IMG/VR virus record: IMGVR_UViG_3300028482_000001 | Span: 1 to 64,000 of that record | Origin: a virus | Taxonomy: Duplodnaviria; Caudoviricetes | DNA length: 64,000 nt | Strand: one strand, 5' to 3' | Shown here: positions 1 to 64,000 of the stretch, piece after piece | Position numbering within the stretch: the stretch's first letter is position 1 | Layout: the number at the start of each line of letters is the position of its first letter | Program-made: the position numbers and the translations under genes | Notes under the pieces: model-generated | Databases searched by the model: none | The model's input: the letters and a program-made list of their open reading frames with translations, nothing else | Told to the model about the DNA's origin: nothing

Positions 1-2
1 GG

Positions 3-320
3 TGTATATTAGTTGATAGCGAAGGCGATGAGCCAACATATGAACAAAGAAGTGTTACAAATGTTAATGGAAACACAATTACAATTGATTCAGCGTTTAG
101 TAAAAATTTAACGACCGTTTTAATTTTCCAGAATGATCAATTGCAAAACCATAAACATGAGATAAAATGGCACGCGAATAGTGGTGCTGGAGCCTACTAC
201 GCTATCGGAGATGGAAGCCAACCAATTACAGACCTAACAGTCAATATTGTTGGCGCAAGAGTTGGTGATGAAACAAGATCTAAGAATACAACTGTTCGTT
301 TATGGAAAAGAATTAGCTAA
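3..320 (+). CDS. 3' end of tail fibre / receptor-binding protein (partial, runs in from window edge)
   Basis: Open frame 3-320 translated by hand: ...DSAFSKNLTTVLIFQNDQLQNHKHE...GARVGDETRSKNTTVRLWKRIS*; the ending is typical of phage tail-fibre C-termini. Confidence 0.8.
   Translation, partial: CILVDSEGDEPTYEQRSVTNVNGNTITIDSAFSKNLTTVLIFQNDQLQNHKHEIKWHANSGAGAYYAIGDGSQPITDLTVNIVGARVGDETRSKNTTVRLWKRIS
100..131 (+). repeat. Left inversion (recombination) site
   Basis: GACCGTTTTAATTTT (113-127) is the exact inverse of 581-595; imperfect dyad centred on AC. Confidence 0.85.
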
Positions 321-594
321 TACGTTGCCATAACTTTATTGTGGTATTAAGAGGTTGAACAGTTTTAGAATTGCCATAAATTGATGATGAACGAGAAGCA
401 TCTATATATACTGTATTAAAAGCGGATATGGATGAACTCGTAGTGTCCATTATACGTCCTGATTCAGAACCTGTTTTAGCCTTGGAAAATACACCGCTTG
501 TAACATCTCCCCAAATAAAACCGCAGTACCCATAAGGATTACCAAATTTACCAGTGATATTAGGTAACCCAGGAGCCTGTAAAATTAAAACGGT
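313..594 (-). other. Silent alternative tail-fibre C-terminal cassette (no start codon of its own)
   Basis: Minus-strand open frame TVLILQAPGLPNITGKFG...DASRSSSIYGNSKTVQPLNTTIKLWQRIS*, starting in the same codon register at the inverted repeat as the expressed variant. Confidence 0.85.
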
Positions 595-610
595 CTTTTA
601 TATTTTACAG
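577..610 (-). repeat. Right inversion (recombination) site
   Basis: CTGTAAAAT...ATTTTACAG dyad enclosing the 15-bp inverted copy of 113-127. Confidence 0.85.
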
Positions 611-648
611 AAAAAAGGCTATCTAACAATATAGATAGCCTTTTTTTC
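611..648. terminator. Bidirectional intrinsic terminator
   Basis: AAAAAAGGCTATCTA-acaata-TAGATAGCCTTTTTTT between convergent genes. Confidence 0.85.
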
Positions 649-1107
649 TTATTTATGCACAAAGAAAAAATAATTGACTAATTTTCCTTTTGGTGCGTCA
701 ATGTCTGATAAATAAGCATCTGCTAATTTCCCAAATACTGATGGATCTACAAGTCCAGATTCTCGCAAAACATCAGAATAATCATAGTACATCATGTGCA
801 TCACACACCAAAATTCATATTGTGTATAATCATCAGTAGAACTTGAAAAAGTAACTCCAATTTTTCTAGCAATATCGTTTGTTTGCTCAATAGTCCATTT
901 TTTACCTTTTTCGTTGTCTTTGAACATATGTTCTACCATTTTACAACACAAAGAATCACAAAGATGATTTGCATAAATTTCTTTATATAATGTTGCAAAA
1001 ATTTCATCTTTTGTTTTCTCTTTGTCAATTTCTGCTGCAGCCAAAAGAAATAGTTTGCTTACATCAATCTTATCTTTTGCCTTGTCTAATAATTCACTGA
1101 TTGTCAT
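649..1107 (-). CDS. Conserved phage hypothetical protein
   Basis: 152 aa ORF with EFWCVMHMMYYDY motif of a type common in gut phages; last gene of a tight operon. Confidence 0.6.
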   Translation of the reverse strand: MTISELLDKAKDKIDVSKLFLLAAAEIDKEKTKDEIFATLYKEIYANHLCDSLCCKMVEHMFKDNEKGKKWTIEQTNDIARKIGVTFSSSTDDYTQYEFWCVMHMMYYDYSDVLRESGLVDPSVFGKLADAYLSDIDAPKGKLVNYFFFVHK

Positions 1108-1110
1108 TTT

Positions 1111-1389
1111 TTATTTCCTCCAAAAAGATTTTTTAGGGGTTATGTTTTTAATTTCATATTCAACTTCATCTTGAGAATTTTCTTTTATACTAGGCAAATT
1201 TTCAGATTTTTGGATTGTTGGTTCTGATGTAGAATATACATTAAAATTTGGTTGAATTTGAATTTCTTGTGGAATTTCGATTACTTGTATTTTGGGAATA
1301 ACATACACAAAAGGAAAATCAGATTTGAAAACTTCCAAAGAAACAGGGAAATCTCCTTGATAAATATTTTTAAAAGTTTGAAATTGCAT
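1111..1389 (-). CDS. Hypothetical protein
   Basis: 92 aa ORF, translationally coupled within operon. Confidence 0.5.
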   Translation of the reverse strand: MQFQTFKNIYQGDFPVSLEVFKSDFPFVYVIPKIQVIEIPQEIQIQPNFNVYSTSEPTIQKSENLPSIKENSQDEVEYEIKNITPKKSFWRK

Positions 1390-1717
1390 TTTTATTCACT
1401 CCTGGGAAAATACTTGTTATAATATTTTCAATGATCTCGCTTAGAAAAAAATCAGTATTTGGAATTGTAAATAAATTTACAACATCTTTATATTTGGTAA
1501 ACTGAATTAATTTTTTTAACATAATTCCGTCAACTTGCCCATCTTCTTTTAGTATTGGTTGCATGAAATTTTCAAACATTTGTATGTATTCATTTGGATT
1601 TACATTTGCCATTTTTAACGCAATAGAAGTTTTTTCTGGGATAGCAACAGAACCAAATAACAATATTAATATTTTTGATTCAATTTTATCCAATTCACTT
1701 TGTTGTTTTTGATTCAT
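1370..1717 (-). CDS. Hypothetical protein
   Basis: 115 aa ORF overlapping neighbours. Confidence 0.55.
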   Translation of the reverse strand: MNQKQQSELDKIESKILILLFGSVAIPEKTSIALKMANVNPNEYIQMFENFMQPILKEDGQVDGIMLKKLIQFTKYKDVVNLFTIPNTDFFLSEIIENIITSIFPGVNKNAISNF

Positions 1718-2090
1718 TTTCTACAGTTCCTTTTTGTGTTGATTTAAAATCTAACATTAATTGTTTAATTTGCTTTTTTAGTTCTTCATTCTCTTTTTCA
1801 AGTTGTTCTGATTTTGAAACATAACTTTCAGCGGCTGTATTAATAGTTGAAATGTAATCTTCCATTAGGAGTTTTCCATTTTCGGAACTGTTAATAAAAA
1901 CCACTTTATTCTGTTCAAAGAGATAGTCAATGAAAGCAGATAATAAATTTTGTTTTGCAATTAATACAGATTCTTGTTTACTTACAAACACTTTTTGTTC
2001 GTTACTCATTTGAGCTAATATTTGTTCATATTTATTCCAATACGCATTAGTTGTTTGATAACGTTCAAAATTTAAATTATAATTGTTCAT
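1695..2090 (-). CDS. Hypothetical coiled-coil protein
   Basis: 131 aa, RBS GGAG upstream on minus strand. Confidence 0.6.
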   Translation of the reverse strand: MNNYNLNFERYQTTNAYWNKYEQILAQMSNEQKVFVSKQESVLIAKQNLLSAFIDYLFEQNKVVFINSSENGKLLMEDYISTINTAAESYVSKSEQLEKENEELKKQIKQLMLDFKSTQKGTVENESKTTK

Positions 2091-2110
2091 GACTATCTCC
2101 TTAAAATTTA

Positions 2111-2716
2111 TTATGTTGTTGGTGTGGTACTATTACTAGCAGTAGCTGTAGGTGCTACCCAAGAATTGTACTGTGGCATTACACTAGGACAGATTGATGT
2201 TGCTGGCATAATTAATTTACCCGGTACAAAAGTTGCATTTGAGTAATTGAATAAATTCTGATCGCCATTACAACGTCTTTCAGCTTCTAAAGCAATTCCT
2301 GATGAGAACATACATTCAAGATTTTTAATTTTTTCAAGAAAGTATTGTTCTTTTAAAGCAGAAACTTCTTTTTGGCAGTCGCTTTTTTGTTCGAGTGCTG
2401 CAATTCGAGTTCGGTCGTCAACAATTGCATTAGAGATGTCTTTGTTGAATTCAAACTTGTCTTTGTTGTAGTCGATAATTGCTCTGTCTGTGTACTGTTC
2501 ACTTTTTAAATTCTGAAATTCTGCAAGTAAATTGTTGTATCTAGATTCCCATTTAGATTCCCCGCAACAGTTCATTCTGTTGTTTCCAAAAAGGTTTCCA
2601 AACAATCCTTGCCCAACTAAAGCAGCTGCTCCTGTAACTAAGCCAGAAATAGCAAGACCTTTAGTTCCATTTCCTGCGGCATCAAAATTACCACCATTTT
2701 CTGTTTTTACGATCAT
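2111..2716 (-). CDS. Conserved gut-phage hypothetical protein (Gly-rich hydrophobic N-terminus plus coiled coil)
   Basis: Likely start MIVKTEN at 2716 after GAGGA RBS (track start 2776); GLAISGLVTGAAAL segment. Confidence 0.6.
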   Translation of the reverse strand: MIVKTENGGNFDAAGNGTKGLAISGLVTGAAALVGQGLFGNLFGNNRMNCCGESKWESRYNNLLAEFQNLKSEQYTDRAIIDYNKDKFEFNKDISNAIVDDRTRIAALEQKSDCQKEVSALKEQYFLEKIKNLECMFSSGIALEAERRCNGDQNLFNYSNATFVPGKLIMPATSICPSVMPQYNSWVAPTATASNSTTPTT

Positions 2717-2838
2717 TTTTTTGTTCCTCGTATTATTTAAGATTCCAATGGCCATTTGGTATTTAAAAAATAGCATAAAAAAATATTAAAAAATTTGGGA
2801 ACAATAATATTATTGTGGGAATGATAGTATTTTGTATT

Positions 2839-3480
2839 TTATTTATAAGAATTTTTATATTTAACTATTAATTCGTAATTTGATGTTAAATTATTTCGTT
2901 CTCTTGCTGCTCGAAGTTTTTTAGTTACAGTATTTTTAGAAAACTCTTTTATTTCTTTTTGTTGCATTCCTAACGCAAGTTGTTTTAAAATTATTATTTC
3001 ATCTTTGTTTAATTCTAGTTTTACTGAATTTATTTGCTTTGTAATAAATGAAAGTAAAATATAAAAATATAAACATCGTGTAATGTGAATTAAATAATGA
3101 TATATTTTTTCTGTGCCGAAAATAAAACAAGTTGTTATAACAATAAAATAACAGATAAATGAAGCGAGTTTTATTTTTGGGCACAGTATGGAAATAATAC
3201 AGATAAGAAAGAACGATGAAAAATTGTTATAAAAATAAGTTGGAGTAAAAGCAATTAAATAGAGGAGGATAATAGAGTAAAGCAGTAAATATGGAATACA
3301 AATATTTTTTCTGATTATTAAAGTAATTGGAATAAAAACAATATTTATGCCGATATAAAGAAAAAGGCTAGTTGAGAAACCTTCAACTAAGCCTTGATAA
3401 AAATATAATACAGAAATTGCAATTGAATAAATAGCAGTGCTTTTAATAAACATATCGTTTTTTAATTGTTTCATTTTCAT
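2839..3480 (-). CDS. Multi-pass membrane protein with C-terminal LuxR-type HTH
   Basis: Several hydrophobic helices then LNKDEIIILKQLALGMQQKEI...TVTKKLRAARER; paralogue at 18607-19269. Confidence 0.7.
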   Translation of the reverse strand: MKMKQLKNDMFIKSTAIYSIAISVLYFYQGLVEGFSTSLFLYIGINIVFIPITLIIRKNICIPYLLLYSIILLYLIAFTPTYFYNNFSSFFLICIISILCPKIKLASFICYFIVITTCFIFGTEKIYHYLIHITRCLYFYILLSFITKQINSVKLELNKDEIIILKQLALGMQQKEIKEFSKNTVTKKLRAARERNNLTSNYELIVKYKNSYK

Positions 3481-3554
3481 TTTATTTTCCTTATGTAAAT
3501 ATTATGTACAATAAATAAAAAAAAATCAAGAATTTATATAAAGCCTAATTTCTG

Positions 3555-3786
3555 TGTGCACAAGTTTGTGCACAAAATAAACTATGTATAACTATAAATA
3601 ATGTTGCAAAAAAGAAAAAAGTAATGTAAAATATATTAAAAACAGGGATAATTGTGTATAATAGACTTAAAAAGCGTCTATTATAGAGGGGAAAGGGTTG
3701 TTTTATTTATATTAAATCATTACTATATAATGATTTATATTATTAAAGCTTTTGTAAATTTATAGTTTGTGCACATTATGTGTACA
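3555..3786. other. Putative attP region
   Basis: TGTGCACA-type motifs at 3555, 3567, 3768 and 3779; AGTTTGTGCACA direct repeat at 3563 and 3764; these flank the dyad TATAATAGAC-N9-GTCTATTATA (3657-3685) next to the integrase. Confidence 0.55.
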
Positions 3787-4981
3787 AATTTTTAGGTTTT
3801 TTATGGTAAAACATTTATATCAACGAACAATTACACACAATGGGAAGAAGGTTAAGGCATGGTATTTTTGGTTTTTAGACAAAAACGGAAAACGAATTAG
3901 AAGAACTTGTGGCAAAAATGGGAAACCTTGTCTGACAAAAAAAGAGGCACAATCTTTTATAGAATTGTTAGATGATAATGAATTATTAAAAGAGAATATC
4001 ACTTTTAATCAATTTGCAATAAATTTTTTTACAGAATCTTCTTTTTATATAAAAAAGCAAAAACTAAAAGGCTATGAGTATGAAGCACATACACTAAAGG
4101 CTAAACAGAGAATTCTTGATAAGTTTCTTGAAAAATTTGGAGAGAAACTTGTTTCTAATATAACTATTGGAGAAATTGAAAAATGGGTTTTTTCATTGCC
4201 TTATTCTCCTGGTTATTTAAATCGCATAATTGCTGTGATTAATATAGTTCTGTATGAATTGTACAGAGCAGAGCATTTAGACAAAATAATAAAAATGGAT
4301 AAATGTTTAGAAAGAAAAATAAGAAATAAAGGTATTTTATACCCAGATGAAATTAAAAGATTATTTCCTGATACAAAAGAAGAAATTTGCGAAGTGTGGA
4401 GAAATAAAAAAAATACAGATGAAGAAAACTTTACAACAGCAGTTTTGATTTATACAATTCTTACAACAGGTATGAGAGGATGTGAAGGAAGGGCTATTCA
4501 GTATTCTCAATTTATTCAAAAAGATGTTATTCTAATTAATGCAATGCTGAATCACAATGGAGAAAGAGTTGAACATTTAAAAAAGGGGAATGAGATTGAT
4601 AAAAGATGGAGAATTGCGATTCTTCCAGAAAAAACAATTGAATTAATTAATAAAGTGCAAAGGGTAAATCAAAACAATGGAGAAAACGATTATGTTTTTT
4701 CTTTGCATGGCAAACCATTTTCACGAACTTTATTAAATAATAAATTTAAGAAAATCTGTTTAAAAAATGGGATAAACGCAACAGAAAGAAATTTATCAAT
4801 ACACTCGTTGCGTTACACATACAATACGATGATGCGCCATCAAATATCTGGCGAAAGCCTTCGTATGATGCTCGGCCATTTGAATCCGAAAATGACCGAG
4901 TATTATGATAGAGCTAAAATTACAGATAAACTACCTCTATTGTTACAAAACAAAGATGTAATTAATAACATGTGGAATTAA
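3767..4981 (+). CDS. int: Tyrosine recombinase / phage integrase
   Basis: Catalytic motifs TGMRGCE, HSLRYTY, LGH...MTEYY; likely true start MVKHLYQR a few codons downstream. Confidence 0.9.
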   Translation: MCTLCVQIFRFFMVKHLYQRTITHNGKKVKAWYFWFLDKNGKRIRRTCGKNGKPCLTKKEAQSFIELLDDNELLKENITFNQFAINFFTESSFYIKKQKLKGYEYEAHTLKAKQRILDKFLEKFGEKLVSNITIGEIEKWVFSLPYSPGYLNRIIAVINIVLYELYRAEHLDKIIKMDKCLERKIRNKGILYPDEIKRLFPDTKEEICEVWRNKKNTDEENFTTAVLIYTILTTGMRGCEGRAIQYSQFIQKDVILINAMLNHNGERVEHLKKGNEIDKRWRIAILPEKTIELINKVQRVNQNNGENDYVFSLHGKPFSRTLLNNKFKKICLKNGINATERNLSIHSLRYTYNTMMRHQISGESLRMMLGHLNPKMTEYYDRAKITDKLPLLLQNKDVINNMWN

Positions 4982-5439
4982 AATATTTTCTTTCTTTTAC
5001 AGAAAAATATAATTATAAGTAATAAGAAAATTACAAAACTTAATGTAATAATTACTGTTTTTTGTTTCTGATTTTTTATTTTAATTTCAGATAGCTCTTT
5101 TAAATTTTCGGCATTTTTTTCCCGTTCATTCGCTAGTCTGATTTCTAACTTGCTGCAAGATTCTGTCAATTGTTGTATAGTGTTCTGTCGATTCGTAGAT
5201 AATTCTGTCAATTTTACTACTTGTTTGTTCAATTTCTTTGCTTGATTCTGTAATTTCAAATTCTGTTCGTTGAGATTTGAATTCGTTGTTTTCAAGTTCT
5301 GAAATTCCATCTCTAATGTCTGTAGTTGTTCCTCCGTTATCGAGTATGTTTGTGGATTTGCAACTTGCAGAAAATAACAATGACAGAATACAAATGCAAA
5401 TAAAACTAGAATTATTTTTTTGTGATTTTTTGAAAACAT
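4978..5439 (-). CDS. Spanin-like (Rz-like) membrane coiled-coil protein
   Basis: Hydrophobic N-terminus, long coiled coil, C-terminal TM; lies in lysis cassette. Confidence 0.55.
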   Translation of the reverse strand: MFSKNHKKIILVLFAFVFCHCYFLQVANPQTYSITEEQLQTLEMEFQNLKTTNSNLNEQNLKLQNQAKKLNKQVVKLTELSTNRQNTIQQLTESCSKLEIRLANEREKNAENLKELSEIKIKNQKQKTVIITLSFVIFLLLIIIFFCKRKKIF

Positions 5440-5458
5440 TTAAATATCCTTTTTCCAT
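5126..5458 (-). CDS. Overlapping lipoprotein, Rz1/o-spanin-like
   Basis: Signal peptide ending LLFSASC; overlaps the coiled-coil gene in another frame. Confidence 0.55.
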   Translation of the reverse strand: MEKGYLNVFKKSQKNNSSFICICILSLLFSASCKSTNILDNGGTTTDIRDGISELENNEFKSQRTEFEITESSKEIEQTSSKIDRIIYESTEHYTTIDRILQQVRNQTSE

Positions 5459-5802
5459 TTTGAAACCTTTTTCAGAATTACTTCATAAAACGTTGAACTT
5501 AATCCAATCATTACAAATAAGTTAAGTGCAAATTTTTCCCAATCTGTAATATTTGCAACACATAAAACCACATCGGCTACGCAACTCCAAAAAATTAAAA
5601 AAATAATCTTTGTATGATTAAAGATTTTAATTTCCTTTGCCTTTTTTGTTTCAAAATAAAATTCAATTTTTTTGCACAATTTTTTTGTTTGTTCCGTAAA
5701 TGTAATTATCAGGCCACAAAAAATAAATAATTCAACAGGCAAGCCGCAGTTTTCCAAAAAATTTCTAATCGTATAAAAATCCATTTTTCCCTCCAAAATC
5801 AA
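5440..5802 (-). CDS. Putative holin
   Basis: 120 aa with about three TM segments, directly downstream of endolysin. Confidence 0.6.
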   Translation of the reverse strand: MILEGKMDFYTIRNFLENCGLPVELFIFCGLIITFTEQTKKLCKKIEFYFETKKAKEIKIFNHTKIIFLIFWSCVADVVLCVANITDWEKFALNLFVMIGLSSTFYEVILKKVSKWKKDI

Positions 5803-6236
5803 ACTTCAAAATGTGGTGTGTCTTTATTTTTCCAGCGGCCTCCCCATAAAAGACCTTGACTTTCGCCAATTTTTCCCATTCTTTCCCATACATTCGTAGG
5901 GGCACTCCACCAAAATTTCCCATCTTTAACAGGAACTAGGTCTATGGCCAAACCTCGAATGTGTTTTGAATCTAAAGTCCAGGTGTTAGCTGTTTTACAT
6001 TCATAATCACTGGGTGTATAAAGTCCCGCTGCTTTATACATTTTTTTTACATCTTCAACGCCCATTCTTGATCGTGAATAATAAGCCATTTGTGTTGACA
6101 AATTTCTTTTAGTTTCTGAAATTGCAATTTTTTCAACTCCCATAAATTTTAAGTCAACATCTTCATTCATCAATGCAATTGCTTTTTCTGCTTTATCTCT
6201 TATATAAGGAGATAAATCTTCTAACTTGTTACTCAT
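5799..6236 (-). CDS. Endolysin, M15 family peptidase
   Basis: SETKR...Q, SKHIRGLAIDLVP, WGGRWK..DTPHFE motifs. Confidence 0.85.
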   Translation of the reverse strand: MSNKLEDLSPYIRDKAEKAIALMNEDVDLKFMGVEKIAISETKRNLSTQMAYYSRSRMGVEDVKKMYKAAGLYTPSDYECKTANTWTLDSKHIRGLAIDLVPVKDGKFWWSAPTNVWERMGKIGESQGLLWGGRWKNKDTPHFEV

Positions 6237-6865
6237 TATTTTCCCTCCGTTTTACTAGCAAGCCCTCTTGCCGAGAAATATATATCTTTAAAGAATTTAA
6301 AAAATTCTTCTTGAGAAAATTTTTCTAAAATGATTGGTAAGTCGTAACCGGGTAATTTTTCTTGATACAAAAATAGTTTTTCTTTAATTAAAGAGTAATA
6401 CGCTTTTGACTTTGATCTTGAATATTGTTCTAATTCAAAATCGGTTTTATTTGTAATGTGATTTCTTGTTAAGTCGTTTTTAACTTCGTAATTTATTCGG
6501 TCCTGTAAACGAAAAGTTAATAACTCAAATATAATTTTTTCTTGCGCTGATTTGAAATTAAACTCTGATAGACCTGTTTGATAAATTCTTATTCTGCCAG
6601 ATTTTAGCATAAGTTTTGTAACTTGCGACTGATTATCAATCAAATCTTTCCCTTCTGCAATATACTTTTCTTTAATTTCTGGTTTAACAGGTTCTGTTAA
6701 ATCTAATAATTTTGTTTTTAAATTCTTTTTGGTCAAAATATTTGCAATTGTTTGCACAATAAAAAAGATTAAAATTGTTGCCAAAAAAGAAAGTATGATA
6801 ACGCATACCCAAAAAATTTTAGGCATATTTGTAAAATTAAGTTCTTCCATTTTTAAATCCTCCAA
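6236..6865 (-). CDS. Membrane-anchored hypothetical protein heading lysis cassette
   Basis: N-terminal TM, GGAGG RBS, coupled to endolysin. Confidence 0.55.
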   Translation of the reverse strand: MEDLKMEELNFTNMPKIFWVCVIILSFLATILIFFIVQTIANILTKKNLKTKLLDLTEPVKPEIKEKYIAEGKDLIDNQSQVTKLMLKSGRIRIYQTGLSEFNFKSAQEKIIFELLTFRLQDRINYEVKNDLTRNHITNKTDFELEQYSRSKSKAYYSLIKEKLFLYQEKLPGYDLPIILEKFSQEEFFKFFKDIYFSARGLASKTEGK

Positions 6866-6956
6866 ATAAAAAAAGCCAATAATCTACAAAGACTATTGGC
6901 TTATTATTTATAACACCTTTTCTTTCAATATATCCTAATTTCTTAATAAAATCAAG

Positions 6957-7020
6957 AAAAGTGTTAAAAATAATACTTTTATACTTGACAAAGTATAAAT
7001 AGTAAAATATAAAAGTATTA
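6957..7020 (+). promoter_or_regulatory. Sigma70 promoter with operator-like inverted repeat
   Basis: TTGACA(6985)-17-TATAAA(7008) inside TAATACTTTTATA...TATAAAAGTATTA; 6957-6992 is identical to 19724-19759. Confidence 0.75.
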
Positions 7021-7035
7021 ATATTAATACTAAGG

Positions 7036-7233
7036 GTGTTTATGAAATTATTAAAAGACTTAGAAACGTTGTTAAAAAACATAGACAAAATGGCATCTAT
7101 AAAACTTATCAACAACAAAAAAACAAAAGAGCTTTCTGCCATTGAATTGTTTTTTCAGGGAAAATCGCAAGAAATTAACATAGAAAGAGATTCTATGTTG
7201 CAAATAATAAAAGATGTTGTGGAGAAAGTTTAA
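7036..7233 (+). CDS. Small hypothetical protein
   Basis: 65 aa ORF directly after promoter. Confidence 0.45.
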   Translation: MFMKLLKDLETLLKNIDKMASIKLINNKKTKELSAIELFFQGKSQEINIERDSMLQIIKDVVEKV

Positions 7234-8239
7234 GATGGATCAATTAAATTTATTTGATATGCCTACTTTTTCAACTGAAAAGAAAATTAGACTTATTGAA
7301 TTGTTTGCAGGAATGGGAACGCAGGCACAAGCATTAGAAAGGTTAGGTGTTGATTTTGAACATCATTTTGTTTGTGAGTTTGATAAGTATGCCATGCAAG
7401 TTTATAACGCAATTCATGGTACTAATTTTGCAACATCAGATGTTACACAAATTCATGCTACTGATTTAAATATTACTGAAAAAGACAAATATACTTATAT
7501 TCTTACATATTCATTTCCCTGCCAGTCGCTTTCATTGGCTGGAAAACAAGAGGGAATGGCAAAGGGAAGTGGAACTCGCAGCGGCTTACTTTGGGAAGTA
7601 GAACGATTGATTAATGAATGTAAAGAGCTTCCAGATGTCTTATTAATGGAAAATGTTCCACAAGTTCATTCTGAAAAAAATATAAACGATTTTGAATCGT
7701 GGCTATCTTTTTTACGATCTAAAGGGTACTACAACTTTTATCAAGACATTAATGCAAAAACTATGGGAGTTCCACAAAATCGTGATAGATGTTTTTGTGT
7801 TTCAATTCTTTCAGATGATTTTATTGATTATGAATTTCCAAAAGAGATAAAACTTCCTTGTGTTATGAAAGATTATTTAGAACCTACTGTAGATGAAAAA
7901 TATTATATCAACAGTCCGAAAGCAAAATAACTAATCGAAAAGTTAATTATGGAAAATAAAATAACAACAGAAGAAACTGTAGATTTATGCTTGAAAAATC
8001 CTAAAAAAATCGAAGTTGCTAATTGTATTAAAGCAAGAGTTGACGCAGGTATTAGTAACCTTCAATCAGATGGTTCGGGTGTAATAGAACCATCTGAAAA
8101 GAAACTCACAGTTTTATTGAGCAATCAAGGAACAAAAATAGAAAAGGAAACTGATATAGCAACTTGTTTAATGGCAAGAGATTATAAAGGTTTTGGAAAT
8201 TAAATCGGAAACGGAGTAATAGAATGTCAGAAGTAATCC
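7214..8239 (+). pseudogene. DNA cytosine-5 methyltransferase N-terminal subunit interrupted by two in-frame TAA codons
   Basis: Motif I (LFAGMG), IV (FPCQ), VI (ENV), VIII (QNRDR); frame continues through TAA at 7928 (KAK*LIEKL) and 8201 (KGFGN*IGNGVIECQK). Confidence 0.8.
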
Positions 8240-9351
8240 GTTTGGGTAACATTTACAACGAAAACGCAGGATTAGGGTTTGCAGGTAATGTATGGGATAA
8301 AAACGGATTATGTCCGACATTAACGACAATGCAAGGGGGTGGCAGAGAACCTATGATTATCGAAGAACCAAAATTAGTAGGTGGATTAGGTGAAAAAGTA
8401 AGCAATGGCGGAACGCAATATTACAACCAAGACAGAGTTTATGATAGTGATGGTGTTGCTGTTGCTGTTGCTACAAGTTTTAATGTTCACCATTGCAATA
8501 TGGTAATAGTTGCAATGTGTGGCCGCAATCCTGATAATCCGTCAGACAGAACACCAGGAATTACAACAGAACAAAGATTAGAACCAAATTCAGAAGGTAT
8601 CTGCAACACCTTAACAACAGTGCAAAAGGATAATTTAGTGTTAGAAAATATTGTAATTGGTGGTATGCAAGAACACCAAAGCATAAAAGATGATGGAGTT
8701 TGTACAACTTTGACAAGTTCTATGGGGACAGGTGGAGGATATGTGCCAATGGTAGTAGAAGAAGAAACAATCATATATGACGATTACAATTCAAATATTC
8801 CCAAAAATCAAGACTGCATCGGAACATTAACAACAAACATAGGAAGTTCATCAACGAGAAATGAAATTAAAATAATAGAAAAACAAACAGCAAGAAATAG
8901 TGAAATTGTAAAGATTGAAAAAAACGGATTTTACGAGCAAGCAATAAAAACAGCAGAAGATAATAACGCACAAGAAGGTGATATTATAGACGCTTTTAAT
9001 CAGAAAGTTTTAACTGATGGGATTTCTCCAACAATTACAACAAGACCAGAAGGAAAGAAAACTGCAATTTTACCTGTAGTAGAAAGATACAGAATCAGAA
9101 AACTGACACCTAGAGAGTGTTTTAGACTTATGAATGTTGAAGAAGAACAGTTTAATAGAGCAGAAAAAGTTGTATCGAACTCGCAACTCTACAAAGTTGC
9201 GGGCAATGCAATAGTTGTATCAGTGCTTTGTGCATTATTCAGTCAATTAGGAATACAAGGTAAAAAGAAATGGAATGATATGACAGAAGATGAAAGATTG
9301 CAGATTGTACATAAAGGAACAATTTTTGAGAAAAGGGAGGAAAACGCTTAA
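8224..9351 (+). CDS. C5 methyltransferase C-terminal subunit (repeated TRD-like segments, motifs IX-X)
   Basis: Repeated PTLTT-like segments; RKLTPRECFRLM and QLYKVAGNAIVV. Confidence 0.8.
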   Translation: MSEVIRLGNIYNENAGLGFAGNVWDKNGLCPTLTTMQGGGREPMIIEEPKLVGGLGEKVSNGGTQYYNQDRVYDSDGVAVAVATSFNVHHCNMVIVAMCGRNPDNPSDRTPGITTEQRLEPNSEGICNTLTTVQKDNLVLENIVIGGMQEHQSIKDDGVCTTLTSSMGTGGGYVPMVVEEETIIYDDYNSNIPKNQDCIGTLTTNIGSSSTRNEIKIIEKQTARNSEIVKIEKNGFYEQAIKTAEDNNAQEGDIIDAFNQKVLTDGISPTITTRPEGKKTAILPVVERYRIRKLTPRECFRLMNVEEEQFNRAEKVVSNSQLYKVAGNAIVVSVLCALFSQLGIQGKKKWNDMTEDERLQIVHKGTIFEKREENA

Positions 9352-9453
9352 TTCCTGATAAATCAGGTTGCAATAGCGAGATGTGATTATTGCGTAATTT
9401 TGAAATCGTGGCTTTTTAGCAAGTAGAAAAATCCAATACGGAATATTTGCGTA

Positions 9454-10218
9454 TTGGTAAGCGTGAAATACATAGCAAGTTGTAGTTTTGGAAAAGATAG
9501 TTTAGCAATGATATTGAAATTATTAGAACTGAATTATCCGTTGGATGAAGTTGTATATTTTGATATTGGAGCAGAATTTGAATCCATTTATACAAATAAA
9601 GAACTTATAAAAAAGGAACTTGGTAAGCGTGAAATACAGTTTACAGAGTTAAAACCGAAACATAATTTTTTCTACACAATGTTAGAAAAAGAAGTATATA
9701 AAAGAAACGGGCAAAAACAATCGGGCTATAAATGGTGTGGTGGTTTATGTCGTTGGGGAACAACATTAAAACTTAATGCCATAAAAGAAAATAATAAAAA
9801 ATACGGGGATGAGTTTATTGTTGAATATGTTGGGATAGCAGTAGACGAACAAGAAAGACTGTTAAGAGAAAGAGTTAAAAGATGTGAAAATAGATTGAAA
9901 CTCTATCCATTAGCAGAATGGGGAATGACAGAAAAGGGCTGTTTGAATCATTGCTATTCAAAAGGTTTTAGTTGGAATGAAAACGGAATAGAACTTTATA
10001 AAGTTTTAGATCGTGTTTCTTGTTGGTGTTGCAGGAATAAAAACTTAAAAGAACTTGAAAATATGTTTTTATTCCTTCCTGATTATTGGGAAAAATTAAA
10101 AGAATTACAATCAAAAATTGATATCCCTTTTAGAAGTGATGGGAAAACAGTTTTTGATTTAGAGAATATCTTTAGGAATAAAAATATTTTGTTTTGTGGA
10201 GAAAAAAAAGATGAGTAA
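9454..10218 (+). CDS. PAPS reductase family protein
   Basis: SCSFGKDS PP-loop, RVSCWCC motif; probable GTG start a few codons in. Confidence 0.8.
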   Translation: MVSVKYIASCSFGKDSLAMILKLLELNYPLDEVVYFDIGAEFESIYTNKELIKKELGKREIQFTELKPKHNFFYTMLEKEVYKRNGQKQSGYKWCGGLCRWGTTLKLNAIKENNKKYGDEFIVEYVGIAVDEQERLLRERVKRCENRLKLYPLAEWGMTEKGCLNHCYSKGFSWNENGIELYKVLDRVSCWCCRNKNLKELENMFLFLPDYWEKLKELQSKIDIPFRSDGKTVFDLENIFRNKNILFCGEKKDE

Positions 10219-10858
10219 AGTAAAATTTGTAATAAGAAAAGAAGTTCATGATGAGTTAGTGGAAAAGTTGAATTATAAACCTAAAATATATGTAATTTTT
10301 AATCATGAAGAAGATTTTGTATAAAAAGGATTTAATTCTGCTGTGCATCCGAGAGATGAAAAGGGAAGATTTACAGAAAAAGGAATAATGGAACTATCAG
10401 AAAAAGATAGAGAATTACTTTTAGATTATTTAGAAAAAGAAACTTATGAAGATTTTGAAGGTATAAAAGTTTCTGTTGGAAAAATAGATGCTGTAAGAGA
10501 AGGAAGATATAAAGATGAAGTAGAAACTTGTAAAAAAATAAAGATGTTAGGTTTTGATGTTTATTTATTAAGAGAAAGTTATTCTAATAACAAAAAGGCT
10601 GATATTTTTTATAAATTATTTAATGATAGAGATTTTATGGAAATAAAAAATACTGGGGAACATAAACTAATAACAAGATTTAATGAAACAAAAAAACAAG
10701 CTCCAAGTTGTTTCATTTCTATTAAGGATGAAATAACTTATAACAAGTATAAAAAATTGAAAGATGAAATAAAAAAAGATAATAGGAATGGGTATGTAAT
10801 TATTGAATACAAAGGCAAGTGTAAGGTTTTAAAACAAAAAAAACCCCCGCCCCGATAG
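10211..10858 (+). pseudogene. Putative head-cargo protein with CdiA-like PD-(D/E)xK nuclease domain, split by in-frame TAA at 10322
   Basis: MSKVKFVIRKEVHDELVEK...DFV*KGFNSAVHPRDEKGRF... in one frame; ADIF...FMEIKN nuclease-like motif; track ORF 10343-10858 is the 3' part. Confidence 0.6.
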
Positions 10859-11000
10859 AGGCACAGTTAAGTGCAATATCCGATCCTTCTAGGGAGTTTT
10901 AATAAAACGACCGGGAACTTTTAAGCTCCACCGGGGTTTGGTAATCCTACCTCTTCCTCGGTATACCCGAAAACATATTTTCATGGGAGCGACCCGACCT
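10836..11000 (-). ncRNA. Candidate antisense structured RNA (unit A)
   Basis: Minus-strand TTGACA(11035-11030)-17-TATTAT(11012-11007); several hairpins, AAACCCC/GGGGTTT closing stem, U8 tract. Confidence 0.6.
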
Positions 11001-11054
11001 AATAAGATAATATAGTAGATTAATTTTTTTGTCAATAAAAAAAAGGAGAAATAA

Positions 11055-11225
11055 ATGAAAGTAAAGATAACAGAAACTTTGGTAAAGATTGTAGAAGTTG
11101 ATGCAAAGGATGAAAAAGAAGCTTTGCAAGTTGTAGATAATTTATATCATGCAGCAGATGAAGATTTTATATTGTCTGCTGAAAACTTTGATTATGTAGA
11201 ATTTGAGGTGGTGAAGAATGACTGA
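11055..11225 (+). CDS. DpnD/PcfM-like small protein (missed by ORF track)
   Basis: MKVKITETLVKIVEVDAKDEKEALQVVDNLYHAADEDFILSAENF...; AGGAG RBS. Confidence 0.7.
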   Translation: MKVKITETLVKIVEVDAKDEKEALQVVDNLYHAADEDFILSAENFDYVEFEVVKND

Positions 11226-12015
11226 GTTATATAATGGTGATTGTTATGAATTTATAAAAAAGATTCCTGATAATTCGATTGATTTGGTCGTAACAGATCC
11301 TCCGTATTTACTTGAAACGCAAGGAGCAGGATTTTTTGGTAAAAAATCTGATGAGTATTCTATGAAATATAAAGGTAAAAAAGCATATACATGGGGAGGT
11401 GAACGCTATGTAATGAAAGAAATTGATTCCATGAAAAATGGATTTTCTGAATTATTATTAGATGAGATATGTCGAGTTATGAAAAAGATAAATTGTTATT
11501 TTTTTTGTAGTCAAAAACAAATACCTTTGTTGTTAGATTATTTTTTAAAGAAAAAAGGGTGTAATTGGAACATTTTAACTTGGCATAAAACGAATCCTAT
11601 CCCTGCTTGTGGAAATAAATACTTAACAGATACAGAATTTATTTTATTTTTTAGAGAAAAAGGGGTAAAAATACTTGGAAATTTTGATTCAAAATTTACT
11701 TATTATGTAACGCCTTCAAATATGGAGGATAAAAGAAAATTTGGTCATCTAACAATAAAACCTCTTAATATTGTGAAAAATTTGATAATTAATTCTTCAC
11801 AAGAGAACGATTTAATTTATGATCCATTTATGGGTTTAGGAACAACCGGGGTAGCATGTAAAGAATTAGGAAGAAATTTTATTGGTTGTGAAATTGACAA
11901 AAACTATTTTGAAATAGCAAAGAAAAGAATTCATTCTGTAGATACAGAAAATAAATTAATTCTGCAACAAGAAGAAAAAGTAGAAACACAAATAATTCAG
12001 GGTGAGTTATTTTAG
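11218..12015 (+). CDS. N4/N6 DNA methyltransferase (beta class)
   Basis: DPPY before DPFMGLGTT. Confidence 0.9.
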   Translation: MTELYNGDCYEFIKKIPDNSIDLVVTDPPYLLETQGAGFFGKKSDEYSMKYKGKKAYTWGGERYVMKEIDSMKNGFSELLLDEICRVMKKINCYFFCSQKQIPLLLDYFLKKKGCNWNILTWHKTNPIPACGNKYLTDTEFILFFREKGVKILGNFDSKFTYYVTPSNMEDKRKFGHLTIKPLNIVKNLIINSSQENDLIYDPFMGLGTTGVACKELGRNFIGCEIDKNYFEIAKKRIHSVDTENKLILQQEEKVETQIIQGELF

Positions 12016-12023
12016 GGGGAAAT

Positions 12024-12650
12024 ATGAAAATCTTAAAAAAAATTGGAATTTATGTAGCAGTATTTTTATTGATTATTGGAAGTGCTTTTATGTTAGGAAC
12101 ATATTATCAGGCACAAAAAACAAAAAAAATTGTATATGTTGATTTTATTTCAGAAGAAATTGAAACAGAACAAGAAAATATACATAAATATCAATTTCTG
12201 CCTGCTGAACTATCTGATTATATAGTGAGAATGTGTGAAGAATTGGAAATTGATTCTGATTTAGCTGTTGCAATTTTAATGCAAGAGAATCCTGAAATTA
12301 ATTTAGATGCTACTCATAGAAATGAAAACGGAACTGTTGATTTAGGGCTTTGGCAGTTAAATGACAAATATTTATATACAACTTTTACAAACAGTTTTTG
12401 GAAGTTTGAAGATATTGAATTAAATGCGTTTGATTGGAAGCATAATACTTTTATAGCTTTGCATCAAATAGAGTGGTTGCAAAGTAGATTAAAAGTTTTT
12501 GACGATGTTGTAATGGCTTATAACTGTGGTTATGGAGCTGTTATGAATAGAAAAATTCCAGATAGTACAAAAAAATATTTATGCAGTGTTAAAAATAATT
12601 ATAACTTACTAAAGGGGCAATATGATGCAGGAAACACAAAAGAAAATTAA
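12024..12650 (+). CDS. Membrane-anchored lytic transglycosylase (SLT domain)
   Basis: AILMQEN, DLGLWQLN, AYNCG motifs; N-terminal TM. Confidence 0.8.
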   Translation: MKILKKIGIYVAVFLLIIGSAFMLGTYYQAQKTKKIVYVDFISEEIETEQENIHKYQFLPAELSDYIVRMCEELEIDSDLAVAILMQENPEINLDATHRNENGTVDLGLWQLNDKYLYTTFTNSFWKFEDIELNAFDWKHNTFIALHQIEWLQSRLKVFDDVVMAYNCGYGAVMNRKIPDSTKKYLCSVKNNYNLLKGQYDAGNTKEN

Positions 12651-12915
12651 AGAAATTACAATGGCAATACAAGACTTGTTGCTATATAAAAATCAAAAAT
12701 ATGGTGATTCTGCATTGAATCCTAATAATATTTTTTATAAAGGGGATGCAACGAATTCTATTTTAATCAGACTTGACGATAAAATCGGAAGAATTAAATC
12801 TAATTCAGCAGAAAAACCAAGAGTAAACGATATTGCTGATATTATTGGGTATTGCACCCTTTTATTAATCAGTATGGGTGTAAGTGCAGAAGATATTGCA
12901 AAATTCAAGGATTAG
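12622..12915 (+). CDS. Nucleotide-modification-associated domain protein (DUF1599-like)
   Basis: KNQKYGDS...IRLDDKIGRI...DIIGY. Confidence 0.7.
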   Translation: MMQETQKKIKEITMAIQDLLLYKNQKYGDSALNPNNIFYKGDATNSILIRLDDKIGRIKSNSAEKPRVNDIADIIGYCTLLLISMGVSAEDIAKFKD

Positions 12916-12918
12916 TAT

Positions 12919-13269
12919 ATGGCAGTAACAATAATTAAACCTTATGCAACTTCTCCAAAAAGAAACTATTTAGAACATCATCGCAATCCTAGTGGCACAA
13001 TTAATAAAGCTAAATGGTTGTTATCAAAATCAAAGAAAGATATTAATAAACTTAATTCTCTTGTATGTTCGATTGAAGCAGGTTTACCTTTATCTTTTGA
13101 ACGAAAAAGTTGGCAGGCTGCTTTTTATATGGCTACTTACTGCATCATAAATGGAATCGAAAAAGTGGAAGAGCATTTTAATAAAAAGAATTATAAGAAT
13201 TACAAAACTAGAACATCAACATCTAGCAAAAATATTCCTTGGTTTGATTGTTTGTGTGGAGGAAAATAA
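12919..13269 (+). CDS. Hypothetical protein
   Basis: ORF in early operon. Confidence 0.45.
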   Translation: MAVTIIKPYATSPKRNYLEHHRNPSGTINKAKWLLSKSKKDINKLNSLVCSIEAGLPLSFERKSWQAAFYMATYCIINGIEKVEEHFNKKNYKNYKTRTSTSSKNIPWFDCLCGGK

Positions 13270-13526
13270 TGGAAGATGTTGAAATAGTCGTATTCAATGA
13301 TAAATCGTGGGTACGATTAACTGAATACCAAAAACTCGATGAAGAGAACAAGCAACTTGCCAAAAGAGTCTGTGAACTCCAATCTGATTTATCAAGAGCA
13401 AAAAGCCTGATTGAAAAAAAAATGATATGTTGCAGAAATTGTGAATATAGTTATAAAGAGAATGGCGAATTGCGATGTGATGTTATCAATTGTTTAAATT
13501 TTGATAAATGGAGGTTAACAGAATGA
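13248..13526 (+). CDS. Hypothetical protein with Cys-rich tail
   Basis: ORF in early operon. Confidence 0.45.
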   Translation: MFVWRKIMEDVEIVVFNDKSWVRLTEYQKLDEENKQLAKRVCELQSDLSRAKSLIEKKMICCRNCEYSYKENGELRCDVINCLNFDKWRLTE

Positions 13527-14143
13527 CAGATGTAGAATTAGAAAAGAAAGCAAAACTTTATGCAAACGAACATTATGACGACACAGATGAAAATGGATTT
13601 TGGTTTTCTGATATAGAGATGTTGCGTAGAGCATACATTGCAGGTGCAAAAGAAATGCAAGAAGAAAATCAACAATTAAAACAACAGTTGAAAAACGAAA
13701 AACAACTTAACGCAGAAATTAAAAAACGTCTTGTTGAAGTTGAATACGATTGTGAAGAGTTCACTCACGAATACTGTGATATAAATTGCAAAGGAAAAAG
13801 GAAAGAATTAGTTGATTTATACCAATTAATTTCAGATGGATTAAGCGAAACTTTACTAAAACAAAAAGAAGATGAGTTTGAAGAATTAAAAGAACACTGT
13901 GATGAACTTGAACTCATTAATCAAAAAGTGATGGAAGAAAATGAGCAATTAAAAGAGTATAACACAGACTTAAAACAGTCGTTAGATTGGGCTAATGAAA
14001 GAGAAACTGAATGGTCAAATAGAATTGAAGAGTTAAAAACAGATTTAGAATATGCAAAAGCGATTATTAAAGATTTGTTAAATAACTCACACGAATATTC
14101 AAGACAAAATGCAGAAGATTTTATAAAAGGAGAAAAGAAATGA
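13508..14143 (+). CDS. Hypothetical coiled-coil protein
   Basis: MTDVELEKKAK start resembles that of 45418-45855. Confidence 0.5.
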   Translation: MEVNRMTDVELEKKAKLYANEHYDDTDENGFWFSDIEMLRRAYIAGAKEMQEENQQLKQQLKNEKQLNAEIKKRLVEVEYDCEEFTHEYCDINCKGKRKELVDLYQLISDGLSETLLKQKEDEFEELKEHCDELELINQKVMEENEQLKEYNTDLKQSLDWANERETEWSNRIEELKTDLEYAKAIIKDLLNNSHEYSRQNAEDFIKGEKK

Positions 14144-14865
14144 AATTTGAATATACAGAAGTATCAGGGTTTTTGCCAGCTATTATCGGTATGAGATTAC
14201 CAATGAGTAAAAATTTCAAAGATGCAAAAACAAAAACAACTAGTGGTCCTTGTAAAAAGGTTTCTTGCGACAACTGTATTACTGCAAGTAAAACAAATAA
14301 CTGTAAAAATATTGAATCCAGTGATTTTCAGTTCACAAAAGAAGATTTGCGAGTTGCACAGAATTTAATAAAAGCAGATGGAAAAAGTTCTTGTGGAACA
14401 CCAAACTCTAAGTTTGTACAAATGATAGAAGTTTGGGTTAGTATTGAGGCTCCTTTAAGCTTCTGGAGCGAGTTTGACACTTATAGGCATATGGTTAAAA
14501 ACTCGACATCCAAAATGCACAAACTTCACTCTTATCCAATAGACGAAGATTGTTTTGAAAAAAATCCATTGACAGAAAAAGTATCGGATTTAGTAGACAT
14601 AGAAAAGTTAGAAAAACAACGACAAAAATATAATGAAACAAAAGATAAAAAAGATTGGTATGAACTAAACGATGCAATTCCTAGTAGTTGGTTACAAACA
14701 AGAATGTGTCATTTTAATTATCAGACATTAAGAAATATTATAATGTGGCGAAAAAATCATAAATTAAACTGTTGGTCAGGGAAAGATAATTCAGATATGG
14801 AATATTTCTTAAAATGGGCTAAAACACTCCCTTTTGCTGATGAATTGCTGTTTTATGAGGGGTGA
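14140..14865 (+). CDS. ThyX-related phage protein
   Basis: APLSFWSEFDTYR, NSTSKMHKL, WLQTR...NYQTLRNI..WRKNHKL. Confidence 0.55.
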   Translation: MKFEYTEVSGFLPAIIGMRLPMSKNFKDAKTKTTSGPCKKVSCDNCITASKTNNCKNIESSDFQFTKEDLRVAQNLIKADGKSSCGTPNSKFVQMIEVWVSIEAPLSFWSEFDTYRHMVKNSTSKMHKLHSYPIDEDCFEKNPLTEKVSDLVDIEKLEKQRQKYNETKDKKDWYELNDAIPSSWLQTRMCHFNYQTLRNIIMWRKNHKLNCWSGKDNSDMEYFLKWAKTLPFADELLFYEG

Positions 14866-14953
14866 AAATGATTTGTTGTAAATGTTCTTGGTGGGTACTG
14901 GAACAAGGTGAAAAGCTCTGTATAGAGTTAATAAATAAATAGGGAGGTGTAAA

Positions 14954-15283
14954 ATGGCAAAGGATGAAGTTGTTTTACCAAAATTAAAGGAAGAACTAAA
15001 GGATCTTTCAGTAAAAATCAAAAACTTGGCAAAGTTTTTGAACTCAGATGCAGAAGAAGCTCGTGATGCGTTATTGCATACACAGTGGCACGCAATGGTA
15101 ATTTACGAATATGCCTTAGCAGCTCGTGTCAATTCTTTGGAAGAAAAAATTGCAGCAAAGAAAAAGGTCGCGAAACCTACTAAAAAAGCAGCTAAAAAAA
15201 CTGAAAAATCCTTAAAAAAAGATGAAAAAGCAACTGAAAAAACTATAAACAGTTGTAACAAAGTTAAAGAAAAAGGGATGTAG
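14954..15283 (+). CDS. crAss001_48-like protein with Lys/Ala-rich tail
   Basis: EELKDL..KI..L..FL...LL..Q..AM..Y..AL..R pattern; AAKKKVAKPTKKAAKK tail. Confidence 0.55.
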   Translation: MAKDEVVLPKLKEELKDLSVKIKNLAKFLNSDAEEARDALLHTQWHAMVIYEYALAARVNSLEEKIAAKKKVAKPTKKAAKKTEKSLKKDEKATEKTINSCNKVKEKGM

Positions 15284-15292
15284 TTAAAAACA

Positions 15293-15916
15293 ATGGGCTT
15301 ACTTTTAGTAAGCCCAAAAGAGGTCCAAATGAGAGAATTTGATGAAAAAGAGTACAAAAAGAGAAGTTTTAAGAAAGCATTTAAAGTGCAAGATGAGTGG
15401 AAAACACCTTCGGTTCTTGTAAATATGATTGTTCCGTATCTTAAAAAGTGGGAATCGGATTTTATATTAAAAAATGGGCGCAAACCTATTTTGTGGTTGC
15501 CATTCGATACAGAAGAAAGTAAATACTACACAATTCTTAAAGCTAAGGGATTCCAGGTTGTAAGAAGTCATCTAAATGATGATAAAAACTTTTTTCATTA
15601 TCAGCCGGATCAGTTTGATATTATTGTTTCAAATCCACCATTTAGCTCAAAGTTAGATATTTTTAAACGTATTATTTTTGATTTACATGAGCCTTTTGTT
15701 TTGTTGATGAATATGATGGCGATAAATTACCAAGAAATTGGGAATTTATTTCAGTTTGTTGGGAAAGGCATTCAATTCATTATTCCAGATAAAAAGGTTT
15801 CTTTTAATGGTAAAACATCGAGCTTTTGCAGTGGATATGTTTGTTATGATTTTATTGATCATACAGAATTTGTTCATTTAGAAAATAATAATACAGGTAC
15901 GAATTTTAGGGAATGA
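15293..15916 (+). CDS. Phage N6-adenine DNA methyltransferase
   Basis: DEWKTP, WLPFDTEES, IVSNPPFS. Confidence 0.75.
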   Translation: MGLLLVSPKEVQMREFDEKEYKKRSFKKAFKVQDEWKTPSVLVNMIVPYLKKWESDFILKNGRKPILWLPFDTEESKYYTILKAKGFQVVRSHLNDDKNFFHYQPDQFDIIVSNPPFSSKLDIFKRIIFDLHEPFVLLMNMMAINYQEIGNLFQFVGKGIQFIIPDKKVSFNGKTSSFCSGYVCYDFIDHTEFVHLENNNTGTNFRE

Positions 15917-16273
15917 TTAATTATTTTCCCAAAACTCAATTTGTTGTAATAGATTAGACATAATTGCCTTTTTTTTATTTATGTCTAATTTGTTTATTCT
16001 TAATGCTATTTCTGACAAATCAATACATTTGTTGTCAATATAGATTTTTGGGTTAATTGCATTTTTCCCATATACCAAAAATTCTACAGATGTATTTAGT
16101 TTTGTGGCAATATCTACACAAAGTTTTCCATCAGGGAATATTCCTCGATATTTCCATCCTTTCATTGTAGGAATTGGAATATCACAATCTTTTGCAATTT
16201 GGTCTTTTGTAATGTTGTTTTGTGTTGCTAAAAGAGCAATTCTTTTCCAAAAATCTTTGGCAAGTAAATTCAT
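15917..16273 (-). CDS. XRE-family HTH repressor
   Basis: FWKRI...IPTMKGWKYRGIFP...IATKLNTSVEFLVYG. Confidence 0.8.
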   Translation of the reverse strand: MNLLAKDFWKRIALLATQNNITKDQIAKDCDIPIPTMKGWKYRGIFPDGKLCVDIATKLNTSVEFLVYGKNAINPKIYIDNKCIDLSEIALRINKLDINKKKAIMSNLLQQIEFWENN

Positions 16274-16361
16274 AGCATCTCCTGTTGTTTATATTATCGA
16301 CGTTTAATAAAAAAAAACAATACTTTGTAATTATAAAAGTATGAAAAATAATATTTTTTTC

Positions 16362-16390
16362 TTGACAAAGTATTTAATATGGTATATAAA
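16362..16390 (+). promoter_or_regulatory. Early sigma70 promoter
   Basis: TTGACA-17-TATAAA; same consensus at 19636, 19752, 21133 and 35787. Confidence 0.75.
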
Positions 16391-16421
16391 TAATTCAAAA
16401 GTATTAGTATTAATACTACGA

Positions 16422-16493
16422 CGCGGCGTAGGGAAATGGCATCCCTCAGGAATCATAATCCTGCTGTTGTAGGTTCGAGTCCTACCGCCGCAA
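16422..16493 (+). tRNA. tRNA-Met(CAT), initiator-like acceptor stem, CCA not encoded
   Basis: Cloverleaf: C1:A72 mismatch with GCGGCG/CGCCGC; D stem GGGA/TCCC; anticodon stem CAGGA/TCCTG with loop ATCATAA; T arm GTAGG-TTCGAGT-CCTAC. Confidence 0.9.
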
Positions 16494-16619
16494 TTGTCAA
16501 AAGATACACAATTACGGTGGGGTAGCATCGGGTTTGCATCGAAACGGACTATCGGCTTGTTCGTGGGATACATGGCAAACAAGAAAGTTTTCTTTCATCT
16601 ACTCATTTAAGGAGGATTT

Positions 16620-17507
16620 ATGGCAAAACAAAAAAAACTAATAATTGAATCTGTTGAAGATAGCACAGAGTTACCAATGGTTTCAGAAATTAAAACTGTT
16701 GAATTAATCACTGAAATTGCAGTCGGAAAATTAACATCAAACGCAAAAGAATATAAGGCTGCAATTGAGAAAGAGTTAGAAACATTTTCTATTGAACGTT
16801 ATTTAAATAATCCTGATGCAGCGAAATCTGACAAAGCATATCTTAATAAATTAAAAGATGAAGTTGCTGAAAAACGAAAAACAGCAACGAAACTTTGGAA
16901 TTCTCCGTTAGCAGAGTTTGAAAATGAAATGAAAACTCTAGAAAAAACAATAGATAATGCGTCAAAACAATTAAAAACAATTGTTGACGAAGCTGAAAAT
17001 AAGGAAAGAGAAATTAAAAAGAAAGAAATTTATGATTATTGGAGTACTTTAGATTTTAAAATTATTTCTCTTGATAAAATTTTTAACGATAAATGGCTAA
17101 ATAAAACATATTCAATGAAACAAGTAATGTTGGATTGTGAAGCTGCTATAGAAAAATATACAACAGAGCTTGAAACAATTAAAAATTCTTGTGAAGAAGA
17201 AGATCGAGAAATTGGAATGTCATTTTATCTTGAAACATTAAATTTGAATGACACTTTAATAAAATTAAATCAACTTAAAGCAAATAGAGCTGCTTTAAAA
17301 GCTGCAGAAGAACAAAAAAAAGAAACTGTAGAAATTAAAACAGAACCTGTTACAGAACAAGTTACTAAAACAAATATTCCACAAAACTCACAACAAATTT
17401 CACAGCAAATTGAAGAATACACTTTAAGAATTAAAGGCCCAAGAGAAAAAATGTTTGCTCTTCGTCAATTTATTATTAACTCTGGGTTAGAGTATACAAG
17501 ATTATAA
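16620..17507 (+). CDS. DUF1351-family protein
   Basis: AKSDKAYLNKLK, IFNDKWLNKTYSMK. Confidence 0.75.
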   Translation: MAKQKKLIIESVEDSTELPMVSEIKTVELITEIAVGKLTSNAKEYKAAIEKELETFSIERYLNNPDAAKSDKAYLNKLKDEVAEKRKTATKLWNSPLAEFENEMKTLEKTIDNASKQLKTIVDEAENKEREIKKKEIYDYWSTLDFKIISLDKIFNDKWLNKTYSMKQVMLDCEAAIEKYTTELETIKNSCEEEDREIGMSFYLETLNLNDTLIKLNQLKANRAALKAAEEQKKETVEIKTEPVTEQVTKTNIPQNSQQISQQIEEYTLRIKGPREKMFALRQFIINSGLEYTRL

Positions 17508-17545
17508 CCACCTATCAAATAGTGTGATAGGTGGTACTATATTAG

Positions 17546-17875
17546 ATGGTGCTTATGGAAATACCTGAGTTTAAAATAATTTTACAAGAGTTAGAAAAAA
17601 TAAAACAAAATCTCAAGGATTCTGAATATTCTACTGAATGGCAGGCAGAATGGTACAACGATGAATCCTGTTGGCTAAAAAAAGGTGGAATGGCTTTATC
17701 CACCTATAGATCTAACAGATATTATCAGTGTAAAGGTGGAATCCCTGATGCCTATGTAGGTGGTCGTAAAGTATGGAGTAGGGCATCTGTTCAGGAATGG
17801 GCGAAATTGACTGATGATAAATTAGAAGAATATCACAAAAAATATAAAACAGGGGCTAAAAAATGCAAGAATTAG
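17546..17875 (+). CDS. Putative excisionase-like DNA-binding protein
   Basis: GGRKVWSRASVQEW winged-helix-like ending. Confidence 0.45.
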   Translation: MVLMEIPEFKIILQELEKIKQNLKDSEYSTEWQAEWYNDESCWLKKGGMALSTYRSNRYYQCKGGIPDAYVGGRKVWSRASVQEWAKLTDDKLEEYHKKYKTGAKKCKN

Positions 17876-18063
17876 ATTTCCATTCAACACCTGCGATAAA
17901 AGTATCTGAAATTGTAATAAAAGGCTCATGTGAAAAATGTGTTTTTTTTGATCACGAGAAAACGAAAATTTTCAATAATTATGCATCAAACAAACTTTTT
18001 TGGTGTAAAAGATATAAAATGTGGACATGGCCAGATTCAACTTGTAAGTCTTGGGTAAAATAA
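17863..18063 (+). CDS. Small Cys-containing hypothetical protein
   Basis: CEKC...C...C pattern. Confidence 0.45.
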   Translation: MQELDFHSTPAIKVSEIVIKGSCEKCVFFDHEKTKIFNNYASNKLFWCKRYKMWTWPDSTCKSWVK

Positions 18064-18311
18064 TGAATGTATATGAGTTAAAGAAAAAATATTACTTGAA
18101 TATTCATTCATTATTAAAAAATATAAAAAAAATAAAAAAAAGATACCAAGTTATGCATTGGTTTTGTAAGCAGGAAAGAAATAATATTTTTTTCATTAAA
18201 ATCGGCGATGAAATTGAAAAAGCATATTCGATTATAAAAAAGATAAATATAGAAAATGAAAAAGACTTAAAAAAACTTAAAAAGCTGCGAAAAGTACAAC
18301 ATAAGTTGTAA
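18051..18311 (+). CDS. Hypothetical protein
   Basis: Last ORF before terminator. Confidence 0.4.
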   Translation: MGKIMNVYELKKKYYLNIHSLLKNIKKIKKRYQVMHWFCKQERNNIFFIKIGDEIEKAYSIIKKINIENEKDLKKLKKLRKVQHKL

Positions 18312-18335
18312 TATATTTTATATTCTTTCTCCTTG

Positions 18336-18367
18336 GGCAATCCCTGAAATAGGGATTGCCTTTTTTT
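18336..18367 (+). terminator. Intrinsic terminator
   Basis: GGCAATCCCT-gaaat-AGGGATTGCC followed by T run. Confidence 0.85.
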
Positions 18368-18476
18368 ACATTGATTTTCTTAATTTATCAAAAGAATTAA
18401 CTACAGTTAATACAGAATTCTTAAATTCTTTAGGAAGAAAGAAAAATTTTACAATTGTTGACATATAATTTAACAT
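18366..18476 (-). CDS. 36-aa small ORF (missed by track)
   Basis: AGGAG RBS then MLNYMSTIVKFFFLPKEFKNSVLTVVNSFDKLRKSM*. Confidence 0.5.
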   Translation of the reverse strand: MLNYMSTIVKFFFLPKEFKNSVLTVVNSFDKLRKSM

Positions 18477-18606
18477 TTTTACACTCCTGTTATTTTATTA
18501 TAGGATAGTAAAAAAATAAATAATAGATATAAAATTATAAAGGCAATTGTGATTTATTGTGTGATTGAATCACAGTTCAAAATTTTCTTCTTCAATAATT
18601 TAACTC

Positions 18607-19269
18607 CTATAATTTTCGTTCTTGGATAAATTTTATTAATAATTCCTGTGTTGTTTCAATATTATTTCTTGTTCTAGCATTTAGTAATTTTTTAGTTACA
18701 GTATTGATCGAAAAACCGATGATTTCTTTTTGCTTTCTACCAGCTGCCATTTGTGATAATATTTCTATTTCATCTGTAGTAAGGTTTAAAAGTTGTGGGG
18801 ATATGGAATTTGAAAAAGATGTAAAAATAAAATAATTGAAAATGACATAGTAATATGTGGCTCTCGCAATGTGAATTAAGTAATTGACTAGGTGTTGATC
18901 ATTTACAATGAAAGCTAGTGTAGAAATTACAAAATATCCTGTTAGGATTTTAGTTTTCCATCGCGGGCGAATAATCGCGATGGCTAAAACAATAAAATAA
19001 GCGGTAAAATTATTGAAAAGTAGAGTTCTTTTTAAAATAATAGTTGCAACTAAGATATAAGCGTACAAAACATGATATAGACAAAAATATTTTCTTTTCC
19101 AAATAAGAATTATCGGAAAGTAAATCGCGTTTACAATAATATACAAAACATTGCTCATGCTAAAGCCATATACAATATTTTTCCAGGCGTAAAGTACGAT
19201 GAAAAGTAGGGTTAAAATGCCTGTGTCAAACAATAAAATATCTTTTTTTCGTATTTTTGAAATATCCAA
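18607..19269 (-). CDS. Multi-pass membrane protein with C-terminal LuxR-type HTH (paralogue 2)
   Basis: TM helices then LTTDEIEILSQMAAGRKQKEI...TVTKKLLNARTR. Confidence 0.7.
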   Translation of the reverse strand: MDISKIRKKDILLFDTGILTLLFIVLYAWKNIVYGFSMSNVLYIIVNAIYFPIILIWKRKYFCLYHVLYAYILVATIILKRTLLFNNFTAYFIVLAIAIIRPRWKTKILTGYFVISTLAFIVNDQHLVNYLIHIARATYYYVIFNYFIFTSFSNSISPQLLNLTTDEIEILSQMAAGRKQKEIIGFSINTVTKKLLNARTRNNIETTQELLIKFIQERKL

Positions 19270-19278
19270 TAAAATCTC

Positions 19279-19617
19279 CTATCTATCTATATTTTTCCAA
19301 TAATTTACTTGCCCGTCAATAAGAACATTAATAGGTTCTCTTTGTTTTTCTGTAAGAGTAAGCATTTTTTGAACTGATTTTTGAATGTCTTCTGGAAATT
19401 CTGTGTTTGGGTTCTCACCAGTTAATAACCATTCCATTGTAACATTCAAATATTTTGCAATTCTGTATAAATCATCGGATTGAGGAAATACATTTCTTGT
19501 TTTCCATCCAGATATTGTACTTGTTGCAAAACCCAACTTATTCAATTCTTTAAGAGGAACGATAGTTTTAATCCTTTCTAATAAATCCGAAACAGAAATT
19601 TCCATAAAAAATACCAT
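19279..19617 (-). CDS. XRE-family HTH repressor
   Basis: STISGWKTRNVFP...IAKYLNVTMEWLLTG. Confidence 0.85.
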   Translation of the reverse strand: MVFFMEISVSDLLERIKTIVPLKELNKLGFATSTISGWKTRNVFPQSDDLYRIAKYLNVTMEWLLTGENPNTEFPEDIQKSVQKMLTLTEKQREPINVLIDGQVNYWKNIDR

Positions 19618-19976
19618 GAAATACTAAAAATAGTATTGACAATTACTAATTTTAGTATTATAAATATAACCATAAAGATTAATTTAAGTGTACCACAGGT
19701 GCATAAATTAATCAATTCTAAATAAAAGTGTTAAAAATAATACTTTTATACTTGACAAATTATTTATTAAGTATTATAAATAATACTCACAGAGTAATGA
19801 AGAACGCACACCGCAGTTCTTGATTGCTCTGTCAGGGCAATCACCGATAATGTTGTAGGTGAAAACCTCTGGCACAAGTCTTTCAGCGGTGAAAAGGCTT
19901 GTGCCTTTTTTATTTTCCTAGTGAAGTTGCGTGTCGCCAAACTCTTAACTTCACTAGGACTTAAAGGAGGTGTCTT

Positions 19977-20732
19977 ATGACACCCACAACTACATTATCG
20001 GTAAATTTGGAAAATAGTTTACCACAAAATCAAAATCCTGTCCAACAAAATTGGTATACAATCGAAGAATTGGCAAGTTTAAGTGGTTTTTCAGTTGAAA
20101 CATTAAAACACGGAGAAAACAATCTTTCTAGTATTATGCGAATAATGAGTATTAACTTTGAAGTTAATACTCGTTTAGGTGGTTATCACAACACAAAGAA
20201 ATTCTATTCAGAAAATGTATTAAAAGCTCTTAAAGAATATCAGATTAAAAACTCTACTCCAAATGCTGTAAAAGAAAAGTCAACTGTTATTGAAGGAAAT
20301 GTTAATTTCATCCAAACAGACACTTTTAATAAAACAATACAAGGGCTTTTGGATAATCCAGATGCTTTATTATGTCTTATAAATGAAAGTTCAAAAAGAA
20401 TTCAAGCACTTAATACAAAACTCATTGAACAACAACCTAAAGCCGACTACTACGACAAATTCATTGACAGCACAAATTTAATAGAAATCGGACATCTTGG
20501 AAAATCAACAGGAATTGGCGAACAAAAGATTTTCAAAAGATTAGTTGTAGAAGGATATATCAAAGTTAGATATTCAACAGACGGAGTTAAATATTATGAC
20601 CCTTGCTATGGGTATGAAAAATATTTCAAATCTGTATCTGTTCCTTTTTTACGAGGTGAAAAACAACTAAACAGAGAAAAGTTAATGCTTACATCAGTGG
20701 GAAACAATCAGGATGAACAGAAACAGGAATAG
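19977..20732 (+). CDS. Antirepressor-like protein (ANT/KilAC C-terminus)
   Basis: EQQPKADYYDKFIDSTNLIEIGHLGK. Confidence 0.7.
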   Translation: MTPTTTLSVNLENSLPQNQNPVQQNWYTIEELASLSGFSVETLKHGENNLSSIMRIMSINFEVNTRLGGYHNTKKFYSENVLKALKEYQIKNSTPNAVKEKSTVIEGNVNFIQTDTFNKTIQGLLDNPDALLCLINESSKRIQALNTKLIEQQPKADYYDKFIDSTNLIEIGHLGKSTGIGEQKIFKRLVVEGYIKVRYSTDGVKYYDPCYGYEKYFKSVSVPFLRGEKQLNREKLMLTSVGNNQDEQKQE

Positions 20733-20854
20733 GTTTTGAACATTCTTTGCAAAAATGAATTACTTTTTGATAATTGTCAAAATATTCAAAACCTATTTCT
20801 AATTTTTTATTACAATACGGACATTTTAGGGGAGTTTTTAACATAATAAATTCC

Positions 20855-21103
20855 TTAACTTAGATTATTTTGGAGGTAATTAAGAACATCTTTTTTAGTG
20901 ATTTCTGGTTCAATTCCTGTAACCAGGAATTCTACAGTAGTACCAAGTGATTGAGCTATTTTTACTGATGTAATTGCATCAGGGATTGTGTTTCTTCCAA
21001 TCCAATTTTCAATAGTTCTTTCAGGTAAGTCTAACATAACAGAAAACTGTTTTTGAGTAATTTTTTTTTCTTTTAGAAGAAATTTAACATTATTCCAAAA
21101 CAT
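20855..21103 (-). CDS. XRE-family HTH repressor
   Basis: FWNNV...RTIENWIGRNTIP...IAQSLGTTVEFLVTG. Confidence 0.85.
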   Translation of the reverse strand: MFWNNVKFLLKEKKITQKQFSVMLDLPERTIENWIGRNTIPDAITSVKIAQSLGTTVEFLVTGIEPEITKKDVLNYLQNNLS

Positions 21104-21423
21104 AAAATTTACTTAAAAATAAGTATTTTGTGTTGACAAAATACTTAAACAAGAGTATAAATATAATATAAATACTTAAAAATAAGTATTTGTAAAAACA
21201 GATTGTTAATCTGTAATAAAAAAGGATTGTTAATCCTTCATTAGAAAACTTATGCTAATCTGCACATACATAAGTTTTTTTAAACTTTTATGCCTTATAA
21301 GGTTTCCTTGTGCAGAAGCTACACTTGTTGTAGTTTGGAAAATCTTATAGGGCATTTTTTTTACAAAAAAGTCAGAATGAGCCACTCGCCAAAGTTCTTC
21401 ATTCTGACTTTTGGAGGTTCACC

Positions 21424-21891
21424 ATGCCTACAATTAAAGTATCGGTAAACTCAAAAAATAGTTTACTACAAATTTCAAATTTTGAAAACTATCAGTTTTC
21501 AGAAAAGGAACTTGATCTTTTATCTCCAAAAGAGATAAGTAAAATCTTTAGAAAAGTAAAAGATTCCCTTCATGATTTAAAACAGGAAAAGACTGAATTT
21601 ATTGCAACAACAAGAATGATTCCTGGCTCAAACATCTACAACAGAGAAATGGCAGCATTGAATTTACGCCGCAATAAAATTATGAAAAATTACATGATGC
21701 TAGAAAGAAGATTGACTGATGCCACACAGGAATTTCGGGAAAGAATTAGAAATTCAGAAAACGAAGAATTTCAATTTCTTCTTAAATTTTGGAAAAACGC
21801 AAAGAAACTAAACATTGATTTCTTTAATTCAGTTACAGAAGAAACATTAAAAACAAACGCTTTGCCTGAATCATTAAAAGGAGGGAACTAA
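21424..21891 (+). CDS. Hypothetical protein
   Basis: GGAGG RBS after structured leader. Confidence 0.5.
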   Translation: MPTIKVSVNSKNSLLQISNFENYQFSEKELDLLSPKEISKIFRKVKDSLHDLKQEKTEFIATTRMIPGSNIYNREMAALNLRRNKIMKNYMMLERRLTDATQEFRERIRNSENEEFQFLLKFWKNAKKLNIDFFNSVTEETLKTNALPESLKGGN

Positions 21892-21893
21892 CT

Positions 21894-22685
21894 ATGAACG
21901 AATTAAAACTAATCAAACAACAAGAAATCTTAGGAAAAGATTTTAAAGTATACGGAGATGTAGAAAATCCATTTTTCAAAGCATCTGACGTTGCAGAGTG
22001 GATTGATTACTCATGGAAAGACAGCAGACAAGTAAACAGAGATGTATCTAAAATGTTATCTCTTGTTGACGAAGATGAAAAAACAAAATGTACTTTAAGT
22101 CTTGGTGGGGAAAACTATTCCCATGGTGGTTTAAGAGAAAATACAGAAATTTGGTTTTTAACAGAAAACGGTTTATACGAAGTTCTTATGCTTTCAAGAA
22201 AACCAATCGCAAAAGCCTTTAAGAAAGAAGTTAAAAAGGTTCTTCATTCTCTTAGAGTAAATGGCGGCTATATTGCAGGACAAGAACAACTTTCAGAAGA
22301 TGAAATTATTGCAAATGCTCTAGTAGTTGCTCATAAAATACTTGCTAAAAGAGAAGCTGCTATCGCAGAGATGAAACCAAAAGTAGACTTCTACAACAAA
22401 GTAACAGGTTCACCTGATACTTGCGATATAAAAGAAGTTGCAAAAATTCTTAATTATAAGAATATCGGCAGAAACAAACTTTTTGAAATATTGCGAGATG
22501 AAAAAATCTTAGACAATCACAATCAACCATATCAGAAATATATTGACGCTGGATATTTCAGAGTTATCGAAACAAAGTTTGAAGATAAAGACGGAGATAC
22601 CCACATCAACCTTAAAACAGTTGTTTTTCAAAAGGGTGTTGATTTTATCAAAAAAACATTAGACAAACTTCAAAAGAGAGGGTAA
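21894..22685 (+). CDS. BRO-N plus ANT/KilAC antirepressor
   Basis: FLTENGLYEVLMLSRKPIAKAFKKEV; MKPKVDFYNKV; GRNKLFEILR. Confidence 0.9.
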   Translation: MNELKLIKQQEILGKDFKVYGDVENPFFKASDVAEWIDYSWKDSRQVNRDVSKMLSLVDEDEKTKCTLSLGGENYSHGGLRENTEIWFLTENGLYEVLMLSRKPIAKAFKKEVKKVLHSLRVNGGYIAGQEQLSEDEIIANALVVAHKILAKREAAIAEMKPKVDFYNKVTGSPDTCDIKEVAKILNYKNIGRNKLFEILRDEKILDNHNQPYQKYIDAGYFRVIETKFEDKDGDTHINLKTVVFQKGVDFIKKTLDKLQKRG

Positions 22686-22687
22686 CT

Positions 22688-23452
22688 ATGAACGAATTAC
22701 AGATTATTGAAAAAGACGGAATTCAAGCAGTTTCTGCTCGTGAATTGTACAAAGGTTTAGAAATTTCAAAAAGATTTTCTGAATGGTGGAAAACAAATTC
22801 TAAAGAATTTGTTGAAAACGAAGATTTTTATGGGGTGTACCTAAAGGTACAGGGCAACCAATATGGTGGCGAACAAGAAATTCAAGACTATGCAATTTCT
22901 ATTGATATGGCTAAATCAATCTGTTTAATGTCTAGAACAGAAATTGGTAAAACATATCGCAACTACTTAATCAAACTTGAAAAAGCCTGGAACACACCAG
23001 AAGCTGTAATGTCTAGAGCCTTGCAACTTGCAAACCAAACACTTGATAACATCAGACATCAAGTAGCAATTATGCAGCCCAAAGCAGTTGTTTATGATGA
23101 ATTAGTAGACCGTTCTAAGACAATGAACTTTAGAGATATGGCTGCAAAACTGGGTATGAAACAAACTGAATTTATGACAATTTTGAAAGCAAAATATGTT
23201 TATAAAAATTCTATTGGAGAATACAGAGCAAAAGCAGAATATCAACAATACTTCACTTTAAGAACTTTTAACAAATCAACAGACAAAACTGGTGAACAAC
23301 TTCTATTCAATATGGAAGGGATTACATACTTTATTAACAAGTATAAGGTTGAAAAAGACACTTGTAAACATTGTGGTGAAAAAGTGCCTGCTGGCCATTA
23401 CTGTTGTTTACAATGTTGGAACGAATACGAAGGAGGAAAGGAAATTGACTAA
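22688..23452 (+). CDS. AntA/AntB plus ANT antirepressor
   Basis: AVSARELYKGLE, DYAISIDMAKSICL, EKAWNTPEAVMSRAL. Confidence 0.85.
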   Translation: MNELQIIEKDGIQAVSARELYKGLEISKRFSEWWKTNSKEFVENEDFYGVYLKVQGNQYGGEQEIQDYAISIDMAKSICLMSRTEIGKTYRNYLIKLEKAWNTPEAVMSRALQLANQTLDNIRHQVAIMQPKAVVYDELVDRSKTMNFRDMAAKLGMKQTEFMTILKAKYVYKNSIGEYRAKAEYQQYFTLRTFNKSTDKTGEQLLFNMEGITYFINKYKVEKDTCKHCGEKVPAGHYCCLQCWNEYEGGKEID

Positions 23453-23610
23453 ATATGAATATTATATTGCAAAATCGAATGAGTGTAGAAACAAATCAGT
23501 TATTTTTACACAAAAAAACGAGCCAAAATTAGCAGAGTTTTATAAAAATGCATCAGTCGGATTTGAAAAAAAAGCTAAGAGTTTAACAATAAAAGAAGCT
23601 AGGAGTTTAT

Positions 23611-24591
23611 ATGAATGTTAAAATAACAAAAGTTGATCAAGAAAAAGAGCCTGAAAAATGGCTTAATTTAAGAAAAACAGGGATTGGGGGATCTGATGCA
23701 GGCGCATTAATGGGAATGAATGAATATTCATCTCCATTAACTGTTTATTTGCAAAAAAAAGGTTTGAATCAAGGAATTGATTCAGAAATTCTTAGATGGG
23801 GGCATCTTTTAGAAAATCCAATTAGGGAAGAAGTGGCTACTAAATTTGGTGTAACTGTTACAATTCCAGAGGGAATGTATACAAGTGAAGAACATTCTTT
23901 CATGAATGCCAATTTAGATGGCTTAGTTGAAGGAACTGTTTCCGTGAAAAATAAAACAGTTACAGGATTAGGGGGCTTAGAGATTAAGACCTCGAATGGG
24001 CAAGGATTTGGTGAATACGAAATTCCTGATAGTTACTATTGCCAGGTACAGCATTATATGGCAGTTACAGGATTAAATTGGTTTTTACTTGCCGCCTTTA
24101 TGAAAGCATCATGTACAATTCAATATTACATCATTGAAAAAGATGATGAGTTTATTGAAAAATTAATAGAAGTTGAAAAAGACTTTTGGGAAAATTATGT
24201 ACTAAAGGATGTTTTTCCTGCCCCATCTGGTGCTGACAATGAAAATCAATTAATAAAAAAATTGCCGATTTCTAACAACGTTGAGTTAGATGAATCGTTA
24301 TTAGAAATAATTGAATATAAAAAAGAATTAGATGAGCAGATTAAAGAGCTCAAAAAAAATCAAGAAATTGCAAAAAATCAAATATTACTAGCAATGCATA
24401 AAGCGAGCAATAGTTCTAATTCTGATAGCAAAAGTGTTGTGGCCGAATTAGGTGATTTTAAGATTACGTATTCTACGGTTATTAAAAAATCTGTAGATTC
24501 TGACCTTCTTAAAAAAGAAGGTATTTATGACATGTACACTAAAGAAACAAAAACAAAAACTTTGCTAATAACAAAAAAGAAGGACGTTTAG
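23611..24591 (+). CDS. YqaJ-type viral recombinase exonuclease
   Basis: WLNLRKTGIGGSDA, ANLDG, LEIKT, YYCQVQHYM. Confidence 0.9.
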   Translation: MNVKITKVDQEKEPEKWLNLRKTGIGGSDAGALMGMNEYSSPLTVYLQKKGLNQGIDSEILRWGHLLENPIREEVATKFGVTVTIPEGMYTSEEHSFMNANLDGLVEGTVSVKNKTVTGLGGLEIKTSNGQGFGEYEIPDSYYCQVQHYMAVTGLNWFLLAAFMKASCTIQYYIIEKDDEFIEKLIEVEKDFWENYVLKDVFPAPSGADNENQLIKKLPISNNVELDESLLEIIEYKKELDEQIKELKKNQEIAKNQILLAMHKASNSSNSDSKSVVAELGDFKITYSTVIKKSVDSDLLKKEGIYDMYTKETKTKTLLITKKKDV

Positions 24592-24910
24592 AAATAAACG
24601 AAGATTATTTTTTACTACTGTTCGTTGAACAGTTTAAAACTATATCGTCGATATGGTTTTATATCTTGTGGGCAACCGACAAAACAGGTTGCAAGAAAAT
24701 ATATTAATAACCTTGTCCGTATGGACTGGTATTATGTTGGCAACTTACATAAAGTTGCACGTTGACACTTATTTTATAAATTTGTTTAAATTACCTTTCC
24801 GGTGGGTGGGGCGACACATTTACCATAACACACGTGCGAAACGCAAAACCGGTATTTTATATCAGGGTGATGAAACCCTGTATTACTTTTAATATGGGAG
24901 TAAAAATAAA

Positions 24911-25504
24911 ATGAAATTTCTTTGGTGTGATGTGGAAACAACAGGATTAAATATTGAAAACGCAGCTCCATTTCAGATAGCATTTATATTTGTATCTACT
25001 CAAAACATAGGAGGGAAAAACGTAAAAAGCGAATCTGAAAGAGTATTTTTATTAAATTGTCTTGATATGGCACATGTTGAATTTAATGAAGAAGCTGCAA
25101 AAATTCATGGAATTTCAAAAGAAACTATACAAAATTATGAAAATTCACACGATGTTTGCACAAAAATAATGAATTTTCTATCAGATTGTGTAAATTTTAG
25201 AGAAGTTGAAAACATGTATTTCTGTGGTTATAACTGTGAATTTGACTGGAATCATTTAATTAGTTTGTTTAATCATCATGGAATGGATTTTGGGCAATTT
25301 TTTGAAAAACGGTTAGATGTATTTAACCAGGTAAAAAAAGCAGGTGCAAATAAGATTTTACCTTATTTGCCAAACAGAAAATTAACTACAATATGTGAGC
25401 ATTTGAAAATTGATTTAAGCAATGCTCATGATGCATTAGCAGATATTAAGGCAACTAGAGATGTTGCAAAAAGCCTTGCTACTTTGGGAGTTCCATTAGA
25501 ATAA
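24911..25504 (+). CDS. DEDDh 3'-5' exonuclease
   Basis: DVETTG, GYNCEFD, AHDALADI. Confidence 0.9.
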   Translation: MKFLWCDVETTGLNIENAAPFQIAFIFVSTQNIGGKNVKSESERVFLLNCLDMAHVEFNEEAAKIHGISKETIQNYENSHDVCTKIMNFLSDCVNFREVENMYFCGYNCEFDWNHLISLFNHHGMDFGQFFEKRLDVFNQVKKAGANKILPYLPNRKLTTICEHLKIDLSNAHDALADIKATRDVAKSLATLGVPLE

Positions 25505-25593
25505 TTTTTTTTATAAGAAAAAAAGTATTAATTTGAATTCCTACTATTGACAAAGGTATTAAATTGAATTTATAAATATATAAGGAGATTTTT

Positions 25594-26535
25594 ATGGATC
25601 TATCGAAAAAAAACGAAACAAAACAACTAAATCAACCAAAAGGGCAATCGTTAAGAAATTGGATTGCCAAAATGAGTGATCAAATTAAATGTGCATTGCC
25701 ACAGAATATCACTCCGGAAAGAATGATGAGAATTGCATTAACAGCGATCTCAAAAGATGAAAAATTAGCATCATCTACACCAGAAAGTTTTCTTGGTGCA
25801 TTGCTTACATCAGCTCAATTAGGGCTTGAATGTAATACTCCATTAGGTCAGTCTTACTTAATTGCTTTTTATAACAATAAGAAAGATTGCCTTGAAACTC
25901 AATTTCAATTGGGGTATCAAGGCTTGATTGATCTTTGCTATAGAACAAATCAATACCAAACAATACAGGCTAGAATTGTATATGATGGTGATATATTTGA
26001 ATATGAATACGGGATGAACGAACAGCTTATTCATAAACCAATGGGGAAAACAGCAAAGCCTGTTGCTGTATACGCCTACTACAAATTGGTAAATGGAGCA
26101 AAGGCATTCGAAGTAATGACCTGGGAGCAAGTGGAACACCACGCAAAGAAATATTCGCAGGCAGTAAGCAAGGGATATTCTTCCCCTTGGTCTACTGACC
26201 CTGAAAGTATGGCAAAGAAAACAGTGCTTAAAAAAGTGTTGAAATATGCGCCAAAGACAGTTGAAGTTGCAGAAGCTGTAAACAGTGATTCAGCAATTAT
26301 CACTGCAAATACTATTCAGGATGGCAATACAATTAGTGTTGTGAAAGACTTTAACTTTGATATAGGTGAAGTTGAAACAGTAGAATCTAAGCCTGTTAAT
26401 GCAGTTGAGCACGCAGAAATTAAAGGAATTGAACAAGCATTTGATAATCCTGCAACAATTTCAGAAGAAGAAAATAAAATGATTGATAAAGCTTTTGAAG
26501 ATTCTCAACTAAAGTTTGGCGGAGATGTTTTTTAA
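25594..26535 (+). CDS. recT: RecT single-strand annealing protein
   Basis: ITPERMMRIAL, AQLGLECNTPLGQSYLI, FQLGYQGLIDL, SMAKKTVLK. Confidence 0.92.
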   Translation: MDLSKKNETKQLNQPKGQSLRNWIAKMSDQIKCALPQNITPERMMRIALTAISKDEKLASSTPESFLGALLTSAQLGLECNTPLGQSYLIAFYNNKKDCLETQFQLGYQGLIDLCYRTNQYQTIQARIVYDGDIFEYEYGMNEQLIHKPMGKTAKPVAVYAYYKLVNGAKAFEVMTWEQVEHHAKKYSQAVSKGYSSPWSTDPESMAKKTVLKKVLKYAPKTVEVAEAVNSDSAIITANTIQDGNTISVVKDFNFDIGEVETVESKPVNAVEHAEIKGIEQAFDNPATISEEENKMIDKAFEDSQLKFGGDVF

Positions 26536-27339
26536 TTGAAAATTACGAGTTTTTTTCATGGGCAGTTAATACACAATAAAATTGTCTTAGTTCCAAATGA
26601 TCCTCGTGATAATTTTTTAATTGAAAAACTATTCAATTCAAAATATCAACGAGAATGTAGGACAGAAAAAGAAATTTTATTGAAATGTGAAATAGATGCG
26701 GCTTTTCAGCATAGAACTTTCAAACAATTAGCTGCTGTATGGAAACTTGTAGAAATAATTTTCTACTCGGAAAACGGGAGAAAGCCTACGGAAAGCGAAA
26801 AATATGAGTTATATCTTGATTTATTGGAATTATACGCGGATAAAATTCCGAACAGATACAACAATGAATTGAGAGTAATTCATATTTCCGAAGCCAACAC
26901 AATGGCCGCGGCTCATTTTATTTCCGGATTACTTTATCATTTAAATACAATGTGTAATTTGACAAACGATCTTGAAGCATCTGTTAGAAAAATATTGTAT
27001 GAGTGGGAAATTTGGCGTGGGAAACAAATAGTAGACTTCGCCGATGAAGTATCTGTAACGGAATTAAGAAATAGAATTAGAGTTTCAGAAGCCACAGGAA
27101 GGCAACCTGTAGAGTTTCATCACATTATATCAAGAGGTGCCTGTCCTTTAGCAATTGATAAAGCATGGAATTTGATTGCCTTAACCGATGAAGAACACAG
27201 GTTTTTCCATTCTGCAGGAATTGGAAAGTTTTTAGAGCGTTATCCACATCTTAAAAACAGATTTGAAAGGGCAAAGATAAAGTGTGAAGAATTACAAAAA
27301 AGTAGTTCTGTATTAGCAAAGGAGGTTCTTTGTGAATAA
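26536..27339 (+). CDS. NinB-like protein with C-terminal HNH-like domain
   Basis: RTFKQL..VWKL; EFHHIISRG...NLIAL...H. Confidence 0.5.
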   Translation: MKITSFFHGQLIHNKIVLVPNDPRDNFLIEKLFNSKYQRECRTEKEILLKCEIDAAFQHRTFKQLAAVWKLVEIIFYSENGRKPTESEKYELYLDLLELYADKIPNRYNNELRVIHISEANTMAAAHFISGLLYHLNTMCNLTNDLEASVRKILYEWEIWRGKQIVDFADEVSVTELRNRIRVSEATGRQPVEFHHIISRGACPLAIDKAWNLIALTDEEHRFFHSAGIGKFLERYPHLKNRFERAKIKCEELQKSSSVLAKEVLCE

Positions 27340-27667
27340 AAATAAATCAAAATTTTCTCATAAAGATTGGTATGAGAAAAACAAAGAAATTATAAAAGAA
27401 AAACAACGTCAATATTATGAAAAGATTAAGGAAACAAAACAAAAAAAAGCCTGGCTAAAACGAAATGTCGGAAAAAATGAAAATGAATATGAATATAAAA
27501 AACGAGGGAAATATGATTTAAAAGAATATGTAGCTTTTAATAACGCTCAAAGAATAATTGATAAAAAAACTGCAATTATGAAGCAATTAAAAATTACTTC
27601 GGAGTTATTTTATGAATTATTAGAAAATGGAACTTCACATAAAGGATGGTGTATCGATGAAGCTTAA
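27332..27667 (+). CDS. Basic hypothetical protein
   Basis: Lys-rich ORF in operon. Confidence 0.4.
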   Translation: MNKNKSKFSHKDWYEKNKEIIKEKQRQYYEKIKETKQKKAWLKRNVGKNENEYEYKKRGKYDLKEYVAFNNAQRIIDKKTAIMKQLKITSELFYELLENGTSHKGWCIDEA

Positions 27668-27923
27668 ATTTAATTTTTATTTAGTTTATCTTAACGACTT
27701 AAACAAATTGAATGCCTTTCAGTTTAAAAAAGTTGTAAATGCTTTAGTAAAATACATGGAAAAAAGAACAATTCCTCAAAATTTATCCAAAAAAGGCTTT
27801 GATGTGTTTGTCAAAATAATGCCTATATTGGATTTAGAATTGAAAGAGTATGTTTTAAGTATGGCAAGATCACTATCTGGAAAAAAAGGGGCAAAAAAAA
27901 GATGGAAAATGTCTAATAAATAG
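27627..27923 (+). CDS. Short/truncated DUF6291-like replication protein
   Basis: RSLSGKKGAKKRW motif, stop directly followed by iteron-like array. Confidence 0.5.
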   Translation: MELHIKDGVSMKLKFNFYLVYLNDLNKLNAFQFKKVVNALVKYMEKRTIPQNLSKKGFDVFVKIMPILDLELKEYVLSMARSLSGKKGAKKRWKMSNK

Positions 27924-27970
27924 CAAATATATAGCAAATATATAGCAAATTATAGCAAATTATAGCAAAA
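27920..27970 (+). repeat. Iteron-like array, 5 x ATAGCAAA(T)
   Basis: Copies at 27920, 27931, 27942, 27952, 27962. Confidence 0.8.
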
Positions 27971-27984
27971 ATAGGAGATATAAA

Positions 27985-28851
27985 ATGAGTACACAACGAT
28001 ATATAGACACTTCTTTTTGGGATGATACATGGGTTCAAGAACTCGATCCATCGGAAAAACTATTGTATATCTATTTACTGACAAATCCACTAACAAACAT
28101 AGCAGGTGTAATGGAATTGACAATTAAAAGAATCTGTTTTGATACAGGATTTAATTCTGATACCGTAACTCATATTTTGAGAAAGTTTGAAAATGCAAAA
28201 AAAGTTTACAGATATAATAATTATATTATTATAAGAAACTTCCCAAAACATCAACAACTTAAAAGCGAGAATGTAATCAAAGGAATTGCCACTATTTTAA
28301 GTAAGTTATCTGACGATGTTTTAGCATATCTAGAAAAAATTGAATATCAATTTGATATTAGGGGCGTTTTTGATACCCTATGTATACCCTATACATACCC
28401 TTCGAACTATTTAAATTTAGATTTAAATTTAGATTTAAATTTAGATTTAAATTCAAATTCGGACTCTGATTTATCACAAACAACAGAAAAATTAGATAAT
28501 GAAACTGAATTAATTCAAAACAAAACAGAAATTATAACTAAAACAAAAAAAACAAAACCTATAAAACATAAACATGGGGAATTTCAAAATGTTTTACTTT
28601 CTGATGTTGAATTTAACAAATTAAAAACAGAATACGGTGAAGAAAAAGTACTAAATATAATACAGCACTTTTCAGAACTAAAAGAAATGAAAGGATACAA
28701 ATATAATTCTGATTATTTAGCATTAAAAAAATGGGGCATAGAATCCTATGAAAAAAGAACTTATTCCGCCAATTCATTAAAAGAACAGGGAAAAAAATGG
28801 CGGCCAGATAAAAAAGATTTAGATATATTAGACAAGATAACTGTGAGGTAA
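27985..28851 (+). CDS. Phage replication initiator / replisome organiser
   Basis: FWDDTWVQELDPSEKLLYIYLLTNP N-terminus; KHKHGEFQNVLL...YKYNSDYLAL C-terminus; internal 3 x TTAAATTTAGAT from 28411. Confidence 0.8.
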   Translation: MSTQRYIDTSFWDDTWVQELDPSEKLLYIYLLTNPLTNIAGVMELTIKRICFDTGFNSDTVTHILRKFENAKKVYRYNNYIIIRNFPKHQQLKSENVIKGIATILSKLSDDVLAYLEKIEYQFDIRGVFDTLCIPYTYPSNYLNLDLNLDLNLDLNSNSDSDLSQTTEKLDNETELIQNKTEIITKTKKTKPIKHKHGEFQNVLLSDVEFNKLKTEYGEEKVLNIIQHFSELKEMKGYKYNSDYLALKKWGIESYEKRTYSANSLKEQGKKWRPDKKDLDILDKITVR

Positions 28852-28853
28852 AT

Positions 28854-29522
28854 ATGGACTCTGTCAAAACAATTTTAAACAATATCGTTGTTGATTCTCA
28901 AAAAGCAGACGAGTATGAAAAAATGATAAAGAATCAAACAATGAAAGAAGAAAAAGCTAGTTTAGAATATAATTTTAAGCATATATCAGGTGTGCCAAAA
29001 AGATATTTACAAGAATCATTGGGAACATGGGAATGCAGTTCCGAAGGAGATATAGTTAATTTACGAACAATTCAACGTTTCGTAGAAATAAAAAATCAAA
29101 ACAAAATTTTGGCTTTATTAGGTAATTACGGTACAGGTAAAACTCATCTCGGATGTAGCATAATTAGAGAGATGGGAGGACTTTACGTTACAAGCCAGAA
29201 GTTATGTATTGAGTATGAAAGTGGATCAGATTTTAAAGCAGAAGCTAATAAAATGCAAATTTTGAGAAAATACTCAACTGCTCCAATGTTAATAATTGAC
29301 GAAGTTGGTAGAGGATTTAAGCCAGATTTAGAAAAAGAAATTATATCTTTTATCATTTCTGAACGATATGCGAATGATTTGCCAATGGGAATAATTTCAA
29401 ATTTCAAAAAAGATGGGTTTGTGAGATTTATCGGCGATGCAATGTACGACAGATTTTCAGAGGTGGGAATCATCCTAGAATTTTTAGGACGTAGCAAGCG
29501 ATTTGATAAACGAGTTTCTTAA
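28854..29522 (+). CDS. DnaC/IstB-like helicase loader ATPase
   Basis: Walker A GNYGTGKT, Walker B LIIDEVG. Confidence 0.88.
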   Translation: MDSVKTILNNIVVDSQKADEYEKMIKNQTMKEEKASLEYNFKHISGVPKRYLQESLGTWECSSEGDIVNLRTIQRFVEIKNQNKILALLGNYGTGKTHLGCSIIREMGGLYVTSQKLCIEYESGSDFKAEANKMQILRKYSTAPMLIIDEVGRGFKPDLEKEIISFIISERYANDLPMGIISNFKKDGFVRFIGDAMYDRFSEVGIILEFLGRSKRFDKRVS

Positions 29523-29964
29523 AACAGGAGGAATAAAAAAAATGACAGACATTAATCATGTTAATTTAATTGGGCGAATGACTAAAGATTTGGAAGAGGG
29601 AAGTTTTGGTTATACAAATACTGGAACAGCTAGAGCCAATATTAGTATTGCTGTAAACAGAAGTCGAAAAAATGGTGATCAGTGGGTTGATGAAGTTAGT
29701 TACTTTGAGGTAACTATTTGGGGAAAAACTGCGGAAAATTTAAAACCTTTTTTAACTAAGGGTAAACAAATTGCAGTAGATGGTTATTTACGACAGGATC
29801 GTTGGGAAAAAGACGGTAAAAAGAATAGCAGAGTTGTAATTGTTGCAGAAACTGTTCAACTTCTTGGCGGTAACAAAACAGAGCAATCTACTTCTGTTTT
29901 GGAAACATACACAAACAAAGAAGCACATGATAATTTTCATGGCGATGATACAATTCCATTTTAA
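29503..29964 (+). CDS. ssb: Single-stranded DNA-binding protein
   Basis: INHVNLIGRMTKD...WGKTAE...acidic tail DDTIPF. Confidence 0.93.
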   Translation: MINEFLKTGGIKKMTDINHVNLIGRMTKDLEEGSFGYTNTGTARANISIAVNRSRKNGDQWVDEVSYFEVTIWGKTAENLKPFLTKGKQIAVDGYLRQDRWEKDGKKNSRVVIVAETVQLLGGNKTEQSTSVLETYTNKEAHDNFHGDDTIPF

Positions 29965-29985
29965 TATTTCCTGAAGGAGGGGAAA

Positions 29986-30321
29986 ATGAAAAAACAAATA
30001 GTTTTATTTATTGGGGTAGGCTTACTAATTATTGGGTCTATTTTGGCATGTTCTACAAACATTGTATCTGATATTCCAGCTTTGGCAATATCAGCATTTG
30101 GACTAGGAACTTTGATTGTTTCAATTTTTCAAAAAGCAGAAAAAAAAGATTGGGTAACAGTTTCATCAATCATTTTTGTTTCTATTGGGGCTTTTTGTTG
30201 TGCTGTCGCTAGTCTATCACAAGATACAATGACAAAGGTGATTGCGACAGTAATTGCGTTAATCACACTTTTACTTGGAATTTTTGTTCCTTCGATTGTG
30301 GCAAAAATTAAAAAATCTTAA
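29986..30321 (+). CDS. Small four-TM membrane protein
   Basis: Four hydrophobic segments, GGAGG RBS. Confidence 0.6.
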   Translation: MKKQIVLFIGVGLLIIGSILACSTNIVSDIPALAISAFGLGTLIVSIFQKAEKKDWVTVSSIIFVSIGAFCCAVASLSQDTMTKVIATVIALITLLLGIFVPSIVAKIKKS

Positions 30322-30634
30322 TTCAAGGAGAGATACTTTGCAACTTGATAAGAGTAAAAAGTTTTTTGATGCAACTAAAATTCTTATTGAAAGCCTTGAG
30401 CTTAATAAAGATTTGAAAACTAACTCTGACAAGCTTGCAGAGTATCTTTTGAATACTTTATATGCAATGGAAATTTTTATTAAAAATAATACAGGTAATT
30501 TTAATAATTTTGGCTATTAATATTTTCGCACTTGTTTTAATTTGTTTGTTTTTGAGATATACAAATACATTAATGATTGCAATATTTAATTTTTTTATCG
30601 CTAGTTCTTTAATTTATATTTTAGGAAGTTTATC

Positions 30635-30988
30635 ATGAAAAAAATTTATGTATCAGGTAAAATAGGGAATTTGCCTAGAAGTGTTTGGGAAATGAAGTTT
30701 CTTAGAATTAAAAACTTATTGGCAAATAAATATGATGAAGTTGTTACACCTAGCGAAATTTGCAAAAAAGTTGAAAAAGAATTTGGAGTGGTAGATTATG
30801 CAACATATTTAGCCGCCGATATTGTTACAATTTCGGATTGTAGTCATATTTTTATGATGAAAGACTGGAGAAAATCCCCAGGCGCAAAAGTAGAAAGAGC
30901 ATATGCAAAAGCGTGTGGAATTAAAGTAGTCTATGAAAGGTGGGAGAATTTAAAAACAAAATGGGAATGTATTTTCAAAAAAAATTAA
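30635..30988 (+). CDS. DUF4406 / nucleoside deoxyribosyltransferase-like protein
   Basis: KIYVSGKI, DWRKSPGAKVERAYA. Confidence 0.75.
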   Translation: MKKIYVSGKIGNLPRSVWEMKFLRIKNLLANKYDEVVTPSEICKKVEKEFGVVDYATYLAADIVTISDCSHIFMMKDWRKSPGAKVERAYAKACGIKVVYERWENLKTKWECIFKKN

Positions 30989-31308
30989 AATATAAAAATA
31001 TAAAAGTTGAAATTGATGGTATCAAGTTTGATTCAAAAAAAGAAGCAAATAAATATCAAGAATTAATGATGTTGCAAAAAGCAGGTGTTATTAGCAATTT
31101 GCAAAGGCAAGTAAAATTCGAAGTTTGCCCTAAATCGGCGACAGAGAGAGCATCATTTTACGTCGCGGACTTCGTTTATACGCAAGCAGACGGAAAAAAA
31201 ATTATTATGGACGTAAAGTCTGAAATTACAAGAAAATTGGCAGTGTATATTTTAAAAAGAAAGTTGGTTAAAAATCTGTATAAAGATTATATTTTTTTGG
31301 AAAGTTAA
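30940..31308 (+). CDS. DUF1064-family endonuclease
   Basis: DGIKFDSKKEA, YVADFVY, DVKS. Confidence 0.8.
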   Translation: MGEFKNKMGMYFQKKLKYKNIKVEIDGIKFDSKKEANKYQELMMLQKAGVISNLQRQVKFEVCPKSATERASFYVADFVYTQADGKKIIMDVKSEITRKLAVYILKRKLVKNLYKDYIFLES

Positions 31309-31377
31309 TATTATTTTTAATACTTAATATATCAAAAAAGTATTGAAATTAATCATACATTGTATTAAAATTAAAAT

Positions 31378-31671
31378 ATGAATACAAAAAATTTTATTAG
31401 AAATGAACTATTAGCCAAACAAAAAGAAAAGTTTATTGGAACTTTAAAGTTCGGCATAGAACATGGAGTAATTGTTTCAGAAGTGTTGAACAACAAACCT
31501 GTGGATGAAAAAGAAAGTTTTGATTTTGATCTTAACTTTCTTGATTCTGATTTTTTTGGCAATGTAGAATTTAAAATATGGCAAGGAATTGTTACTTCTT
31601 GTACATTTCAACAAACTTTTCAGGGAAACAGCCTGCAAAGGAGAATAAATGCAAATTTGTCAAGAATGTAA
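31378..31671 (+). CDS. Hypothetical protein
   Basis: ORF after promoter-like sequence. Confidence 0.45.
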   Translation: MNTKNFIRNELLAKQKEKFIGTLKFGIEHGVIVSEVLNNKPVDEKESFDFDLNFLDSDFFGNVEFKIWQGIVTSCTFQQTFQGNSLQRRINANLSRM

Positions 31672-31787
31672 ACAGCCAGTAATTTACATCGCTGTAAAAA
31701 ATGACAGAGTTGTTAAATGTGATGCAGAACCATTAGAGGTATATACACAATTAGGACGAAAATTTTGGGCGTATACAAAACATCGGT

Positions 31788-32066
31788 GTGAGGGAAAAAA
31801 TGAAAATAGAAATGCTTAATAATAAAGTTTTAGTTAGCATAAAACAAAAACAAACAAAAACTAAATCAGGGATTATTTTGCCCGAAGAAAAGAACGAAAG
31901 AATTGTTATGTGTAAAGTTGAGGCTGTTCCTGTAAATATTGATGTGCCAATAACTAAAGGCGATTTTATTTATGCTGATAAATATAAACTTACAGAATGT
32001 GAAATTGATGGCAAAGGATTTATAGTTGATGCAGATGATATTCTAGCAGTTGTAGATATGGCATAG
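31788..32066 (+). CDS. groES: Co-chaperonin GroES-like protein
   Basis: KTKSGIILPE mobile loop, GDFIY, DDILAVV. Confidence 0.8.
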   Translation: MREKMKIEMLNNKVLVSIKQKQTKTKSGIILPEEKNERIVMCKVEAVPVNIDVPITKGDFIYADKYKLTECEIDGKGFIVDADDILAVVDMA

Positions 32067-32073
32067 CCTAGAG

Positions 32074-32793
32074 GTGAAAAAAATGGCGAAGGAAAAGTAT
32101 ACAGATACATTGCCAGATGGCTCAATCATTGACTTAGATGCCTACGATTGGGGTGGTGTAAAACTTCTTAAAAGACAAAAGCTATTAATTATTTGGTATA
32201 CAACTCCAGGACAAAATGGATATAAAAATCCTACAGTTGCAGCTCAAAAAGCTGGGTATTCTACAAAAACTTCGTATGTTGCTAAACACAAACTTATTCG
32301 GGAATGTCCTGCTGTGGTTAATTTAATTAAGAAATTTACAGATGAACAAATTAAAGTGTCTGTAAAAGATGCTGTTGATAAATTAATCACGCAAAAAATT
32401 TCGAGGGCCACATATAATATTAAGGATTTTTACACAAATACAGAAATAGAAAACCCTGAAACAGGAGTAACTAGACAGATTACATCTGTTATCCCTTTAG
32501 AAGAACTTGACAGAGAAAAAGCGGCGATAATTGATAACATCGAGATTAACAATGTCGGTATTACGACATATAAATTACCAAACAGAGAAAAAGAAACAAA
32601 CGATTTGATTAAATTAAACGAACAACTTAATGGCAATGCAAATAGCAATGAATATGACGTTGAAACTACTCTGGACGTAATCAAAGAAAACTTCGCATCA
32701 GTTAAAACAACAATTAAACTTAGAAATCAAGAAATTAGAGAAGCTGCTGGCGAATACATCGAAACTAACGAGAATCAGCCTGATTATGATTAA
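32074..32793 (+). CDS. terS: Terminase small subunit
   Basis: AAQKAGYS HTH, directly upstream of TerL. Confidence 0.65.
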   Translation: MKKMAKEKYTDTLPDGSIIDLDAYDWGGVKLLKRQKLLIIWYTTPGQNGYKNPTVAAQKAGYSTKTSYVAKHKLIRECPAVVNLIKKFTDEQIKVSVKDAVDKLITQKISRATYNIKDFYTNTEIENPETGVTRQITSVIPLEELDREKAAIIDNIEINNVGITTYKLPNREKETNDLIKLNEQLNGNANSNEYDVETTLDVIKENFASVKTTIKLRNQEIREAAGEYIETNENQPDYD

Positions 32794-32901
32794 AATTAAT
32801 AAGAAAATATTCAAAATTTATCACTTTTTTGAAGTTTTTTTATCAAAAAAGTAGAGTTTTTATATTTTATTTTATCATTTTTTATAAAATAGGGGTTCTT
32901 T

Positions 32902-34524
32902 GTGGAAAAATTAACACCAGATGAAAGATTAGATTATCTTTATGCTTATTGTAAATTTGATGATAAGCAACTTGTACTAGACCCTTGGCAAGAAGATTTT
33001 ATTTTATCAACTAAACAATTTATTTCAATTCTTAAATCAAGACGTACTGGGTTTTCTTTTGCAACAGGTTTAAAAGGTTTGTCAAAAGCCTTAGATCCTG
33101 GTAGACAAAAGTATGTTAAACAATTTGTATCTTACAACGAATCCGACGCACAAGAAAAAATTAGGTACATACGCGAGTTTTATGATTCTATTCCGAATTT
33201 TGCAAAGAAAAAAATTATCACAGAAAATAAATCAGAAATTGAATTATTGGACGCAAATGGGAAAACTACATCTCGTTTAATTTCAATGCCTTGTAGACCA
33301 CCTCGTGGAAAAGGTGGAGATATTTCTCTTGATGAATACGGTATATTTCTTCCTAATATGTCTAAATTAGTATACACTGCTGCTTTGTATGTTATTTCTC
33401 GTGGTGGAACAATTGAAGTAGGTTCAACACCTTTAGGATGTATTGGTCGCTTTTATGAAATCTGCACAGACAAGAAAAAATATCCTGCTTATCAAAGGTT
33501 TAATGTTCCTTGGTGGTTTTCTACTGCTCTGTGTATTGATGTAGGAACAGCTGTACGTGAAGCACCTAATATGAACACAGAAGAAAGAGTCGAGAAATTT
33601 GCAACAGAAACACTTAAAGAAATATTTAGAAACGATGTTTTAGAAGATTTTCAGCAAGAGTGTGAATGTCTGTTCATTGATAGTGCCGAAAGTTATATCA
33701 CTTTAGAAGAAATTTATTCCTGTACTCCTGGAATGAATGAAGATTATTCCAATGAAGATTTAGAAAAAGATTTAGAATTTGGTGAGGCAGACAGTTTCTT
33801 TGGTAAAGAATTACAAATTTGCAAGACTGTAGATGATATGTGTACTACAGAATACAATCCGGAAAAACATGGAGTATTGTATTTAGGGTATGATATTGCA
33901 AAAAAAAGAGATGCTGCAAGTATTTTTGTTTTGGGGCTTTTACCAAATGGCAAAAAGAAAGTTTTTGGGTATGAAGAATTAAGGGGTAAAGATTTTGAAT
34001 ATCAAATTGCAGCAATAAAAAGATTAAATCAGGCATTGCCTATTAGAAGAATGTGTATTGACTGTACGGGAATGGGGTTGCCTATTCTGGAAAGACTTGA
34101 AAAAGATATTGGAAAAGCAAAAGTTGAGGGAATATATTTTACTGCACAGGCAAAAGAAGAAATGGCACAAGGAATAAAATTAGGTTTGCAACACAGAGAG
34201 TTTATTTTGCCTAATGATAAAAACTTGCATCATCAAATACACAGTATCAGAAGAATTGCAACTAGTGGAAATAATTTTAGGTATGATGCAGATAGAGATG
34301 AGAACGGACATGCAGATACATTTTGGAGTTTTGCACTTGCAAATTTAGCTTGTGGAGATTCAAGAACTAATGGCTTTTATGAACAACGAGCAGAGAAAAA
34401 AATTAAAGAAAAACTGGCTCAAAAATCAATAAAACAAACAAATGATCAGAATGGAGAAAAAGATAGTGTAATTCAAAAGGGGAAAAGTTTAAGACAAATT
34501 AATAAAATGTTTGGGTATAGATAA
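32902..34524 (+). CDS. terL: Terminase large subunit
   Basis: KSRRTGFS, LDEYG, GSTP ATPase motifs; LGYDIA, IDCTG, HADTFWS nuclease motifs. Confidence 0.92.
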   Translation: MEKLTPDERLDYLYAYCKFDDKQLVLDPWQEDFILSTKQFISILKSRRTGFSFATGLKGLSKALDPGRQKYVKQFVSYNESDAQEKIRYIREFYDSIPNFAKKKIITENKSEIELLDANGKTTSRLISMPCRPPRGKGGDISLDEYGIFLPNMSKLVYTAALYVISRGGTIEVGSTPLGCIGRFYEICTDKKKYPAYQRFNVPWWFSTALCIDVGTAVREAPNMNTEERVEKFATETLKEIFRNDVLEDFQQECECLFIDSAESYITLEEIYSCTPGMNEDYSNEDLEKDLEFGEADSFFGKELQICKTVDDMCTTEYNPEKHGVLYLGYDIAKKRDAASIFVLGLLPNGKKKVFGYEELRGKDFEYQIAAIKRLNQALPIRRMCIDCTGMGLPILERLEKDIGKAKVEGIYFTAQAKEEMAQGIKLGLQHREFILPNDKNLHHQIHSIRRIATSGNNFRYDADRDENGHADTFWSFALANLACGDSRTNGFYEQRAEKKIKEKLAQKSIKQTNDQNGEKDSVIQKGKSLRQINKMFGYR

Positions 34525-34556
34525 AATGGGAGAAAAAAAAGGAGCTTAGAAAAAAA

Positions 34557-35186
34557 ATGGTAAAATTGGTTATCAAGAAATCTGCTTATGTAGAGCTTTT
34601 AAAATCTTTTGGAGTGAAATACAAATATAAAAAACTCATAAATGGAAAATGGAGATATTACTATGCGGATGATAGGGAAATATCTGTTAGATGGCATGAA
34701 CACAATGCAACAAAACAAGAATTAAGAACTTTTATACACGATACAATAACTAATCCAAATTATGATGAAAATATTAAATTGTGTGATATACCTAGTCATT
34801 TTTCAAACAAACTTAAACTAAAATTAGGGATAAATATAGACAGTTTAACAATGGGAAGTTCTGAATTAAGACATTCGTTAAATCTAAGAAAACATAATAT
34901 ATCATCGGAAGATATTTTATTATTCAGACGAACAATACAAAATAAACATACAATTATTCGTTATGAAGGTACTTCAAGAAGAAGAAAAACTAATTTGATA
35001 AAATTTAAAGGATATTCAAGAGGTACTATTTATTTTATAGCTAGTTATAATAAATACGGAGAATTAAAACTGTTTGATTGTTATAGGGAAGGCAAAATAG
35101 AAAAATCTGTGAGACTTCCATGTACATGCCCGGAAGCTAACGCCCTTGACGATTCACAGCCTATACTTATAGTAACGCTTTTATAA
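34557..35186 (+). CDS. Putative head-cargo protein with PBECR-like RNase domain
   Basis: N-terminal MVKLVIKKS tag; ELRHSL..RKH..SSED pattern; family call tentative. Confidence 0.5.
   Translation: MVKLVIKKSAYVELLKSFGVKYKYKKLINGKWRYYYADDREISVRWHEHNATKQELRTFIHDTITNPNYDENIKLCDIPSHFSNKLKLKLGINIDSLTMGSSELRHSLNLRKHNISSEDILLFRRTIQNKHTIIRYEGTSRRRKTNLIKFKGYSRGTIYFIASYNKYGELKLFDCYREGKIEKSVRLPCTCPEANALDDSQPILIVTLL
35097..35162 (-). ncRNA. Candidate antisense structured RNA (unit B)
   Basis: Minus-strand TTGACA(35197-35192)-17-TACTAT(35174-35169); CTGTGA/TCACAG and GCTTCC/GGAAGT stems, then T-rich tail. Confidence 0.55.
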
Positions 35187-35391
35187 AAAATTGTCAAATA
35201 AAATGTTTTATAAATACGAAGACGTATTTATGAGAGAGTAAAGGTATAGGAATTTCCTACACCTTTGATGGGGTCTCTATTATCCACCCCATAATTATAG
35301 ACAATTATTGTGGTTGACGGTATCGGAATTTGCGAGGTCGTGATTATTGATACAAAGGGGGTATCTGTTCGTTACCTCCTGTTATACGATT

Positions 35392-35715
35392 TTAGTTATT
35401 TTTCCAAAATTCAACTTGATTGTGAATAAGCGAAATAATGGAATCTCTTTTTTTACCTTCTACTGTTAATAATTCATGTGCTACTTTTTGAATATCTAGG
35501 GGTAAATTGGTTGTAGGGTTTTCTCCAGTCAGTAACCATTCCATAGATACGTTTAATAATTTGCTACACTGATATACAAATTCTGCATCAGGACTGTTTT
35601 GTCTTAAAAATCTTTGTTCTAAAGTTGATTTTTGAATATTTATCTTACTTGCCAATTCTTTATGGGTAATACAGTTGTACTCTAATTCTCCTCTTAGTCT
35701 ATCCCAAAAATTCAT
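35392..35715 (-). CDS. XRE-family HTH repressor
   Basis: MNFWDRL...SKLLNVSMEWLLTGENP; closely resembles 19279-19617. Confidence 0.85.
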   Translation of the reverse strand: MNFWDRLRGELEYNCITHKELASKINIQKSTLEQRFLRQNSPDAEFVYQCSKLLNVSMEWLLTGENPTTNLPLDIQKVAHELLTVEGKKRDSIISLIHNQVEFWKNN

Positions 35716-35838
35716 ATTTTTTTATCCTTGTTTAATCACATTCCTTTTTATGTATCGGAATAATACTACATTTTATTAAATAAAAGTTGACAAGGTCAAC
35801 AATTTGTAGTATAAATATTTTATGATACTACAAATTGT

Positions 35839-36558
35839 ATGATAAAAGGGGTGAAAATGCTAACAAATGTAATAATGAAATCGGAAAAGGATAGAGAGTT
35901 GTTTGGTGTTGTTATAAGACAAAACACCAAAGATTCAATGTTATCTTTAACTGATTTGCAAGAGGCTTTTACTAGAGCAAGAATAATGAATGGTTGGAAA
36001 TCAAAGGGTGAGATTCAGCATATTATCAATGGACAAGAAAATGCAGAACGTATTTATTATGTCCTTTTAGAACAGAAGCTCATAAATTGTGATTATTCTC
36101 AATTTATGGAAATGGTACACGAAAAAGGGATGGTAAAAGTTTTGAAAGAATTAAGTGTTTACCGAACGACAGGCAGAGGGGAAAACAAACAATCTGTTTG
36201 CAATCCTTATATTTGGGTGTTAGTTGCAATGGAACTTAATCCTCAGTTATATGCCAAAGTTGTTACATGGTTGACAGACAAACTTATCCTTAATCGTATA
36301 GAAGCAGGGAATTTTTATAAATCTTTGTCAAGTGCATTGTATAAAATTCCTCAACCGAATTATCCAGAAATTGCAAAAGCATTAAATACAAAAGTTTTTG
36401 GGAAACATGAAACAAGTATTAGAAACAAAGGGTCTCAAAAACAATTATCCGAACTTACAAGAATTGAAGATAATATTGCCTATTGTATTAACAAGGGTTT
36501 TTTCAAAACAAACGAAGATGTTTTAAACGCAATAAATGAATTTGAGGTTCAAAAATGA
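35839..36558 (+). CDS. KilA-N domain protein
   Basis: IRQNTKDSMLSLTDL, NPYIWVLVAMELNP. Confidence 0.75.
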   Translation: MIKGVKMLTNVIMKSEKDRELFGVVIRQNTKDSMLSLTDLQEAFTRARIMNGWKSKGEIQHIINGQENAERIYYVLLEQKLINCDYSQFMEMVHEKGMVKVLKELSVYRTTGRGENKQSVCNPYIWVLVAMELNPQLYAKVVTWLTDKLILNRIEAGNFYKSLSSALYKIPQPNYPEIAKALNTKVFGKHETSIRNKGSQKQLSELTRIEDNIAYCINKGFFKTNEDVLNAINEFEVQK

Positions 36559-37310
36559 AAAAAATAAAAACAATGAAGAAGTGTCAAAACCTACCACAGC
36601 TTACACTTCTTCAAAAGGAGCTACTAATGAATAACTCACTTATTTTATCGGATGTTAAGACTGAAAACTTAACTACAATGTCTACAAAAGAACTTGCAAA
36701 TTTTCTAAAAACAAGTCCAAAAGTTATTTTAGAAAATGCAAAAAAATGTTTGCCTAATAAAAAAATTGAAAATGGTAAACCAACTTATTGGGATAAAGCA
36801 GAAGTAACTGTTTTAATTTATTTTATGCAAAATAATAAAACGACAATGTTTAATTCTCAAGCAAGTCAAGCTTTTACCGACGGGTTAAGGTCTGTTTCTA
36901 CCGACCTAACACCAGCATTAAAATTAAAAAAGGCACTAGATTTAGCACAAGAAGCATACGAAGAAGAACTACAAATAATTAGAGCAAGAGCAGAACTTGC
37001 AGAAAGTGTAGTAAATCGTATTGCAGATGGTAAAGGTTGTTACACAATGAACCAAACAGCAAAAGCTCTAAAATTGCCTTACGGAAATATTAAATTGTTT
37101 GAAAAATTAAGAGCTATGCAGATTCTTAATCTTGATAACTCACCAAAACAAGAACAAATTAACAATGGAAATTTTAAGGTAGTTGTAAAGTTTATTAACG
37201 AAAAAATCGGAAACAAACCTGTAACACTTACAACTAGTAAAGGACTTGTTTATTTAGCAAAAAAATTAAATACAGAAATTGATGAAAGTGTTTTACCCGA
37301 TTACGAGTAG
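36555..37310 (+). CDS. Antirepressor-like protein (ANT/KilAC C-terminus)
   Basis: MSTKELA...; YTMNQTAKAL..GNIKLFEKLR; TLTTSKGL. Confidence 0.7.
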   Translation: MKKIKTMKKCQNLPQLTLLQKELLMNNSLILSDVKTENLTTMSTKELANFLKTSPKVILENAKKCLPNKKIENGKPTYWDKAEVTVLIYFMQNNKTTMFNSQASQAFTDGLRSVSTDLTPALKLKKALDLAQEAYEEELQIIRARAELAESVVNRIADGKGCYTMNQTAKALKLPYGNIKLFEKLRAMQILNLDNSPKQEQINNGNFKVVVKFINEKIGNKPVTLTTSKGLVYLAKKLNTEIDESVLPDYE

Positions 37311-37487
37311 AAACTAACTTAAAGGAAGGTAAATATGGAAACAATTAAAAGCTTTATTAAGTACTTGAAATTGTCAAAAAAGTATAAGGATGCAATAAGA
37401 AAAGTGATAGATAGTTTTTATGATGAATACAAATTGAAAAACTAACACTTGAAACAATTATAAACATGTAATAAAATTAATATGAAC

Positions 37488-37546
37488 GATGTGTCAAAAA
37501 GACAGTCATTTATCTTTCATGGGATAAGTGGCTGTCTTTTTTTTTT
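37488..37546 (+). promoter_or_regulatory. Late-gene leader terminator, copy 1
   Basis: GATGTG box then AAGACAGTCATTTATC/GATAAGTGGCTGTCTT and T run, between promoter (TTGAAA 37449) and portal. Confidence 0.75.
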
Positions 37547-39186
37547 GTTTAGGAGTAATAAAAATGGGCGGTTTTAAAGAAATTGATATAAAAAAAGAAT
37601 TAAGAAAAAGGGTTGCATATAACCAAAAAGAAAATGGAAACGGTATTTTCAATAAAGATTTTTTCCTGGGGCAAGGAACGCTTGATAATGCAGATTCTAT
37701 TTTTTATGATCCTTATTTTGTGTCTGAAAATGCTTTCCATGGAATTAGAACTATATCACGTGTACAATTCGGGGGAATCCCATGTGCAACTTTAAGGAAA
37801 GTAGCTCAAAAAGCATGGATTATTAATACTTGTATTAATCACATCCAAAAGAAAATCAAACCATTCTTAAAACCTGTAACAGATAGAAATTCTAGGGGCT
37901 TTTTGATTTATAAAAAGGGTGAAGATTTAACAAAGACACAAAAAGCCGATAAAACGAGAGATGAAATTAGAGATTTTATTATTAACTGTGGGAACTTTGA
38001 AGATGCAGATAGAGATGATTTTGTTAAATATTGTATAAAAATTGTGCGTGATAATTTAACTATTGATCAAGTTGCAACAGAATTACAGTACACAAAAGAT
38101 AAAAAGTTATGTGCTTTTTATGCTGTAGATGCTGCAACAGTTGAAAAAGTAATCCCAAATAAAAATGTAAAAACAGATTGGAAATATATTCAAGTTGTAG
38201 ATGGAATTCCTGCGGCCGGATATACAACTGATACAATGCTTTTTGATTTTGAAAATCCAAGAACAGATATTTACCATTCTCAATATGGGTATTCATATGT
38301 AGAACAAGCAGTAGACTTAATAACATCATTTATTAATACTTTTGTATATAATGCCGGAAACTTTACAGAAAACAAACTTCCTAAAGGTATGCTTTTAATT
38401 AGCGGAGATGCAACTTCTGAACGAATTGAAGAAATGGAAGATTATATTGCTGAAATTATGAGTGGTGGGCCACTTAATCAGTGGAGAATCCCAATAATTC
38501 CAGCAGGAGATAAAGAAGCAAGTATTGAATGGAAACAACTAAACGGAAACAACAGAGAAATGGAATTCCAACAATGGAATGACTATTTAACTAGTGCTGT
38601 AGTTGCTATGTTTGGTTGTTCAATGGATGAACTAGGAATTCAAAGCCAAAAATCACAAACAATGTTTGAAAACTCTGGAGCAGACAGAATGTCGGCTAGT
38701 AAATCTTTGTTGTTAGGTGATTTATTAACATTTCTTGAATCTTACATAAATAAAATCGTTAAAAAAATAAATCCTGATTATGTATTAGAATTTGTAGGAT
38801 ATGAAAAAGACAATCCAAACACTGTAGCAGATTTAGACGAAAAAGAAGTTAGAACCTGGAAAAGTATTAACGAAAAAAGAGCAGAAAAAGGATTAGACCC
38901 TATAGACTTGTCAAAGATTGAAAACGGGGCAGACTTACCAATGAATGGTCAACTTGTACAAATGTTCCAGGCTGCACAAGCTCAAACAGGTATGGGCGAT
39001 ATGGGGGGAATGGGTGAAGAAGGAACAGAGGATAATGATGATTGGCAGAATTATGGAGATGAAGAAGGCACTAACGAAGAATCTAACAATGATTACAGTG
39101 GTTTAGAAGATTCCAAAAATACTAATGCTTATAGTGGACTTGAAGAAAGTTCAGAAGATATAAACAAATCATTATTAAGGATTTAG
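37528..39186 (+). CDS. Portal protein
   Basis: DNLTIDQVATE, FENPRTDIY..YGYS; position after TerL; true start probably MGGFKE near 37563. Confidence 0.85.
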   Translation: MAVFFFCLGVIKMGGFKEIDIKKELRKRVAYNQKENGNGIFNKDFFLGQGTLDNADSIFYDPYFVSENAFHGIRTISRVQFGGIPCATLRKVAQKAWIINTCINHIQKKIKPFLKPVTDRNSRGFLIYKKGEDLTKTQKADKTRDEIRDFIINCGNFEDADRDDFVKYCIKIVRDNLTIDQVATELQYTKDKKLCAFYAVDAATVEKVIPNKNVKTDWKYIQVVDGIPAAGYTTDTMLFDFENPRTDIYHSQYGYSYVEQAVDLITSFINTFVYNAGNFTENKLPKGMLLISGDATSERIEEMEDYIAEIMSGGPLNQWRIPIIPAGDKEASIEWKQLNGNNREMEFQQWNDYLTSAVVAMFGCSMDELGIQSQKSQTMFENSGADRMSASKSLLLGDLLTFLESYINKIVKKINPDYVLEFVGYEKDNPNTVADLDEKEVRTWKSINEKRAEKGLDPIDLSKIENGADLPMNGQLVQMFQAAQAQTGMGDMGGMGEEGTEDNDDWQNYGDEEGTNEESNNDYSGLEDSKNTNAYSGLEESSEDINKSLLRI

Positions 39187-39326
39187 GGCGATGAATGAAA
39201 TTTGTAAAAATTGTACTTGGTGGGTAGAAGAAACTGACAAAATCGGAGAGTACGAACATAAGGAAGCTCTAAAACAAAATAAAGGTTTTTGTTTGTGCCA
39301 AGATTTGTTTACAAATAAAGAACCTG

Positions 39327-39557
39327 ATGATGAATGTGATTGTGGAGAATTTAATCATGAGTAGAAGTTATCGAAAAACACCAATAGTAAAAGATAATGG
39401 CAAACACAAACAATACTGGAAAAGACAAGCAAATAAAAGATGTCGCAAAGAAAGAGTTGGTAGTGGTGGGGAATATAAAAAGCATTATGATCAATACTCT
39501 ATTTGTGATTGGAAGTTTAGATTAAAGAATTTGTGTAAAAAGAAAATGTCAAAATAA
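39327..39557 (+). CDS. Small conserved phage protein
   Basis: MSRSYRKTP...KRQANKR...YSICDW. Confidence 0.55.
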   Translation: MMNVIVENLIMSRSYRKTPIVKDNGKHKQYWKRQANKRCRKERVGSGGEYKKHYDQYSICDWKFRLKNLCKKKMSK

Positions 39558-39613
39558 GGGAAATTAATGGAAAATTAAGGGAAATTTCCCTTGTTTATTT
39601 AAAAGGAGATAAA

Positions 39614-42600
39614 ATGGGAAAACTAGTAATTAAAAAATCTGTTGCAAATCAAATAACAAGCAAATTAAAAACTCATAAAAATGATGATATAACGCCCGAA
39701 TTTGCAGAAAATCTGCAAAAATCGGACTTATTTTCTGAAAATAAGCAAGTTTCAGTCAAATTACAGTCAAATAAAAATATAGGTGTAACTCCTGATGATT
39801 GTTATTATGATTTAGATAATCCCACAGAGAAATTTTATTATGATTTGAAAATGAAATTTGCTCAGAGTGATAAAGCAGATGATATTGAGAAATCACATAA
39901 ATATATAAGACGATGGAAAATGAATAATGGTGAATGGAGATATGAATATCCAAAAGGGGTTGATAAAAAAATACATTCATTTAGAGATGTAACAACAGCT
40001 CTAACAAATAAGACAACAGAAATAAAAGATATTCAACCATTAACAACAGAAAAACAGATTGATGCAGAGCTTGAAAGATTAACAAAACTTTCAGAAGAAG
40101 GAAAACTTACTTGTCCGGCTTTAGGAAATGCAAATATTTACATTGAAGATATGACTACAGAACATGCAGAAAAAACAAACGGTGTATTTAGAACAAAGGA
40201 AGCTAAAATTCATAAGTTACAATATCTTTCTTTTGTTGAAGATGTTCTTAAAAATGGTATTCTATTTATGAAATCACGTAAATACAATCATGCTTGGTCA
40301 TTAGATAAGATTTCAGAAAGAGAAAGAACTACTTATGGAATTATTAACAAGGTTACATATTTTGACAAAAAGAAAAATAAAAACATAACATGTGGAATGG
40401 AAATTGTTGTTGCGTGGGATAATGAAAGAAAAAGGTTTGTGTTTTCATTTATTGATAGACAAATAAAAAAATCCTTGTTATTTAACAAGGATTTTCAAAC
40501 GACCACTTTCGAGGCGGGTCAGGTAGGTGCTTGTAAAACAGAGGCTTTTTCTACCACCGACTCTATAATACCACATTTGATAAATTTGTCAAGTAGAAAT
40601 GTAAATAAATCCCTTACTTATTCTGGTTATAAATTACAAGGTAGAACTAGACTTTATGGCATGGATATTTCCATTGAAAATAAAAAAGGAAGTTATAGAT
40701 GTGGTGTAGATTCAGATGGTCATAAGTGGGAAATTTTAATGCACTATGATTATGGATATATTAGGGGAACTGTAGGAGTAGACAAAGATCACTTAGATTG
40801 TGTAAGCCCAGAAACAAAAATCTTAATGGCTGATTATACTGAAAAAAGTGCTGCAGATATAAAAGAAGGCGACGAACTTATTGGAATTAAATTAGAAACA
40901 CAACAGCATAAGCAGCGAAAACAGATTAAAACTAAAGTTATTCATGTCAAAAAAGGTATGGATGATATGCTAGATATTACTCTTGAAAATGGTGTAAAAC
41001 TGAGAACTACTAAAGGTCATTTACATTATTATTTTCAAGGTAAGACAAGAGATAAGTATTGGAAGCGTGCTGATGAATTAAAAATTGGTGATAAACTTGT
41101 AATGATTTACAATCATCATAATTTTGAAGAAACAGAAGATTATAAAAAGGGTTATCTCTTTGGAGCTTATATCGGCGATGGATGTTATAATTTTGATGAA
41201 TCAAAACAGGTTTATTGTGATATTAGAAAAGGCGTTGCTTTTATTGATGTTATACATAGAGTAAAACAATATTGGAATGATTTAGGTTTAGAAACATCTA
41301 AGATAAGAATAGACAAACCTAGACAGACAAATTCTTTATTAGCAGATGGTAGAAAAGTTATATCTAAAATGGATTTAGCTATATTATCTATTAGAGGTAT
41401 AAACAAAATAAGATATATTAAATCAATTCTTGTAAAAAATCCTAAATCTTTTGAATGGTGTCGTGGTTATATCGCTGGTTTATTTGATACAGATGGATGC
41501 TTGAATTGTAGACATGAATTCCTGATAACTCAAACCAAAAATCAAGATGAATTTATGAAATTTACAATTGAATGTATTAATAAATTGGGTTATCAAGCAG
41601 TAAAAAGATACAATGAAATTAAATTACATACAGATTATATGGCTGATAATATAACAATGGAGTTTACTCAAATTATTAAGCCAGCTCTTGAAAAGAAAAG
41701 AAACTTTTTAGGCCAAACTTATAGATATGAGCCATTGGAAATTGTGGATATAAAGCCATATACCGGGGAGTTTGTTGCTATTCAGACTGATGAACAGACA
41801 TATATTGCAAATGGACTTGTAACACATAATTGCTATGTTGGACCAGATAAAAACACAAAAAAAGTTTATGTAATTCATCAAAACAATCCTATTACTCATA
41901 AATACGATGAAGATAAATGTATGTTGTGTTTTGAAAGTGCAGATGCAGCCAAAAAAGCATATATGAAACAATATGATAGACCAGGATTTTTTGGAAGTAT
42001 GGAAACATTAACTGTAGAACAATTCAAAACTTTTGTATTTTCAAAACAAGGTAGTAGAATACACAAATCCTTTGATATTGAAATAACTGATATTACTGAA
42101 AATAATAAGCAAAGAAAAGTTGAGCAAGTAGAAAAGGCATTAAACGCTATTTATAATAACAAACCTTTTGTAATTGAGCATATTTCAAAAAAATTAGATT
42201 TCTCAAGAAAATATAATGATATTTTAATGAGAATTACTGATTTTGATAAAAACAAAATTGAAAAAGCTGTACATTCATTGGCATTTACATTAGATACTAA
42301 AGTTAAGGCAAGTAAAGGAGAGGCCTTTGTATATGCCAGTCAGGAAGATTTAACAAATCAGATTGTTAATGAAATTACTGAAAAAACAAAAAAGATTTAT
42401 AATTTCGTAATTTCATTTTTTGACTTACCTGAAATTACTATCGTAAGAAAAGCAAATTTAATTCATAAAGGGAAAATAATATACAATCCTGAAACAGGAG
42501 AACCTGTGAAAAAAGCAGAGTGGGATAAATTTGTAGAAGAATTAGAAAAAATGCTTAATAAAAATTATATGGGGTATGGTGAAAAAATAGTTTTAAAAGG

Positions 42601-43261
42601 TGAAACGTTAGGACTGATTTTAGATCGTCTTGCAAAAACTAATTCTTTTGAAGCAATTCAGAAGAAAAAACTTTCGGACATTGTATATAAACGAAAACAT
42701 TTTGATTGGATTTCGGATGATATAAAAAATTTAAAAACTATTATTGGTGAACCTATATCAAGGGAACGGGCAGCAAGAATTGAAGTTGCGATGCAGAGTG
42801 TAGGGCAAAGAATATCAAGGGTAAAAGATTCTCTTAAAAATGAAATCCAGCAAGTTATTATTGACGGAATTAAAAACAAAGAATCGAAGAGAGTTGTTTC
42901 TCAAAATTTGTTTGATAAGTGTGTAGGACTTAATCGAGATTTTCAAAAAATTGCAGATAGTGAAATCCAAAATACAGTTAATAATGCATATATCAAAGAA
43001 GAAGTTTTTAATTCAGACGAAAATGAAAAAATCTATTTTAAAAGGTTTGAAGTGATAGATGATAACACTTGTTCAAAATGTAAAAAAATAAAAGGGAAAC
43101 TTGCACTTTATAGCAAAGTTCCTTTGGATGATGAACATATCAAGGATGAGTATGCTGATTATGCAATATGGGAAGGTAAAGTAGATGGAGATTTGCCTAT
43201 GGGGATATTGCATCCTTATTGTCGTGGATCGTGGGTTAGGTATTATCCGGAGGTTGATTGA
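39614..43261 (+). CDS. Polyvalent MuF-type head protein: nuclease-like domain, inorganic-pyrophosphatase-like domain split by an intein, C-terminal MuF domain
   Basis: DYGYIRGT.G.D.DHLD|CYVGP..DEDKCML; C-terminal TCSKC...LHPYCRGSW. Confidence 0.75.
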   Translation: MGKLVIKKSVANQITSKLKTHKNDDITPEFAENLQKSDLFSENKQVSVKLQSNKNIGVTPDDCYYDLDNPTEKFYYDLKMKFAQSDKADDIEKSHKYIRRWKMNNGEWRYEYPKGVDKKIHSFRDVTTALTNKTTEIKDIQPLTTEKQIDAELERLTKLSEEGKLTCPALGNANIYIEDMTTEHAEKTNGVFRTKEAKIHKLQYLSFVEDVLKNGILFMKSRKYNHAWSLDKISERERTTYGIINKVTYFDKKKNKNITCGMEIVVAWDNERKRFVFSFIDRQIKKSLLFNKDFQTTTFEAGQVGACKTEAFSTTDSIIPHLINLSSRNVNKSLTYSGYKLQGRTRLYGMDISIENKKGSYRCGVDSDGHKWEILMHYDYGYIRGTVGVDKDHLDCVSPETKILMADYTEKSAADIKEGDELIGIKLETQQHKQRKQIKTKVIHVKKGMDDMLDITLENGVKLRTTKGHLHYYFQGKTRDKYWKRADELKIGDKLVMIYNHHNFEETEDYKKGYLFGAYIGDGCYNFDESKQVYCDIRKGVAFIDVIHRVKQYWNDLGLETSKIRIDKPRQTNSLLADGRKVISKMDLAILSIRGINKIRYIKSILVKNPKSFEWCRGYIAGLFDTDGCLNCRHEFLITQTKNQDEFMKFTIECINKLGYQAVKRYNEIKLHTDYMADNITMEFTQIIKPALEKKRNFLGQTYRYEPLEIVDIKPYTGEFVAIQTDEQTYIANGLVTHNCYVGPDKNTKKVYVIHQNNPITHKYDEDKCMLCFESADAAKKAYMKQYDRPGFFGSMETLTVEQFKTFVFSKQGSRIHKSFDIEITDITENNKQRKVEQVEKALNAIYNNKPFVIEHISKKLDFSRKYNDILMRITDFDKNKIEKAVHSLAFTLDTKVKASKGEAFVYASQEDLTNQIVNEITEKTKKIYNFVISFFDLPEITIVRKANLIHKGKIIYNPETGEPVKKAEWDKFVEELEKMLNKNYMGYGEKIVLKGETLGLILDRLAKTNSFEAIQKKKLSDIVYKRKHFDWISDDIKNLKTIIGEPISRERAARIEVAMQSVGQRISRVKDSLKNEIQQVIIDGIKNKESKRVVSQNLFDKCVGLNRDFQKIADSEIQNTVNNAYIKEEVFNSDENEKIYFKRFEVIDDNTCSKCKKIKGKLALYSKVPLDDEHIKDEYADYAIWEGKVDGDLPMGILHPYCRGSWVRYYPEVD
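40463..40560 (-). ncRNA. Candidate antisense structured RNA (unit C), inside ORF
   Basis: Minus-strand TTGACA(40592-40587)-16-TATTAT(40570-40565) with upstream TG; ends in AAAATCCTTGTT/AACAAGGATTTT hairpin and U tract. Confidence 0.6.
40799..41830 (+). mobile_element. Intein with LAGLIDADG homing endonuclease (344 aa)
   Basis: Starts CVSPET, ends VTHN followed by Cys; GAYIGDG and AGLFDTDG motifs. Confidence 0.9.
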
Positions 43262-43472
43262 GTATTAAATTTAAAACTTTATCTATTGACAAGTCGTAAA
43301 TTTTATATTATAGTTTGATTATTAGTATTAATTTTAATACTAGTTGTTTTAAATAAAGAGTTGCGTATTTGTTTAAGACTATTACTAACCTATTATCTTT
43401 TTTCAACGCAACCCTAGATGACTAGGTGAAAAAAGGTGATAGGTTTTTTATTTTAAAGGAGTAAGGTAAGGT

Positions 43473-43967
43473 ATGATAGGATACAAAGCATTTGACAAAA
43501 ATTTATGTTGTCGAGGATTCCGGTTTGAAGTTGGAAAAACTTACACAAAAGACACTAAAAAAGAAGATTTAGAATGTTGTACTGACAAAGTATTTCATTT
43601 TTGTCGAGAACTTTTTGCTATAGAAAAAGAAAGTAATTACAAACTTTCAGAATCAAGAATTTGCGAAATTATCGCAGGTGAATATATAAAACAAGACGAC
43701 AAGTACGGAACGAATTCAATTACAATCCTTCGTGAGATTATAGGAGATGAAAAAAAAGAACATAAACAAGAGATAAAAACCTGTGGTGGCTTTTTAAAAT
43801 CTCTTGAATACAAAGAAGCGTTTAGATTGGCTTGGGATAAAGCAAGTAAAGAAGAACATAAAAAACTTCTTAAACTTCCTAACTGGAATAATGAAATTTT
43901 TAAAGAAATTTCTGGAATCGACGCAGAAGCAGAAATAAAAAAAGAAAATAAGGAATTAGAAAAATGA
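43473..43967 (+). CDS. Conserved phage protein
   Basis: GYKAFDKNLCCRGFRFEVGKTY; LPNWNNEIFKEISGI. Confidence 0.6.
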   Translation: MIGYKAFDKNLCCRGFRFEVGKTYTKDTKKEDLECCTDKVFHFCRELFAIEKESNYKLSESRICEIIAGEYIKQDDKYGTNSITILREIIGDEKKEHKQEIKTCGGFLKSLEYKEAFRLAWDKASKEEHKKLLKLPNWNNEIFKEISGIDAEAEIKKENKELEK

Positions 43968-44290
43968 GTTTTAGTCCAGAAACAGAAAAATTAGTAAATG
44001 ACTTAATCCAAGCAGAATACAAAAATGCTTGTGAAAAGTTTGGCGAAAAATATCACTCACTTCACGAGGGGTGTGCAGTTCTTTTGGAAGAAGTAGAAGA
44101 TGTTGAAGATTGTATAAAACGATTAAAGAATGAAATAGATTATATTTGGACTTATATCAAAAAAGATAAAACAAAAATTATAAAATATTCTGTTGATGAT
44201 AGTTTCAATATATTTACAATTAATTCAATAAAAGAACTTGCACAAGTTGGAGCAGTTTTAATGAAGATTCAAAATACTTTGATGAGGTGA
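43964..44290 (+). CDS. MazG-like / hypothetical protein
   Basis: HEGCAVLLEEVE...ELAQVGAV. Confidence 0.5.
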   Translation: MSFSPETEKLVNDLIQAEYKNACEKFGEKYHSLHEGCAVLLEEVEDVEDCIKRLKNEIDYIWTYIKKDKTKIIKYSVDDSFNIFTINSIKELAQVGAVLMKIQNTLMR

Positions 44291-44294
44291 AAGA

Positions 44295-44549
44295 ATGATT
44301 TGCGAAAAATGTCGTTATTGTTACGAGTTAGACCAGTCTAATGAAAGTAATGGGAAAGATATAATCCAATATTGCAAACACGGATTAGGCAATGCTTATG
44401 TTAACGGATATTGCGATTATCCTTTTGTTTTTATTCCAATAGTAATTTTATATTCTAAAATACGCAGATTTTTTTATAATAAAAGCATAAAAAAACATTT
44501 AGAGTATTATAAATTATTTGAGTCCATTATAAAGGATGTAGCAGAATGA
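44295..44549 (+). CDS. Hypothetical protein
   Basis: ORF track, Cys pairs. Confidence 0.4.
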   Translation: MICEKCRYCYELDQSNESNGKDIIQYCKHGLGNAYVNGYCDYPFVFIPIVILYSKIRRFFYNKSIKKHLEYYKLFESIIKDVAE

Positions 44550-44905
44550 AAACTTGTAAAGTTTGTGGTGCTATTTTTTCTCCAAGAGATTACAGGCAAA
44601 CAATCTGTTCTGATGAATGCAGAAAAGTTGCCAACAAAAAAAGATGTGCTTTATATCGACAAACTCATACACCAATTAAAAATAAATGTGTTTTGTGTGG
44701 AGCAGTAACAAAAGGATTTATTTGTATGGGGTCGGAATGTAGAAAAATTTACCATCAAGTTTATTCGTGGACGCAAAACAGAATGAAATATGATATTAGA
44801 GCAAGTGGAAAAAAATATATAAATCCACTTGAAAAAATCCAAGCGATAAAAGAAAAGTATAAAAACGGAGTTTCTGTTGAGATAATTAAACAAATGATGG
44901 AGTAA
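44546..44905 (+). CDS. Zn-ribbon hypothetical protein
   Basis: CKVC...CSDEC...CVLC. Confidence 0.5.
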   Translation: MKTCKVCGAIFSPRDYRQTICSDECRKVANKKRCALYRQTHTPIKNKCVLCGAVTKGFICMGSECRKIYHQVYSWTQNRMKYDIRASGKKYINPLEKIQAIKEKYKNGVSVEIIKQMME

Positions 44906-45008
44906 AAAAAATGACAAAAGAAGAAAACGAAAAACTTATTGAAAGTGATTGTTACAAATTGATTAAGGCTTTAGTTGATTTGTTGATTGCGTTGAAAAGA
45001 TTTGATAA

Positions 45009-45398
45009 ATGGGAGAAAACAAAATGAAATACGTACAAGACACAAAAGAAAAATCAATTTTTATAAAGTTTTATGAAAATGACCCACTTGGATTCTGCAA
45101 TCATAGAACCATAGATACAGAAGAAGCAAAAGAAAAATTACGTAAATTAAAACGAAAAATAGATTGCATTGAACGAGCGATAAATCTAGTAGAAATAAAT
45201 AATACAAATGATTTGTGGAGCAGATACAAAAGAGGTGAACTTCCTGCAATTCATGATTCTGGAGATATTGTAAAAGACGCTTTTCAAGACGCTTTGAATA
45301 TTCAAGCTAATAGAATTCTTGGTAATTTGCAAAAACATTTTACAAATATGACAGAAGAAGAAATTGAAAATATAATTTTTCCTGATAATCGAGAATAA
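45009..45398 (+). CDS. Hypothetical protein
   Basis: ORF track. Confidence 0.4.
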   Translation: MGENKMKYVQDTKEKSIFIKFYENDPLGFCNHRTIDTEEAKEKLRKLKRKIDCIERAINLVEINNTNDLWSRYKRGELPAIHDSGDIVKDAFQDALNIQANRILGNLQKHFTNMTEEEIENIIFPDNRE

Positions 45399-45417
45399 TT
45401 AAAAAGGAGGTAAAAGA

Positions 45418-45855
45418 ATGACAGATAAAGAATTAGAAAAGAAAGCAAAAGAATATGCAAATAAAACACAGTTCACAGAATATGATAATCCGTCTTTGTC
45501 CGAAAGTTTAGATATTTCCGAAGATATAAAACAAGCATATATCGATGGTGGAAAAGAAAATCAACCTACTGTAGAAGAAATGCTCAAACGATTGATAAAA
45601 GGTGGATATGTTAAATCGGGTATTTATGAGAAAAAAGAACACTCTCAACAATGGCACATCGTTACTAACGGAGATTTGCCGAAAGAGAAAAAAGAATATT
45701 GGTGTAAAGTATTTTATTATGAATCAGAAGAAACATTTAATGCTTTCTTATGGTTTGACCCTAGCACGAAAGAGTTTAAGTTTTTGGAAAATATAGGGGA
45801 AGATGAAGTGAGCGGATTTAAAGTTAAAGAATGGCGTGAGATACCAGAGGAGTAA
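45418..45855 (+). CDS. Hypothetical protein
   Basis: GGAGG RBS; QWHIVTNGDLP motif. Confidence 0.5.
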   Translation: MTDKELEKKAKEYANKTQFTEYDNPSLSESLDISEDIKQAYIDGGKENQPTVEEMLKRLIKGGYVKSGIYEKKEHSQQWHIVTNGDLPKEKKEYWCKVFYYESEETFNAFLWFDPSTKEFKFLENIGEDEVSGFKVKEWREIPEE

Positions 45856-45858
45856 ATT

Positions 45859-46332
45859 ATGAATATCACAACCTTAACAGAAAAATATTTTGAAAAAGTT
45901 AAATCAGATGATAAATCAACAACTCTATTTAAGGATTTATTCAAATCTGGAGCTTATGCAGTTTTGAAAGAAATTAATAGACTTAACTTTCCAGCATTTA
46001 CTTTGATTGATGATAATGATTTGTCTAAGCAAGGTTTTGTCAATATGCTTTTGAATAAAATGGTTGGTGAAGATGACTCTGATTTTGTTGATAGCTGTTT
46101 GCACTTCATAGAATATAAGGCATATCATGAAGGTGAGCCCTCTATAAAAAGATTATATGAAAATGATGATAAAAATTGGTTATTAGTTCAATTAGATGAT
46201 GGAAGATTCGATATTGCCAAAAATGTTTGGGTCGATGATAAGAAAGAATCTTCGGTTTGGAAAAATCAAGATGGAAAAGTTTTGGATAATGTATTAAACT
46301 GGAGACCAATTTATCCAAATGGTGAAGTGTAA
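45859..46332 (+). CDS. Hypothetical protein
   Basis: ORF track, coupled. Confidence 0.45.
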   Translation: MNITTLTEKYFEKVKSDDKSTTLFKDLFKSGAYAVLKEINRLNFPAFTLIDDNDLSKQGFVNMLLNKMVGEDDSDFVDSCLHFIEYKAYHEGEPSIKRLYENDDKNWLLVQLDDGRFDIAKNVWVDDKKESSVWKNQDGKVLDNVLNWRPIYPNGEV

Positions 46333-46413
46333 AATAGGAGTAAACTATGTTTTTGATACTTAAAACGATTGACTGAAAAGACGAAGATTACATCAAGGGT
46401 AATATAATCCCTT

Positions 46414-46674
46414 TTGGTTGGTGCGGAGTTCGGCTATAACAAGGCTAATGAATGGCATTATGTAAAAGATGGATGTTTACCGAAAGAAACAGATTTTCTT
46501 ATGAGTAAAACACTTCTTTTAGTAACAAAAATGAAAGGCTCTGATTGCTTATTTCTTGTACTTGGGCAATACAATTTTTCGACACAAGAGTTTAGTTATC
46601 AACACATGGTTGGACTGACAGATGTTATCGCTTGGAAAGCGATTGTATCACCAAAGGAGACTGAACGAAAATGA
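46414..46674 (+). CDS. Hypothetical protein, possibly 5'-truncated
   Basis: EFGYNKANEWHYVKDG motif, no clear RBS. Confidence 0.35.
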   Translation: MVGAEFGYNKANEWHYVKDGCLPKETDFLMSKTLLLVTKMKGSDCLFLVLGQYNFSTQEFSYQHMVGLTDVIAWKAIVSPKETERK

Positions 46675-46998
46675 CTCAGAAAGTTAAATCGGCTTTAATT
46701 AAAGCAAATAAGGCAGAAGAACGACTTTTCAAAGCAGAAAGTGAATTATTTCTAGAGTGTCAAGAACTTTGTAACTACCCTTTAGAATTCTGTCAGTATC
46801 AACCTAGCGATGGGTTTTGTAAGGAATACGCATCGAATTAAATTGTGCACACTTTTCTCCAAATAAAGATGCTTTCAAAATGCTAATAAAAGAAAACGGG
46901 GATGTTGAAATTTTAGGATTGAATGAGGAGAGTAATTATGACAAAAAAAAGAAAAAATAATAGAAATAGTTTACATTATAACAACTTTATGGTATAAG

Positions 46999-47199
46999 TT
47001 GTTACGCAAAAAAGAAGGATTTTTTATGAAGAAATTTATGTTTTTTTTAAGTTGTATTATTGGAATTGTTTGCGTTATTGGGGCATCAGTTGTTAAATTT
47101 GGGCTGAATTATAATATCAGTGATGTGTTTTTAATAATAAGTTATTTTTTGTGTCTTTTACCGATAGGAATATATGTTTTTGTTATTGAAAACAAATGA
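46999..47199 (+). CDS. Small two-TM membrane protein
   Basis: Two hydrophobic segments. Confidence 0.45.
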   Translation: MLRKKEGFFMKKFMFFLSCIIGIVCVIGASVVKFGLNYNISDVFLIISYFLCLLPIGIYVFVIENK

Positions 47200-47222
47200 A
47201 AAAAAATGTAATATATTATTAG

Positions 47223-47275
47223 GATGTGTCTTAAAGGCAGTCATGATGTTTAGTCGTGGCTGCCTTTTTTGTTTT
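47223..47275 (+). promoter_or_regulatory. Late-gene leader terminator, copy 2
   Basis: GATGTG...AAGGCAGTCATGA/TCGTGGCTGCCTT TTTTGTTTT. Confidence 0.8.
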
Positions 47276-47291
47276 AAGCTTAGAATAAAGG

Positions 47292-50200
47292 ATGGGAAAA
47301 ATGGCAAAGATTATTGTTAATTTGAATGAATTAAAAGGATTTTCTTTTTATCGTAATTACATAGAAAAGGCGAAAAAGGGTGAAATGGTTGGTGGTAAAT
47401 ACATGTATAGGGAAGAAGTTCCTGAAAAAGTAAAAACAAGTAAAGGGAAAACTACCGTAATTAGATATAAATATTATTATTTGACAGATATGCTTAAAGA
47501 TAGTGCAGAAAAACTTCTTGAAAATATCGGTAAATTCTTTTTCAAGGGAAATGAAAAGGAAGTAAAAAAAATTGAAAATTCCTATAAAACTCAAAACATA
47601 GAAAAAGATTATGGAGCAGATAAAAAGACGTGGTATCAGCATTGTATGGAATATTTGAGCCACAAAGCAAAATGGGATAAAAGATTTTCAAATAAAGATA
47701 ATGCTGAAAAGTTTAAAACACCTATCAAACAAAAAGTCGTAGAAAAAGTTGATATTCCCGGAATGGAAACAGCAGCAGTAGAAACTCCAGAAATTAAAAC
47801 ATCAATTGAAACAGAGAAAAAAGAGGCAACCTGGAAACCCAACCCATCTTTAATGCGTAAAGTTTGGAGTTTATACAATGGTGTAGAATCTGTTAATAGC
47901 GGAGTTAGCGTTGGTGATACTGTAAATTTTAATGGGCGAAAAGGAACTGTAACAAAAAAAGTAAATGACAATATGGTTATGGTAAGTTTTGAAGATGGAG
48001 GTTTAGGCAGATTCTTTGCAAAAGACTTAAACAAAGTTGAAATTTCAAATGAAAGTGTAACAAATGAAGCTGATGTAAATGGTAAAATACAAGAAGTTGT
48101 AACAGGGCTAAATACTTCTAATGATACAGTTGAAGAAACAACGGATGGACAAGGTAATAAAATTGCAATGTTAGGTAACCAGAATGCAAAAAAGAATTTC
48201 GTTGACTTTATTGATAAGTTTATTACAAATGGTTATAAATCTGATAAGGTTGTAAATCTTTTAGATACAACACCTTTAATTTTGCAAGAACATGGTATTC
48301 CAAATAATCCTATAAGTATAACACCTTCTGTTTTGAAAAAGATTTTAGAAAATGATTTAAATGTTTATCATGGTCATAATATTTCTGTTGATATTTTAAA
48401 GGATCTACCTAATCAACTTGAAAATCCTGTTTATATACTGAAAGGTAAGGATGGGAAAAAGATTATTGTTACAGAATACTATGTAGAAAATAGACCTATA
48501 ATTACAATTCTTGAAATAGATAGAAAAGAAGGTCGTACAAATGTAAATTCTGTAAGAAGTTTATATGATAAACAGAATACTGTATTTATGGAATGGATAA
48601 AAGATGATTCCATAGTTGAATATGAAAATAAAGAAAAAAGTAAGGTGCTATTACAGTCCATAGGTAACCAATATACCAAGGAGGTAACAACACCTTACAT
48701 AAATAATAATACCACAAATATAGAAAATGTCAATAGTGAACATGGGAATTCTATAGCCATGCTTGGTAATGATAATGCTAAGAAAGATTTTGTTGATGTA
48801 AAACAAGGTTTTTCTGAAATGGATAAAAAACTTCTTGCTTTAGCATTGTACAAAGAAAAAGAATTTAATCCAACAATGAATGATTATTATTATTATGAAA
48901 AATTAAGATATAAATATCCTAATTTAGCTTCTAAAGGTAGTATTTATTCAATTATGGAAGAATTAAAAGGAATAGATGTTAAAAATATAAACCTTGATGA
49001 AGTAAAAGAGTATGTAGAAAAGATTAAAGGTGGGGGTGATGAACCGCCAAAGAATGATGCAAAAAAGAATTTCGTTGACGGATTGTCGCTTGATACAGAG
49101 TTAATTGCAAATGCAAATAATTCTTCATATATGTATGAAGCTGGAGATGCTATTAATCGTGAATATCTTGGCGGAATTGAGGCTATCAATTCATGGGATT
49201 TGACAGATGAAGAAAAACAGAAAGCTAAACAAAAACTTTTTGAACTTACAACGGAACAGTTAAAAGCCCAGGCAAAGGCTATATCTGTAACAGTCGCAGG
49301 ACCAGCTAGGAAAGTAAGTGGAAGTGATACAGCATTTGATAAAGTTCAGAAAATCCGTGGGAAAATTAAAGAACTTCTTGATACAATAAGAGCTAAAAAT
49401 AATACAAATGTTCAGAAACAGGAAATGAAAGATTTTACAACAGCAGCAACAGAGGCCATGAATAATAATAAACTTGCTTTTGTGTATGATGGTAAAGTTT
49501 ATTATCGTGGTAATATAAAATCAAGCTCTTGGAGTGAAATAAATCATATTCCAGAAGTTGATGAAACAAAGACTGTTGATGAAAAGAAAAAAGAGTTGAA
49601 GAAACTCAAAGAAGAAAGTAAGAATCTCGGTTTTGCTAATCCAGAGAACACAAAAACCCTTGATAGAATTGAAAAACTTAAAAATGAAATTGCATATATG
49701 AATACTGATGAATGGCAGAATCGACATAATGCCATGCTCGGTAATCAAAACGCAGCAAAACCATTTTCAGAAGAAGAAACAAAAAAAGAACAAAAGAAAG
49801 TAAAGGAAACAAGAGAAAAAGCAGGACTACCTAAAATAGGAATAAATTATGGGGAGAGAGTTTCTGCTATGGAAGATTCAGTTTCTCTTAATCCTAATGC
49901 GGAAAACTATGCTTATAAAGATACAGGTTATATTGCAGGTTCTCAAAAAGAAAAGATTCAAGACTTTTGGAAAATAAAAAAGGAAAGTGGTGAAGGAACA
50001 AGTATAGAAGAAATAGATTGGAATACACTTGAAGAAAATCCTAGATATGCAGAACAACAAATTACAAAATCAAATATTCTTGGAAATATTGATTATAATT
50101 CATTCAAAGAAAAAGGAATGGATTCTAGGGCAGCGTATTTAGCAAGTAGAGTATTTGCCGCAATTCCAAAAGAACCTACAGGTCATGATGTTACTGCTCG

Positions 50201-52226
50201 TAAGAATTATGTAATTGCTATAAACACAGTAAAGGAAAGACTTTCTGAATGTAAAACTTTACAAGATGTAAAAGAGTTTGTTGATGATGTTTATGGTGAA
50301 TATAATCAGACATTTGATTCTCAGATTTTAAGAGTTCCAGAAGTTAATAAACTAACACAAGAAAGAGATGGTATTATTAAAGAGAAGAAAAAAATTAGAG
50401 AATCTGTTATGGAATGGTGTAGGAATGAACTTGTTCCAAAATATAAGAATCTCGGTAAAAAAGAAAGAAAGGCTTTTTGGAGATATAGGGAAGAATTAAA
50501 GAAAGAAATTAGTGAGAAAATTCGTGAATTTGATCCTAATTATAATAATCCTAATATAGATATTGAAATTGATACAAGTAATATGTGGTGGCCTATAAAT
50601 ATTTCCTCAGAAGGTATTTTACAAGAGAAAATAGATAAAGCTAATAATAAATTAAAAACAGCAAGAGAAAACGCAAAAAATATCATTATGAATAATAATG
50701 TTACTTATCAAGTTTGGAAAGAACTAGGGGATTTTGCAGATTTGCGTTATTCAAAAACATTCCAAAAACATTATAACAATCTGACAGTTTATGATGAAAA
50801 ACAAGCAACAAAACCTAATGGCGAAATTTACGAAACTTATGCTTATAAATATAGAGATAAAGAATATGATAAATATGAAAATTGGGATTGGATTGATAAA
50901 AAAACTAATAAAAAAGCAAAACCGGAATCTGAGATAATCGAGGGGAAAGTAAAGAGAACTTTTGAAATGATTGTGCCATCTACCATAGAAAGGATTGGAG
51001 GTAGAAATGTTTCTGTTAAATCTACAGAAGAATTAAAAAAAGCATTTAATTTCAGGGATATTCAAACAGGGTCTTATGTACAATCAGATCCCGTTAGTGC
51101 TAAATGGCATATAGACAATTTAGCGAATGGTTTCGCTGATTTATGTGATGTTTTGGGGATACGAGATGATCAAGTATCTCTTAATGGAAGGTTGGCTCTT
51201 GCTGTTGGTGCTAGAGGACATGGTAGAGCCTTAGCACATTATGAACCTGTTGAACGAGTAATTAATATTACAAAATTCAAAGGTGGTGGTTCTCTAGGGC
51301 ATGAATGGTTTCATGGTTTTGATAATATGATTGCCGAAGCAATTACAGGTGGAAATGTCAGTGTATATATGTCAGATCCAAGAGCAGCAAGTAAAAAATA
51401 TAGGTTGCATGATGATATTCCAGATAATGAACTTGCTCATAATGTAAGAAATAAATTTATTAATCTTGTAGATGCAATGATGACAGGTGATACTCCTGAA
51501 ACAGAAGTAATTACATATAAATCTATAGATGTAGAAACAGCAAAAAAATTCTTTGAAAAAGATTTGCCATTCCAGGCTGCATATTATAGTTATGGTAATG
51601 ATTTTTATAAGAAATTAGCTAATGCAAAAACTCTTGATGATGCAATATCAGTAATTAATGAAAGGTATAAAGATACAATAAATCTTATTCATAACAATTC
51701 AGAAAAAATTAGTCGCATGGGTAAATACGAACAAAAACGCATGAAAGATACAGTTAAAAATTATGAAAAGTATCGAACTATGGCAGTTGCATACTTTGAT
51801 ACAAAGGCTGATAAATCTAATGGTGGAGAAGTTTCTGTAAAGACAGGAAGAATTGTTTCAAGATTTTATGAAGATTCAAAAAAATTAGATATTGGGAGAT
51901 CTAAAAAATATTGGTCTGAACCTGTAGAAATGGCTGCAAGAGCATTTGAAGCTTATTTAGTTGATAAATTAAAGGAAAAAGGTCAGAAAAATGATTATCT
52001 TTCAGGTCATGCTGATAATACAGTTTATTTAGGGGAATGGTTTCCATATCCAACTGAAAAAGACAGAGTAAAAATAAATAAAGCCTTTGATGAATTATTT
52101 GAAGTAATCAGAAATGAAAATGCAATTAGAAAATCTTTAGATATATTAAAGAATCGTGAAGAAATAAAAAAATCACTTCCTTTATTCTTTATTAAAAATG
52201 GCAGATTCTATATTAGAAAATCATAA
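47292..52226 (+). CDS. Large polyvalent protein: MuF-C/PBECR-like domain, internal AMLGN repeats, C-terminal LPD1-like metallopeptidase
   Basis: LPNQLENPVYIL...VNSVRSLY; SLNGRLALAVGARG...SLGHEWFHGFDN...YWS.P.EMAARAFE. Confidence 0.75.
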   Translation: MGKMAKIIVNLNELKGFSFYRNYIEKAKKGEMVGGKYMYREEVPEKVKTSKGKTTVIRYKYYYLTDMLKDSAEKLLENIGKFFFKGNEKEVKKIENSYKTQNIEKDYGADKKTWYQHCMEYLSHKAKWDKRFSNKDNAEKFKTPIKQKVVEKVDIPGMETAAVETPEIKTSIETEKKEATWKPNPSLMRKVWSLYNGVESVNSGVSVGDTVNFNGRKGTVTKKVNDNMVMVSFEDGGLGRFFAKDLNKVEISNESVTNEADVNGKIQEVVTGLNTSNDTVEETTDGQGNKIAMLGNQNAKKNFVDFIDKFITNGYKSDKVVNLLDTTPLILQEHGIPNNPISITPSVLKKILENDLNVYHGHNISVDILKDLPNQLENPVYILKGKDGKKIIVTEYYVENRPIITILEIDRKEGRTNVNSVRSLYDKQNTVFMEWIKDDSIVEYENKEKSKVLLQSIGNQYTKEVTTPYINNNTTNIENVNSEHGNSIAMLGNDNAKKDFVDVKQGFSEMDKKLLALALYKEKEFNPTMNDYYYYEKLRYKYPNLASKGSIYSIMEELKGIDVKNINLDEVKEYVEKIKGGGDEPPKNDAKKNFVDGLSLDTELIANANNSSYMYEAGDAINREYLGGIEAINSWDLTDEEKQKAKQKLFELTTEQLKAQAKAISVTVAGPARKVSGSDTAFDKVQKIRGKIKELLDTIRAKNNTNVQKQEMKDFTTAATEAMNNNKLAFVYDGKVYYRGNIKSSSWSEINHIPEVDETKTVDEKKKELKKLKEESKNLGFANPENTKTLDRIEKLKNEIAYMNTDEWQNRHNAMLGNQNAAKPFSEEETKKEQKKVKETREKAGLPKIGINYGERVSAMEDSVSLNPNAENYAYKDTGYIAGSQKEKIQDFWKIKKESGEGTSIEEIDWNTLEENPRYAEQQITKSNILGNIDYNSFKEKGMDSRAAYLASRVFAAIPKEPTGHDVTARKNYVIAINTVKERLSECKTLQDVKEFVDDVYGEYNQTFDSQILRVPEVNKLTQERDGIIKEKKKIRESVMEWCRNELVPKYKNLGKKERKAFWRYREELKKEISEKIREFDPNYNNPNIDIEIDTSNMWWPINISSEGILQEKIDKANNKLKTARENAKNIIMNNNVTYQVWKELGDFADLRYSKTFQKHYNNLTVYDEKQATKPNGEIYETYAYKYRDKEYDKYENWDWIDKKTNKKAKPESEIIEGKVKRTFEMIVPSTIERIGGRNVSVKSTEELKKAFNFRDIQTGSYVQSDPVSAKWHIDNLANGFADLCDVLGIRDDQVSLNGRLALAVGARGHGRALAHYEPVERVINITKFKGGGSLGHEWFHGFDNMIAEAITGGNVSVYMSDPRAASKKYRLHDDIPDNELAHNVRNKFINLVDAMMTGDTPETEVITYKSIDVETAKKFFEKDLPFQAAYYSYGNDFYKKLANAKTLDDAISVINERYKDTINLIHNNSEKISRMGKYEQKRMKDTVKNYEKYRTMAVAYFDTKADKSNGGEVSVKTGRIVSRFYEDSKKLDIGRSKKYWSEPVEMAARAFEAYLVDKLKEKGQKNDYLSGHADNTVYLGEWFPYPTEKDRVKINKAFDELFEVIRNENAIRKSLDILKNREEIKKSLPLFFIKNGRFYIRKS
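48634..48700 (-). ncRNA. Candidate antisense hairpin RNA (unit D), inside ORF
   Basis: Minus-strand TTGACA(48733-48728)-16-TATTAT(48711-48706) with upstream TG; 15-bp stem GUAAGGUGUUGUUAC/GUAAUAGCACCUUAC then U6. Confidence 0.65.
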
Positions 52227-52284
52227 TGTCTAAATTAATGTCTAAGATGTCTAAATTAATTACAAGTTAGACATTTTTAGACAT
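52226..52284. repeat. Array of 3 x ATGTCTAA followed by 2 inverted TTAGACAT
   Basis: Direct copies at 52226, 52238, 52247; inverted at 52267, 52277. Confidence 0.75.
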
Positions 52285-52463
52285 TGATTTTTGACCAGAA
52301 GCTCCAACTGAGCATATTGATCCTTATTGGGGAGGTTGTACAGGGGAATATGCAAAAAAAAGAATGAAAGAACTTGAAAATGGTGTAAATGTTTTATAAT
52401 AAAATCTGCAACTAGTTTTAAAAGAGTGATATATAAGACCTTGTTAAACGCAAGGTCTTTTTT

Positions 52464-52673
52464 TTATAATTCTTTCCCATCTTTAAGAAACTTTATTTCA
52501 ATTCCTAACTGATCACAAATTTCAATTATATCACTTAGTTTTAAATCATTTCTATATAATTTGTTAAACAGATTTTGTTTAGAAGTATTTAACTTTTTAG
52601 CTAGATCTGTAATCCTGATATTATTTTTTATGCAGCCAATTTCTATAATTTCTTTAATATTAATTTCATTCAT
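52464..52673 (-). CDS. Small XRE-type HTH protein
   Basis: ITDLAKKLNTSKQNLFNKL. Confidence 0.75.
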   Translation of the reverse strand: MNEINIKEIIEIGCIKNNIRITDLAKKLNTSKQNLFNKLYRNDLKLSDIIEICDQLGIEIKFLKDGKEL

Positions 52674-52871
52674 ATCTTGATAATAAACTAATAAGTGGAA
52701 ATAATCAACAAAAAAATATAAAATTACAATAAAAAAGTTTATTTGTTTCTTGACATAGTAAACTAAATAGTGTATATTATAAGTGTAGTGCGACCTGCAA
52801 GGAGATTAAATTATGAAAATAATTTTTTTTGAAAATAGGATAAATAGAACATTAAAACGAATTGTGATAAA

Positions 52872-53198
52872 ATGAAGCTGCTTTTTGGAGGAAGAATGAT
52901 GACAGAAAAACAAAGTAAAGGATTAGACCTTTTGACAGAAATTATTGTTTTAGAAGCTAAAAGAGTAAAAGCTCTAAATGAAGAAGGTGCAGATTTTGAA
53001 GAATACGACAATACAGAAATTGAAAAAAGCCTAGATAAAGCAAGTGAATATAAAGGAATATTTGATGAAATTACTCCAAAGATTGTTTCTGATATTATTA
53101 AAAGAGCTTTAGACATCAACTTTTTTACATTTAATGACAAAAGATGTATGAGGTATCTTAAAGATGTTATTTTAGAAGATTTAAGATATTTTTCTTAG
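52872..53198 (+). CDS. Hypothetical acidic protein
   Basis: ORF after TTGACA promoter divergent from HTH. Confidence 0.45.
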   Translation: MKLLFGGRMMTEKQSKGLDLLTEIIVLEAKRVKALNEEGADFEEYDNTEIEKSLDKASEYKGIFDEITPKIVSDIIKRALDINFFTFNDKRCMRYLKDVILEDLRYFS

Positions 53199-53463
53199 AT
53201 TCAACTACAAGTTGAGTGATTTTAAAAAAAATATTAGATAATGGTTTTCTAGGAGATATTATGAATAAAAAAATATTAAAATTAATTACAGATGTTATTG
53301 CAACAAGGTTCGCAGAAGTCTTGGATTTAATTGATCCAGAATGGGATAAAAAAGCAAGGCAATTTGAAGGTGAATGGAAAGATTTTGGTTTTAATTTGAT
53401 TTATGAAAAACTGACAGAAGAAAAGTAGACATAAATAGTTTTATTAAGTATAATATTTATAAT

Positions 53464-53517
53464 GATGTGCGAGAAGGCAGTCATAACCTAAGAGGTTGTG
53501 GCTGCCTTTTTTGTTTT
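53464..53517 (+). promoter_or_regulatory. Late-gene leader terminator, copy 3
   Basis: TAGACA(53426)-17-TATAAT, then GATGTG...AAGGCAGTCATAACC/GGTTGTGGCTGCCTT TTTTGTTTT. Confidence 0.8.
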
Positions 53518-53536
53518 AAATTAAATTTTAAGAGGT

Positions 53537-55930
53537 TTGAAAATGGTATTCTTAATTAAAAAATCAGTAGCAAAAGAAATTTTAAAATCGTTAGGTAAAA
53601 ACAAGTTAGAAGAATTAAAACGAGAAGTAATTGAAATATTGAAAAAACAAGACGAGAAAGAATATAAGAAAGCATTAAGTCATTTTGAAAATGAAGAAAA
53701 GAATATGTCTTATTTAGAAAAATCAATTTCTGGTGAATGGATTGAAAAAGCAGGTTATGGAATTGGTACAGTTCGTGTTTGGAAGGGTAAAAAATACAAA
53801 AAGATTGCTCCTGGAAAATGGGCTAGAATGTATGAAAAAGAAGGCAGAGGAACAAACATTGCTGTTGGTAAATTAATTGCAAAAGTAAAAAAGATTGATG
53901 ATGTAGAAGAATTGATGAGATTTGTATTGGAACACAAACAAAGATTTGAAGATACAAATGTATTAGATAAGATTAGAGCAGCTGTAGATGAACAGAATGA
54001 AAAATTAAGTAGTGGACCTGTTGAAAGTAAGGGTAAACCAAATAAATACGACAAAGCTACAATTCAGAAAATGGGTAGCAAATACTATGTTTATACAGAA
54101 GAAGGTGGTCGTGAAGTAGAAAAATTTAATACAAAAAAGGAAGTTGAGGATTATATAAAAAGGCAAAGACTAATTCAGAACGAAAAAAATTTAAAAGGTG
54201 AAGATGGCTATTCAAAATTACTAGATAAATTAAATGAATCAACTGAAAAGAAAGAATATGAATATTATAAACACAATCTTTCTGAAAAAGATAATCCGTA
54301 TGAAATGACAGAAACAGAAAAAAAAGATGCAATGAAAAATCCAAAAACAAAACTTTTACAATTAGCTGATGTTGTAAGAAATACAGAAGAAGGAACTGAT
54401 GAATATTACACTGCATTAAGTGTTTTTCAAAATGCTAGAGAAGAATTTATAGAAAATCAGGGAATGGCTAAATATAAAGAAATTATGCCTGATTATCCAA
54501 AAGGAAAAAGTAAAAAGCAAGATGAAAAATATACAGATAATGCTAAATTTGTAAAAGAAGTAAAAGGTGATGTATGGGAAGAATGGAACACAGATCCAAA
54601 TAAATTCGCTGTAATTTATGATAAAAATACAGGTAAACCGAAAGGTTTGAGAATGACACAAGACATTGTTGATATTATAAATTCTGTTGTAGAGCCAAGT
54701 GTTTTAGATTGGCAAGACAATGTTGCGGAAAAAGTTCATGAAAAATATCCTGAAATAAAAGAAAGTTATATAAAAGAAAATATTAAACAAATAAGAATGG
54801 GATATAGAAATGGATCACAAGAAAAAATACAAATCCTAAATAAAGAATCCGAAACAGAAAAACAAAAAAATAATTTTTCACTAGATGATATAAAATCAAA
54901 GAAAACAATTAAAACAGTGGAAGAATTCGAAGATGTAATAAGACAGTTAGCCGCAGAGAAAAATCAAGATAACGCAGAAAGTAAATTTATAGATTTTTTG
55001 GCATATAACTTAGAAGGTGGAATGGCAGGCAGTTTGTACGATAAGATTTTTGAAAAATACGGAGATACTGGTTATTCTACACTGAAAAAACAAGTTAAAG
55101 GTCAAAAAATTTCTGAAAGAGAAAAAAACATTGGATATGCTGATGAATATGCAAATAAAGAAGAAGAAAGTAAAAATAAAGAAAATAGTAAAAACATACA
55201 GAATCAAATGACACCTAAACAACAAAAGACTTTTGATGATTTTGAAAAGAAAGCAATAAAGAATGCTGGTACTACAGAAAGAGGAAAACTTTTTGCAAAA
55301 CATAACTATAACATAGATGGAGAAGATTGGACTATTACAACAGATGGAAGGGTGATGTTGTGTAGTAGAGAAAAATTTGAAGAACCTACTAAAACAGATA
55401 AAATCACTAATATGGATAAAGTATTTGTAATAAACGGTCAGAAAGAAAGTGATATACCAGATGGTATTGATGCAATTATTAAAGCAGCTCCTAAAAAGGT
55501 CGTAGTTGGAAAAGATTATAAGGGTAAAGATGAAAAGAAAAATGCTATTGTGAAAATTGGGGATAGATATTTTTCTGTAGAACACCTAAAAACAATACAA
55601 AATTTTTTAGGTCCATTAAGTAATGTAAAGATGCAAGTTATTCCTGGAGATAACGAAAGCAGAGTGAAATTTGAAAGTGATAATAAAGCTGTTATCTTAC
55701 TACCAATAAAAGATGGTGCTGAATTAGAAAATCGTATTATCAATACAAAAGATATAAAAAAATCTTTAGAAGATATTATTATGTTCTGTAATGATTTTGA
55801 AGATGAAGATGAAGTTATTGAAGAAATCAATAACGAATCATTATTTTCAGATTATTCAGCAGAAAACCCATCTGAATTTAATTCGATTAAATACAAAGTG
55901 GCTAATGCTTTTGAAGAGTGTGGGTATTAA
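53537..55930 (+). CDS. Large modular putative head-cargo protein
   Basis: Shares GTVRVWKGKKYKKIAPGKW module with 55918-57393. Confidence 0.65.
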   Translation: MKMVFLIKKSVAKEILKSLGKNKLEELKREVIEILKKQDEKEYKKALSHFENEEKNMSYLEKSISGEWIEKAGYGIGTVRVWKGKKYKKIAPGKWARMYEKEGRGTNIAVGKLIAKVKKIDDVEELMRFVLEHKQRFEDTNVLDKIRAAVDEQNEKLSSGPVESKGKPNKYDKATIQKMGSKYYVYTEEGGREVEKFNTKKEVEDYIKRQRLIQNEKNLKGEDGYSKLLDKLNESTEKKEYEYYKHNLSEKDNPYEMTETEKKDAMKNPKTKLLQLADVVRNTEEGTDEYYTALSVFQNAREEFIENQGMAKYKEIMPDYPKGKSKKQDEKYTDNAKFVKEVKGDVWEEWNTDPNKFAVIYDKNTGKPKGLRMTQDIVDIINSVVEPSVLDWQDNVAEKVHEKYPEIKESYIKENIKQIRMGYRNGSQEKIQILNKESETEKQKNNFSLDDIKSKKTIKTVEEFEDVIRQLAAEKNQDNAESKFIDFLAYNLEGGMAGSLYDKIFEKYGDTGYSTLKKQVKGQKISEREKNIGYADEYANKEEESKNKENSKNIQNQMTPKQQKTFDDFEKKAIKNAGTTERGKLFAKHNYNIDGEDWTITTDGRVMLCSREKFEEPTKTDKITNMDKVFVINGQKESDIPDGIDAIIKAAPKKVVVGKDYKGKDEKKNAIVKIGDRYFSVEHLKTIQNFLGPLSNVKMQVIPGDNESRVKFESDNKAVILLPIKDGAELENRIINTKDIKKSLEDIIMFCNDFEDEDEVIEEINNESLFSDYSAENPSEFNSIKYKVANAFEECGY

Positions 55931-57393
55931 TCAGAGGGAATATGATGAAATTTATTATTTATAAAGGGAAATTATATTGCACTAAAGATGTCTTTGATTT
56001 TGTAAAAAGCATCAATGTGGATAATAAAAAACTAGAATATTTCAAAAAAGAACTTTTGAAAATATTAGACAAACAAGAAAGTGTTTCAAAATCATTTTCA
56101 GATATGTTTGATTTTATTGAAAAGGGAAGATTAGCAAATATAGGTGAAGTTAGAACTTGGAATGGTGTAAAATATAAAAAGATTGCTCCAGGAAAATGGA
56201 GAAGAATATATGAAACTGATTCAAGAGGTGCAAAACAATCTATAGCAATTATTAAGAAAAAAATCTTAAATGTAAAAAGCACTGATGAATTGTTAGAGTT
56301 AATAATGCAAAATATGAATAGATTTACAGGCACAGATGGAAAGTTATTACCGATTGTTGAAGAATTAAAAAATGCTGTGAATGAAAGCAAATCTAAACTT
56401 AATACAAGCAAAACTACTTTTAATAATATTTCTGATATTTCTAAAGAGAGAGAAAATCTTATTACAAGTATTATAAAGTTCCCAAACCAAGGTGTACTAA
56501 AAGGAAACAATAAATCTATACAAAATTATTTTAAATTATTTATTGGAGATAAACTAGTTCAAAAAGAATATAAAACTGTATTACGAAAAATACTAAACAA
56601 AGATGTTACGACAGAAAATGTTATTGAAAGGGTTTCAGAATTTTTAATATCAAAAGGGATTCCTAATAAAAAGGTAGTAAATGCGGCAAACTATATTGAA
56701 AAAAGGATTGATTTATTTAAAAATTATCACAAAGAATATAATAAAAGAGATACTTCTAAAAACATATTAAATAAAGCAAGAAACTTTGATGATTATGAAA
56801 ATATAGTTAATAAATATGGTATTGAAGTTTCTGACGACTTAAAAAAAAGAGCAATGTTTGAAGATACGAAAAAATGTTCTATTGGGTTACTTGAATTTCT
56901 CGATGAGTTTCCTTTAGTTCAAAAATTAATCCCAAGAATTGGGATTACGAGAGATAACTGTATAATGTGTGTTCAATTTATTAATGAAAAACCAATAGAA
57001 ATCAGTTTTGGATCTAAGTTTATAAGTGAAGACGGAACAAAAAAAGAGGAAGATAAGAATATATATTTTCATGCAGGGGATGAACAATTAAATGCAGAAT
57101 CATTTGGGTATCATGAAGGTGCTCATGTTTTAGCAGCATTATTAAAAAATAATGGAATGTATTCTGATGTAGAAATTTGTAAAAAAGCATACGAACAAAT
57201 ACGACAAACTCAATTAAATGGTATATCTTATGAAGATGCAAAACTTACTATTTCTGATTATGCAGAAGAAACTGATAATGAACTATTTGCAGAAGCCTTT
57301 GCTGATGTATATCAATATGGAGAAAACGCAAGCCCATTTAGTAAAAAGATTGTACAACTTGCAAAAATGGAATATAATGCAATTAAGAGGTAA
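55918..57393 (+). CDS. Modular putative head-cargo protein with C-terminal zincin metallopeptidase-like domain
   Basis: GYHEGAHVL (HExxH) ... ISDYA....ELFAEAF. Confidence 0.7.
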   Translation: MWVLIRGNMMKFIIYKGKLYCTKDVFDFVKSINVDNKKLEYFKKELLKILDKQESVSKSFSDMFDFIEKGRLANIGEVRTWNGVKYKKIAPGKWRRIYETDSRGAKQSIAIIKKKILNVKSTDELLELIMQNMNRFTGTDGKLLPIVEELKNAVNESKSKLNTSKTTFNNISDISKERENLITSIIKFPNQGVLKGNNKSIQNYFKLFIGDKLVQKEYKTVLRKILNKDVTTENVIERVSEFLISKGIPNKKVVNAANYIEKRIDLFKNYHKEYNKRDTSKNILNKARNFDDYENIVNKYGIEVSDDLKKRAMFEDTKKCSIGLLEFLDEFPLVQKLIPRIGITRDNCIMCVQFINEKPIEISFGSKFISEDGTKKEEDKNIYFHAGDEQLNAESFGYHEGAHVLAALLKNNGMYSDVEICKKAYEQIRQTQLNGISYEDAKLTISDYAEETDNELFAEAFADVYQYGENASPFSKKIVQLAKMEYNAIKR

Positions 57394-57397
57394 AAGA

Positions 57398-57568
57398 ATG
57401 ATAACAAGAAATCCAGGCGATTATGAAATAATGTTTCCTTGGCGAAAATATTTAATTGATCCAAGTAAAGATGAAACATTAGAAAATTTAAAAGAAAATA
57501 CACCTAAAGAGGTTGTTAAAGCGTTAAAAGCATATCTAAAAAAATATGGGGATATAAGAATAAGATAG
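57398..57568 (+). CDS. Small ORF downstream of peptidase effector (immunity-like position)
   Basis: MITRNPGDYEIMFPW...NTPKEVVKALKAY; track ORF begins at 57218. Confidence 0.45.
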   Translation: MITRNPGDYEIMFPWRKYLIDPSKDETLENLKENTPKEVVKALKAYLKKYGDIRIR

Positions 57569-57622
57569 AATTTTTTATAAGAAGCGAGAAATTAATAGAT
57601 ATGTGATAGTTTTTTATTAAAT

Positions 57623-57695
57623 AATGTGTCTAGTGAAGGCAGTTATCAACATCATAAAAGCAAACGATTGTTGATAATTGCCTTTTTTTATGTTT
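57623..57695 (+). promoter_or_regulatory. Late-gene leader terminator, copy 4 (divergent)
   Basis: AATGTG...AAGGCAGTTATCAACA/TGTTGATAATTGCCTT and T run. Confidence 0.7.
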
Positions 57696-57708
57696 AGGAG
57701 GTATAATT

Positions 57709-58254
57709 ATGGTCAAGTTTTTAATCAGGAAAGATGTATATGACGAATTGATTGAAAAAGGTTATGGGAAAAAGGATTATGGAAAGTTGCAAAAAGTTCA
57801 AAGACCTGATAAAAATGGGGTAATGAGAACTATTTATGTTAATCCTAGTGAAGAAATTGAAAATGAAAAACAAAAGGGTAAACAAGAAGTAGAAGTAAAA
57901 GAAAAAACAAGTAAATTGAAAGTTCCTGATGAAACTTCGTCTTTTGCAACTGATGTTAATAGAATGGTGAAATTGAAAAAAGAAAATTATAGAGAATTTA
58001 CTATACAACTAGAGAAACTTCATTCTAAATATACAATATCAAAATGGAAAGATTTGTATAATAAAATTCAAGAGAAGGAATATGCCAAAAATACAAAAAG
58101 TAAAGATTTTAATGTTGGACAAGAGATAAACTTTTCAAGTCAAGGTAGAGAAGGTTTGAATGGAAAAATAACAGCTATAGGAGTGCTAGGGGTTACAGTT
58201 AAAGGTGCAAATGGGAAAATATATACAGTAAATTACGATGAAATAAAGAAATAA
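57709..58254 (+). CDS. Putative head-cargo protein with C-terminal SH3/KOW-like domain
   Basis: MVKFLIRKDVYDELIEKG N-terminus; FNVGQEINF...GKITAIG..GVTV. Confidence 0.55.
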   Translation: MVKFLIRKDVYDELIEKGYGKKDYGKLQKVQRPDKNGVMRTIYVNPSEEIENEKQKGKQEVEVKEKTSKLKVPDETSSFATDVNRMVKLKKENYREFTIQLEKLHSKYTISKWKDLYNKIQEKEYAKNTKSKDFNVGQEINFSSQGREGLNGKITAIGVLGVTVKGANGKIYTVNYDEIKK

Positions 58255-58314
58255 AATTACAATAATTATTGTTGACAAAAAAAATATTATGTAATAAAAT
58301 TAGTTTATAGTGTT

Positions 58315-58368
58315 GATGTGCTAAAAGGCAGTCATGACATTTAGTCGTGGCTGCCTTTTTTGTTTTTT
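58315..58368 (+). promoter_or_regulatory. Late-gene leader terminator, copy 5
   Basis: TTGACA(58272)-17-TAAAAT, GATGTG...AAGGCAGTCATGAC/GTCGTGGCTGCCTT TTTTGTTTT. Confidence 0.8.
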
Positions 58369-58391
58369 AAATCTTTTTTTGGTGCTAAAAA

Positions 58392-59834
58392 ATGGAAGAA
58401 GAAATTTTAATTTGTGAAAATATTTGTAAATCTATTAAAGGCGAAGAAGATAGTAATGGTAATTATATTTTTGAGGTAGAGGCTAGTAACGAAAACCTGG
58501 ATTTACAAAATCAAATTACATTACAAAGTGCCTTACTAAAATCGAAAGAGTATTTTTTAAGTAATGGTGTGATTTCTGATGACCACTTGCATAAAACAAG
58601 GAATCCAGATGGTTCTGTAGAAACACATAAAGATAAAATTATAGGCGAACCTATTTCAATTCGTACAGATGGGAAGTCAACTTTTGTAAAAGGAATTTTG
58701 TATAAAGGTGTAGAAGCTGCAAAAGATTATATTAAACTCCTTAAAAATAAATCTACAAGAGTTAAAGCTTCTATTGGTGGAATAATGCCAAAAATCAGAA
58801 AAAATGCAGATGGAAGTGAAACTGTAACAGAATTTATGTGGAATGACCTAGCATTAACTTGTAGTCCTGTTAATTGGACTGTAGGAAGTGCTAAATTCGC
58901 TAAAAGTATTGGACTGGTTGATTTTTGTAAATCTCTAAATGCAGGAAGTGGAACAGATTCACTAACAATGGAAAGTGGCAGAACTTTGCAGAATGAAGAT
59001 TTAGAAGATGAAACCGTAAAACTTCTTGATATTTCTGATGGGAACTTTGCAGATATTGATGAAGAAGATGAACTAAAAAAGAAAAACGAAGAAATATCAA
59101 TAAAAGAATGTGTAAAAGCCTTTATGGATGGAGAAATTAAAAAAACTGACATTCCGGTTTTTTTAATAAATAGAGGGATTAAAAAATCTGACGCAGAATA
59201 TATTTCTGCTGAAATAATTAAACAGGGAGGGATAAAAATGGCTAAAAGTCAGTTTAAATCCGAATTGGATGAATTACTAAAATCTTTTGGAAAAGATGAA
59301 AACAAAAACCCAAAAGAAAAGGATGATGATATGGGGAAGGATGATGATTTAAACCTTGATAACATATCAGACAATGATAATGACGATAATGACGATGATA
59401 ACGATGTTAAAAAGTGTGGCGTAAAAAAATCATCTGATTATCTTGATGCAACAGAAATTATGAAGTCTGTATGTGTTACAACAGATGAATTAAAAGAAGA
59501 AAATGCAATGTTGAAATCAGAATTAAGAGAAACAAAAGAGGCTTTGTTAGAAGTAACAAAATCTTTAAAAGAATTTCTTAATTTGCCTGAAAAGAGAAAC
59601 ACTGTAACAACTATGAACAAGTCTATTTCAGAAAATAATACAGTTTCTCAAATGCCAACTATGGCAGATTTTGAAGTGTTAAAATCTGCTCTTGTAAAAG
59701 CTGCAAAATCAGGTGAAATTGGAATTAATGAAGTTCAATTTTATAATTCAGAATTCCAAAAGTCAATGAAAGGTAAAAAACTAGATCCAAAAGTTTGGAA
59801 CAAAATTTGCACAATTGTAAAAAACAATAGATAG
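58392..59834 (+). CDS. Prohead protease with C-terminal scaffold-like region
   Basis: EASNENLDLQNQ...DDHLH...IGEP...SIGG; acidic/coiled C-terminus; directly precedes capsid. Confidence 0.75.
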   Translation: MEEEILICENICKSIKGEEDSNGNYIFEVEASNENLDLQNQITLQSALLKSKEYFLSNGVISDDHLHKTRNPDGSVETHKDKIIGEPISIRTDGKSTFVKGILYKGVEAAKDYIKLLKNKSTRVKASIGGIMPKIRKNADGSETVTEFMWNDLALTCSPVNWTVGSAKFAKSIGLVDFCKSLNAGSGTDSLTMESGRTLQNEDLEDETVKLLDISDGNFADIDEEDELKKKNEEISIKECVKAFMDGEIKKTDIPVFLINRGIKKSDAEYISAEIIKQGGIKMAKSQFKSELDELLKSFGKDENKNPKEKDDDMGKDDDLNLDNISDNDNDDNDDDNDVKKCGVKKSSDYLDATEIMKSVCVTTDELKEENAMLKSELRETKEALLEVTKSLKEFLNLPEKRNTVTTMNKSISENNTVSQMPTMADFEVLKSALVKAAKSGEIGINEVQFYNSEFQKSMKGKKLDPKVWNKICTIVKNNR

Positions 59835-59844
59835 GAGGAAAAAA

Positions 59845-61281
59845 ATGGATATTTTTGATAATGAATATTCTGTAGATTCACAAAATCTTGAATTAGAAAA
59901 AGCATTAGAAGCTGGATATGGAACGGATGCTGCAACTTTTGAACAAGGCCGAGCACTTCAAAGAGAAGATCTTGAAGCTACATTGGTATCTGTATTAGAT
60001 GTTCAGCAAGAAGATTGTAAAGTATTTCACAAATTACATAAACAGCCTGTAAGTTCAACAGTTCATCAGGTAAATCAACAAACTGGTGTAGGTGATGATG
60101 AATTTTTGTTTATTGGAGAAGGTGAGCAAGCTTCTGAAGGCGATCCAAATTTTGTTCGTAAGACTTATGAAACAAAATACACATCAAGTAAATGGCAAGT
60201 TTCACATCCTTTAAGCCTTACAAACAATGCAGAAAATCCAATCAACGCATCGAAAGTTGCAGCAGTTCTTCGTGTAACAAAAGGAACTGAAAGAGCTATT
60301 TTCCATGGGGATAGTTCGGTTAATCCAAAACAATACGATGGTTTCTTAAAAATTATTGAAGATTCTGCAAAAACTGTTGTAGATGCAGATAAGAAACATT
60401 TGTGTGCTACTGTTACTGATATTCGTGGATTAGAAATTGGTGAAAAAAATAATACAATTAATGCAGGGGAAGATCTTTTCGATAACTTGGCAGAAACAGT
60501 CGCATCTAAAGGCGGAGCTTTGAAAGAAGCTTATTTCCCATTAATTCTTTCTAGTCAATTTAAGAAATTGTACTCTGACAGATTACGTTTCACAACAAAA
60601 GATACTCAATTTGCAATGGACAAACTTCCTGACATTATAACTGCAACTAATGATACAATTAAAATTACTGATGATTGTGGTGCAGATAAAATGTTTAAGG
60701 TGAAAGGTGAAATTGTGGCTTGTGGTGATTCTGCTAAACGACCTAATACTCCAACAGAAGTTACTGCAACTCCGTCAGAATCATCTGATTCACAGTTCAC
60801 TGATGGATTTGATGGAAATTACACATATGCAGTTCACGCTATTAACTCTTATGGAATTTCAGCAGGCAAGGTTATTTCATCACCTGTTGCTGTTGCAAAG
60901 GGTGAAAAAGTAACTTTAACAATTACAGCTGATACAAATGGTGCTGCGGCAACAGGTTATATTATTACTCGTTCTAATGCAAACGGAACAAAATTAATGG
61001 AAATGAAACGAATTGCGAAAACCGGTGCACAAACAACATTCGTTGATAACAACGAAGATTTGCCAGGTACTGCATCAGTAGTTTTGGTTACACCAACAAC
61101 AGAAACACTTGCTCCAAATGTTAGTTTCGGACAGTTGATGGGAATTTCTAACTTTGATCTTCCTACAGATTCAAGTTTAGCTCATCGTGGTGTAGTTGCA
61201 TTGTATGGTATGCTTGAAGTTCGTGCTCCAAATCAATGTGCATTAATTAAAAATGTAGGTTACAGAGGCGGCCTTTACTAA
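59845..61281 (+). CDS. Major capsid protein (Herelleviridae-like)
   Basis: KALEAGYGTD...ALQREDLEATL; ERAIFHGDS...QYDG. Confidence 0.85.
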   Translation: MDIFDNEYSVDSQNLELEKALEAGYGTDAATFEQGRALQREDLEATLVSVLDVQQEDCKVFHKLHKQPVSSTVHQVNQQTGVGDDEFLFIGEGEQASEGDPNFVRKTYETKYTSSKWQVSHPLSLTNNAENPINASKVAAVLRVTKGTERAIFHGDSSVNPKQYDGFLKIIEDSAKTVVDADKKHLCATVTDIRGLEIGEKNNTINAGEDLFDNLAETVASKGGALKEAYFPLILSSQFKKLYSDRLRFTTKDTQFAMDKLPDIITATNDTIKITDDCGADKMFKVKGEIVACGDSAKRPNTPTEVTATPSESSDSQFTDGFDGNYTYAVHAINSYGISAGKVISSPVAVAKGEKVTLTITADTNGAAATGYIITRSNANGTKLMEMKRIAKTGAQTTFVDNNEDLPGTASVVLVTPTTETLAPNVSFGQLMGISNFDLPTDSSLAHRGVVALYGMLEVRAPNQCALIKNVGYRGGLY

Positions 61282-61305
61282 CTTAAAAATAGGAGATGTA
61301 GATAG

Positions 61306-61593
61306 ATGGCTAGAGTAATTGATTCTGCACCTCCTACTAGTGATGTAGGGGATGTAAACAATGAAACAAAAGATGTTAAATTGGATATAAAAACAGATAC
61401 AAAGGTTGAAGAAAAAAATGAAAAAAACTTTTCTACAGGGAAAGTAAAAATAAAATGCGAAACTTTGATTAATAAATCTGTTGTTTCAACTGTTGGCACT
61501 ATCACTTTTAATGAAAAGGGGATTGCAGAAGTTGATGAAAATATTGCAAAAAAACTTTTGTCTATTTCAGGCTATGAACTAGTTAAAAAATGA
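61306..61593 (+). CDS. Small virion-associated protein
   Basis: ITFNEKGIAEV motif after capsid gene. Confidence 0.5.
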   Translation: MARVIDSAPPTSDVGDVNNETKDVKLDIKTDTKVEEKNEKNFSTGKVKIKCETLINKSVVSTVGTITFNEKGIAEVDENIAKKLLSISGYELVKK

Positions 61594-61603
61594 TGAGGTA
61601 AAA

Positions 61604-62737
61604 ATGTCAATTTCCGTTGAAAGTACAAAAAGCAAAATTTTAGTTACTATAAAAGGGGAAGGGTCTTACATGTTACAAAGAGCATTGTATGATAAAGGGG
61701 CTAAGTGGCTTTCTTTGACTTCCAACGGATTTGTAGACACAACAGAACAATTAGCAGAATTTCTTTTTTTACAAGAAGGCGATTTTGTTGATTCTTTTGA
61801 TTTAAAGGATGGAATTTACGAGTACAGAATTGTTTCATCTTTAATACAAAATCCTACTGATACAGATTATGAATATTCAGAATATGTAAAATTTGGTACT
61901 CCATCAGCTATAGGGTATACTTTTGGGAATTATTCTGTTCCAGAAGGAAGTTGGGGCAGTGTTGTTACTCCTGATGATTGTCGATTTACTTATTTGTGGG
62001 GTACAGACTTTAAAGCAACTAATGGACAATTTTTCGATGATGCTCAAATACAGTTTTTTATCAATGAAGCAACAAGATATATGGAAAGAATGTTAAATAT
62101 TTCCATTATAAAAACAAGAATAAAAAGTCAAGCAGAAGATAGAAATTTAGTGAAAGGTGTTGATTATGATGAAGAAGAATCTCTTTATGATTTTTCACCT
62201 AGAAAAATTCAACGTTATGGAATGATTCAGACAAAACATAGACCTATTATTAATGTTGAAAAATTAGAATTAATTAACAGGACAGGTGATAAACAAGATT
62301 TATTAACTTCAACTGTAATTGACAGAAAAAAGGGAGTTTTAAAGTTTTTAAGTCGACCATATAAACAGTCTGATACAACAATAGGAATTAATACAGCGTT
62401 AGGACGATATGGTAATGAAACTTTAAGAAATCATCTTTTTTATGCAATTGATTATTCGGCAGGGTACGAAAACTCCGACAGTGTGCCATCTGATTTAAGG
62501 CAAATAATAGCTAAGGTTGCGGCAATTTCTTTATTAAATATTATTGGTGATGGTTTGATGAGTGGTTTTTCGAGTTCAAGTTTATCAATGGATGGAATTT
62601 CAGAATCCTTTAGTTCAACACAGTCGGCTACATCGGCATACTTTGGTGCAAGAATTGCGGTATATCAAAAAGAAGTAGAAACTTATATAAAAGACAATAA
62701 ATATCGGTTTGGGTTTTTGCCGATTGGGGCATTATAG
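61604..62737 (+). CDS. Head-tail adaptor protein
   Basis: YSAGYE...VPSDLRQII...SSLSMDGISESFSST. Confidence 0.7.
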   Translation: MSISVESTKSKILVTIKGEGSYMLQRALYDKGAKWLSLTSNGFVDTTEQLAEFLFLQEGDFVDSFDLKDGIYEYRIVSSLIQNPTDTDYEYSEYVKFGTPSAIGYTFGNYSVPEGSWGSVVTPDDCRFTYLWGTDFKATNGQFFDDAQIQFFINEATRYMERMLNISIIKTRIKSQAEDRNLVKGVDYDEEESLYDFSPRKIQRYGMIQTKHRPIINVEKLELINRTGDKQDLLTSTVIDRKKGVLKFLSRPYKQSDTTIGINTALGRYGNETLRNHLFYAIDYSAGYENSDSVPSDLRQIIAKVAAISLLNIIGDGLMSGFSSSSLSMDGISESFSSTQSATSAYFGARIAVYQKEVETYIKDNKYRFGFLPIGAL

Positions 62738-62825
62738 AATGGTTTTTCCTAGTTTTTTGCCATTCGCATACAGTTTTCGGTCTGTTCAAAACCGATTTTT
62801 TTTATAACAAGGGAGGAGTAAAAAA

Positions 62826-63443
62826 ATGAAACCATATGATTTATTTAATAAGATAATAAATTTCAAGTATAGAAAAACAGGAAAAGATTTAGATTGGGGA
62901 ATCGAAGTTGATGATATTGAACAAAAGATAAGAGTTTTATTTAAAGGAAGTTGTTCAAAATTAGATTGGTTTTTTAATTTTCTTTTTATGATATTTCCTA
63001 CTGTAATAGGCGGTTGTCCATATTGGTTTTCTGTTGGGTGGTGGGCTGCCTGGGAAAGTAGCAAAAAATTAATATTGCATTCGATTTTAAATTGTATGTA
63101 TTATTGCCCTGATTATAAAGTCGAAGTTTGTGGTTATAGTTTTGGTGGAGCAATTGCTCAAATATGTGGAATTGAGATTTTTGAAGCAACAGGAATTAAA
63201 CCTAATTTAGTTACATTTGGCAGTCCAAAACCATTATTTAGTTTTTTTACTAAATTAAAAGCCAAAAGATGTTTTAACAATATTGAACAATATTCACATT
63301 GGAATGATATTGTAACTTGGTGCCCTCCTTTAATTGGGTATCATAATATTAAAAATATTAGGATAGGAAAATTTGATTTAAAAGGTTTATTTAATCCTAA
63401 AAAATATCATCAAATTTATTCTAATGAATCTCTTTATAAGTAG
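62826..63443 (+). CDS. Class 3 lipase-like alpha/beta hydrolase (moron)
   Basis: VLFKGS, GYSFGG nucleophile elbow, TFGSPK, DIVTWCP. Confidence 0.8.
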   Translation: MKPYDLFNKIINFKYRKTGKDLDWGIEVDDIEQKIRVLFKGSCSKLDWFFNFLFMIFPTVIGGCPYWFSVGWWAAWESSKKLILHSILNCMYYCPDYKVEVCGYSFGGAIAQICGIEIFEATGIKPNLVTFGSPKPLFSFFTKLKAKRCFNNIEQYSHWNDIVTWCPPLIGYHNIKNIRIGKFDLKGLFNPKKYHQIYSNESLYK

Positions 63444-63452
63444 AGGTAAAAA

Positions 63453-64000
63453 ATGGGTCAAGGATTAGGCAGAAATTCACCGGTTAAACTTACTTTAGGG
63501 AAAGATAATTATTGTGCTTTGATTGAACGCCATGGCCAATGGGTGAGATGGAGAATTGCAAATAAATGCTCGTGTGTAAATAAAAATTCAATGCAACCAG
63601 ATATTCATTGTAAAATTTGTAAAGGAAGAGGTTATACATATACTTTTCAAAAAAGTCAAATTGGATTTTCAACTGCAATGAATGATGGCTCAAATATTTT
63701 TGAAGTTGAAGAACGATTCAAAGATAGTGATTTAATTGAAGTATATGATTTAACAGGTGAGAGATATGATGCAGAAAAATGGGGGAATTATATAAAAATA
63801 TTTCCAACTAAACCAATCACAAAAGGAAGTTATGTTACTTTTGTTTTTAGGCAATCTATTATAAAAGTTTTAGACAAAATCCAAGTTAATACATTTAAAA
63901 ATGGGTATTACGAAATTCCTAATTTAGTAAATTTACAACCAACAGTTGATGGCGTTTATTACAATGCTAAAAGTGATATTGTTTCAATTGAAAAAATTAC
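63453..64000 (+). CDS. Neck / head-closure protein (partial)
   Basis: MGQGLG...CSC...CKICKGRG; open to window end. Confidence 0.6.
   Translation, partial: MGQGLGRNSPVKLTLGKDNYCALIERHGQWVRWRIANKCSCVNKNSMQPDIHCKICKGRGYTYTFQKSQIGFSTAMNDGSNIFEVEERFKDSDLIEVYDLTGERYDAEKWGNYIKIFPTKPITKGSYVTFVFRQSIIKVLDKIQVNTFKNGYYEIPNLVNLQPTVDGVYYNAKSDIVSIEKI

Follow-up and report, generated by a model that had tools for sequence, protein, structure and literature searches.

The IMG/VR record IMGVR_UViG_3300028482_000001 is 80,555 bp long, and the window analysed here, a stretch of 64,000 nucleotides, comprises bases 1-64000 of this record. The first 127 bases of the record were repeated at its end (1-127 = 80429-80555), and because of this terminal overlap we regarded it as an assembly closed into a circle of about 80.4 kb. 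It is the complete genome of a temperate, AT-rich phage (80 kb). The open frame cut off at the left edge of the window continued from the end of the record. It belonged to a gene that started at 78562 of G000 (ATG, MSTVSIEQ...), crossed the circular junction and ended at window base 320. As assembled, the gene encoded a protein of 728 aa (P0131/P0121 type) and matched PHROG tail-fibre families. A Baseplate_J gene, then a 344-aa gene, were found upstream of it, and its product can be identified as the baseplate-distal fibre in a tail module of the myovirus type. In this fibre, 660 aa formed the constant part, which ended with ...SAFSKNLT. The features found at its 3' end, together with the only recognisable recombinase gene, are listed in Table 1.

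Table 1. Features of the fibre-tip locus and the recombinase gene, in window coordinates
Feature	Position	Strand	Remarks
3' end of the constant part of the fibre gene	1..127	+	also the terminal overlap of the record
Left inverted-repeat arm	100..131		perfect core 113-127 (+), GACCGTTTTAATTTT
Tip A cassette	114..320	+	68 aa and stop, TVLIFQNDQLQNHKH...RLWKRIS*; the form expressed in this record
Invertible segment between the cores	128..580		453 bp; 483 bp including the cores
Palindrome ATTAGCTAAT	312..321		tail-to-tail meeting point of the cassettes
Tip B cassette	313..594	-	93 aa and stop, TVLILQAPGLPNITG...KLWQRIS*; silent here
Right inverted-repeat arm	577..608		perfect core 581-595 (-); in-frame TAA at 598-600 (minus strand)
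Hairpin	610..647		16 pairs, flanked on either side by T and A runs; just beyond the right arm
Tyrosine recombinase	3803..4981	+	392 aa from ATG; only recognisable site-specific recombinase in the genome

The preliminary description, which was made from the DNA sequence, had placed two alternative fibre tips between the arms of a perfect 15-bp inverted repeat, extending to 19 bp with one mismatch. The repeat was present at both positions, and the single mismatch of its longer version was a C/A difference at 128. The two arms, 32 nt each, were 84% complementary. The left core encoded T-V-L-I within the conserved junction NLTTVLI. Translation of both strands confirmed that the two orientations are in frame with the fibre, tip B once the segment is inverted, and that they yield tips of 68 and 93 aa, both ending W-x-R-I-S (W(K/Q)RIS*). 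The overlap of the two stop codons within the palindrome was likewise found as described, with stops at 318-320 (+) and 313-315 (-) and an 8-nt overlap of the reading frames (313-320). In the tip B frame, no ATG, GTG or TTG occurred before codon 50, and the TAA of the right arm lay directly upstream. The hairpin just outside the right arm is a bidirectional terminator, which closes the fibre transcript and a convergent minus-strand operon.

A search of the 80.4-kb genome with two mismatches allowed revealed no further copy of the core. Perfect 15-bp inverted repeats within 1 kb occurred at a mean of 0.87 per genome in dinucleotide shuffles, compared with two observed, the other being the terminator outside the right arm. 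Because a 15-bp repeat is near chance in an AT-rich genome, this repeat is meaningful by its position, its reading frame and the observed inversions described below, and not by its length.

The nature of the tips was then assessed by homology and structure prediction. Tip B matched the tail-fibre family phrog_6921 (E=1.2e-6) and gave a score of 16 bits, below the cut-off, with the Pfam family of T4 gp36. In its homologues, a Collar (PF07484) or Gp10_C (PF21939) domain was found just upstream. Tip A yielded no family match, and sequence search with the tips returned nothing from the PDB. AlphaFold2 models of the C-terminus, covering the last 188 aa of form A and the last 213 aa of form B, had a mean pLDDT of 46.7 and 52.4, respectively, and left the tips unmodelled. 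To judge from these weak family matches, the tips are presumably the receptor-binding parts of the fibre.

A search with tip B for longer proteins retrieved P0001, P0002 and later P0138, each of 753 aa. The first 664 residues of these proteins were 97-99% identical to the constant part, after which they continued with TVLILQAPGLPNITG... into tip B. Since 753 aa is the exact length predicted by inversion between the cores, these proteins represent the constant part fused to tip B. Altogether, full-length fibres of 728 aa with tip A were found as five sequences on about eight contigs, and the 753-aa fibres with tip B as three sequences on four contigs. The tip A cluster also contained a 147-aa fragment and two fibres of 742 aa that carried a third tip.

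The DNA of two loci encoding fibres with tip B, L014 and L021, was fetched. In L014 (Logan SRR30535863), 1271 nt were collinear with the computed inversion of our record, whereas the alignment to the record as assembled fell into three pieces, the middle one reversed. In L021 (ENA ERZ27246314), the segment was inverted precisely from core to core, and the flanks shared 99.7-99.9% identity with this record and with L016-L018. The latter three, from ENA assemblies with neighbouring accessions, were in orientation A. Both orientations, as expected of a programmed inversion, were thus found in near-identical genomes (L021 on the one hand, L016-L018 and the record on the other). The invertible tip proposed in the preliminary description was thereby borne out: in near-identical relatives the segment was inverted at the predicted junctions, and full-length fibres with either tip occurred in public assemblies. 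The description had also considered that all relatives might share one orientation, and L021 and L014 carried the opposite one.

Two sequence differences between the arms served to locate the exchange. The outer marker at 110-112, AAC in the left arm and AAA in the right arm, remained with its flank, whereas the inner marker, the C/A difference at 128, travelled with its cassette. Because the outer difference stayed and the inner one moved, the exchange occurred inside 113-127 (G113-T127), on both strands, reciprocally and without loss. Milman et al. 2023 (PMC9881135) have reported that tail-fibre genes are among the common targets of gene-altering inversions.

The ends of contigs were also considered. 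The terminal overlap of our record ended at base 127, the final position that the two orientations have in common, and an arbitrary break would fall at this base about once per 20,000-80,000 tries. If a de Bruijn assembly with k=127 is assumed, which the length of the overlap fits, and if both orientations were present, the 127-mer 1-127 would be a fork node of the assembly graph. In L009 (JGI 3300023044), the constant part was followed by tip A, tip B and the core, and the contig ended after eight more bases. These eight bases matched the reverse complement of the constant part (C_left) at 8/8 positions, compared with 4/8 for the normal right flank. Such a junction would be predicted for the opposite orientation, but a match over so few bases is only suggestive. 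Read together, such contig ends hint that both orientations may be mixed within single samples. Elsewhere, the contigs of L010 (7930-8063), L022, L023 and L019 stopped inside or just after tip cassettes; examples of such end points are 113 nt beyond the site, within the core of the right arm and 12 nt downstream of the stop codon. To judge from these ends, the fibre-tip locus seems to be a frequent break point in assembly.

We consider it very probable that a programmed DNA inversion at this locus switches the receptor-binding tip of the tail fibre. The fibre gene consists of a constant part and one of two stored tips, which lie tail to tail between inverted 15-bp sites. In the proposed mechanism, conservative, reciprocal recombination inside the core would flip the 453-bp segment, and each flip would fuse the constant part in frame to tip A ('QNDQLQNHKH' type) or tip B ('GLPNITG' type). 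The unused tip lacks a start codon and is closed off by a stop codon upstream. Each genome would then specify a single fibre type, and a lysogenic population would give rise to virions of two receptor specificities. We infer that the inversion is ongoing and enzyme-catalysed, and that it changes the host range.

The related loci revealed a variety of tips behind the same junction. L015 expressed an 82-aa tip of the GLPNITG type and stored a 70-aa tip of the QNDQLQEHQH type, of which no expressed form was found by searching. L022 expressed another tip and stored a fourth type, and L014 carried diverged versions of tips A and B. All silent cassettes (6/6, at six loci) were open from site to stop. 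The pN/pS ratio between cassette versions was 0.38 for tip A and 0.63 for tip B. Between the record and L014, the invertible segment (128-580) was 88.9% identical, compared with 98% over 13 kb of flanks. In this comparison, the tips appeared as a local hot spot of divergence or exchange. A divergence of the segment above that of its flanks would be expected of receptor-binding parts.

More distant fibres (716, 397 and approximately 315 aa) were aligned, and the conserved module was found to end with the near-invariant ...VNGNT(V/I)TI.SAFS..LT(T/N)VL(I/V). Beyond it, the fibres fell into two tip classes, which converged again on KN.S...W.RI(S/A). Since the conserved module ends there and the tips diverge after it, the crossover site coincides with the domain junction of the family. 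The 397-aa relative was encoded in L024 (Logan SRR24653933, 9400-10530), which contained four intact tip cassettes behind the same ACCGTTTTA site as in this phage. One cassette was expressed, one lay in direct and two in inverted orientation, and each started with ACCGTTTTARTTGG. The inverted repeats of this locus measured 76 nt at 93% identity. The L024 locus is a small shufflon. At L027 (ERZ808034, 61-1267), a fibre of about 320 aa from the same family lay tail to tail, with an 8-nt overlap, with an antisense cassette running off the contig. The family-profile scans yielded two loci from IMG/VR and three from JGI metagenomes, and searches of cultured phages in GenBank returned short domain matches only. 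One further candidate, G001 (fibre 52% identical), proved uninformative: its contig broke 113 nt past the site, the other end consisted of unrelated DNA and a poly-G artefact, and it contained no recombinase.

To find the enzyme responsible for the inversion, we searched the complete genome for recombinases. The preliminary description had noted that no invertase is adjacent within the window and that the only recombinase seen is a tyrosine integrase 3 kb away, and it had proposed that a serine invertase be sought in the rest of the genome. Profile and tblastn searches extended the first observation to the complete 80.4-kb genome: no match to PF00239 (Resolvase) exceeded the cut-off, neither a large serine recombinase (PF07508) nor an IS110/Piv-type enzyme (PF01548) was found, and tblastn with Mu Gin gave no match (E<=1) to this genome or to the loci of relatives. 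The sole PF00239 signal (52401-52562, 12.9 bits) arose from a 69-aa HTH protein (52464-52673, minus strand), and it was rejected as a hidden serine invertase. The tyrosine recombinase (PF00589) was confirmed at 3.2 kb from the switch, behind six genes, and occupied the same place in L015-L018.

A serine invertase of the Gin/Cin/Pin type would act on 26-bp sites (12-2-12 around AC) and could come from the host or from another prophage in the cell. The Pin enzyme of e14, for instance, can complement Mu gin. The preliminary description had depicted each site as a dyad around a 2-bp AC core. An axis at A114/C115 does exist, and the centre AACG-AC-CGTT resembles the centre of Mu gix, AAACC-TC-GGTTT; the non-palindromic AC core also lies inside the mapped crossover interval, and a 26-bp site would end exactly at 127. 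The symmetry of the sites was, however, weak in this AT-rich DNA, with 9/12 positions per site and 75% over ten sites, and the same axis fits spacers of 2-8 bp equally well, among which the 2-bp core is one candidate arrangement. In L024, conservation was confined to the cassette-side half of the sites, and the outer halves of its silent sites showed no dyad symmetry. Given also that the phage genome itself is devoid of a serine recombinase, we regard such an enzyme as a somewhat doubtful explanation.

The same asymmetry, with the cassette side alone conserved, is like that of shufflon sites and would agree with a tyrosine recombinase. The integrase of the phage might therefore have a double role, attP x attB integration and recombination of the fibre sites: it is the sole recognisable site-specific recombinase in the complete genome, its distance to the switch is conserved in L015-L018, and fibre-tip shufflons driven by tyrosine recombinases exist (Rin, PMC6109161). 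Several findings argue against this role. The genome contains no third copy or near-copy of the site, including the surroundings of the integrase gene, where a core shared with attP was sought; the best other matches had at least 3/15 mismatches and lay elsewhere in the genome. The absence of such a site near the integrase gene is a weak argument. By language-model features and predicted structure, the nearest neighbours of the enzyme were ordinary phage integrases; many came from Spirochaetota, and several contained arm-binding and SAM-like domains, whereas the tyrosine invertase Rin is armless (PMC6109161). A dyad-centred exchange with a 6-8-bp overlap would place the C/A difference at 112 inside the overlap. 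In addition, L024 has the cassettes, whereas neither a tyrosine nor a serine recombinase was found within the 19.6 kb of its incomplete contig. Taken together, these observations make a second function of the integrase unlikely. In the intergenic region before the integrase gene (3481-3766), we observed several TGTGCACA / TGTGTACA palindromes, and the L014 contig stopped at the position corresponding to base 3694 (...GAGGGGAAA). This base could be the edge of the attP core, provided that the L014 sample contained both free and integrated forms.

A further explanation requires no dedicated enzyme: rare short-homology recombination, or template-switching during replication, between repeats of 15-22 bp would invert the segment, and the inversions would persist as strain polymorphisms. 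It would account for an invertase gene not being found in the genome, the repeat is coding sequence common to homologous cassettes, and the repeats of L024 are long enough for homologous recombination. RecA-type recombination, however, normally needs far more than 15 bp of identity, and the 15-bp identity found here falls far short of that. The silent cassettes are start-less, stop-guarded and always intact, have precisely overlapping ends and are kept in several divergent lineages, which also argues against an enzyme-free process. So do the differences by inversion between genomes 99.7-99.9% identical and the contig ends that fall exactly at the core. We therefore judged an enzyme-free origin of the inversions to be improbable.

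For the flipping enzyme, we favoured a recombinase supplied in trans. That an invertase from the host or a co-resident element acts on the prophage is a tentative proposal, to which we give somewhat less than an even chance. An unrecognised protein of the phage itself seems a poor candidate by comparison. A new recombinase was sought among the genes near the fibre, and no unknown gene was common to the cassette surroundings of this phage and L024; the neighbours in L024 included a 417-aa protein with a weak rve/HTH (DDE) match and an IstB-like ATPase. In a broader formulation, the switch would be run by an enzyme with another main job, either an arm-type integrase acting on a second, unrelated site pair or a host invertase, and the junction NLTTVL-I/V would be a portable crossover site across a family with two to four cassettes. 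We consider the arguments for and against this formulation to be evenly balanced.

Compared with known systems, the locus resembles Mu G/Gin, P1 C/Cin, e14 P/Pin and p15B Min in that the segment starts inside a fibre gene with a constant N-terminal part. With all of these systems it further shares two opposed alternative C-termini, a start-less silent form and, on our reading, the alternation of host range. The Mu segment is approximately 3 kb long and carries the assembly-chaperone genes U and U', with gin adjoining. In contrast, the segment described here measures 0.45 kb and affects only the last 68 or 93 codons, includes no chaperone gene and lies in a genome without a serine recombinase. 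Of the features that mark serine-invertase systems, we found the inverted crossover sites, one of them in the fibre gene, and the alternative C-termini, and we found no PF00239 recombinase beside the segment.

The locus also resembles the Rin shufflon of Bifidobacterium prophages (PMC6109161) and R64 Rci, in which a short repeat stands at the start of each C-terminal cassette of a receptor-binding protein. As in the Rin shufflon, the cassettes are approximately 70-100 aa long and inversions are seen between related prophages. The same repeat before each cassette, with inversions mapping to the repeats, was found here, and the cassette repeat was found in L024. Both Rin and Rci are armless tyrosine recombinases dedicated to this task, and their genes adjoin the cassettes (PMC6109161). 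No such adjacent enzyme was found here; unlike in those systems, the sole tyrosine recombinase is of the integrase type and lies six genes away, and neither the fibre family nor the site sequence is related to theirs. The closest published parallel is the inversion of approximately 500 bp between the Bifidobacterium prophages Bb423phi2 and 689b-1, which has no flanking recombinase and for which an invertase acting in trans was proposed (Mavrich et al. 2018, PMC6109161). In both cases, a segment of approximately 0.5 kb includes the 3' end of a structural gene together with a small gene in the opposite orientation, and it is inverted at a short repeat between related prophages. The Bifidobacterium examples differ in their 8-bp repeat and their genes of unknown function, and they belong to siphovirus prophages of Actinobacteria, whereas here the fibre gene is identifiable, the whole genome is available and the invertase is absent from it. 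The locus is thus a host-range switch of an already known type and is unusual only in lacking an encoded dedicated flipping enzyme.

With regard to the host, neither the fibre nor the integrase, used as queries against GTDB genomes, revealed any relatives. Our present lead is the host group Spirochaetota/Treponema, with a fibre family of probably spirochaete phages. A DUF7666-type protein (window 43473-43967, plus strand) was 91% identical to L024:16791-17072, though the two phages were otherwise very different; this identity suggests that they may share a gene pool or a host group. L024 also carries DUF261, which we take to be a family known from Borrelia.

Inversion of fibre tips is a classic hedge between hosts for temperate phages. 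The present locus is a minimal version of it, in which the last 68 or 93 codons flip without a chaperone or an invertase. The example comes from an uncultured, AT-rich phage lineage, possibly associated with Spirochaetota, and both states are already in public data. The finding is also of value for annotation, since assemblers break or circularise contigs at such loci and gene prediction yields a truncated antisense ORF labelled 'hypothetical'. Should the integrase or a host invertase prove to be the enzyme, this would show that a phage can outsource its host-range switching; to our knowledge, such outsourcing has been suggested once, for Bifidobacterium prophages, and never tested. More ACGACCGTTTTAATTTT copies in the host genome would signal a global invertase regulon. 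If a host invertase is indeed responsible, the bacterium, and not the phage, would set the frequency at which the prophage changes its receptor specificity.

Follow-up and report, generated by a model that had tools for sequence, protein, structure and literature searches.

Antisense RNAs and nuclease toxins in described systems

Short cis-antisense RNAs are established practice among phages, examples being the OOP RNA of phage lambda and the sar RNA of phage P22, while Bacillus subtilis has type I toxin-antitoxin systems with convergent, 3′-overlapping RNAs, namely txpA/RatA and bsrG/SR4. Jamet and colleagues are said to ascribe protection against MuF toxins to protein immunity genes. Type I systems are often prophage-borne, and SymE/SymR (PMC1891008) and RalR/RalA are type I pairs whose toxins are nucleases, showing that such toxins are possible in type I. 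Polymorphic MuF toxins have been described in temperate phages by Jamet et al. (2017; PMC5576092), and polyvalent proteins that contain PBECR, MuF_C and LPD domains by Iyer et al. (2017; PMC5512222); the phage studied here has the same MuF-linked and polyvalent virion proteins carrying predicted RNase or nuclease domains. In these two papers the term "antisense" is absent, "noncoding" and "sRNA" are absent where searched for, and "small RNA" appears only in the title of a reference.

The phage has a genome of 80,555 bp with 30% G+C and its host is probably a gut or rumen Treponema. Like in type I systems, its predicted small RNAs have their own promoters, run toward the toxin-type gene and overlap its 3′ end. 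Unlike in those systems, the partners are predicted enzyme domains of 170-210 aa (REase/CdiA-CT-like and BECR/PBECR), often within a virion protein of 1200-1600 aa; two of the RNA genes lie in-frame inside an ORF; the overlap in free-standing loci is the terminator only; and the RNA bodies are conserved structured modules, beyond mere complements. With the type III systems (ToxIN, CptIN, TenpIN) the phage would share the neutralisation of an RNA-cutting toxin by a structured RNA instead of a protein, the RNA type tracking the toxin family. However, there are no toxin-processed tandem repeats, the RNA does not precede the toxin gene in the same orientation but converges on it from a predicted sigma-70 promoter of its own, and the toxins have folds unrelated to that of ToxN. 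OOP and sar resemble the units described here in being short, bounded by promoter and terminator and transcribed against a phage gene at its 3′ end, but they are single lysis-lysogeny regulators, whereas here there are four unrelated RNA families with toxin-type domains, which also occur outside phages.

Four predicted antisense RNA genes in the phage genome

The window, meaning the whole 64,000-nt stretch of DNA analysed, contains exactly four matches to TTGACA-N16/17-TAYTAT, all on the minus strand (11035-11007, 35197-35169, 40592-40565 and 48733-48706), where shuffles give an expectation of 0.14 per window and four were reached in 0 of 100 shuffles. The initial annotation had placed four such minus-strand promoters at the 3′ edges of nuclease domains, each firing into a hairpin RNA that ends in a U tract, and both elements are borne out, since all four units are picked up by a promoter-plus-terminator detector (thresholds fixed after the window had been seen) with hairpins of -14 to -27 kcal/mol. 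Elsewhere on the minus strand of the window this detector found no unit of similar quality. In each unit a predicted sigma-70-type promoter on the minus strand is followed by a folded RNA of 60-165 nt and an intrinsic terminator, the U tract of which overwrites the last codons of a predicted nuclease domain of toxin type. These codons read in sense as Lys-rich ends (IKKS, KEKSK, LKIK-stop), and the promoters lie approximately 90-200 nt downstream of the U-tract end of the domain, those of units 3 and 4 having an extended -10 element (TGGTATTAT). A fifth match in the whole genome (66408-66436), beyond the window, lies across the start codon of the following gene and its ribosome-binding site, lacks a hairpin and is therefore probably due to chance.

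The RNA regions had been called GC-richer, which is seen as three GC islands for units 1 to 3 (10842-11003, 35086-35180, 40486-40579), with unit 4 lying below the island threshold. Stems with G-U pairs on the minus strand only had also been claimed; the minus strand gives the more stable fold for units 1, 2 and 4, but for unit 3 the order is reversed (-21.6 for the minus strand vs -24.1). Among 21 RNAs the antisense strand folds better in 18, with a mean gain of 6 kcal/mol (Wilcoxon p = 4e-4, without a control for base composition).

Comparison with other genomes shows that each RNA type keeps company with its own domain family. Such pairs are found within polyvalent virion proteins, at MuF protein C-termini and, as free-standing cassettes of two genes, on Treponema chromosomes, in the immunity regions of prophages and in toxin-antitoxin islands. 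The RNA takes the slot that is otherwise occupied by a protein immunity gene. The proposal that every nuclease-type domain comes with an antisense RNA gene of its own, lying inside or against it, is thus strongly supported, the pairs being conserved in phages, prophages and bacterial chromosomes. Its restriction to virion-delivered RNases in a lysogen was too narrow, as the pairs are also found by themselves on Treponema chromosomes and in toxin-antitoxin islands and the unit 1 domain has a predicted REase fold. No Rfam family matches the RNAs and, in line with the initial annotation, no description of a nuclease domain with such an antisense RNA gene was found in the literature searched.

Unit 4 and the MuF_C domains

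The MuF_C (PBECR) domain of the phage (48366-48644, plus strand) comprises residues 359-451 of a 1644-aa polyvalent protein (47292-52226) and is recognised by Pfam (PF18819, E = 2.8e-18). The four domains had been put forward as candidate nucleases, and this is the one with a Pfam assignment, the others having weak or lead-grade fold matches. The RNA of unit 4 (~70 nt; 48625-48699, minus strand) forms a long hairpin and then a U tract, which in sense reads ...NKEKSK, and its promoter (48706-48733, minus strand) has TTGACA, a 16-nt spacer, TATTAT and the extended -10. The minus strand folds at -27.9 kcal/mol (z -5.9), compared with -19.6 for the plus strand.

In a survey of 30 MuF_C loci (96.9 kb) from 201 Treponemataceae genomes, the detector found 29 antisense units and 0 sense units. 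An antisense promoter-hairpin-terminator unit is present at the 3′ edge of 17 of the 30 MuF_C domains, ending -13 to +27 nt from the MuF_C end, and 13 have no unit by the detector criteria, as compared to 0/30 at Phage_Mu_F domain ends from the same set of genomes (Fisher p = 6e-7). The 17 positive loci form about five related RNA subgroups and so do not represent 17 independent events. Enrichment of reverse-strand promoters after nuclease domains, as the initial annotation had anticipated, is therefore seen, and the absence of units after non-nuclease effectors holds both for Phage_Mu_F and for the window, where the detector finds none after InPase, LPD1 or other cargo domains. Antisense units are also seen after LPD3 domains and after a second MuF_C domain, and others coincide with the stop codons of C-terminal MuF tails that have sub-threshold PBECR3 and CdiA_C matches.

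The apical stem of the MuF_C RNAs has changes on both sides in 5/5 pairs; its loop AAUUG(K)A coincides with the conserved peptide G-x-Q-[LFY]-P and thus is not independent evidence for the RNA. The same RNA design lies downstream of the MuF_C domain of Pasteurella phage Pmp11. In two Stx-type phages the MuF_C domain and a GLQLP motif are present with the promoter and long hairpin absent, so the unit is not forced by coding. The partnership of domain and RNA is therefore conserved without being absolute, given these two phages, the 17/30 count and an orphan RNA described below.

Lys-rich protein ends in A/T-rich DNA might mimic promoters and terminators, in which case the units would be a coincidence or an artefact of coding. 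The G+C content of the genome, the chance-like fifth match and single-sequence folds of units 1 and 2 that are no better than shuffles all lean this way. We nevertheless regard it as strongly disfavoured and scarcely credible, in view of four matches on one strand only against 0.14 expected, the 29:0 bias for antisense units in the Treponema loci, the preference for MuF_C ends, the covarying helices and the existence of E. coli phage homologues which have the same peptide motif without the unit.

Unit 3 and the family 3 domain

The family 3 domain (39878-40483, plus strand) is in the N-terminal part of a 1215-aa polyvalent protein (39614-43261) and ends in ...FIDRQIKKS. It is probably BECR-like, the fold assignment being weak, as its AlphaFold model (pLDDT 80) gives weak matches to BECR folds (CdiA-CT Kp342, Z 3.9; BrnT; RelE; colicins D and E5) with NTF2-like folds mixed in. 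The unit 3 RNA (~95 nt; 40464-40558, minus strand) has three helices, with a 13-bp terminator hairpin at ~40468-40497, and its gene forms an in-frame linker of 46 codons in the sense direction. The promoter (40565-40592, minus strand; TTGACA, 16-nt spacer, TATTAT, extended -10) is kept in the related phage G001 and in loci L048 and L049.

A search of 1.84 billion representative proteins identified 22 family 3 homologues; in some the protein terminates with IKKS and in others the frame continues across the RNA gene, a further sign that the unit is not dictated by coding. The RNA is kept in G001, L048, L049 and L050, with L048 having two tandem copies with one promoter each. It is found after homologues of 31-78% identity, and more distant ones (32-33% identity) have a different RNA in the same layout. 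In the alignment 94% of cells pair (30-53% in slid controls), both sides have changed in 8 pairs (3.3 in shuffles) and the covariation score was matched by 0/500 shuffles.

In G001 the RNA is an orphan, lacking the family 3 domain, and sits at a non-syntenic position, namely the 5′ end of another gene of cargo type. Its identity to the unit 3 RNA is 81%, compared with 64-72% for core genes. The orphan copy is bracketed by a 40-nt repeat, the two copies of which share 88% identity and lie 177 nt apart, and unit 3 itself is flanked by a direct repeat (40456-40474 and 40594-40612, plus strand, the copies being 138 nt or 46 codons apart). Such repeats in both phages, together with the non-syntenic and comparatively well-preserved copy, would suit a selfish or structural cassette, that is, mobile or recombination-prone inserts or domain-shuffling linkers with an accidental promoter derived from A/T-rich ends and no role for the domain. 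This is a very improbable account: multiple near-identical copies within one genome were not found, the four unrelated RNA types are each loyal to one domain family, and their helices are maintained by compensatory changes.

The position of the G001 copy at another cargo-type gene is also what might be expected if the RNAs, or their converging promoters, were ordinary antisense regulators which tune the timing or amount of virion cargo or shut down late-operon read-through during lysogeny, in the manner of OOP and sar. Short cis-antisense RNAs are a known device of phages, and the late operons of this phage have plus-strand promoter-leader-terminator units and elaborate transcription control. 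However, bacterial chromosomes and toxin-antitoxin islands harbour the same pairs at a distance from any late operon, and the units mark toxin-type domains (MuF_C, LPD3, families 1 to 3) and not Phage_Mu_F or the InPase, LPD1 and other cargo domains of the window, making ordinary regulation an unlikely explanation.

Unit 1 and the family 1 toxin-type gene

The family 1 gene (10343-10858, plus strand; C-terminus ...KQKKPPPR-stop) is predicted to have a PD-(D/E)xK (REase-like) fold resembling CdiA-CT. For its AlphaFold model (pLDDT 85) Foldseek ranks 4g6v_A (E = 0.02, prob 0.96), the CdiA-CT of B. pseudomallei 1026b, ahead of Hjc, RecU and restriction enzymes, each of these matches being weak. 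On this model the domain is a restriction-endonuclease fold and not a BECR fold. The motif GFDVYLL.E...KAD is kept in 14 homologues.

The RNA of unit 1 (~165 nt; 10836-11000, minus strand) consists of module A (10908-11000) and a 3′ module C with the U tract over the last codons of the gene. Its promoter (11007-11035, minus strand; TTGACA, 17-nt spacer, TATTAT) has counterparts at the same place in homologous loci. Family 1 loci are found in a sister phage, prophages, a Treponema chromosome and toxin-antitoxin islands. From 24 fetched loci 13 distinct downstream sequences were obtained, one locus ending 68 nt past the stop; a convergent RNA is present in 13/13 and a strict-pattern promoter is in view in 10. 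These RNAs are assembled from shared modules A, B or C, the proteins being 43-98% identical. Module A is present in six distinct loci with covarying pairs, module C is common to unit 1, L022 and L036, and modules A and B are 85-95% conserved, with compensatory pairs, where the proteins are 43-60% identical. Homologues of ~50% identity have A only, B only or both, and two proteins 98% identical differ in their 5′ modules (A in G000, another in L022). Such swapping of 5′ modules among close proteins is odd for a strictly specific antidote.

Unit 2 and the PBECR-like gene

Unit 2 accompanies a free-standing PBECR-like gene (34557-35186, plus strand; 209 aa), the last ~30 codons of which are the RNA gene in the sense direction. 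Atlas features and structure place the protein near the PBECR3, PBECR2 and MuF_C clusters (score 0.89, TM 0.5-0.6), a predicted likeness which is a lead only; six homologues were found. The RNA (~65 nt; 35098-35162, minus strand) is a hairpin followed by a U tract, and its promoter (35169-35197, minus strand; TTGACA, 17-nt spacer, TACTAT) straddles the stop codon of the gene. Compared with L084, the RNA is ~93% identical over ~70 nt with the protein 59% identical, one stem pair has undergone a compensatory change from C-G to U-A, and the -35 element is kept. Since the single-sequence folds of units 1 (z -1.5) and 2 (z +0.5) are no better than shuffles, support for these two RNAs comes from conservation.

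Proposed role of the RNAs

Since many other genomes contain the same pairs of domain and RNA, the RNA probably serves as antidote to the enzyme, a role normally filled by an immunity protein. The reading we favour, and to which we give about an even chance, is that each unit is a self-contained antisense RNA gene serving as antidote to its domain, most likely in a cis-antisense, type I-like manner. The RNA would keep the nuclease harmless in a cell carrying or making the domain, with the strong constitutive promoter supplying it steadily in the lysogen. It would anneal to the sense transcript where the toxin-coding part has its 3′ edge, and double-strand cleavage, 3′-to-5′ decay and collisions of converging polymerases would remove or truncate the toxin message. 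For both polyvalent genes the mRNA contains the complement of the entire RNA. Late transcription in the lytic burst would be massive enough to outrun the RNA.

The main rival is a type III-like mode of action, in which the folded RNA binds and blocks the nuclease domain, possibly as a substrate mimic, and its antisense orientation is incidental. Conservation of the RNAs exceeds the needs of pairing and exceeds that of the proteins (modules A and B; unit 2), and there is one RNA type per domain family. In free-standing family 1 loci the RNA and ORF overlap by the terminator only, with the conserved RNA body past the stop codon; a toxin mRNA terminated at the hairpin common to both would leave little room for a duplex, and in that case protein binding fits better than antisense action. 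The orphan RNA of G001 would also make sense as immunity to the effector of a relative. Set against this are the MuF_C RNAs, which are plain long hairpins with freely variable stems, typical of antisense RNAs and not of aptamers, the module swaps between near-identical family 1 proteins and the differences from ToxIN-like systems given above, and we consider this mode of action doubtful, though less so than ordinary regulation. The strong conservation of RNA bodies outside the coding region suggests that direct binding of the protein may form a second layer to the type I-like antidote. What is new in this phage is the presence of four RNA families in one genome, two of them in-frame inside polyvalent protein genes.

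General features of the phage

The virus record is 80,555 bp in length with direct terminal repeats, and the window comprises its first 64 kb. The G+C content of the window is 30%, and the plus strand holds nearly all genes from 7.2 kb on. As well as a terminase and a portal protein, the window encodes two polyvalent virion proteins. The first of these (39614-43261, plus strand) has an inorganic pyrophosphatase domain split by an intein, as well as a weak MuF match; the pyrophosphatase domain covers residues of about 339-740, with the intein inside carrying a LAGLIDADG-like endonuclease according to Pfam. The second (47292-52226, plus strand) possesses MuF_C and LPD1 domains. Homologs of one phage gene are found in Treponema and Spirochaetaceae genomes of the rumen and gut, and on this basis the host is probably a Treponema.

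The plus strand has a number of sigma-70-like promoters which are followed 50-130 nt on by strong terminator hairpins (-15 to -29 kcal/mol). These precede the portal gene and other late operons (37449-37544, 43286-43451, 53426-53514, and 58272-58363), with the same design present on the plus strand outside the window at genome positions 65510-65610 and 78425-78531. They look like leader terminators needing an antiterminator.

Four predicted antisense RNA units

The initial annotation described four minus-strand promoters, each located at the 3′ edge of a candidate nuclease domain and firing back into a hairpin RNA terminated by a U tract. Both elements were seen at all four places. Four copies of the pattern TTGACA-N16/17-TAYTAT are present, each of them on the minus strand (0.14 expected from shuffled sequences), and downstream of each promoter on that strand lies a hairpin RNA with its U tract. 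The predicted RNAs are those of unit 1 (10836-11000), unit 2 (35098-35162), unit 3 (40464-40558) and unit 4 (48625-48699). A detector requiring a promoter and, 30-260 nt further on, a hairpin joined to a U run, its thresholds set after the window had been seen, recovered all four units and nothing comparable elsewhere on the minus strand of the window.

The U tract of every unit runs over the final codons of the domain before it, and when read on the sense strand this region encodes KQKKPPPR followed by the stop codon in unit 1, IKKS in unit 3 and NKEKSK in unit 4. The units differ in their position relative to coding sequence, with unit 1 being mostly intergenic, unit 2 coinciding with the final ~30 codons of the gene for a 209-aa protein, and both unit 3 and unit 4 lying entirely within the two polyvalent ORFs, where they are translated in frame. 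Of 21 RNAs, 18 fold better on the antisense strand, a result consistent with a functional RNA on the minus strand whether this were to act as an antisense molecule or by binding protein.

A fifth exact promoter match, at genome position 66408-66436 on the minus strand (1501-1529 of locus L005), was discarded as a unit, having no hairpin downstream; it lies outside the window, overlaps the ribosome binding site and start codon of the next gene, and is probably a chance occurrence. At the gathering score, Rfam matched none of the units, the sole Rfam or ARAGORN match in the window being a tRNA-Met (CAT) gene (16422-16493, plus strand). Nothing meaningful was obtained from Rfam at E-values up to 10 around units 1 and 2, nor at E-values up to 0.5 in five homologous loci, where no unit 1-type RNA was matched. 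No units were found in the 15-19 kb around the portal gene of four phages whose portal protein is 58% identical.

Partner domains of the RNAs

The domain preceding unit 4, in the protein encoded at 47292-52226, is securely identified by its profile as MuF_C (PF18819, 66.4 bits against a cut-off of 27.6). Pfam and PHROGs gave nothing for the other three domains, including no Pfam match for the gene product of 34557-35186 (unit 2) or the N-terminal domain of 39614-43261 (unit 3, here termed family 3). The former resembles the PBECR3, PBECR2, and MuF_C clusters in Atlas, which is a lead only. The 171-aa protein of 10343-10858 (unit 1, family 1) was modeled with a pLDDT of 85, and its first Foldseek match is 4g6v_A, the CdiA-CT of Burkholderia pseudomallei 1026b (E = 0.02, prob 0.96, TM 0.42/0.52), with further weak matches to the Holliday-junction resolvases Hjc and RecU and to restriction enzymes, all E-values being above 0.001. 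It has the motif GFDVYLL.E...KAD, in which D, E, and K are invariant. With the family 3 domain (model pLDDT 80), no clear fold was returned by Foldseek against the PDB; VIA-align Z-scores were 3.9 for the CdiA-CT of Kp342, 3.1 for BrnT and 2.3-2.8 for RelE, ParE and colicins D and E5, with NTF2-like folds scoring equally. On these matches, the label nuclease-type has a firm basis for one domain, is likely to hold for two others, and is plausible for the remaining one. BLASTP between the four domains detected no similarity beyond short shared cargo motifs (KLVIKKS, NG.WRY.Y).

Unit 1 and its relatives

Fourteen homologs of the unit 1 protein were identified, and the DNA 3′ of the family 1 gene was readable in 24 loci, representing 13 distinct downstream sequences. 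A convergent RNA follows the stop codon in all 13, with a promoter of the strict pattern in 10. These loci belong to a sister phage, to prophages of the gut and rumen (where they neighbor CI-type repressors), to a Treponema chromosome, and to islands that also contain PIN, BrnT and Fic genes. The RNAs are modular, consisting of module A only, module B only, A with B, A with C (as in the phage of the window), or another module with C. The last arrangement is that of the sister phage, whose protein is 98% identical to that of the window. Between loci whose proteins share 43-60% identity, modules A and B retain 85-95%, and compensatory pairs are present in the small alignments of both. The possibility that the RNAs are small-protein genes was set aside, as no conserved ORF was apparent by eye in the aligned module A sequences.

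In four gut metagenome contigs (L025-L028), the family 1 gene and its RNA adjoin small HTH genes, with an abortive-infection gene (Abi_2) about 1.4 kb away, a setting which may be a defense or immunity island. The unit 1 gene of the window starts with GTG (region 10211-10345) to give a product of 171 aa, and the sister-phage protein has 44 extra N-terminal residues that include the cargo-type motif KLVIRKS; the gene in the window may be N-terminally truncated, or its start may have been miscalled.

Unit 2 and its relatives

The protein of 34557-35186 has six homologs, and the best-conserved part of these is the C-terminal tail, that is, the RNA gene read in the sense direction. At the single homologous locus with available DNA, the RNA is about 93% identical compared to 59% for the protein, the -35 element is retained, and one stem pair has changed from C-G to U-A. 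A search of viral contigs with the unit 2 alignment gave no match, and that of metagenomes gave one locus.

Unit 3 and its orphan copy

An exhaustive protein search yielded 22 homologs of the domain upstream of unit 3. Their alignment places the end of the domain at IKKS, which is the translation of the U tract and stem base; in many homologs the translated RNA gene follows, and in others the protein stops right there. The RNA gene and promoter were confirmed in the DNA of four homologs (L048, with two tandem copies, L049, and L050), and homologs at 32-33% identity have a different RNA in an identical layout. RNAalifold proposed a pairing of GGYGG with CCGCC, which was not adopted because it is invariant, and a three-helix model was tested in its place. 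In this small alignment of six sequences, 94% of the cells pair (30-53% with slid partners), eight pairs have changed on both sides as against 3.3 in shuffles, and the covariation score was reached by none of 500 shuffles.

The unit 3 RNA gene is also present in G001, a distant relative of the phage (80,202 bp) whose core genes are 64-72% identical at the DNA level. At 81% identity it is the best-conserved stretch between the two genomes. The G001 copy is non-syntenic and orphan, being found at the start of a 300-aa ORF without a nuclease-like domain. Direct repeats flank unit 3 in both phages. Many cargo or toxin proteins, among them those of 34557-35186, 39614-43261 and their homologs, start with M.KLVIKKS followed by NG.WRY.Y, the IKKS string is likewise the end of the family 3 domain (the DNA of the U tract and stem base), and the orphan in G001 is bracketed by a duplicated LLKIPE.R.IKKS. 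The recurrence of such strings at protein starts, at the domain end and on both sides of the orphan suggests that recombination may take place at these A-rich sequences.

The strict unit 3 DNA pattern was found among viral contigs in G001 only, and its peptide matched, among longer proteins, the window's own protein only. When viral contigs were scanned with one protein at a time, the unit 3 region and the unit 4 region each retrieved a single locus. No unit other than unit 3 was matched in G001 by blastn. G001 also has two tandem sRNA-like units of its own at 35166-35376 (minus strand, intergenic), each with a promoter, an RNA of about 90-135 nt and a terminator. The two resemble each other in the closing stem (TTAATACCTG...), and neither is homologous to units 1-4.

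Unit 4 and MuF_C loci

MuF_C was searched in 201 genomes of the Treponema family and the best 30 loci, totaling 96.9 kb, were taken for analysis. These hold 29 units, all 29 antisense to the MuF_C frame and none sense. In 17 loci the terminator ends at -13 to +27 nt relative to the end of the Pfam domain, and the distance downstream to the promoter is 89-256 nt (16 of the 17 fall within 89-137 nt). The enrichment at nuclease-domain 3′ ends foreseen in the initial annotation was thereby upheld for MuF_C, since the identical procedure on 30 loci of the Phage_Mu_F domain in the same genomes gave 0/30 compared to 17/30 (Fisher p = 6e-7), the 17 positive loci amounting to about five related groups. 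The few units in the control loci sit 650-800 nt downstream of the domain end. Four of these loci have theirs exactly at the stop codon of the MuF C-terminal tail, and such tails match PBECR3 or CdiA_C below threshold. Additional units in the MuF_C loci are preceded by LPD3 domains or by a second MuF_C domain.

The MuF_C RNAs are long hairpins (-18 to -36 kcal/mol) with differing stems and the apical loop AAUUG(K)A in common. Each of the five apical pairs has two-sided changes; the number of sequences with such a change, out of 15, ranges from 1 to 8 and is 7 or 8 for four of the pairs. The AAUUG loop itself was rejected as RNA-level evidence because the conserved peptide G-x-Q-[LFY]-P falls at the same place, and this peptide is probably what the loop reflects. 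Outside the spirochetes, Pasteurella phage Pmp11 has a like promoter, hairpin (loop AAUUGGA), and U tract after MuF_C. The Stx-type Shigella phage POCJ13 and Escherichia phage Stx2 II have MuF_C and the peptide GLQLP, but no promoter or long hairpin was found in their MuF_C regions, and the RNA unit is consequently not a general feature of MuF_C. As these two phages keep the domain and GLQLP without it, the predicted RNA gene is not a by-product of coding. Both are short-tailed phages in which MuF_C lies in a giant polyvalent protein and is followed by a conserved RGLQLPK, the Pfam model ending about 20 residues ahead of it.

Comparison with toxin-antitoxin systems

Each of the four unrelated, predicted sRNA genes accompanies a single toxin-type domain family, lies on the strand opposite to it and has its 3′ end at the last codons of the domain. 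The pairs occur within virion proteins and also as stand-alone cassettes, the RNA then occupying the position expected to hold an immunity gene. From this arrangement we infer that each RNA is probably the antidote of its domain.

As in type I toxin-antitoxin systems, the RNAs would be antisense to, and overlap, the toxin transcript, judging from the predicted promoters and terminators on the opposite strand and from the U tract over the last codons. Type I toxins are usually hydrophobic and under about 60 aa in size, whereas the partners here are enzyme-like domains of 170-210 aa, two of which lie in proteins of 1215 and 1644 aa. Exceptions to this rule of small hydrophobic toxins are SymE and RalR. 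Type III (ToxIN-like) systems have a tandem-repeat array upstream of the toxin on the same strand; the RNAs here are instead single and convergent with their own promoters, and even the two copies of L048 have a promoter each. ToxN was not among the listed fold matches, the best being CdiA-CT/restriction endonuclease for family 1 and a weak BECR for family 3.

The favored mode is that the antisense RNA would act at the 3′ edge of the toxin message, given its orientation, its full complementarity when embedded, the plain nature of the MuF_C hairpins and the existence of type I systems that overlap at the 3′ end. In the chief alternative, the RNA would bind the protein directly, as with type III; this would better account for the strong conservation of the RNA bodies outside the ORF. 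Antisense pairing and protein binding could also operate together, in an undescribed cross-phylum RNA immunity against delivered or polymorphic nuclease toxins. Portable cassettes would then consist of a toxin domain and an sRNA gene abutting it or in frame within the ORF, the RNA would pair with the mRNA and bind the domain, and orphans such as that of G001 would protect phage or host against the injected effector of a relative. This joint reading is a tentative one, and we hold it to be rather unlikely.

Significance

To our knowledge, it is largely unexplained how cells survive the making of phage polyvalent proteins and MuF toxins, with their predicted RNases and nucleases, and protein immunity genes are often missing. 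If the proposed role is true, a dedicated sRNA at each toxin-domain edge would fill this immunity gap. Literature text searches found no earlier description of a domain with such an antisense RNA, and neither the polyvalent-protein paper (PMC5512222) nor the MuF-toxin paper (PMC5576092) mentions antisense or non-coding RNAs. New here are the presence of four families together in one phage, two predicted RNA genes that stay in frame and link protein domains, and the orphan RNA of a related phage. In phage genes lacking annotation, the signature of promoter, hairpin and U tract flags where toxin-type domains lie and where their boundaries are, and the pairs are small enough for direct testing in E. 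coli. If the reading holds, large enzyme toxins of the BECR and restriction-endonuclease folds would join the short list of RNA-controlled toxins, and a complete RNA gene, with its promoter, structured RNA and terminator, would be able to persist in frame as a linker between protein domains.

What the first reader, a model, noticed from the sequence alone, without database searches (positions are those of the whole stretch)
40463..40592. Antisense promoter, RNA and perfect terminator hairpin written inside the MuF polyprotein frame (unit C)
Seen: after the nuclease-like domain the protein reads KKSLLFNKDFQTTT...DSIIPHLINLSSRNVNKS. At DNA level this is a perfect 12-bp hairpin, a GC-rich structured stretch and an extended -10/-35 promoter on the minus strand. 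The same TGTGG-TATTAT -10 context occurs in unit D. The hairpin is also followed by T's on the plus strand and might attenuate sense transcription. Inference: such low-complexity linker peptides may be by-products of hidden RNA genes.
Basis: partly seen in the sequence, partly recalled or inferred. Interest (0 to 1): 0.75.

Follow-up and report, generated by a model that had tools for sequence, protein, structure and literature searches.

The report
Antisense small-RNA gene inside protein linker
A complete small RNA gene (promoter, folded 90-base body, terminator) lies on the opposite strand of the linker between two domains of a giant phage head protein, and related phages preserve it letter for letter, so the odd "linker peptide" is the by-product of a hidden RNA gene whose job is still untested.

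Summary
Observation confirmed. On the minus strand at 40592-40465 there is TTGACA, a 16-nt spacer, TGg-TATTAT, a ~94-nt RNA body, a 12-13 bp hairpin and U7. All of it lies inside ORF 39614-43261 (N-terminal effector-like domain, linker, intein-split InPase, MuF).

In eight homologues (65-78% aa identity) synonymous sites are almost frozen here: 3 of 31 codon columns vary, against 90 of 187 in the flanks (p = 3e-5). The promoter spacer and the loops vary. The stems keep pairing, with two compensatory pairs and two G-U changes that fit only the minus strand. The plus-strand T-run is not conserved, so sense attenuation is not supported.

The unit belongs to a family. 67 of 110 InPase homologues carry the promoter's peptide imprint (..NLSSKNVxKSL), and 66 of the 67 have an effector domain upstream. 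It is absent from all 26 proteins in which only a leader or a MuF domain precedes InPase. There are about 31 linker types; DNA was checked for eight, each a promoter, a structured RNA and a U-run.

No Rfam family matches. The closest analogue is lambda OOP RNA.

Function is inferred, not shown: an effector-linked antisense regulator or neutraliser. This scan noted the same design earlier in another genome (e1-5288013).

The parts
40565..40592 (-). Sigma-70-type promoter: -35 TTGACA (40592-40587), 16-nt spacer, extended -10 TGg-TATTAT (40573-40565). In the plus frame it reads ..IIPHLINLSS..
   Evidence: 11/12 plus TG. Hexamers are invariant and the spacer variable in 8 homologues. L-S-S is always coded TTG-TCA-AGT, whereas the nearby KSL codons vary.
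40593..40615 (-). A/T-rich stretch upstream of -35 (possible UP element). In the plus frame it reads RNVNKSL, part of the conserved NLSSKNVxKSL imprint.
   Evidence: Conserved context TTTTTACTTGACAAATT in all cassette types. A role as UP element is inferred only.
40497..40558 (-). RNA body. P1 is an 8-bp stem with a 2-nt bulge that encloses a small hairpin with a variable triloop. P2 is a hairpin capped by a GAAA tetraloop. A single-stranded U-rich spacer follows. The start site is predicted at about 40558-40560.
   Evidence: RNAalifold and pair counts. Only 1 of 17 synonymous codon columns varies. The start site is inferred from the -10 position.
40465..40496 (-). Intrinsic terminator: 12-13 bp hairpin, loop AAAT, then U7. 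In the plus frame it reads IKKSLLFNKDF.
   Evidence: Two compensatory pairs (G-C to A-U, C-G to U-A) and a free loop in homologues. The A7 run on the plus strand is invariant. The phage's own intergenic terminator at 52440-52470 (+) shares the CCTTGTTAAA..CAAGG core.
39614..43261 (+). Host ORF, 1215 aa polyvalent head protein: leader, N-terminal effector-like domain (to about residue 283), linker (284-331), InPase (PF18823) split by a LAGLIDADG intein (about 405-739), and a MuF-like C-terminal part.

Best explanation
This is a real, independently transcribed antisense small-RNA gene of about 90-95 nt, overprinted on the inter-domain linker of a phage polyvalent (effector-InPase-MuF) head protein.

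Host sigma-70 RNA polymerase would start at the near-consensus extended -10 promoter, which sits at the 3' edge of the N-terminal effector module. It would transcribe back across the linker and stop at an intrinsic terminator placed exactly at the end of the effector domain.

The RNA body and terminator are inherited and exchanged together with the effector domain, and the promoter marks the module's 3' border.

Most likely role (inferred): an effector-linked control RNA working like lambda OOP or a type-I antitoxin. Made constitutively, in a lysogen or straight after DNA entry, it would pair with stray sense transcripts just downstream of the effector domain and have them cut or silenced. The potentially toxic effector fusion would then be made only when late transcription swamps the RNA.

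Shown here: the sequence elements, purifying selection on the nucleotides, conservation of minus-strand structure, and the link to effector modules.

Inferred: transcription itself, the target and the physiological effect.

The confidence given (0.45) is for the whole statement, including the OOP-like role. That a functional minus-strand RNA gene is present at all I put at about 0.85-0.9.
For: 1. Consensus elements in the correct order and spacing on one strand, unique of their kind in the genome.
2. Synonymous-site freeze: 3/31 against 90/187 variable codon columns, p = 2.7e-5. The pairwise synonymous difference is 0.02-0.04 in the unit, about 0.2 in the flanks and 0.3-0.5 in the MuF part.
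3. The pattern of variation is that of a promoter plus a folded RNA. Hexamers are fixed and the spacer has 4 variants. The triloop has 4 variants and the terminator loop 5. All 26 pairs are kept in 7 sequences, with two compensatory pairs. Variable columns number 6/52 in paired and 17/55 in unpaired positions.
4. Strand: two one-sided changes give G-U on the minus strand, which would be C-A on the plus strand. There is a GAAA tetraloop on the minus strand. U7 is invariant, whereas the plus-strand T-run is lost in homologues.
5. Family: the same promoter block drives different structured bodies, each ending in a stem plus U-run, in L003, L005, L007/L194/L249, L023, L110, L218 and L223.
6. Link to effector modules: 67/110 homologues carry the imprint. 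In 66 of these 67, at least 150 aa precede it. It is absent from 0/9 leader-only and 0/17 MuF-first proteins.
7. Unit D in the same phage (a MuF_C-like insert in the tape measure) and the MuF_C cassette of L005 share a homologous hairpin with a U-A to A-U swap and G-U pairs.
8. OOP precedent: an antisense RNA overlapping the 3' end of cII suppresses CII toxicity (PMC5869508).
Against: - There are no expression data, so the promoter and terminator are consensus matches only.
- The comparison set for this body type is small (8 sequences, 7 distinct), related and mosaic. The N-domain block is itself less diverged than the rest of the gene, and a second, weaker synonymous dip at about 40050-40180 looks like a recombination tract. 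Some of the conservation could therefore reflect recent exchange.
- Covariation in the body stems is nil (they are invariant). The only compensatory pairs are in the terminator.
- Folding energy of the window's body does not favour the minus strand (-25.7 against -27.1 kcal/mol).
- A compact RNA with a GNRA loop and near-total sequence conservation is more than simple cis-pairing needs.
Confidence: 0.45

Rival explanations
1. RNA partner of the effector domain (type-III-antitoxin-like, or a decoy). The small RNA binds and neutralises the adjacent effector domain as a protein. This could protect the producing cell, switch the injected effector off after entry, or protect a lysogen from the same effector when injected by a superinfecting phage. 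Each effector type therefore carries its own RNA, by analogy with toxin and immunity cassettes.
For: - Body and terminator co-vary with the N-terminal domain type, while the promoter/InPase block stays the same.
- MuF_C domains in two unrelated host proteins keep a homologous hairpin.
- The body is compact, has a GNRA loop and is conserved in sequence beyond what pairing needs.
- The top fold hits of the N-domain, though weak, are RelE/BrnT/ParE, CdiA-CT and colicin D type toxins.
Against: - Co-inheritance of neighbouring sequence explains the co-variation without any binding.
- There are no tandem repeats or processing sites as in ToxI.
- The RNA is on the opposite strand.
- The nuclease or toxin nature of the domains (window type, LPD3, MuF_C) is untested.
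- There is no structural or biochemical evidence.
Confidence: 0.22
2. Trans-acting phage sRNA. The linker is only a safe harbour for a small RNA that acts on host or phage messages elsewhere, for example through its exposed C/U-rich CCUC motifs, or as a decoy against a host defence.
For: - A strong constitutive host-type promoter would fire immediately after DNA entry.
- CCUC/CUCC or CCUCC motifs occur in 6 of 9 body types, against about 0.3-0.4 expected per RNA.
- Bodies are diverse between phages, as in an arms race.
Against: - No convincing target was found; the duplex scan against the phage's start regions was uninformative.
- The motif enrichment is weak and confounded by the higher GC of the bodies.
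- The strict position at the 3' border of effector modules is not explained.
Confidence: 0.15
3. No RNA function. The frozen nucleotides would be a DNA-level or sense-strand feature: a homology block used to swap effector modules by recombination, or an mRNA structure that slows ribosomes between domains. On this view the promoter and terminator likeness is incidental.
For: - The unit sits exactly at module junctions, and modules are clearly exchanged.
- The plus strand folds about as well as the minus strand in the window.
- The conserved NLSSKNVxKSL block could serve as a crossover site.
Against: - A recombination block would not leave the promoter spacer and loops free while fixing the hexamers, nor call for compensatory stem changes.
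- At least seven different bodies each end in a stem plus U-run on the same strand.
- The G-U changes and the GAAA loop fit only the minus strand.
- The same 28-nt pattern otherwise hits ordinary intergenic promoters, including a tRNA promoter.
Confidence: 0.08

Closest known systems
Lambda OOP RNA (pO-oop-tO unit)
   Same: A short antisense RNA with its own constitutive sigma-70 promoter and its own hairpin terminator. It is transcribed against a phage gene and overlaps the 3' part of its coding sequence (52 nt of cII). It lowers that protein's activity and toxicity, and RNase III cleavage of the duplex has been proposed (PMC5869508).
   Different: OOP lies largely between genes. Here the promoter, body and terminator all lie inside one open reading frame that is translated through, in a linker between two domains. 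The unit is also modular: it occurs at the 3' border of many different effector domains, with a shared promoter and different bodies.
Type I toxin-antitoxin antisense RNAs (Sok, SymR, IstR class) and IS10 RNA-OUT
   Same: A constitutive cis-encoded antisense RNA that keeps a harmful product from being made from low-level transcripts (established knowledge, not tested here).
   Different: Those RNAs cover the translation start of a small toxin or transposase gene. This one covers a region downstream of a domain inside a 1215-aa polyprotein, and toxicity of the domain is unproven.
Type III toxin-antitoxin RNAs (ToxI/ToxN)
   Same: A possible pairing of a nuclease-like protein module with a cognate structured RNA that travels with it.
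   Different: ToxI is a tandem repeat array on the same strand, upstream of toxN, and is processed by the toxin. Here there is a single unit on the opposite strand, with no repeats.
Toxin-domain plus immunity-gene cassettes of polymorphic toxin systems, and polyvalent proteins of phages (Iyer, Burroughs, Aravind 2017; own knowledge)
   Same: Variable effector domains are swapped as cassettes at conserved junctions. The host protein has the InPase, MuF, LPD3 and MuF_C domains defined for polyvalent proteins.
   Different: No RNA component has been described for polyvalent proteins in the papers searched. Here the companion of each cassette is an antisense RNA gene, not an immunity protein gene.
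   Same: It reports a complete antisense sRNA unit on the linker behind one domain of a giant injected-effector gene, and reads a 'protein linker motif' as the imprint of a promoter.
   Different: It is an AI note. Its sequence was not compared with this one, so homology is unknown.

Membership tests
cis-encoded antisense small RNA gene | Own promoter on the strand opposite to the overlapped gene | tested here: met
   TTGACA-16-TGgTATTAT, 11/12 plus TG. Hexamers are invariant and the spacer variable in homologues. Sequence-level evidence only.
cis-encoded antisense small RNA gene | Defined 3' end (intrinsic terminator) on the same strand | tested here: met
   A 12-13 bp hairpin plus U7, with compensatory stem changes.
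cis-encoded antisense small RNA gene | Nucleotide conservation beyond what the protein code requires | tested here: met
   3/31 against 90/187 synonymous-variable codon columns, p = 2.7e-5.
cis-encoded antisense small RNA gene | A discrete transcript is detected, and it affects the sense gene | not testable with these tools
   No transcriptome is available for this uncultured phage.
Lambda OOP-like unit | Sequence or structure homology to OOP or any curated RNA family | tested here: not met
   No Rfam family reaches its gathering score, and the relaxed hits are only terminator-like noise. The resemblance is functional, not one of membership.
Type III antitoxin RNA (ToxI-like) | Tandem repeats of the RNA unit on the toxin's strand, upstream of the toxin gene | tested here: not met
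   A single unit on the opposite strand, downstream of the domain. The covariance model finds no second copy in the window.
Type III antitoxin RNA (ToxI-like) | The partner protein is an endoribonuclease toxin | tested here: inconclusive
Type I toxin-antitoxin | The antisense RNA overlaps the translation start or leader of a small toxin gene | tested here: not met
   The RNA covers codons 285-316 of a 1215-codon ORF.
tRNA or tRNA-like gene | Cloverleaf recognised by ARAGORN or the Rfam tRNA model | tested here: not met
   No tRNA is called in the unit or in 11 related loci. The L110 body folds into a four-way junction but is not called.
Polyvalent protein (host ORF) | Multi-domain phage protein combining MuF with polyvalent-protein-associated domains | tested here: met
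   InPase PF18823 at E = 8e-37. MuF is weak, and there is an intein. Relatives carry LPD3 and MuF_C.

The most novel reading that the evidence does not exclude
Phage polyvalent (injected or packaged) proteins use a so far undescribed RNA-based immunity or control layer. Every swappable effector domain carries, overprinted antisense on its trailing linker, a cognate structured RNA expressed from a shared host-type promoter. That RNA specifically neutralises the effector, as protein or as message. It would be the RNA counterpart of toxin-immunity cassettes, exchanged as one module across at least 31 linker types.
Probability: 0.25. Interest if true: 0.9.

Novelty: new variant of a known kind. 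Interest (0 to 1): 0.72.

Why it matters
The finding shows that a peptide "linker motif" shared by dozens of phage polyvalent proteins (..NLSSKNVxKSL, IKKSL..) is the translation of a promoter and a terminator on the other strand. A whole RNA gene is hidden in a reading frame that stays open and is presumably translated through.

This has three consequences.
- Annotation: these RNAs are invisible to gene callers and absent from Rfam.
- Interpreting conservation in multi-domain phage proteins: part of it is imposed by the other strand.
- Biology of injected effectors: it makes directly testable whether phages control or neutralise their own cargo toxins with RNA, and why effector domains travel as cassettes.

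If the RNA proves specific for its effector, it would be a new class of RNA-protein module pairing.

Tried and rejected
- Rfam at gathering and relaxed thresholds, on the window and six related loci: no family.
- ARAGORN: no tRNA-like call.
- Phage-collection blastn with the region: no match.
- The search for related loci with the N-terminal half and with an N-domain alignment: no close relatives in viral contigs. An exact 18-mer of the body gave two chance hits.
DNA for the more distant homologues P0011, P0018, P0023 and P0028 could therefore not be fetched, and body-stem covariation could not be tested.
- Covariance model R1: no second strong copy. Weak hits fall on the LPD3-type cassettes and on a normal phage terminator.
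- Duplex scan of the RNA against 141 start regions of the genome: no outlier, and the output was unreliable.
- Anti-Shine-Dalgarno idea: CCUC/CUCC motifs are enriched only weakly, and the gene's own AAGGAGA site is not matched.
- Second synonymous dip at 40050-40180: it shows two haplotypes, so it looks like a recombination tract and not a second element.
- L007/L194/L249 trio as an independent conservation test: uninformative, because the whole effector block is nearly identical.
- Foldseek against the PDB for the N-domain: nothing at E <= 0.001.
- Sense-strand attenuation by the hairpin: rejected, because the downstream T-run is not conserved.
- Integron attC-like recombination site: considered and rejected, because the conserved ends do not pair with each other and the signals are RNA-type.

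Full report
**What is there**

The finding lies in ORF 39614-43261 (+), which encodes 1215 aa. Pfam and PHROGs identify an InPase domain (PF18823, E = 8e-37) split by a LAGLIDADG intein (about residues 405-739), and a weak MuF domain at the C-terminus. This is a phage "polyvalent" head protein. The genome is an 80,555-bp virus record with direct terminal repeats and 30% GC.

Residues 1-283 form a leader plus an N-terminal domain with no Pfam match. The queried stretch encodes the linker between that domain and InPase.

**Check of the observation**

On the minus strand, one search finds the following:
- TTGACA at 40592, a 16-nt spacer, and TATTAT ending at 40565, preceded by TGg. This scores 11/12 plus an extended -10 and is the best promoter-like site in 10 kb.
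- A terminator: stem 40496-40467, loop AAAT, then T7.

My own scans find that this is the only strong promoter-plus-terminator pair lying antisense inside a long ORF, both in the 64-kb window and in the whole genome. The 11-mer TGTGGTATTAT recurs exactly once more, at 48716-48706 (-) inside the tape-measure ORF.

The search for homologous proteins returned many homologues. DNA was fetched for eight of them, at 65-78% aa identity. The codon alignment shows the 128 nt from -35 to the U-run nearly frozen and of constant length, while the flanking codons vary freely at third positions.

Quantitatively:
- Among codon columns with an invariant, degenerate amino acid, 3 of 31 vary in the unit (1 of 17 in the body).
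- The corresponding figures are 59 of 143 in the N-domain, 31 of 44 in InPase and 192 of 247 after the intein. Fisher p = 2.7e-5 against the pooled flanks.
- The sliding pairwise synonymous difference drops to 0.02-0.04 over 40484-40590.

What does vary is informative:
- The promoter spacer has 4 versions, some changing amino acids.
- A 3-nt hairpin loop has 4 versions.
- The terminator loop has 5 versions.
- The U-rich spacer before the terminator also varies.

The terminator stem changes only by compensation: TTGTT/AACAA, TTGCT/AGCAA and TTACT/AGTAA.

RNAalifold and pair counting on seven distinct sequences give 26 pairs. All of them are kept in every sequence, with two compensatory pairs and two one-sided changes to G-U. 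Variable columns number 6/52 in paired positions and 17/55 in unpaired positions.

**Which strand**

Four features fit only a minus-strand RNA:
- The two G-U pairs would be C-A mismatches on the plus strand.
- P2 is capped by a GAAA tetraloop on the minus strand.
- U7 is invariant.
- The plus-strand T-run after the hairpin (TTTTC in the window) is ATAAAAA in all homologues.

The proposed attenuation of sense transcription is therefore not supported.

Folding energy alone does not discriminate the strands for this unit. It does for unit D (-27.9 against -19.6 kcal/mol) and for the L007 type.

**A family of such units**

Pattern searches with the promoter context were run in viral, metagenome and genome collections. 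Most hits to the 28-nt promoter pattern were ordinary intergenic promoters, including a tRNA promoter. This shows that the pattern is what real strong promoters look like.

The few hits inside long antisense ORFs were all in polyvalent proteins. In these, the same promoter block (TTGACAAATTATCACAATGCGCTATATT, read as NIAHCDNLSSKNV) drives different bodies of 70-130 nt. Each body folds into multi-stem structures and ends in a stem plus U-run. The loci are L003, L005, L007/L194/L249, L023, L110 (a four-way junction), L218 (weak terminator) and L223.

L-S-S is always coded TTG-TCA-AGT, whereas the nearby KSL codons vary.

At protein level:
- 67 of 110 InPase homologues carry the imprint [LMK]SS[KR][NK][VI]xKSL.
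- In 66 of these 67, at least 150 aa (an effector-type domain) precede it.
- None of the 9 proteins with only the leader, and none of the 17 with MuF in front of InPase, has it.
- The linkers upstream of the imprint fall into about 31 clusters.

For most of these types the promoter is inferred from the peptide only. DNA was checked for eight.

The upstream domains include LPD3 (L007, L249), MuF_C (L005) and the window's own family, to which the L218 and L223 domains also belong.

The MuF_C-like insert in this phage's tape measure (unit D) and the MuF_C cassette of L005 share a homologous long hairpin. It shows a U-A to A-U swap and several G-U pairs.

The unit is thus the 3' border of a swappable effector module. 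Body and terminator travel with the domain.

**What it is not**

No Rfam family matches, and no tRNA is called. The covariance model finds no second copy in the window. Its one weak plus-strand hit, at 52399-52468, is an ordinary phage terminator with the same CCTTGTTAAA..CAAGG core.

**Is the N-domain a nuclease?**

**Mechanism**

What is shown is a selected, minus-strand, promoter-to-terminator RNA unit tied to effector modules. I put the presence of a functional RNA gene at about 0.85-0.9.

The function is inferred. I favour an OOP-like or type-I-like role, at roughly 45% of the total. In this model a constitutive antisense RNA pairs with stray sense messages just downstream of the effector domain and has them silenced. 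The effector fusion then appears only under strong late transcription. OOP, which overlaps the 3' end of cII, suppresses CII toxicity in this way (PMC5869508).

The rivals are these:
- The RNA binds the effector protein, in the manner of a type-III antitoxin or an immunity cassette (about 22%).
- It is a trans-acting sRNA (about 15%).
- It has no RNA function and is a recombination block or an mRNA structure (about 8%).

**Caveats**

- There are no expression data.
- The comparison set for this body type is small, related and mosaic.
- The body stems are invariant, so they give no covariation.
- The look-up of encoding contigs closed before the more distant homologues could be fetched.

**Prior notes and literature**

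Full-text searches found no paper describing RNA genes in polyvalent proteins.

This scan had already noted the same design in another genome (e1-5288013). It had also noted hairpin sRNA genes antisense in the giant injected-protein genes of E. coli phages (e1-444922, e1-322491). I did not test those notes.

Noticed in passing
window 48620-48740 (-), inside ORF 47292-52226: Unit D: TTGACA-16-TGgTATTAT, then a 15-bp-stem hairpin with G-U pairs and U6 (z = -6.8 on the minus strand; the plus strand is 8 kcal/mol weaker). It lies antisense behind a MuF_C-like insert in the tape-measure protein, which is bracketed by IAMLGNxNAKK repeats. The hairpin is homologous to the MuF_C cassette of L005.
   Followed up: partly
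window 40820-41830 (+): A LAGLIDADG intein (CVSPET...VTHNC) splits the InPase domain at its DxDxxD motif. It is present in the window and in P0003, but absent from most close homologues (870-912 aa).
   Followed up: no
window 40604 (junction) and homologues L062, L066: An optional ~60-aa helical module (KSLFTDWKVELHH...AYKDLN) is inserted between the promoter imprint and InPase in some homologues. KSL recurs at every module junction (IKKSL, NKSLF, NKSLTYSG) and may be a cleavage or recombination motif.
   Followed up: no
window 40050-40180 (+): A second, weaker dip in synonymous divergence over the conserved C..LGN..H core of the N-domain. Two haplotypes are visible, so it looks like a recombination tract and not an embedded element.
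   Followed up: partly
window 19751-19977 (+); loci L240, L256, L257, L195: A promoter (ACTTGACAAATTAT..TATTAT) drives a ~200-nt leader or ncRNA containing ACACCGCAGTT. Similar promoter-plus-leader units, ending in a terminator, occur in Treponema MAG contigs. This hints that the host is a rumen or gut spirochaete.
   Followed up: no
window 52399-52470 (+): An ordinary intrinsic terminator (GACCTTGTTAAACGCAAGGTC plus T9) downstream of the tape-measure region, with nearly the same stem core as the unit C terminator.
   Followed up: partly
window 11035 (-) and 37449, 53426, 58272 (+): Other strong promoter-plus-terminator pairs lie in intergenic regions.
   Followed up: no
L110:1719-1812 (+): This cassette's RNA folds into a four-way junction with a 5-bp stem and 7-nt loop that resembles a T-arm. 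Its 3' strand runs straight into the U-run. The shape is tRNA-like, but ARAGORN does not call it.
   Followed up: partly

Follow-up and report, generated by a model that had tools for sequence, protein, structure and literature searches.

The cargo gene and its RNase cassette

The window analysed in this study is a stretch of 64,000 nucleotides from the record of a complete phage of 80,555 bp (80.5 kb), in which terminal repeats are present. The phage is temperate and carries an integrase gene at 3767-4981. The portal gene is located at 37528-39186 and the gene of a Mu-F-domain protein at 39614-43261, and the cargo gene that is the subject of this report sits among the virion and late genes (Table 1). 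Its product, P0001, is composed of a common N-terminal domain, variable cassettes and a conserved C-terminal half, which contains the HEWFH sequence (aa 1337-1341) and a Pfam match to LPD1. The HEWFH sequence with D three residues on (HEWFHGFD, aa 1337-1344) is invariant across 17 homologues, and this agrees with the description of the phage-type MPTase (PMC5512222). No Pfam peptidase family matched the HExxH half of P0001. MuF_C, LPD1, the HExxH half and more cassettes are found together within the 1644 residues, and the sequence supports the view that P0001 is a polyvalent, virion-delivered cargo protein, of which the RNase segment is one exchangeable effector cassette. The promoter-like site and the leader terminator that the cargo gene has of its own agree with read-through control of the gene.

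Table 1. Features of the cargo gene, of the unit on its opposite strand and of the sister unit
Feature	Position	Strand	Remarks
Sister unit C in the neighbouring cargo gene	40467..40592	-	TTGACA-N11-TGTGGTATTAT promoter, then terminator hairpin and U-tract
Cargo gene's own promoter-like site and leader terminator	47186..47267	+	TTGAAA-17-TAATAT; hairpin 47233-47267; upstream of the start codon
Cargo gene (protein P0001)	47292..52226	+	ORF of 1644 aa; polyvalent cargo protein
Joint 1, IAMLGNQNAKKNFVD	48162..48206	+	Right half (AKKNFVDF...) already belongs to the RNase domain as its N-terminal helix
MuF_C/BECR-type RNase domain	48177..48668	+	Cassette residues ~7-170, pLDDT >89; Pfam core 48366-48644
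Antisense terminator U-tract, UUUUUUCUUU	48630..48639	-	After the stem; plus strand encodes KEKS
Antisense hairpin (59 nt)	48640..48698	-	15-bp stem with two G-U pairs, inner 3+4-bp stem, 7-nt loop UAUUGGU
Antisense sigma-70-type promoter	48706..48733	-	TTGACA-N11-TGTGG-TATTAT
Joint 2, IAMLGNDNAKKDFVD	48753..48797	+	Breakpoint of the natural linker 2-linker 4 junction (metagenome contig)
Partial joint 3, NDAKKNFVD	49053..49079	+	Contains the 23-nt exact DNA repeat
Joint 4, NAMLGNQNAAK	49728..49760	+	Start of the conserved C-terminal half

The original prediction placed a MuF-C/PBECR-like domain in this segment, and the Pfam family MuF_C (PF18819) does match P0001 aa 359-451 with an E-value of 2.8e-18 and a score of 66.4 bits against a cut-off of 27.6. 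A sequence search found 1129 relatives at E <= 0.001. The BECR fold is defined by an N-terminal helix and a subsequent sheet of 4-5 strands. In the AF2 model of the cassette (pLDDT 86.6), a helix is followed by strands; an earlier AF2 model from 9 sequences had a pLDDT of 38.6 and was unusable. The best structural neighbours were BrnT (Z 5.8), a CdiA-CT toxin domain (5.6), RelE (4.9) and colicin D (4.7). Nearly all of the top neighbours were BrnT, RelE, ParE, YoeB, HigB, colicin D/E5 or CdiA-CT toxins, with Z-scores of only 3.4-5.8. Foldseek gave no match at E <= 0.001, and a sequence search of the PDB gave nothing relevant. A catalytic His and a Ser/Thr towards the C-terminus characterise RNases of the MuF_C/PBECR kind. 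Among 45 sequences, cassette residue His 73 never varies, and conservation reaches at least 90% for Asn 130 and Ser 134; the YHGH around His 73 is invariant in close homologues. Taken from sequence and model, the cassette domain appears to be a MuF_C RNase of the BECR fold, whose activity is predicted.

Joints and exchange of cassettes

The RNase domain of P0001 is placed between two AMLGNxNAKK motifs, joints 1 and 2. The cassette had been described as bracketed by repeats at both the peptide and the DNA level. The peptide repeats are present where they were reported, whereas the DNA repeats are not: as DNA, joints 1 and 2 are identical at 32 of 45 nt with a longest identical run of 5 nt, and they differ at nearly every synonymous site. 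An exact DNA copy does exist between joint 3 and joint 1, where the 23 nt at 49057-49079 repeat those at 48184-48206. In phage loci of 35-59% GC the joints are conserved as protein, and the left joint is missing from several homologues. As read from these alignments, the bracketing motifs are generic protein-level joints that occur family-wide, and they are not DNA repeats. Joints of the conserved form 'H-x-N-x-x-A-M-x-G-N-x-N-A-K-K' separate the cassette from its neighbours and punctuate the whole family. Most plausibly, they would mark boundaries or sites of processing by the putative HExxH metallopeptidase half of the same protein. Searches of the literature for this motif returned nothing relevant.

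Alleles that lack exactly the segment between the repeats had been named as the evidence to look for, and P0015 is such an allele: its N-terminus is 78% identical, its next cassette is 81% identical, and exactly the 197-aa linker-to-linker unit is absent. A metagenome contig of 5174 nt fuses 48754 to 49730, that is, linker 2 straight to linker 4. The cassette is placed behind another domain in P0019, within SNF2/methylase polyvalent proteins in P0034 and P0035, and in further contexts in P0022, P0041, P0089 and P0090. In mosaic orthologues, ART, LPD3, PBECR1/2, InPase and MuF_C alternate before the common C-terminal half. The breakpoints seen fell in AMLGN joints or at a domain edge, and none fell in the stem of the hairpin described below. 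The architectures of the homologues and the one metagenomic junction show that related phages gain, lose and swap cassettes at the joints, and support the reading of this segment as a discrete cassette that can be exchanged.

The nuclease and the RNA-coding tail behind it have also parted in several homologues. P0026 equals P0023 minus the MuF_C core alone, with the tail retained; P0042 has two tails and the MuF_C core is absent; in P0019 and P0067 the promoter-coding peptide follows a different domain. Judged from these four architectures, nuclease and tail are separable. In the original prediction, effector and RNA moved together as one insertable module. The discrete and exchangeable cassette of that proposal is borne out by P0015 and the contig, whereas a joint movement of nuclease and tail is not supported by P0026 and P0042.

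The minus-strand promoter, hairpin and U-tract

A hairpin with a 15-bp stem had been predicted at 48640-48698, and we confirmed it: its minimum free energy on the minus strand is -27.9 kcal/mol (z -6.4), and none of 200 dinucleotide shuffles was as good. The same region on the plus strand folds with -19.6 kcal/mol (z -5.3). At two positions, 48648/48690 and 48650/48688, the minus strand has the expected G-U pairs, where the plus strand would have C-A mismatches. The left arm of the hairpin encodes the last helix of the RNase domain (SKVLLQ), and the right arm (VTTPY) falls within a disordered linker. The promoter is encoded in the protein by NNNTTNIENVN, as had been read before, and consists of a -35 element TTGACA (48733-48728), a 16-nt spacer and a -10 element TATTAT (48711-48706) preceded by TGTGG. 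It scores 11/12 plus TG against the sigma-70-type consensus, from which the sigma-factor specificity of the host may differ. Two rare codons, GTC (2.6% of Val codons) and ACC (3.9% of Thr codons), are needed for this promoter. Antisense transcription is predicted to start at ~48698-48700, the foot of the stem. A promoter of its own and an intrinsic terminator, as in phage cis-antisense sRNAs of the OOP/Sar type, are predicted from the sequence at this locus, which we call unit D.

Intragenic promoters scoring at least 11/12 were found only in unit C (40592) and unit D, and a hairpin and a U-tract come after both. The two promoters share the pattern TTGACA-N11-TGTGGTATTAT, with 17 specified bases, unrelated spacers and different reading frames. 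Of the other sister units that had been claimed, the one at ~35160 (35160-35197) has no significant fold, and another is located between genes.

The tail peptide is an ancient, family-wide C-terminal motif of MuF_C with 25-35% identity, and hundreds of distant MuF_C domains, stand-alone ones included, natively end in it. Since the tail is a protein-level MuF_C motif, its presence and conservation in homologues are not evidence that the RNA travels along. P0089 and P0090 are without the NVN that encodes the -35 element. All tail variants are able to encode 14-15 of the 15 stem pairs. The same pairing capacity, however, was found in 57% of single-step substitutions and in 20% of distant homologues, so peptide-based proxies for covariation are powerless and were rejected.

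At the DNA level, one metagenome contig covers the hairpin at ~97% identity, and the hairpin element is single-copy in the 80,555-bp genome. When the cassette was searched against viral contigs, no relative was found. Degenerate DNA patterns designed on the tail had no match in viral or metagenome contigs, and in genome contigs they matched one Chloroflexota locus, which was taken as a chance match. GenBank phages yielded no DNA match and only a 26%-identical Pasteurella phage protein. In the 48 IMG/VR loci of the family alignment, joints were present and no close cassette was found, and a hairpin and promoter scan of eight of these loci gave nothing comparable. The Rfam search of the antisense unit returned no family at the gathering threshold and none at E <= 10. 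No tandem-repeat array was found in or near the unit.

A possible antisense brake on the cargo gene

On balance, we lean towards the reading that the locus combines an exchangeable effector cassette with an overprinted minus-strand small-RNA gene, which would act as a cis-antisense brake on the cargo gene. The small gene would run antisense to the DNA that encodes the final helix of the RNase domain and the disordered spacer following that helix. Its strong sigma-70-type promoter with extended -10 would start a transcript at the foot of the 59-nt hairpin, and the hairpin with the U-tract would be the RNA's own terminator. The predicted product is an RNA of ~70 nt, fully complementary to the cargo mRNA. 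In the lysogen and in early infection, this RNA may work as a brake of the lambda OOP or P22 Sar kind. Because both strands fold as hairpins, we propose that it would pair with read-through cargo transcripts by loop-loop contact, and the RNA-mRNA duplex would trigger cleavage or a translation block. In this way the potentially toxic RNase-bearing protein would stay off until the RNA is swamped by antiterminated transcription late in infection. The neighbouring cargo gene contains a second unit with the same promoter.

It is rather unlikely that each dangerous cassette brings its own overprinted small-RNA gene, which silences or neutralises it in the producer, and that cassette and RNA are exchanged as one unit at the joints. 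It is also unlikely that the hairpin RNA is an antitoxin, which binds or decoys the MuF_C RNase in the producer in the type III manner, so that toxin and antitoxin move together as a pair. The place of the RNA at the 3' edge of a BECR toxin-like RNase, the retention of the tail in all 9 complete cassettes and the second unit in another cargo gene would fit an antitoxin. However, position is the sole link between RNA and protein, no ToxI-like tandem-repeat RNA is found, P0026 and P0042 hold the tail without the nuclease, and the protein family explains the conservation of the tail.

Coincidence, in which a promoter-like string and a hairpin arose by chance in AT-rich coding DNA and no consequential RNA is made, appears quite unlikely. 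In its favour, promoter-like sites overall are no commoner than in shuffles, and the U-tract falls out of Lys/Glu/Asn codons. The tail motif is old and the left arm lies in a confidently modelled helix, so part of the sequence, namely the left arm and NVN, is protein-constrained. The hairpin is the most stable structure within any ORF of at least 150 aa in the window; alone it is borderline window-wide, since the best intragenic hairpins of five recoded windows ranged from -26.8 to -21.3 kcal/mol, the former value being reached in one of the five. Against coincidence, none of 3000 synonymous recodings of the local peptide folded as well as the hairpin, and 12 of 20000 had an equally good promoter. 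When the composite of promoter, hairpin and U-tract was counted in 685 synonymously recoded windows, it was absent from 607, occurred once in 76 and twice in only 2, and none of these 80 chance units was below -17.5 kcal/mol. In addition, units C and D have the same 17-base promoter pattern in differing reading frames, the promoter in unit D uses the rarest Val and Thr codons, and the predicted start coincides exactly with the foot of the stem. These signals support the conclusion that the minus-strand promoter, hairpin and terminator form a statistically real, designed feature.

The inverted repeat might instead act on the sense strand or as DNA, the promoter being incidental. On the mRNA it could cause ribosome pausing between domains or be an RNase III processing site, and on the DNA a hairpin or cruciform could promote template switching and cassette shuffling. 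Such a role agrees with the good fold of the plus strand, with the location at a cassette boundary where rearrangements occur and with a strong internal AAGGAGGT in the right arm. It is nevertheless distinctly improbable: the two G-U pairs, the U-tract and the promoter favour the minus strand, the breakpoints lie in the AMLGN joints or at a domain edge and outside the stem, and the element is single-copy in the genome. A selfish in-frame palindromic element like the Rickettsia palindromic element, tolerated as a linker peptide, would account for P0026, in which the tail follows sequence other than MuF_C, and for P0042, in which it does so twice, but it is highly improbable, as P0026 has simply lost the domain core by deletion, hundreds of distant MuF_C domains natively end in the same peptide motif, and the 80.5-kb genome has a single copy where many dispersed copies are expected.

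The proposed antisense brake can be compared with known phage RNAs. Lambda OOP is antisense to cII and P22 Sar is antisense to ant, and both have their own promoter and terminator. The predicted RNA resembles them in its length of ~70 nt, in its own sigma-70 promoter, in a body that is mostly terminator hairpin and in its full complementarity to a temperate-phage mRNA. It differs from them by its place within the coding sequence of a late cargo gene, where it is overprinted on a helix and a linker, by the duplication of the design in a second cargo gene, and in that it matches no Rfam family. In the type I (hok/sok-like) and type III (ToxIN) toxin-antitoxin systems, the antitoxins are RNAs. 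As in those systems, a toxic function, here a predicted BECR RNase fold, adjoins a small antisense or structured RNA, here likewise predicted, with a constitutive promoter. In contrast to type I systems, the target here is the gene of a 1644-aa multidomain virion protein and not of a small, usually hydrophobic membrane peptide, and in contrast to ToxIN, whose toxin processes an antitoxin RNA of tandem repeats, there is no RNA with a tandem-repeat array. The RNA-coding tail also occurs here without the nuclease, unlike in toxin-antitoxin systems.

Polyvalent proteins of phages and conjugative elements were described by Iyer, Burroughs, Anand, de Souza and Aravind in 2017 (PMC5512222), who also reported mosaic PBECR arrays in the Helicobacter prophage protein jhp1044. 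P0001 is similar to these proteins as a giant late-region protein with MuF_C/PBECR, a putative HExxH peptidase half and LPD1, whose orthologues gain, lose and shuffle effector domains. It differs in the sharply conserved AM-x-GN-x-NAKK joint at cassette boundaries, of which no mention was found in PMC5512222 ('linker' 0 times), and in the predicted RNA gene opposite one cassette boundary. The MuF polymorphic toxins of temperate phages (Jamet et al. 2017; PMC5576092) likewise have a head-associated phage carrier whose C-terminal toxin domains can be exchanged. Their neutralisation is by protein immunity genes, whereas P0001 has several cassettes, joints between them and an embedded, predicted antisense unit; linkers and antisense RNA go unmentioned in PMC5576092.

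The AM-x-GN-x-NAKK joints are concrete candidates for the processing sites of polyvalent metallopeptidases and for the breakpoints of cassette exchange, both of which have so far just been postulated. Polyvalent cargo proteins are the first weapons injected by a phage, and we know of no mechanism that protects the producing cell from their toxic domains. If each cassette did bring its own RNA, RNA-guarded recombining effector cassettes would constitute a new class. Should the antisense RNA prove real, a helix and a linker can be overprinted by a complete RNA gene that leaves the protein undisturbed, and annotation limited to ORFs misses regulators hidden in giant genes. Temperate phages may then guard their toxic late genes by built-in antisense brakes.

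The phage and its polyvalent cargo protein

The phage record is complete, with 80,555 bp and terminal repeats; the window covers its first 64 kb and has a G+C content of 29.8%. Since it encodes a tyrosine integrase and a portal, the phage is a temperate tailed phage. Near-identical parts of it are found mostly in sequencing runs of bovine gut or faecal metagenomes. The cargo protein P0001 contains MuF_C and LPD1 domains. HEWFHGFD (aa 1337-1344) in its conserved C-terminal half is invariant in 17 homologues and is in line with what Iyer et al. 2017 (PMC5512222) describe for the phage-type zincin peptidase in polyvalent proteins.

Features of the cargo gene, its RNase cassette and the phage
Feature	Position	Strand	Detail
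Tyrosine integrase	3767-4981
Portal	37528-39186
Leader terminator before P0001 gene	47233-47267		accompanied by own promoter-like site
P0001 gene	47292-52226	+	1644 aa
MuF_C	P0001 aa 359-451		Pfam, E 2.8e-18
LPD1	P0001 aa 1533-1609		Pfam
Joint 1	48162-48206	+	peptide repeat
Unit D hairpin	48640-48698	-	MFE -27.9 kcal/mol, z -6.4
Joint 2	48753-48797	+	peptide repeat

Similar leader terminators, AAGGCAGTC...GGCTGCCTTTTT, follow strong plus-strand promoters at 53426-53511, 58272-58375 and genome positions 65510 and 78425; the cargo gene leader has the same promoter and leader-terminator design. The ~200-aa N-terminal domain (P0001 aa 1-200) is common to polyvalent proteins of the LPD1/peptidase type and the SNF2/methylase type, and so are the last ~20 aa, SLP(L/M)FF(I/F)xNGRFYI(R/N)K, as in P0001, P0034, P0035 and P0042. 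Both are possibly virion-targeting signals. The neighbouring 1215-aa cargo protein (39614-43261) ends in a Phage_Mu_F domain, and its inorganic-pyrophosphatase (InPase) domain is interrupted by an intein (40826-41831, aa about 405-739; Intein_splicing and LAGLIDADG_3).

Exchange of the RNase cassette

A search of 5.8 billion proteins gave a homologue family with a common N-terminal domain (~200 aa) and a common C-terminal half, between which a variable region carries ART, LPD3, PBECR1/2, InPase or MuF_C domains. If the RNase cassette is an insertable module, as originally predicted, alleles without exactly the segment between the repeats should be found. P0015 is such an allele: it is missing precisely the 197 aa that run from joint 1 to joint 2, and the next cassette is the same as in P0001. 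The cassette also lies behind another domain in P0019 (LPD3 in the precomputed Pfam list), in the SNF2/methylase proteins P0034 and P0035, and in further contexts in P0022, P0041, P0089 and P0090. One metagenome contig (5174 nt) passes through the cassette, after which 48754 is joined straight to 49730, linking joint 2 with joint 4; another has a second copy of 30 nt with the promoter-coding sequence before the cassette, as in P0019. The RNase-domain cassette is real and clearly delimited; both its protein class and its type of mosaicism are known.

The cassette was proposed to be bracketed by peptide and DNA repeats, of which only the peptide repeats stand. The DNA of joints 1 and 2 shares 32 of 45 nt with a longest identical run of 5, and differs at nearly all synonymous sites. 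Related proteins from IMG/VR phages (35-59% G+C) also have the motif H-x-N-R-S-x-A-M-x-G-N-x-N-A-x-K, which is therefore conserved as protein. An 8-nt run is common to joints 2 and 4, and a 23-nt exact repeat to joint 1 and the partial joint 3. The left joint is absent from several homologues, and its right half (AKKNFVDF...) already belongs to the RNase domain as the first helix. In distant polyvalent proteins of such phages (loci L003-L011 and L023-L025) the motif recurs, and some of these proteins have two or three copies. Joints of this kind are not confined to the MuF_C cassette, in which the motif is unusually clear.

An exhaustive HMMER search found 1129 relatives of the cassette. Distant relatives (25-35% identity), stand-alone proteins included, share the C-terminal motif NKEK-x4-L-x-S-x-GLQLP-x-E-x-T...I......NV(N/K), and Gly 169 is at least 90% conserved. 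This conservation of the tail is explained by the protein and therefore is no evidence for conservation of an RNA; peptide-only covariation proxies for the tail of the homologues were powerless. The AlphaFold model from a deeper alignment is confident (pLDDT 86.6), being folded to about residue 170 and disordered from about 171. Its last helix comprises residues 158-167 (EKSKVLLQSI), so that a true helix of the old domain is encoded by the hairpin's left arm; the loop, the promoter and VTTPY, the right arm, are predicted to fall in a disordered spacer. The structural neighbours are almost all BECR/RelE-type RNase toxins at modest Z values (BrnT 5.8, CdiA-CT toxin domain 5.6, RelE 4.9, colicin D 4.7), and the modelled fold is consistent with the Pfam MuF_C assignment.

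The idea that effector and RNA move together holds in part. In physical terms the RNA unit forms the cassette's 3' end, and the tail is kept in 9 of 9 complete cassettes. However, the two are separable: P0026 is P0023 minus the MuF_C core only, with flanks 99-100% identical and a retained part beginning at the U-tract codons; P0042 has two tails without the core; P0019 and P0067 have the promoter-coding peptide behind a different domain; and the NVN encoding the -35 is absent from P0089 and P0090.

A promoter-hairpin-terminator unit within the cassette tail

All the described elements of unit D, the minus-strand unit at the cassette end, were borne out, including the two stem positions that pair as G-U on the minus strand and would be C-A mismatches on the plus strand. 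Because of these, the plus-strand fold reaches only -19.6 kcal/mol. The G-U pairs, like the U-tract and the promoter, favour the minus strand and speak against a sense-strand or DNA element, one rival to an antisense RNA. On the minus strand the stem is directly followed by the U-tract UUUUUUCUUU and preceded, at seven nt, by the promoter TTGACA, a 16-nt spacer ending TGTGG, and TATTAT; the promoter needs two rare codons, GTC (2.6% of those for Val) and ACC (3.9% of those for Thr). The 7-nt RNA loop would be UAUUGGU, with a YUNR-like UUGG. No Rfam family matches the unit. An RNA antitoxin for the RNase is a further rival, of which a ToxI-like array is excluded; for an in-frame palindromic mobile element, an RPE-like multicopy element is excluded.

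The loop region 48661-48679 (SIGNQYTK) resembles the joint motif 48172-48190 (MLGNQNAK) at 15 of 19 nt, so that 10 nt of the putative antisense RNA (UGGUUACCUA) would be complementary also to joint 1. The coding hairpin contains a perfect Shine-Dalgarno-like AAGGAGGT (48678-48685), with no start codon at a usable distance after it; the antisense RNA would therefore expose CCUCCUU, which is anti-SD-like.

Chance coincidence of promoter and hairpin was assessed by synonymous recoding that followed the codon usage of the phage itself. Among recodings of the 29 codons, 0 of 3000 folded as stably (mean -11.9, best -24.1), and 12 of 20000 had as good a promoter. The hairpin is the most stable structure within any long ORF of the window, but the best intragenic hairpins in five fully recoded windows were -26.8 to -21.3, so the hairpin by itself is only borderline. 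The composite test is decisive. Only two intragenic promoter-like sites in the window score at least 11/12 (48733 and 40592, the latter of sister unit C); both are on the minus strand in cargo genes, and hairpin and U-tract follow at -27.9 and -18.7 kcal/mol. Such units were absent from 607 of 685 recoded windows, while 76 windows contained a single unit and 2 contained a pair; all 80 of these chance units lay at or above -17.5 kcal/mol. Seventeen specified bases, TTGACA-N11-TGTGGTATTAT, are common to both promoters, whose spacers are unrelated. Their codon phases differ (NNTT...NVN in unit D, IIPH...LSS in unit C), so that the resemblance is one of nucleotide sequence and not of peptide. From these statistics we conclude that the unit is probably a selected feature.

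The second most stable intragenic hairpin, 7504-7575 (+), -25.7 to -26.2 kcal/mol, lies inside a C5-methylase gene (7214-7930). A third strong minus-strand promoter, TTGACA-17-TATTAT (11035-11007), is intergenic and precedes a G+C-rich candidate RNA of ~160 nt ending in a stem and U8. Its fold z is only -1.5, and Rfam at the gathering threshold over the window gave no family for this element (10843-11035). Unit B (35040-35197, minus strand) has a weaker promoter, TTGACA-17-TACTAT, and the RNA that would follow does not fold significantly (z +0.85), so the four claimed units are not equivalent.

A possible antisense brake on the cargo gene

What is observed are the sequence signals with their statistics, the modular architecture and, from the model, a probable fold class. 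The antisense small-RNA gene overprinted on the cassette tail is a candidate that is statistically solid but unverified. With moderate confidence, we propose that it acts as a cis-antisense brake on the cargo gene. The promoter would fire in the host and yield a ~70-nt RNA in which a leader of 0-2 nt precedes the hairpin and a U-tail. Its closest analogues are lambda OOP and P22 Sar. This RNA would pair with the cargo mRNA, which itself would fold into the complementary hairpin, and pairing may bring about cleavage or block translation. In the lysogen, read-through from the cargo promoter with its leader terminator would thereby do no harm until the antitermination of late transcription.
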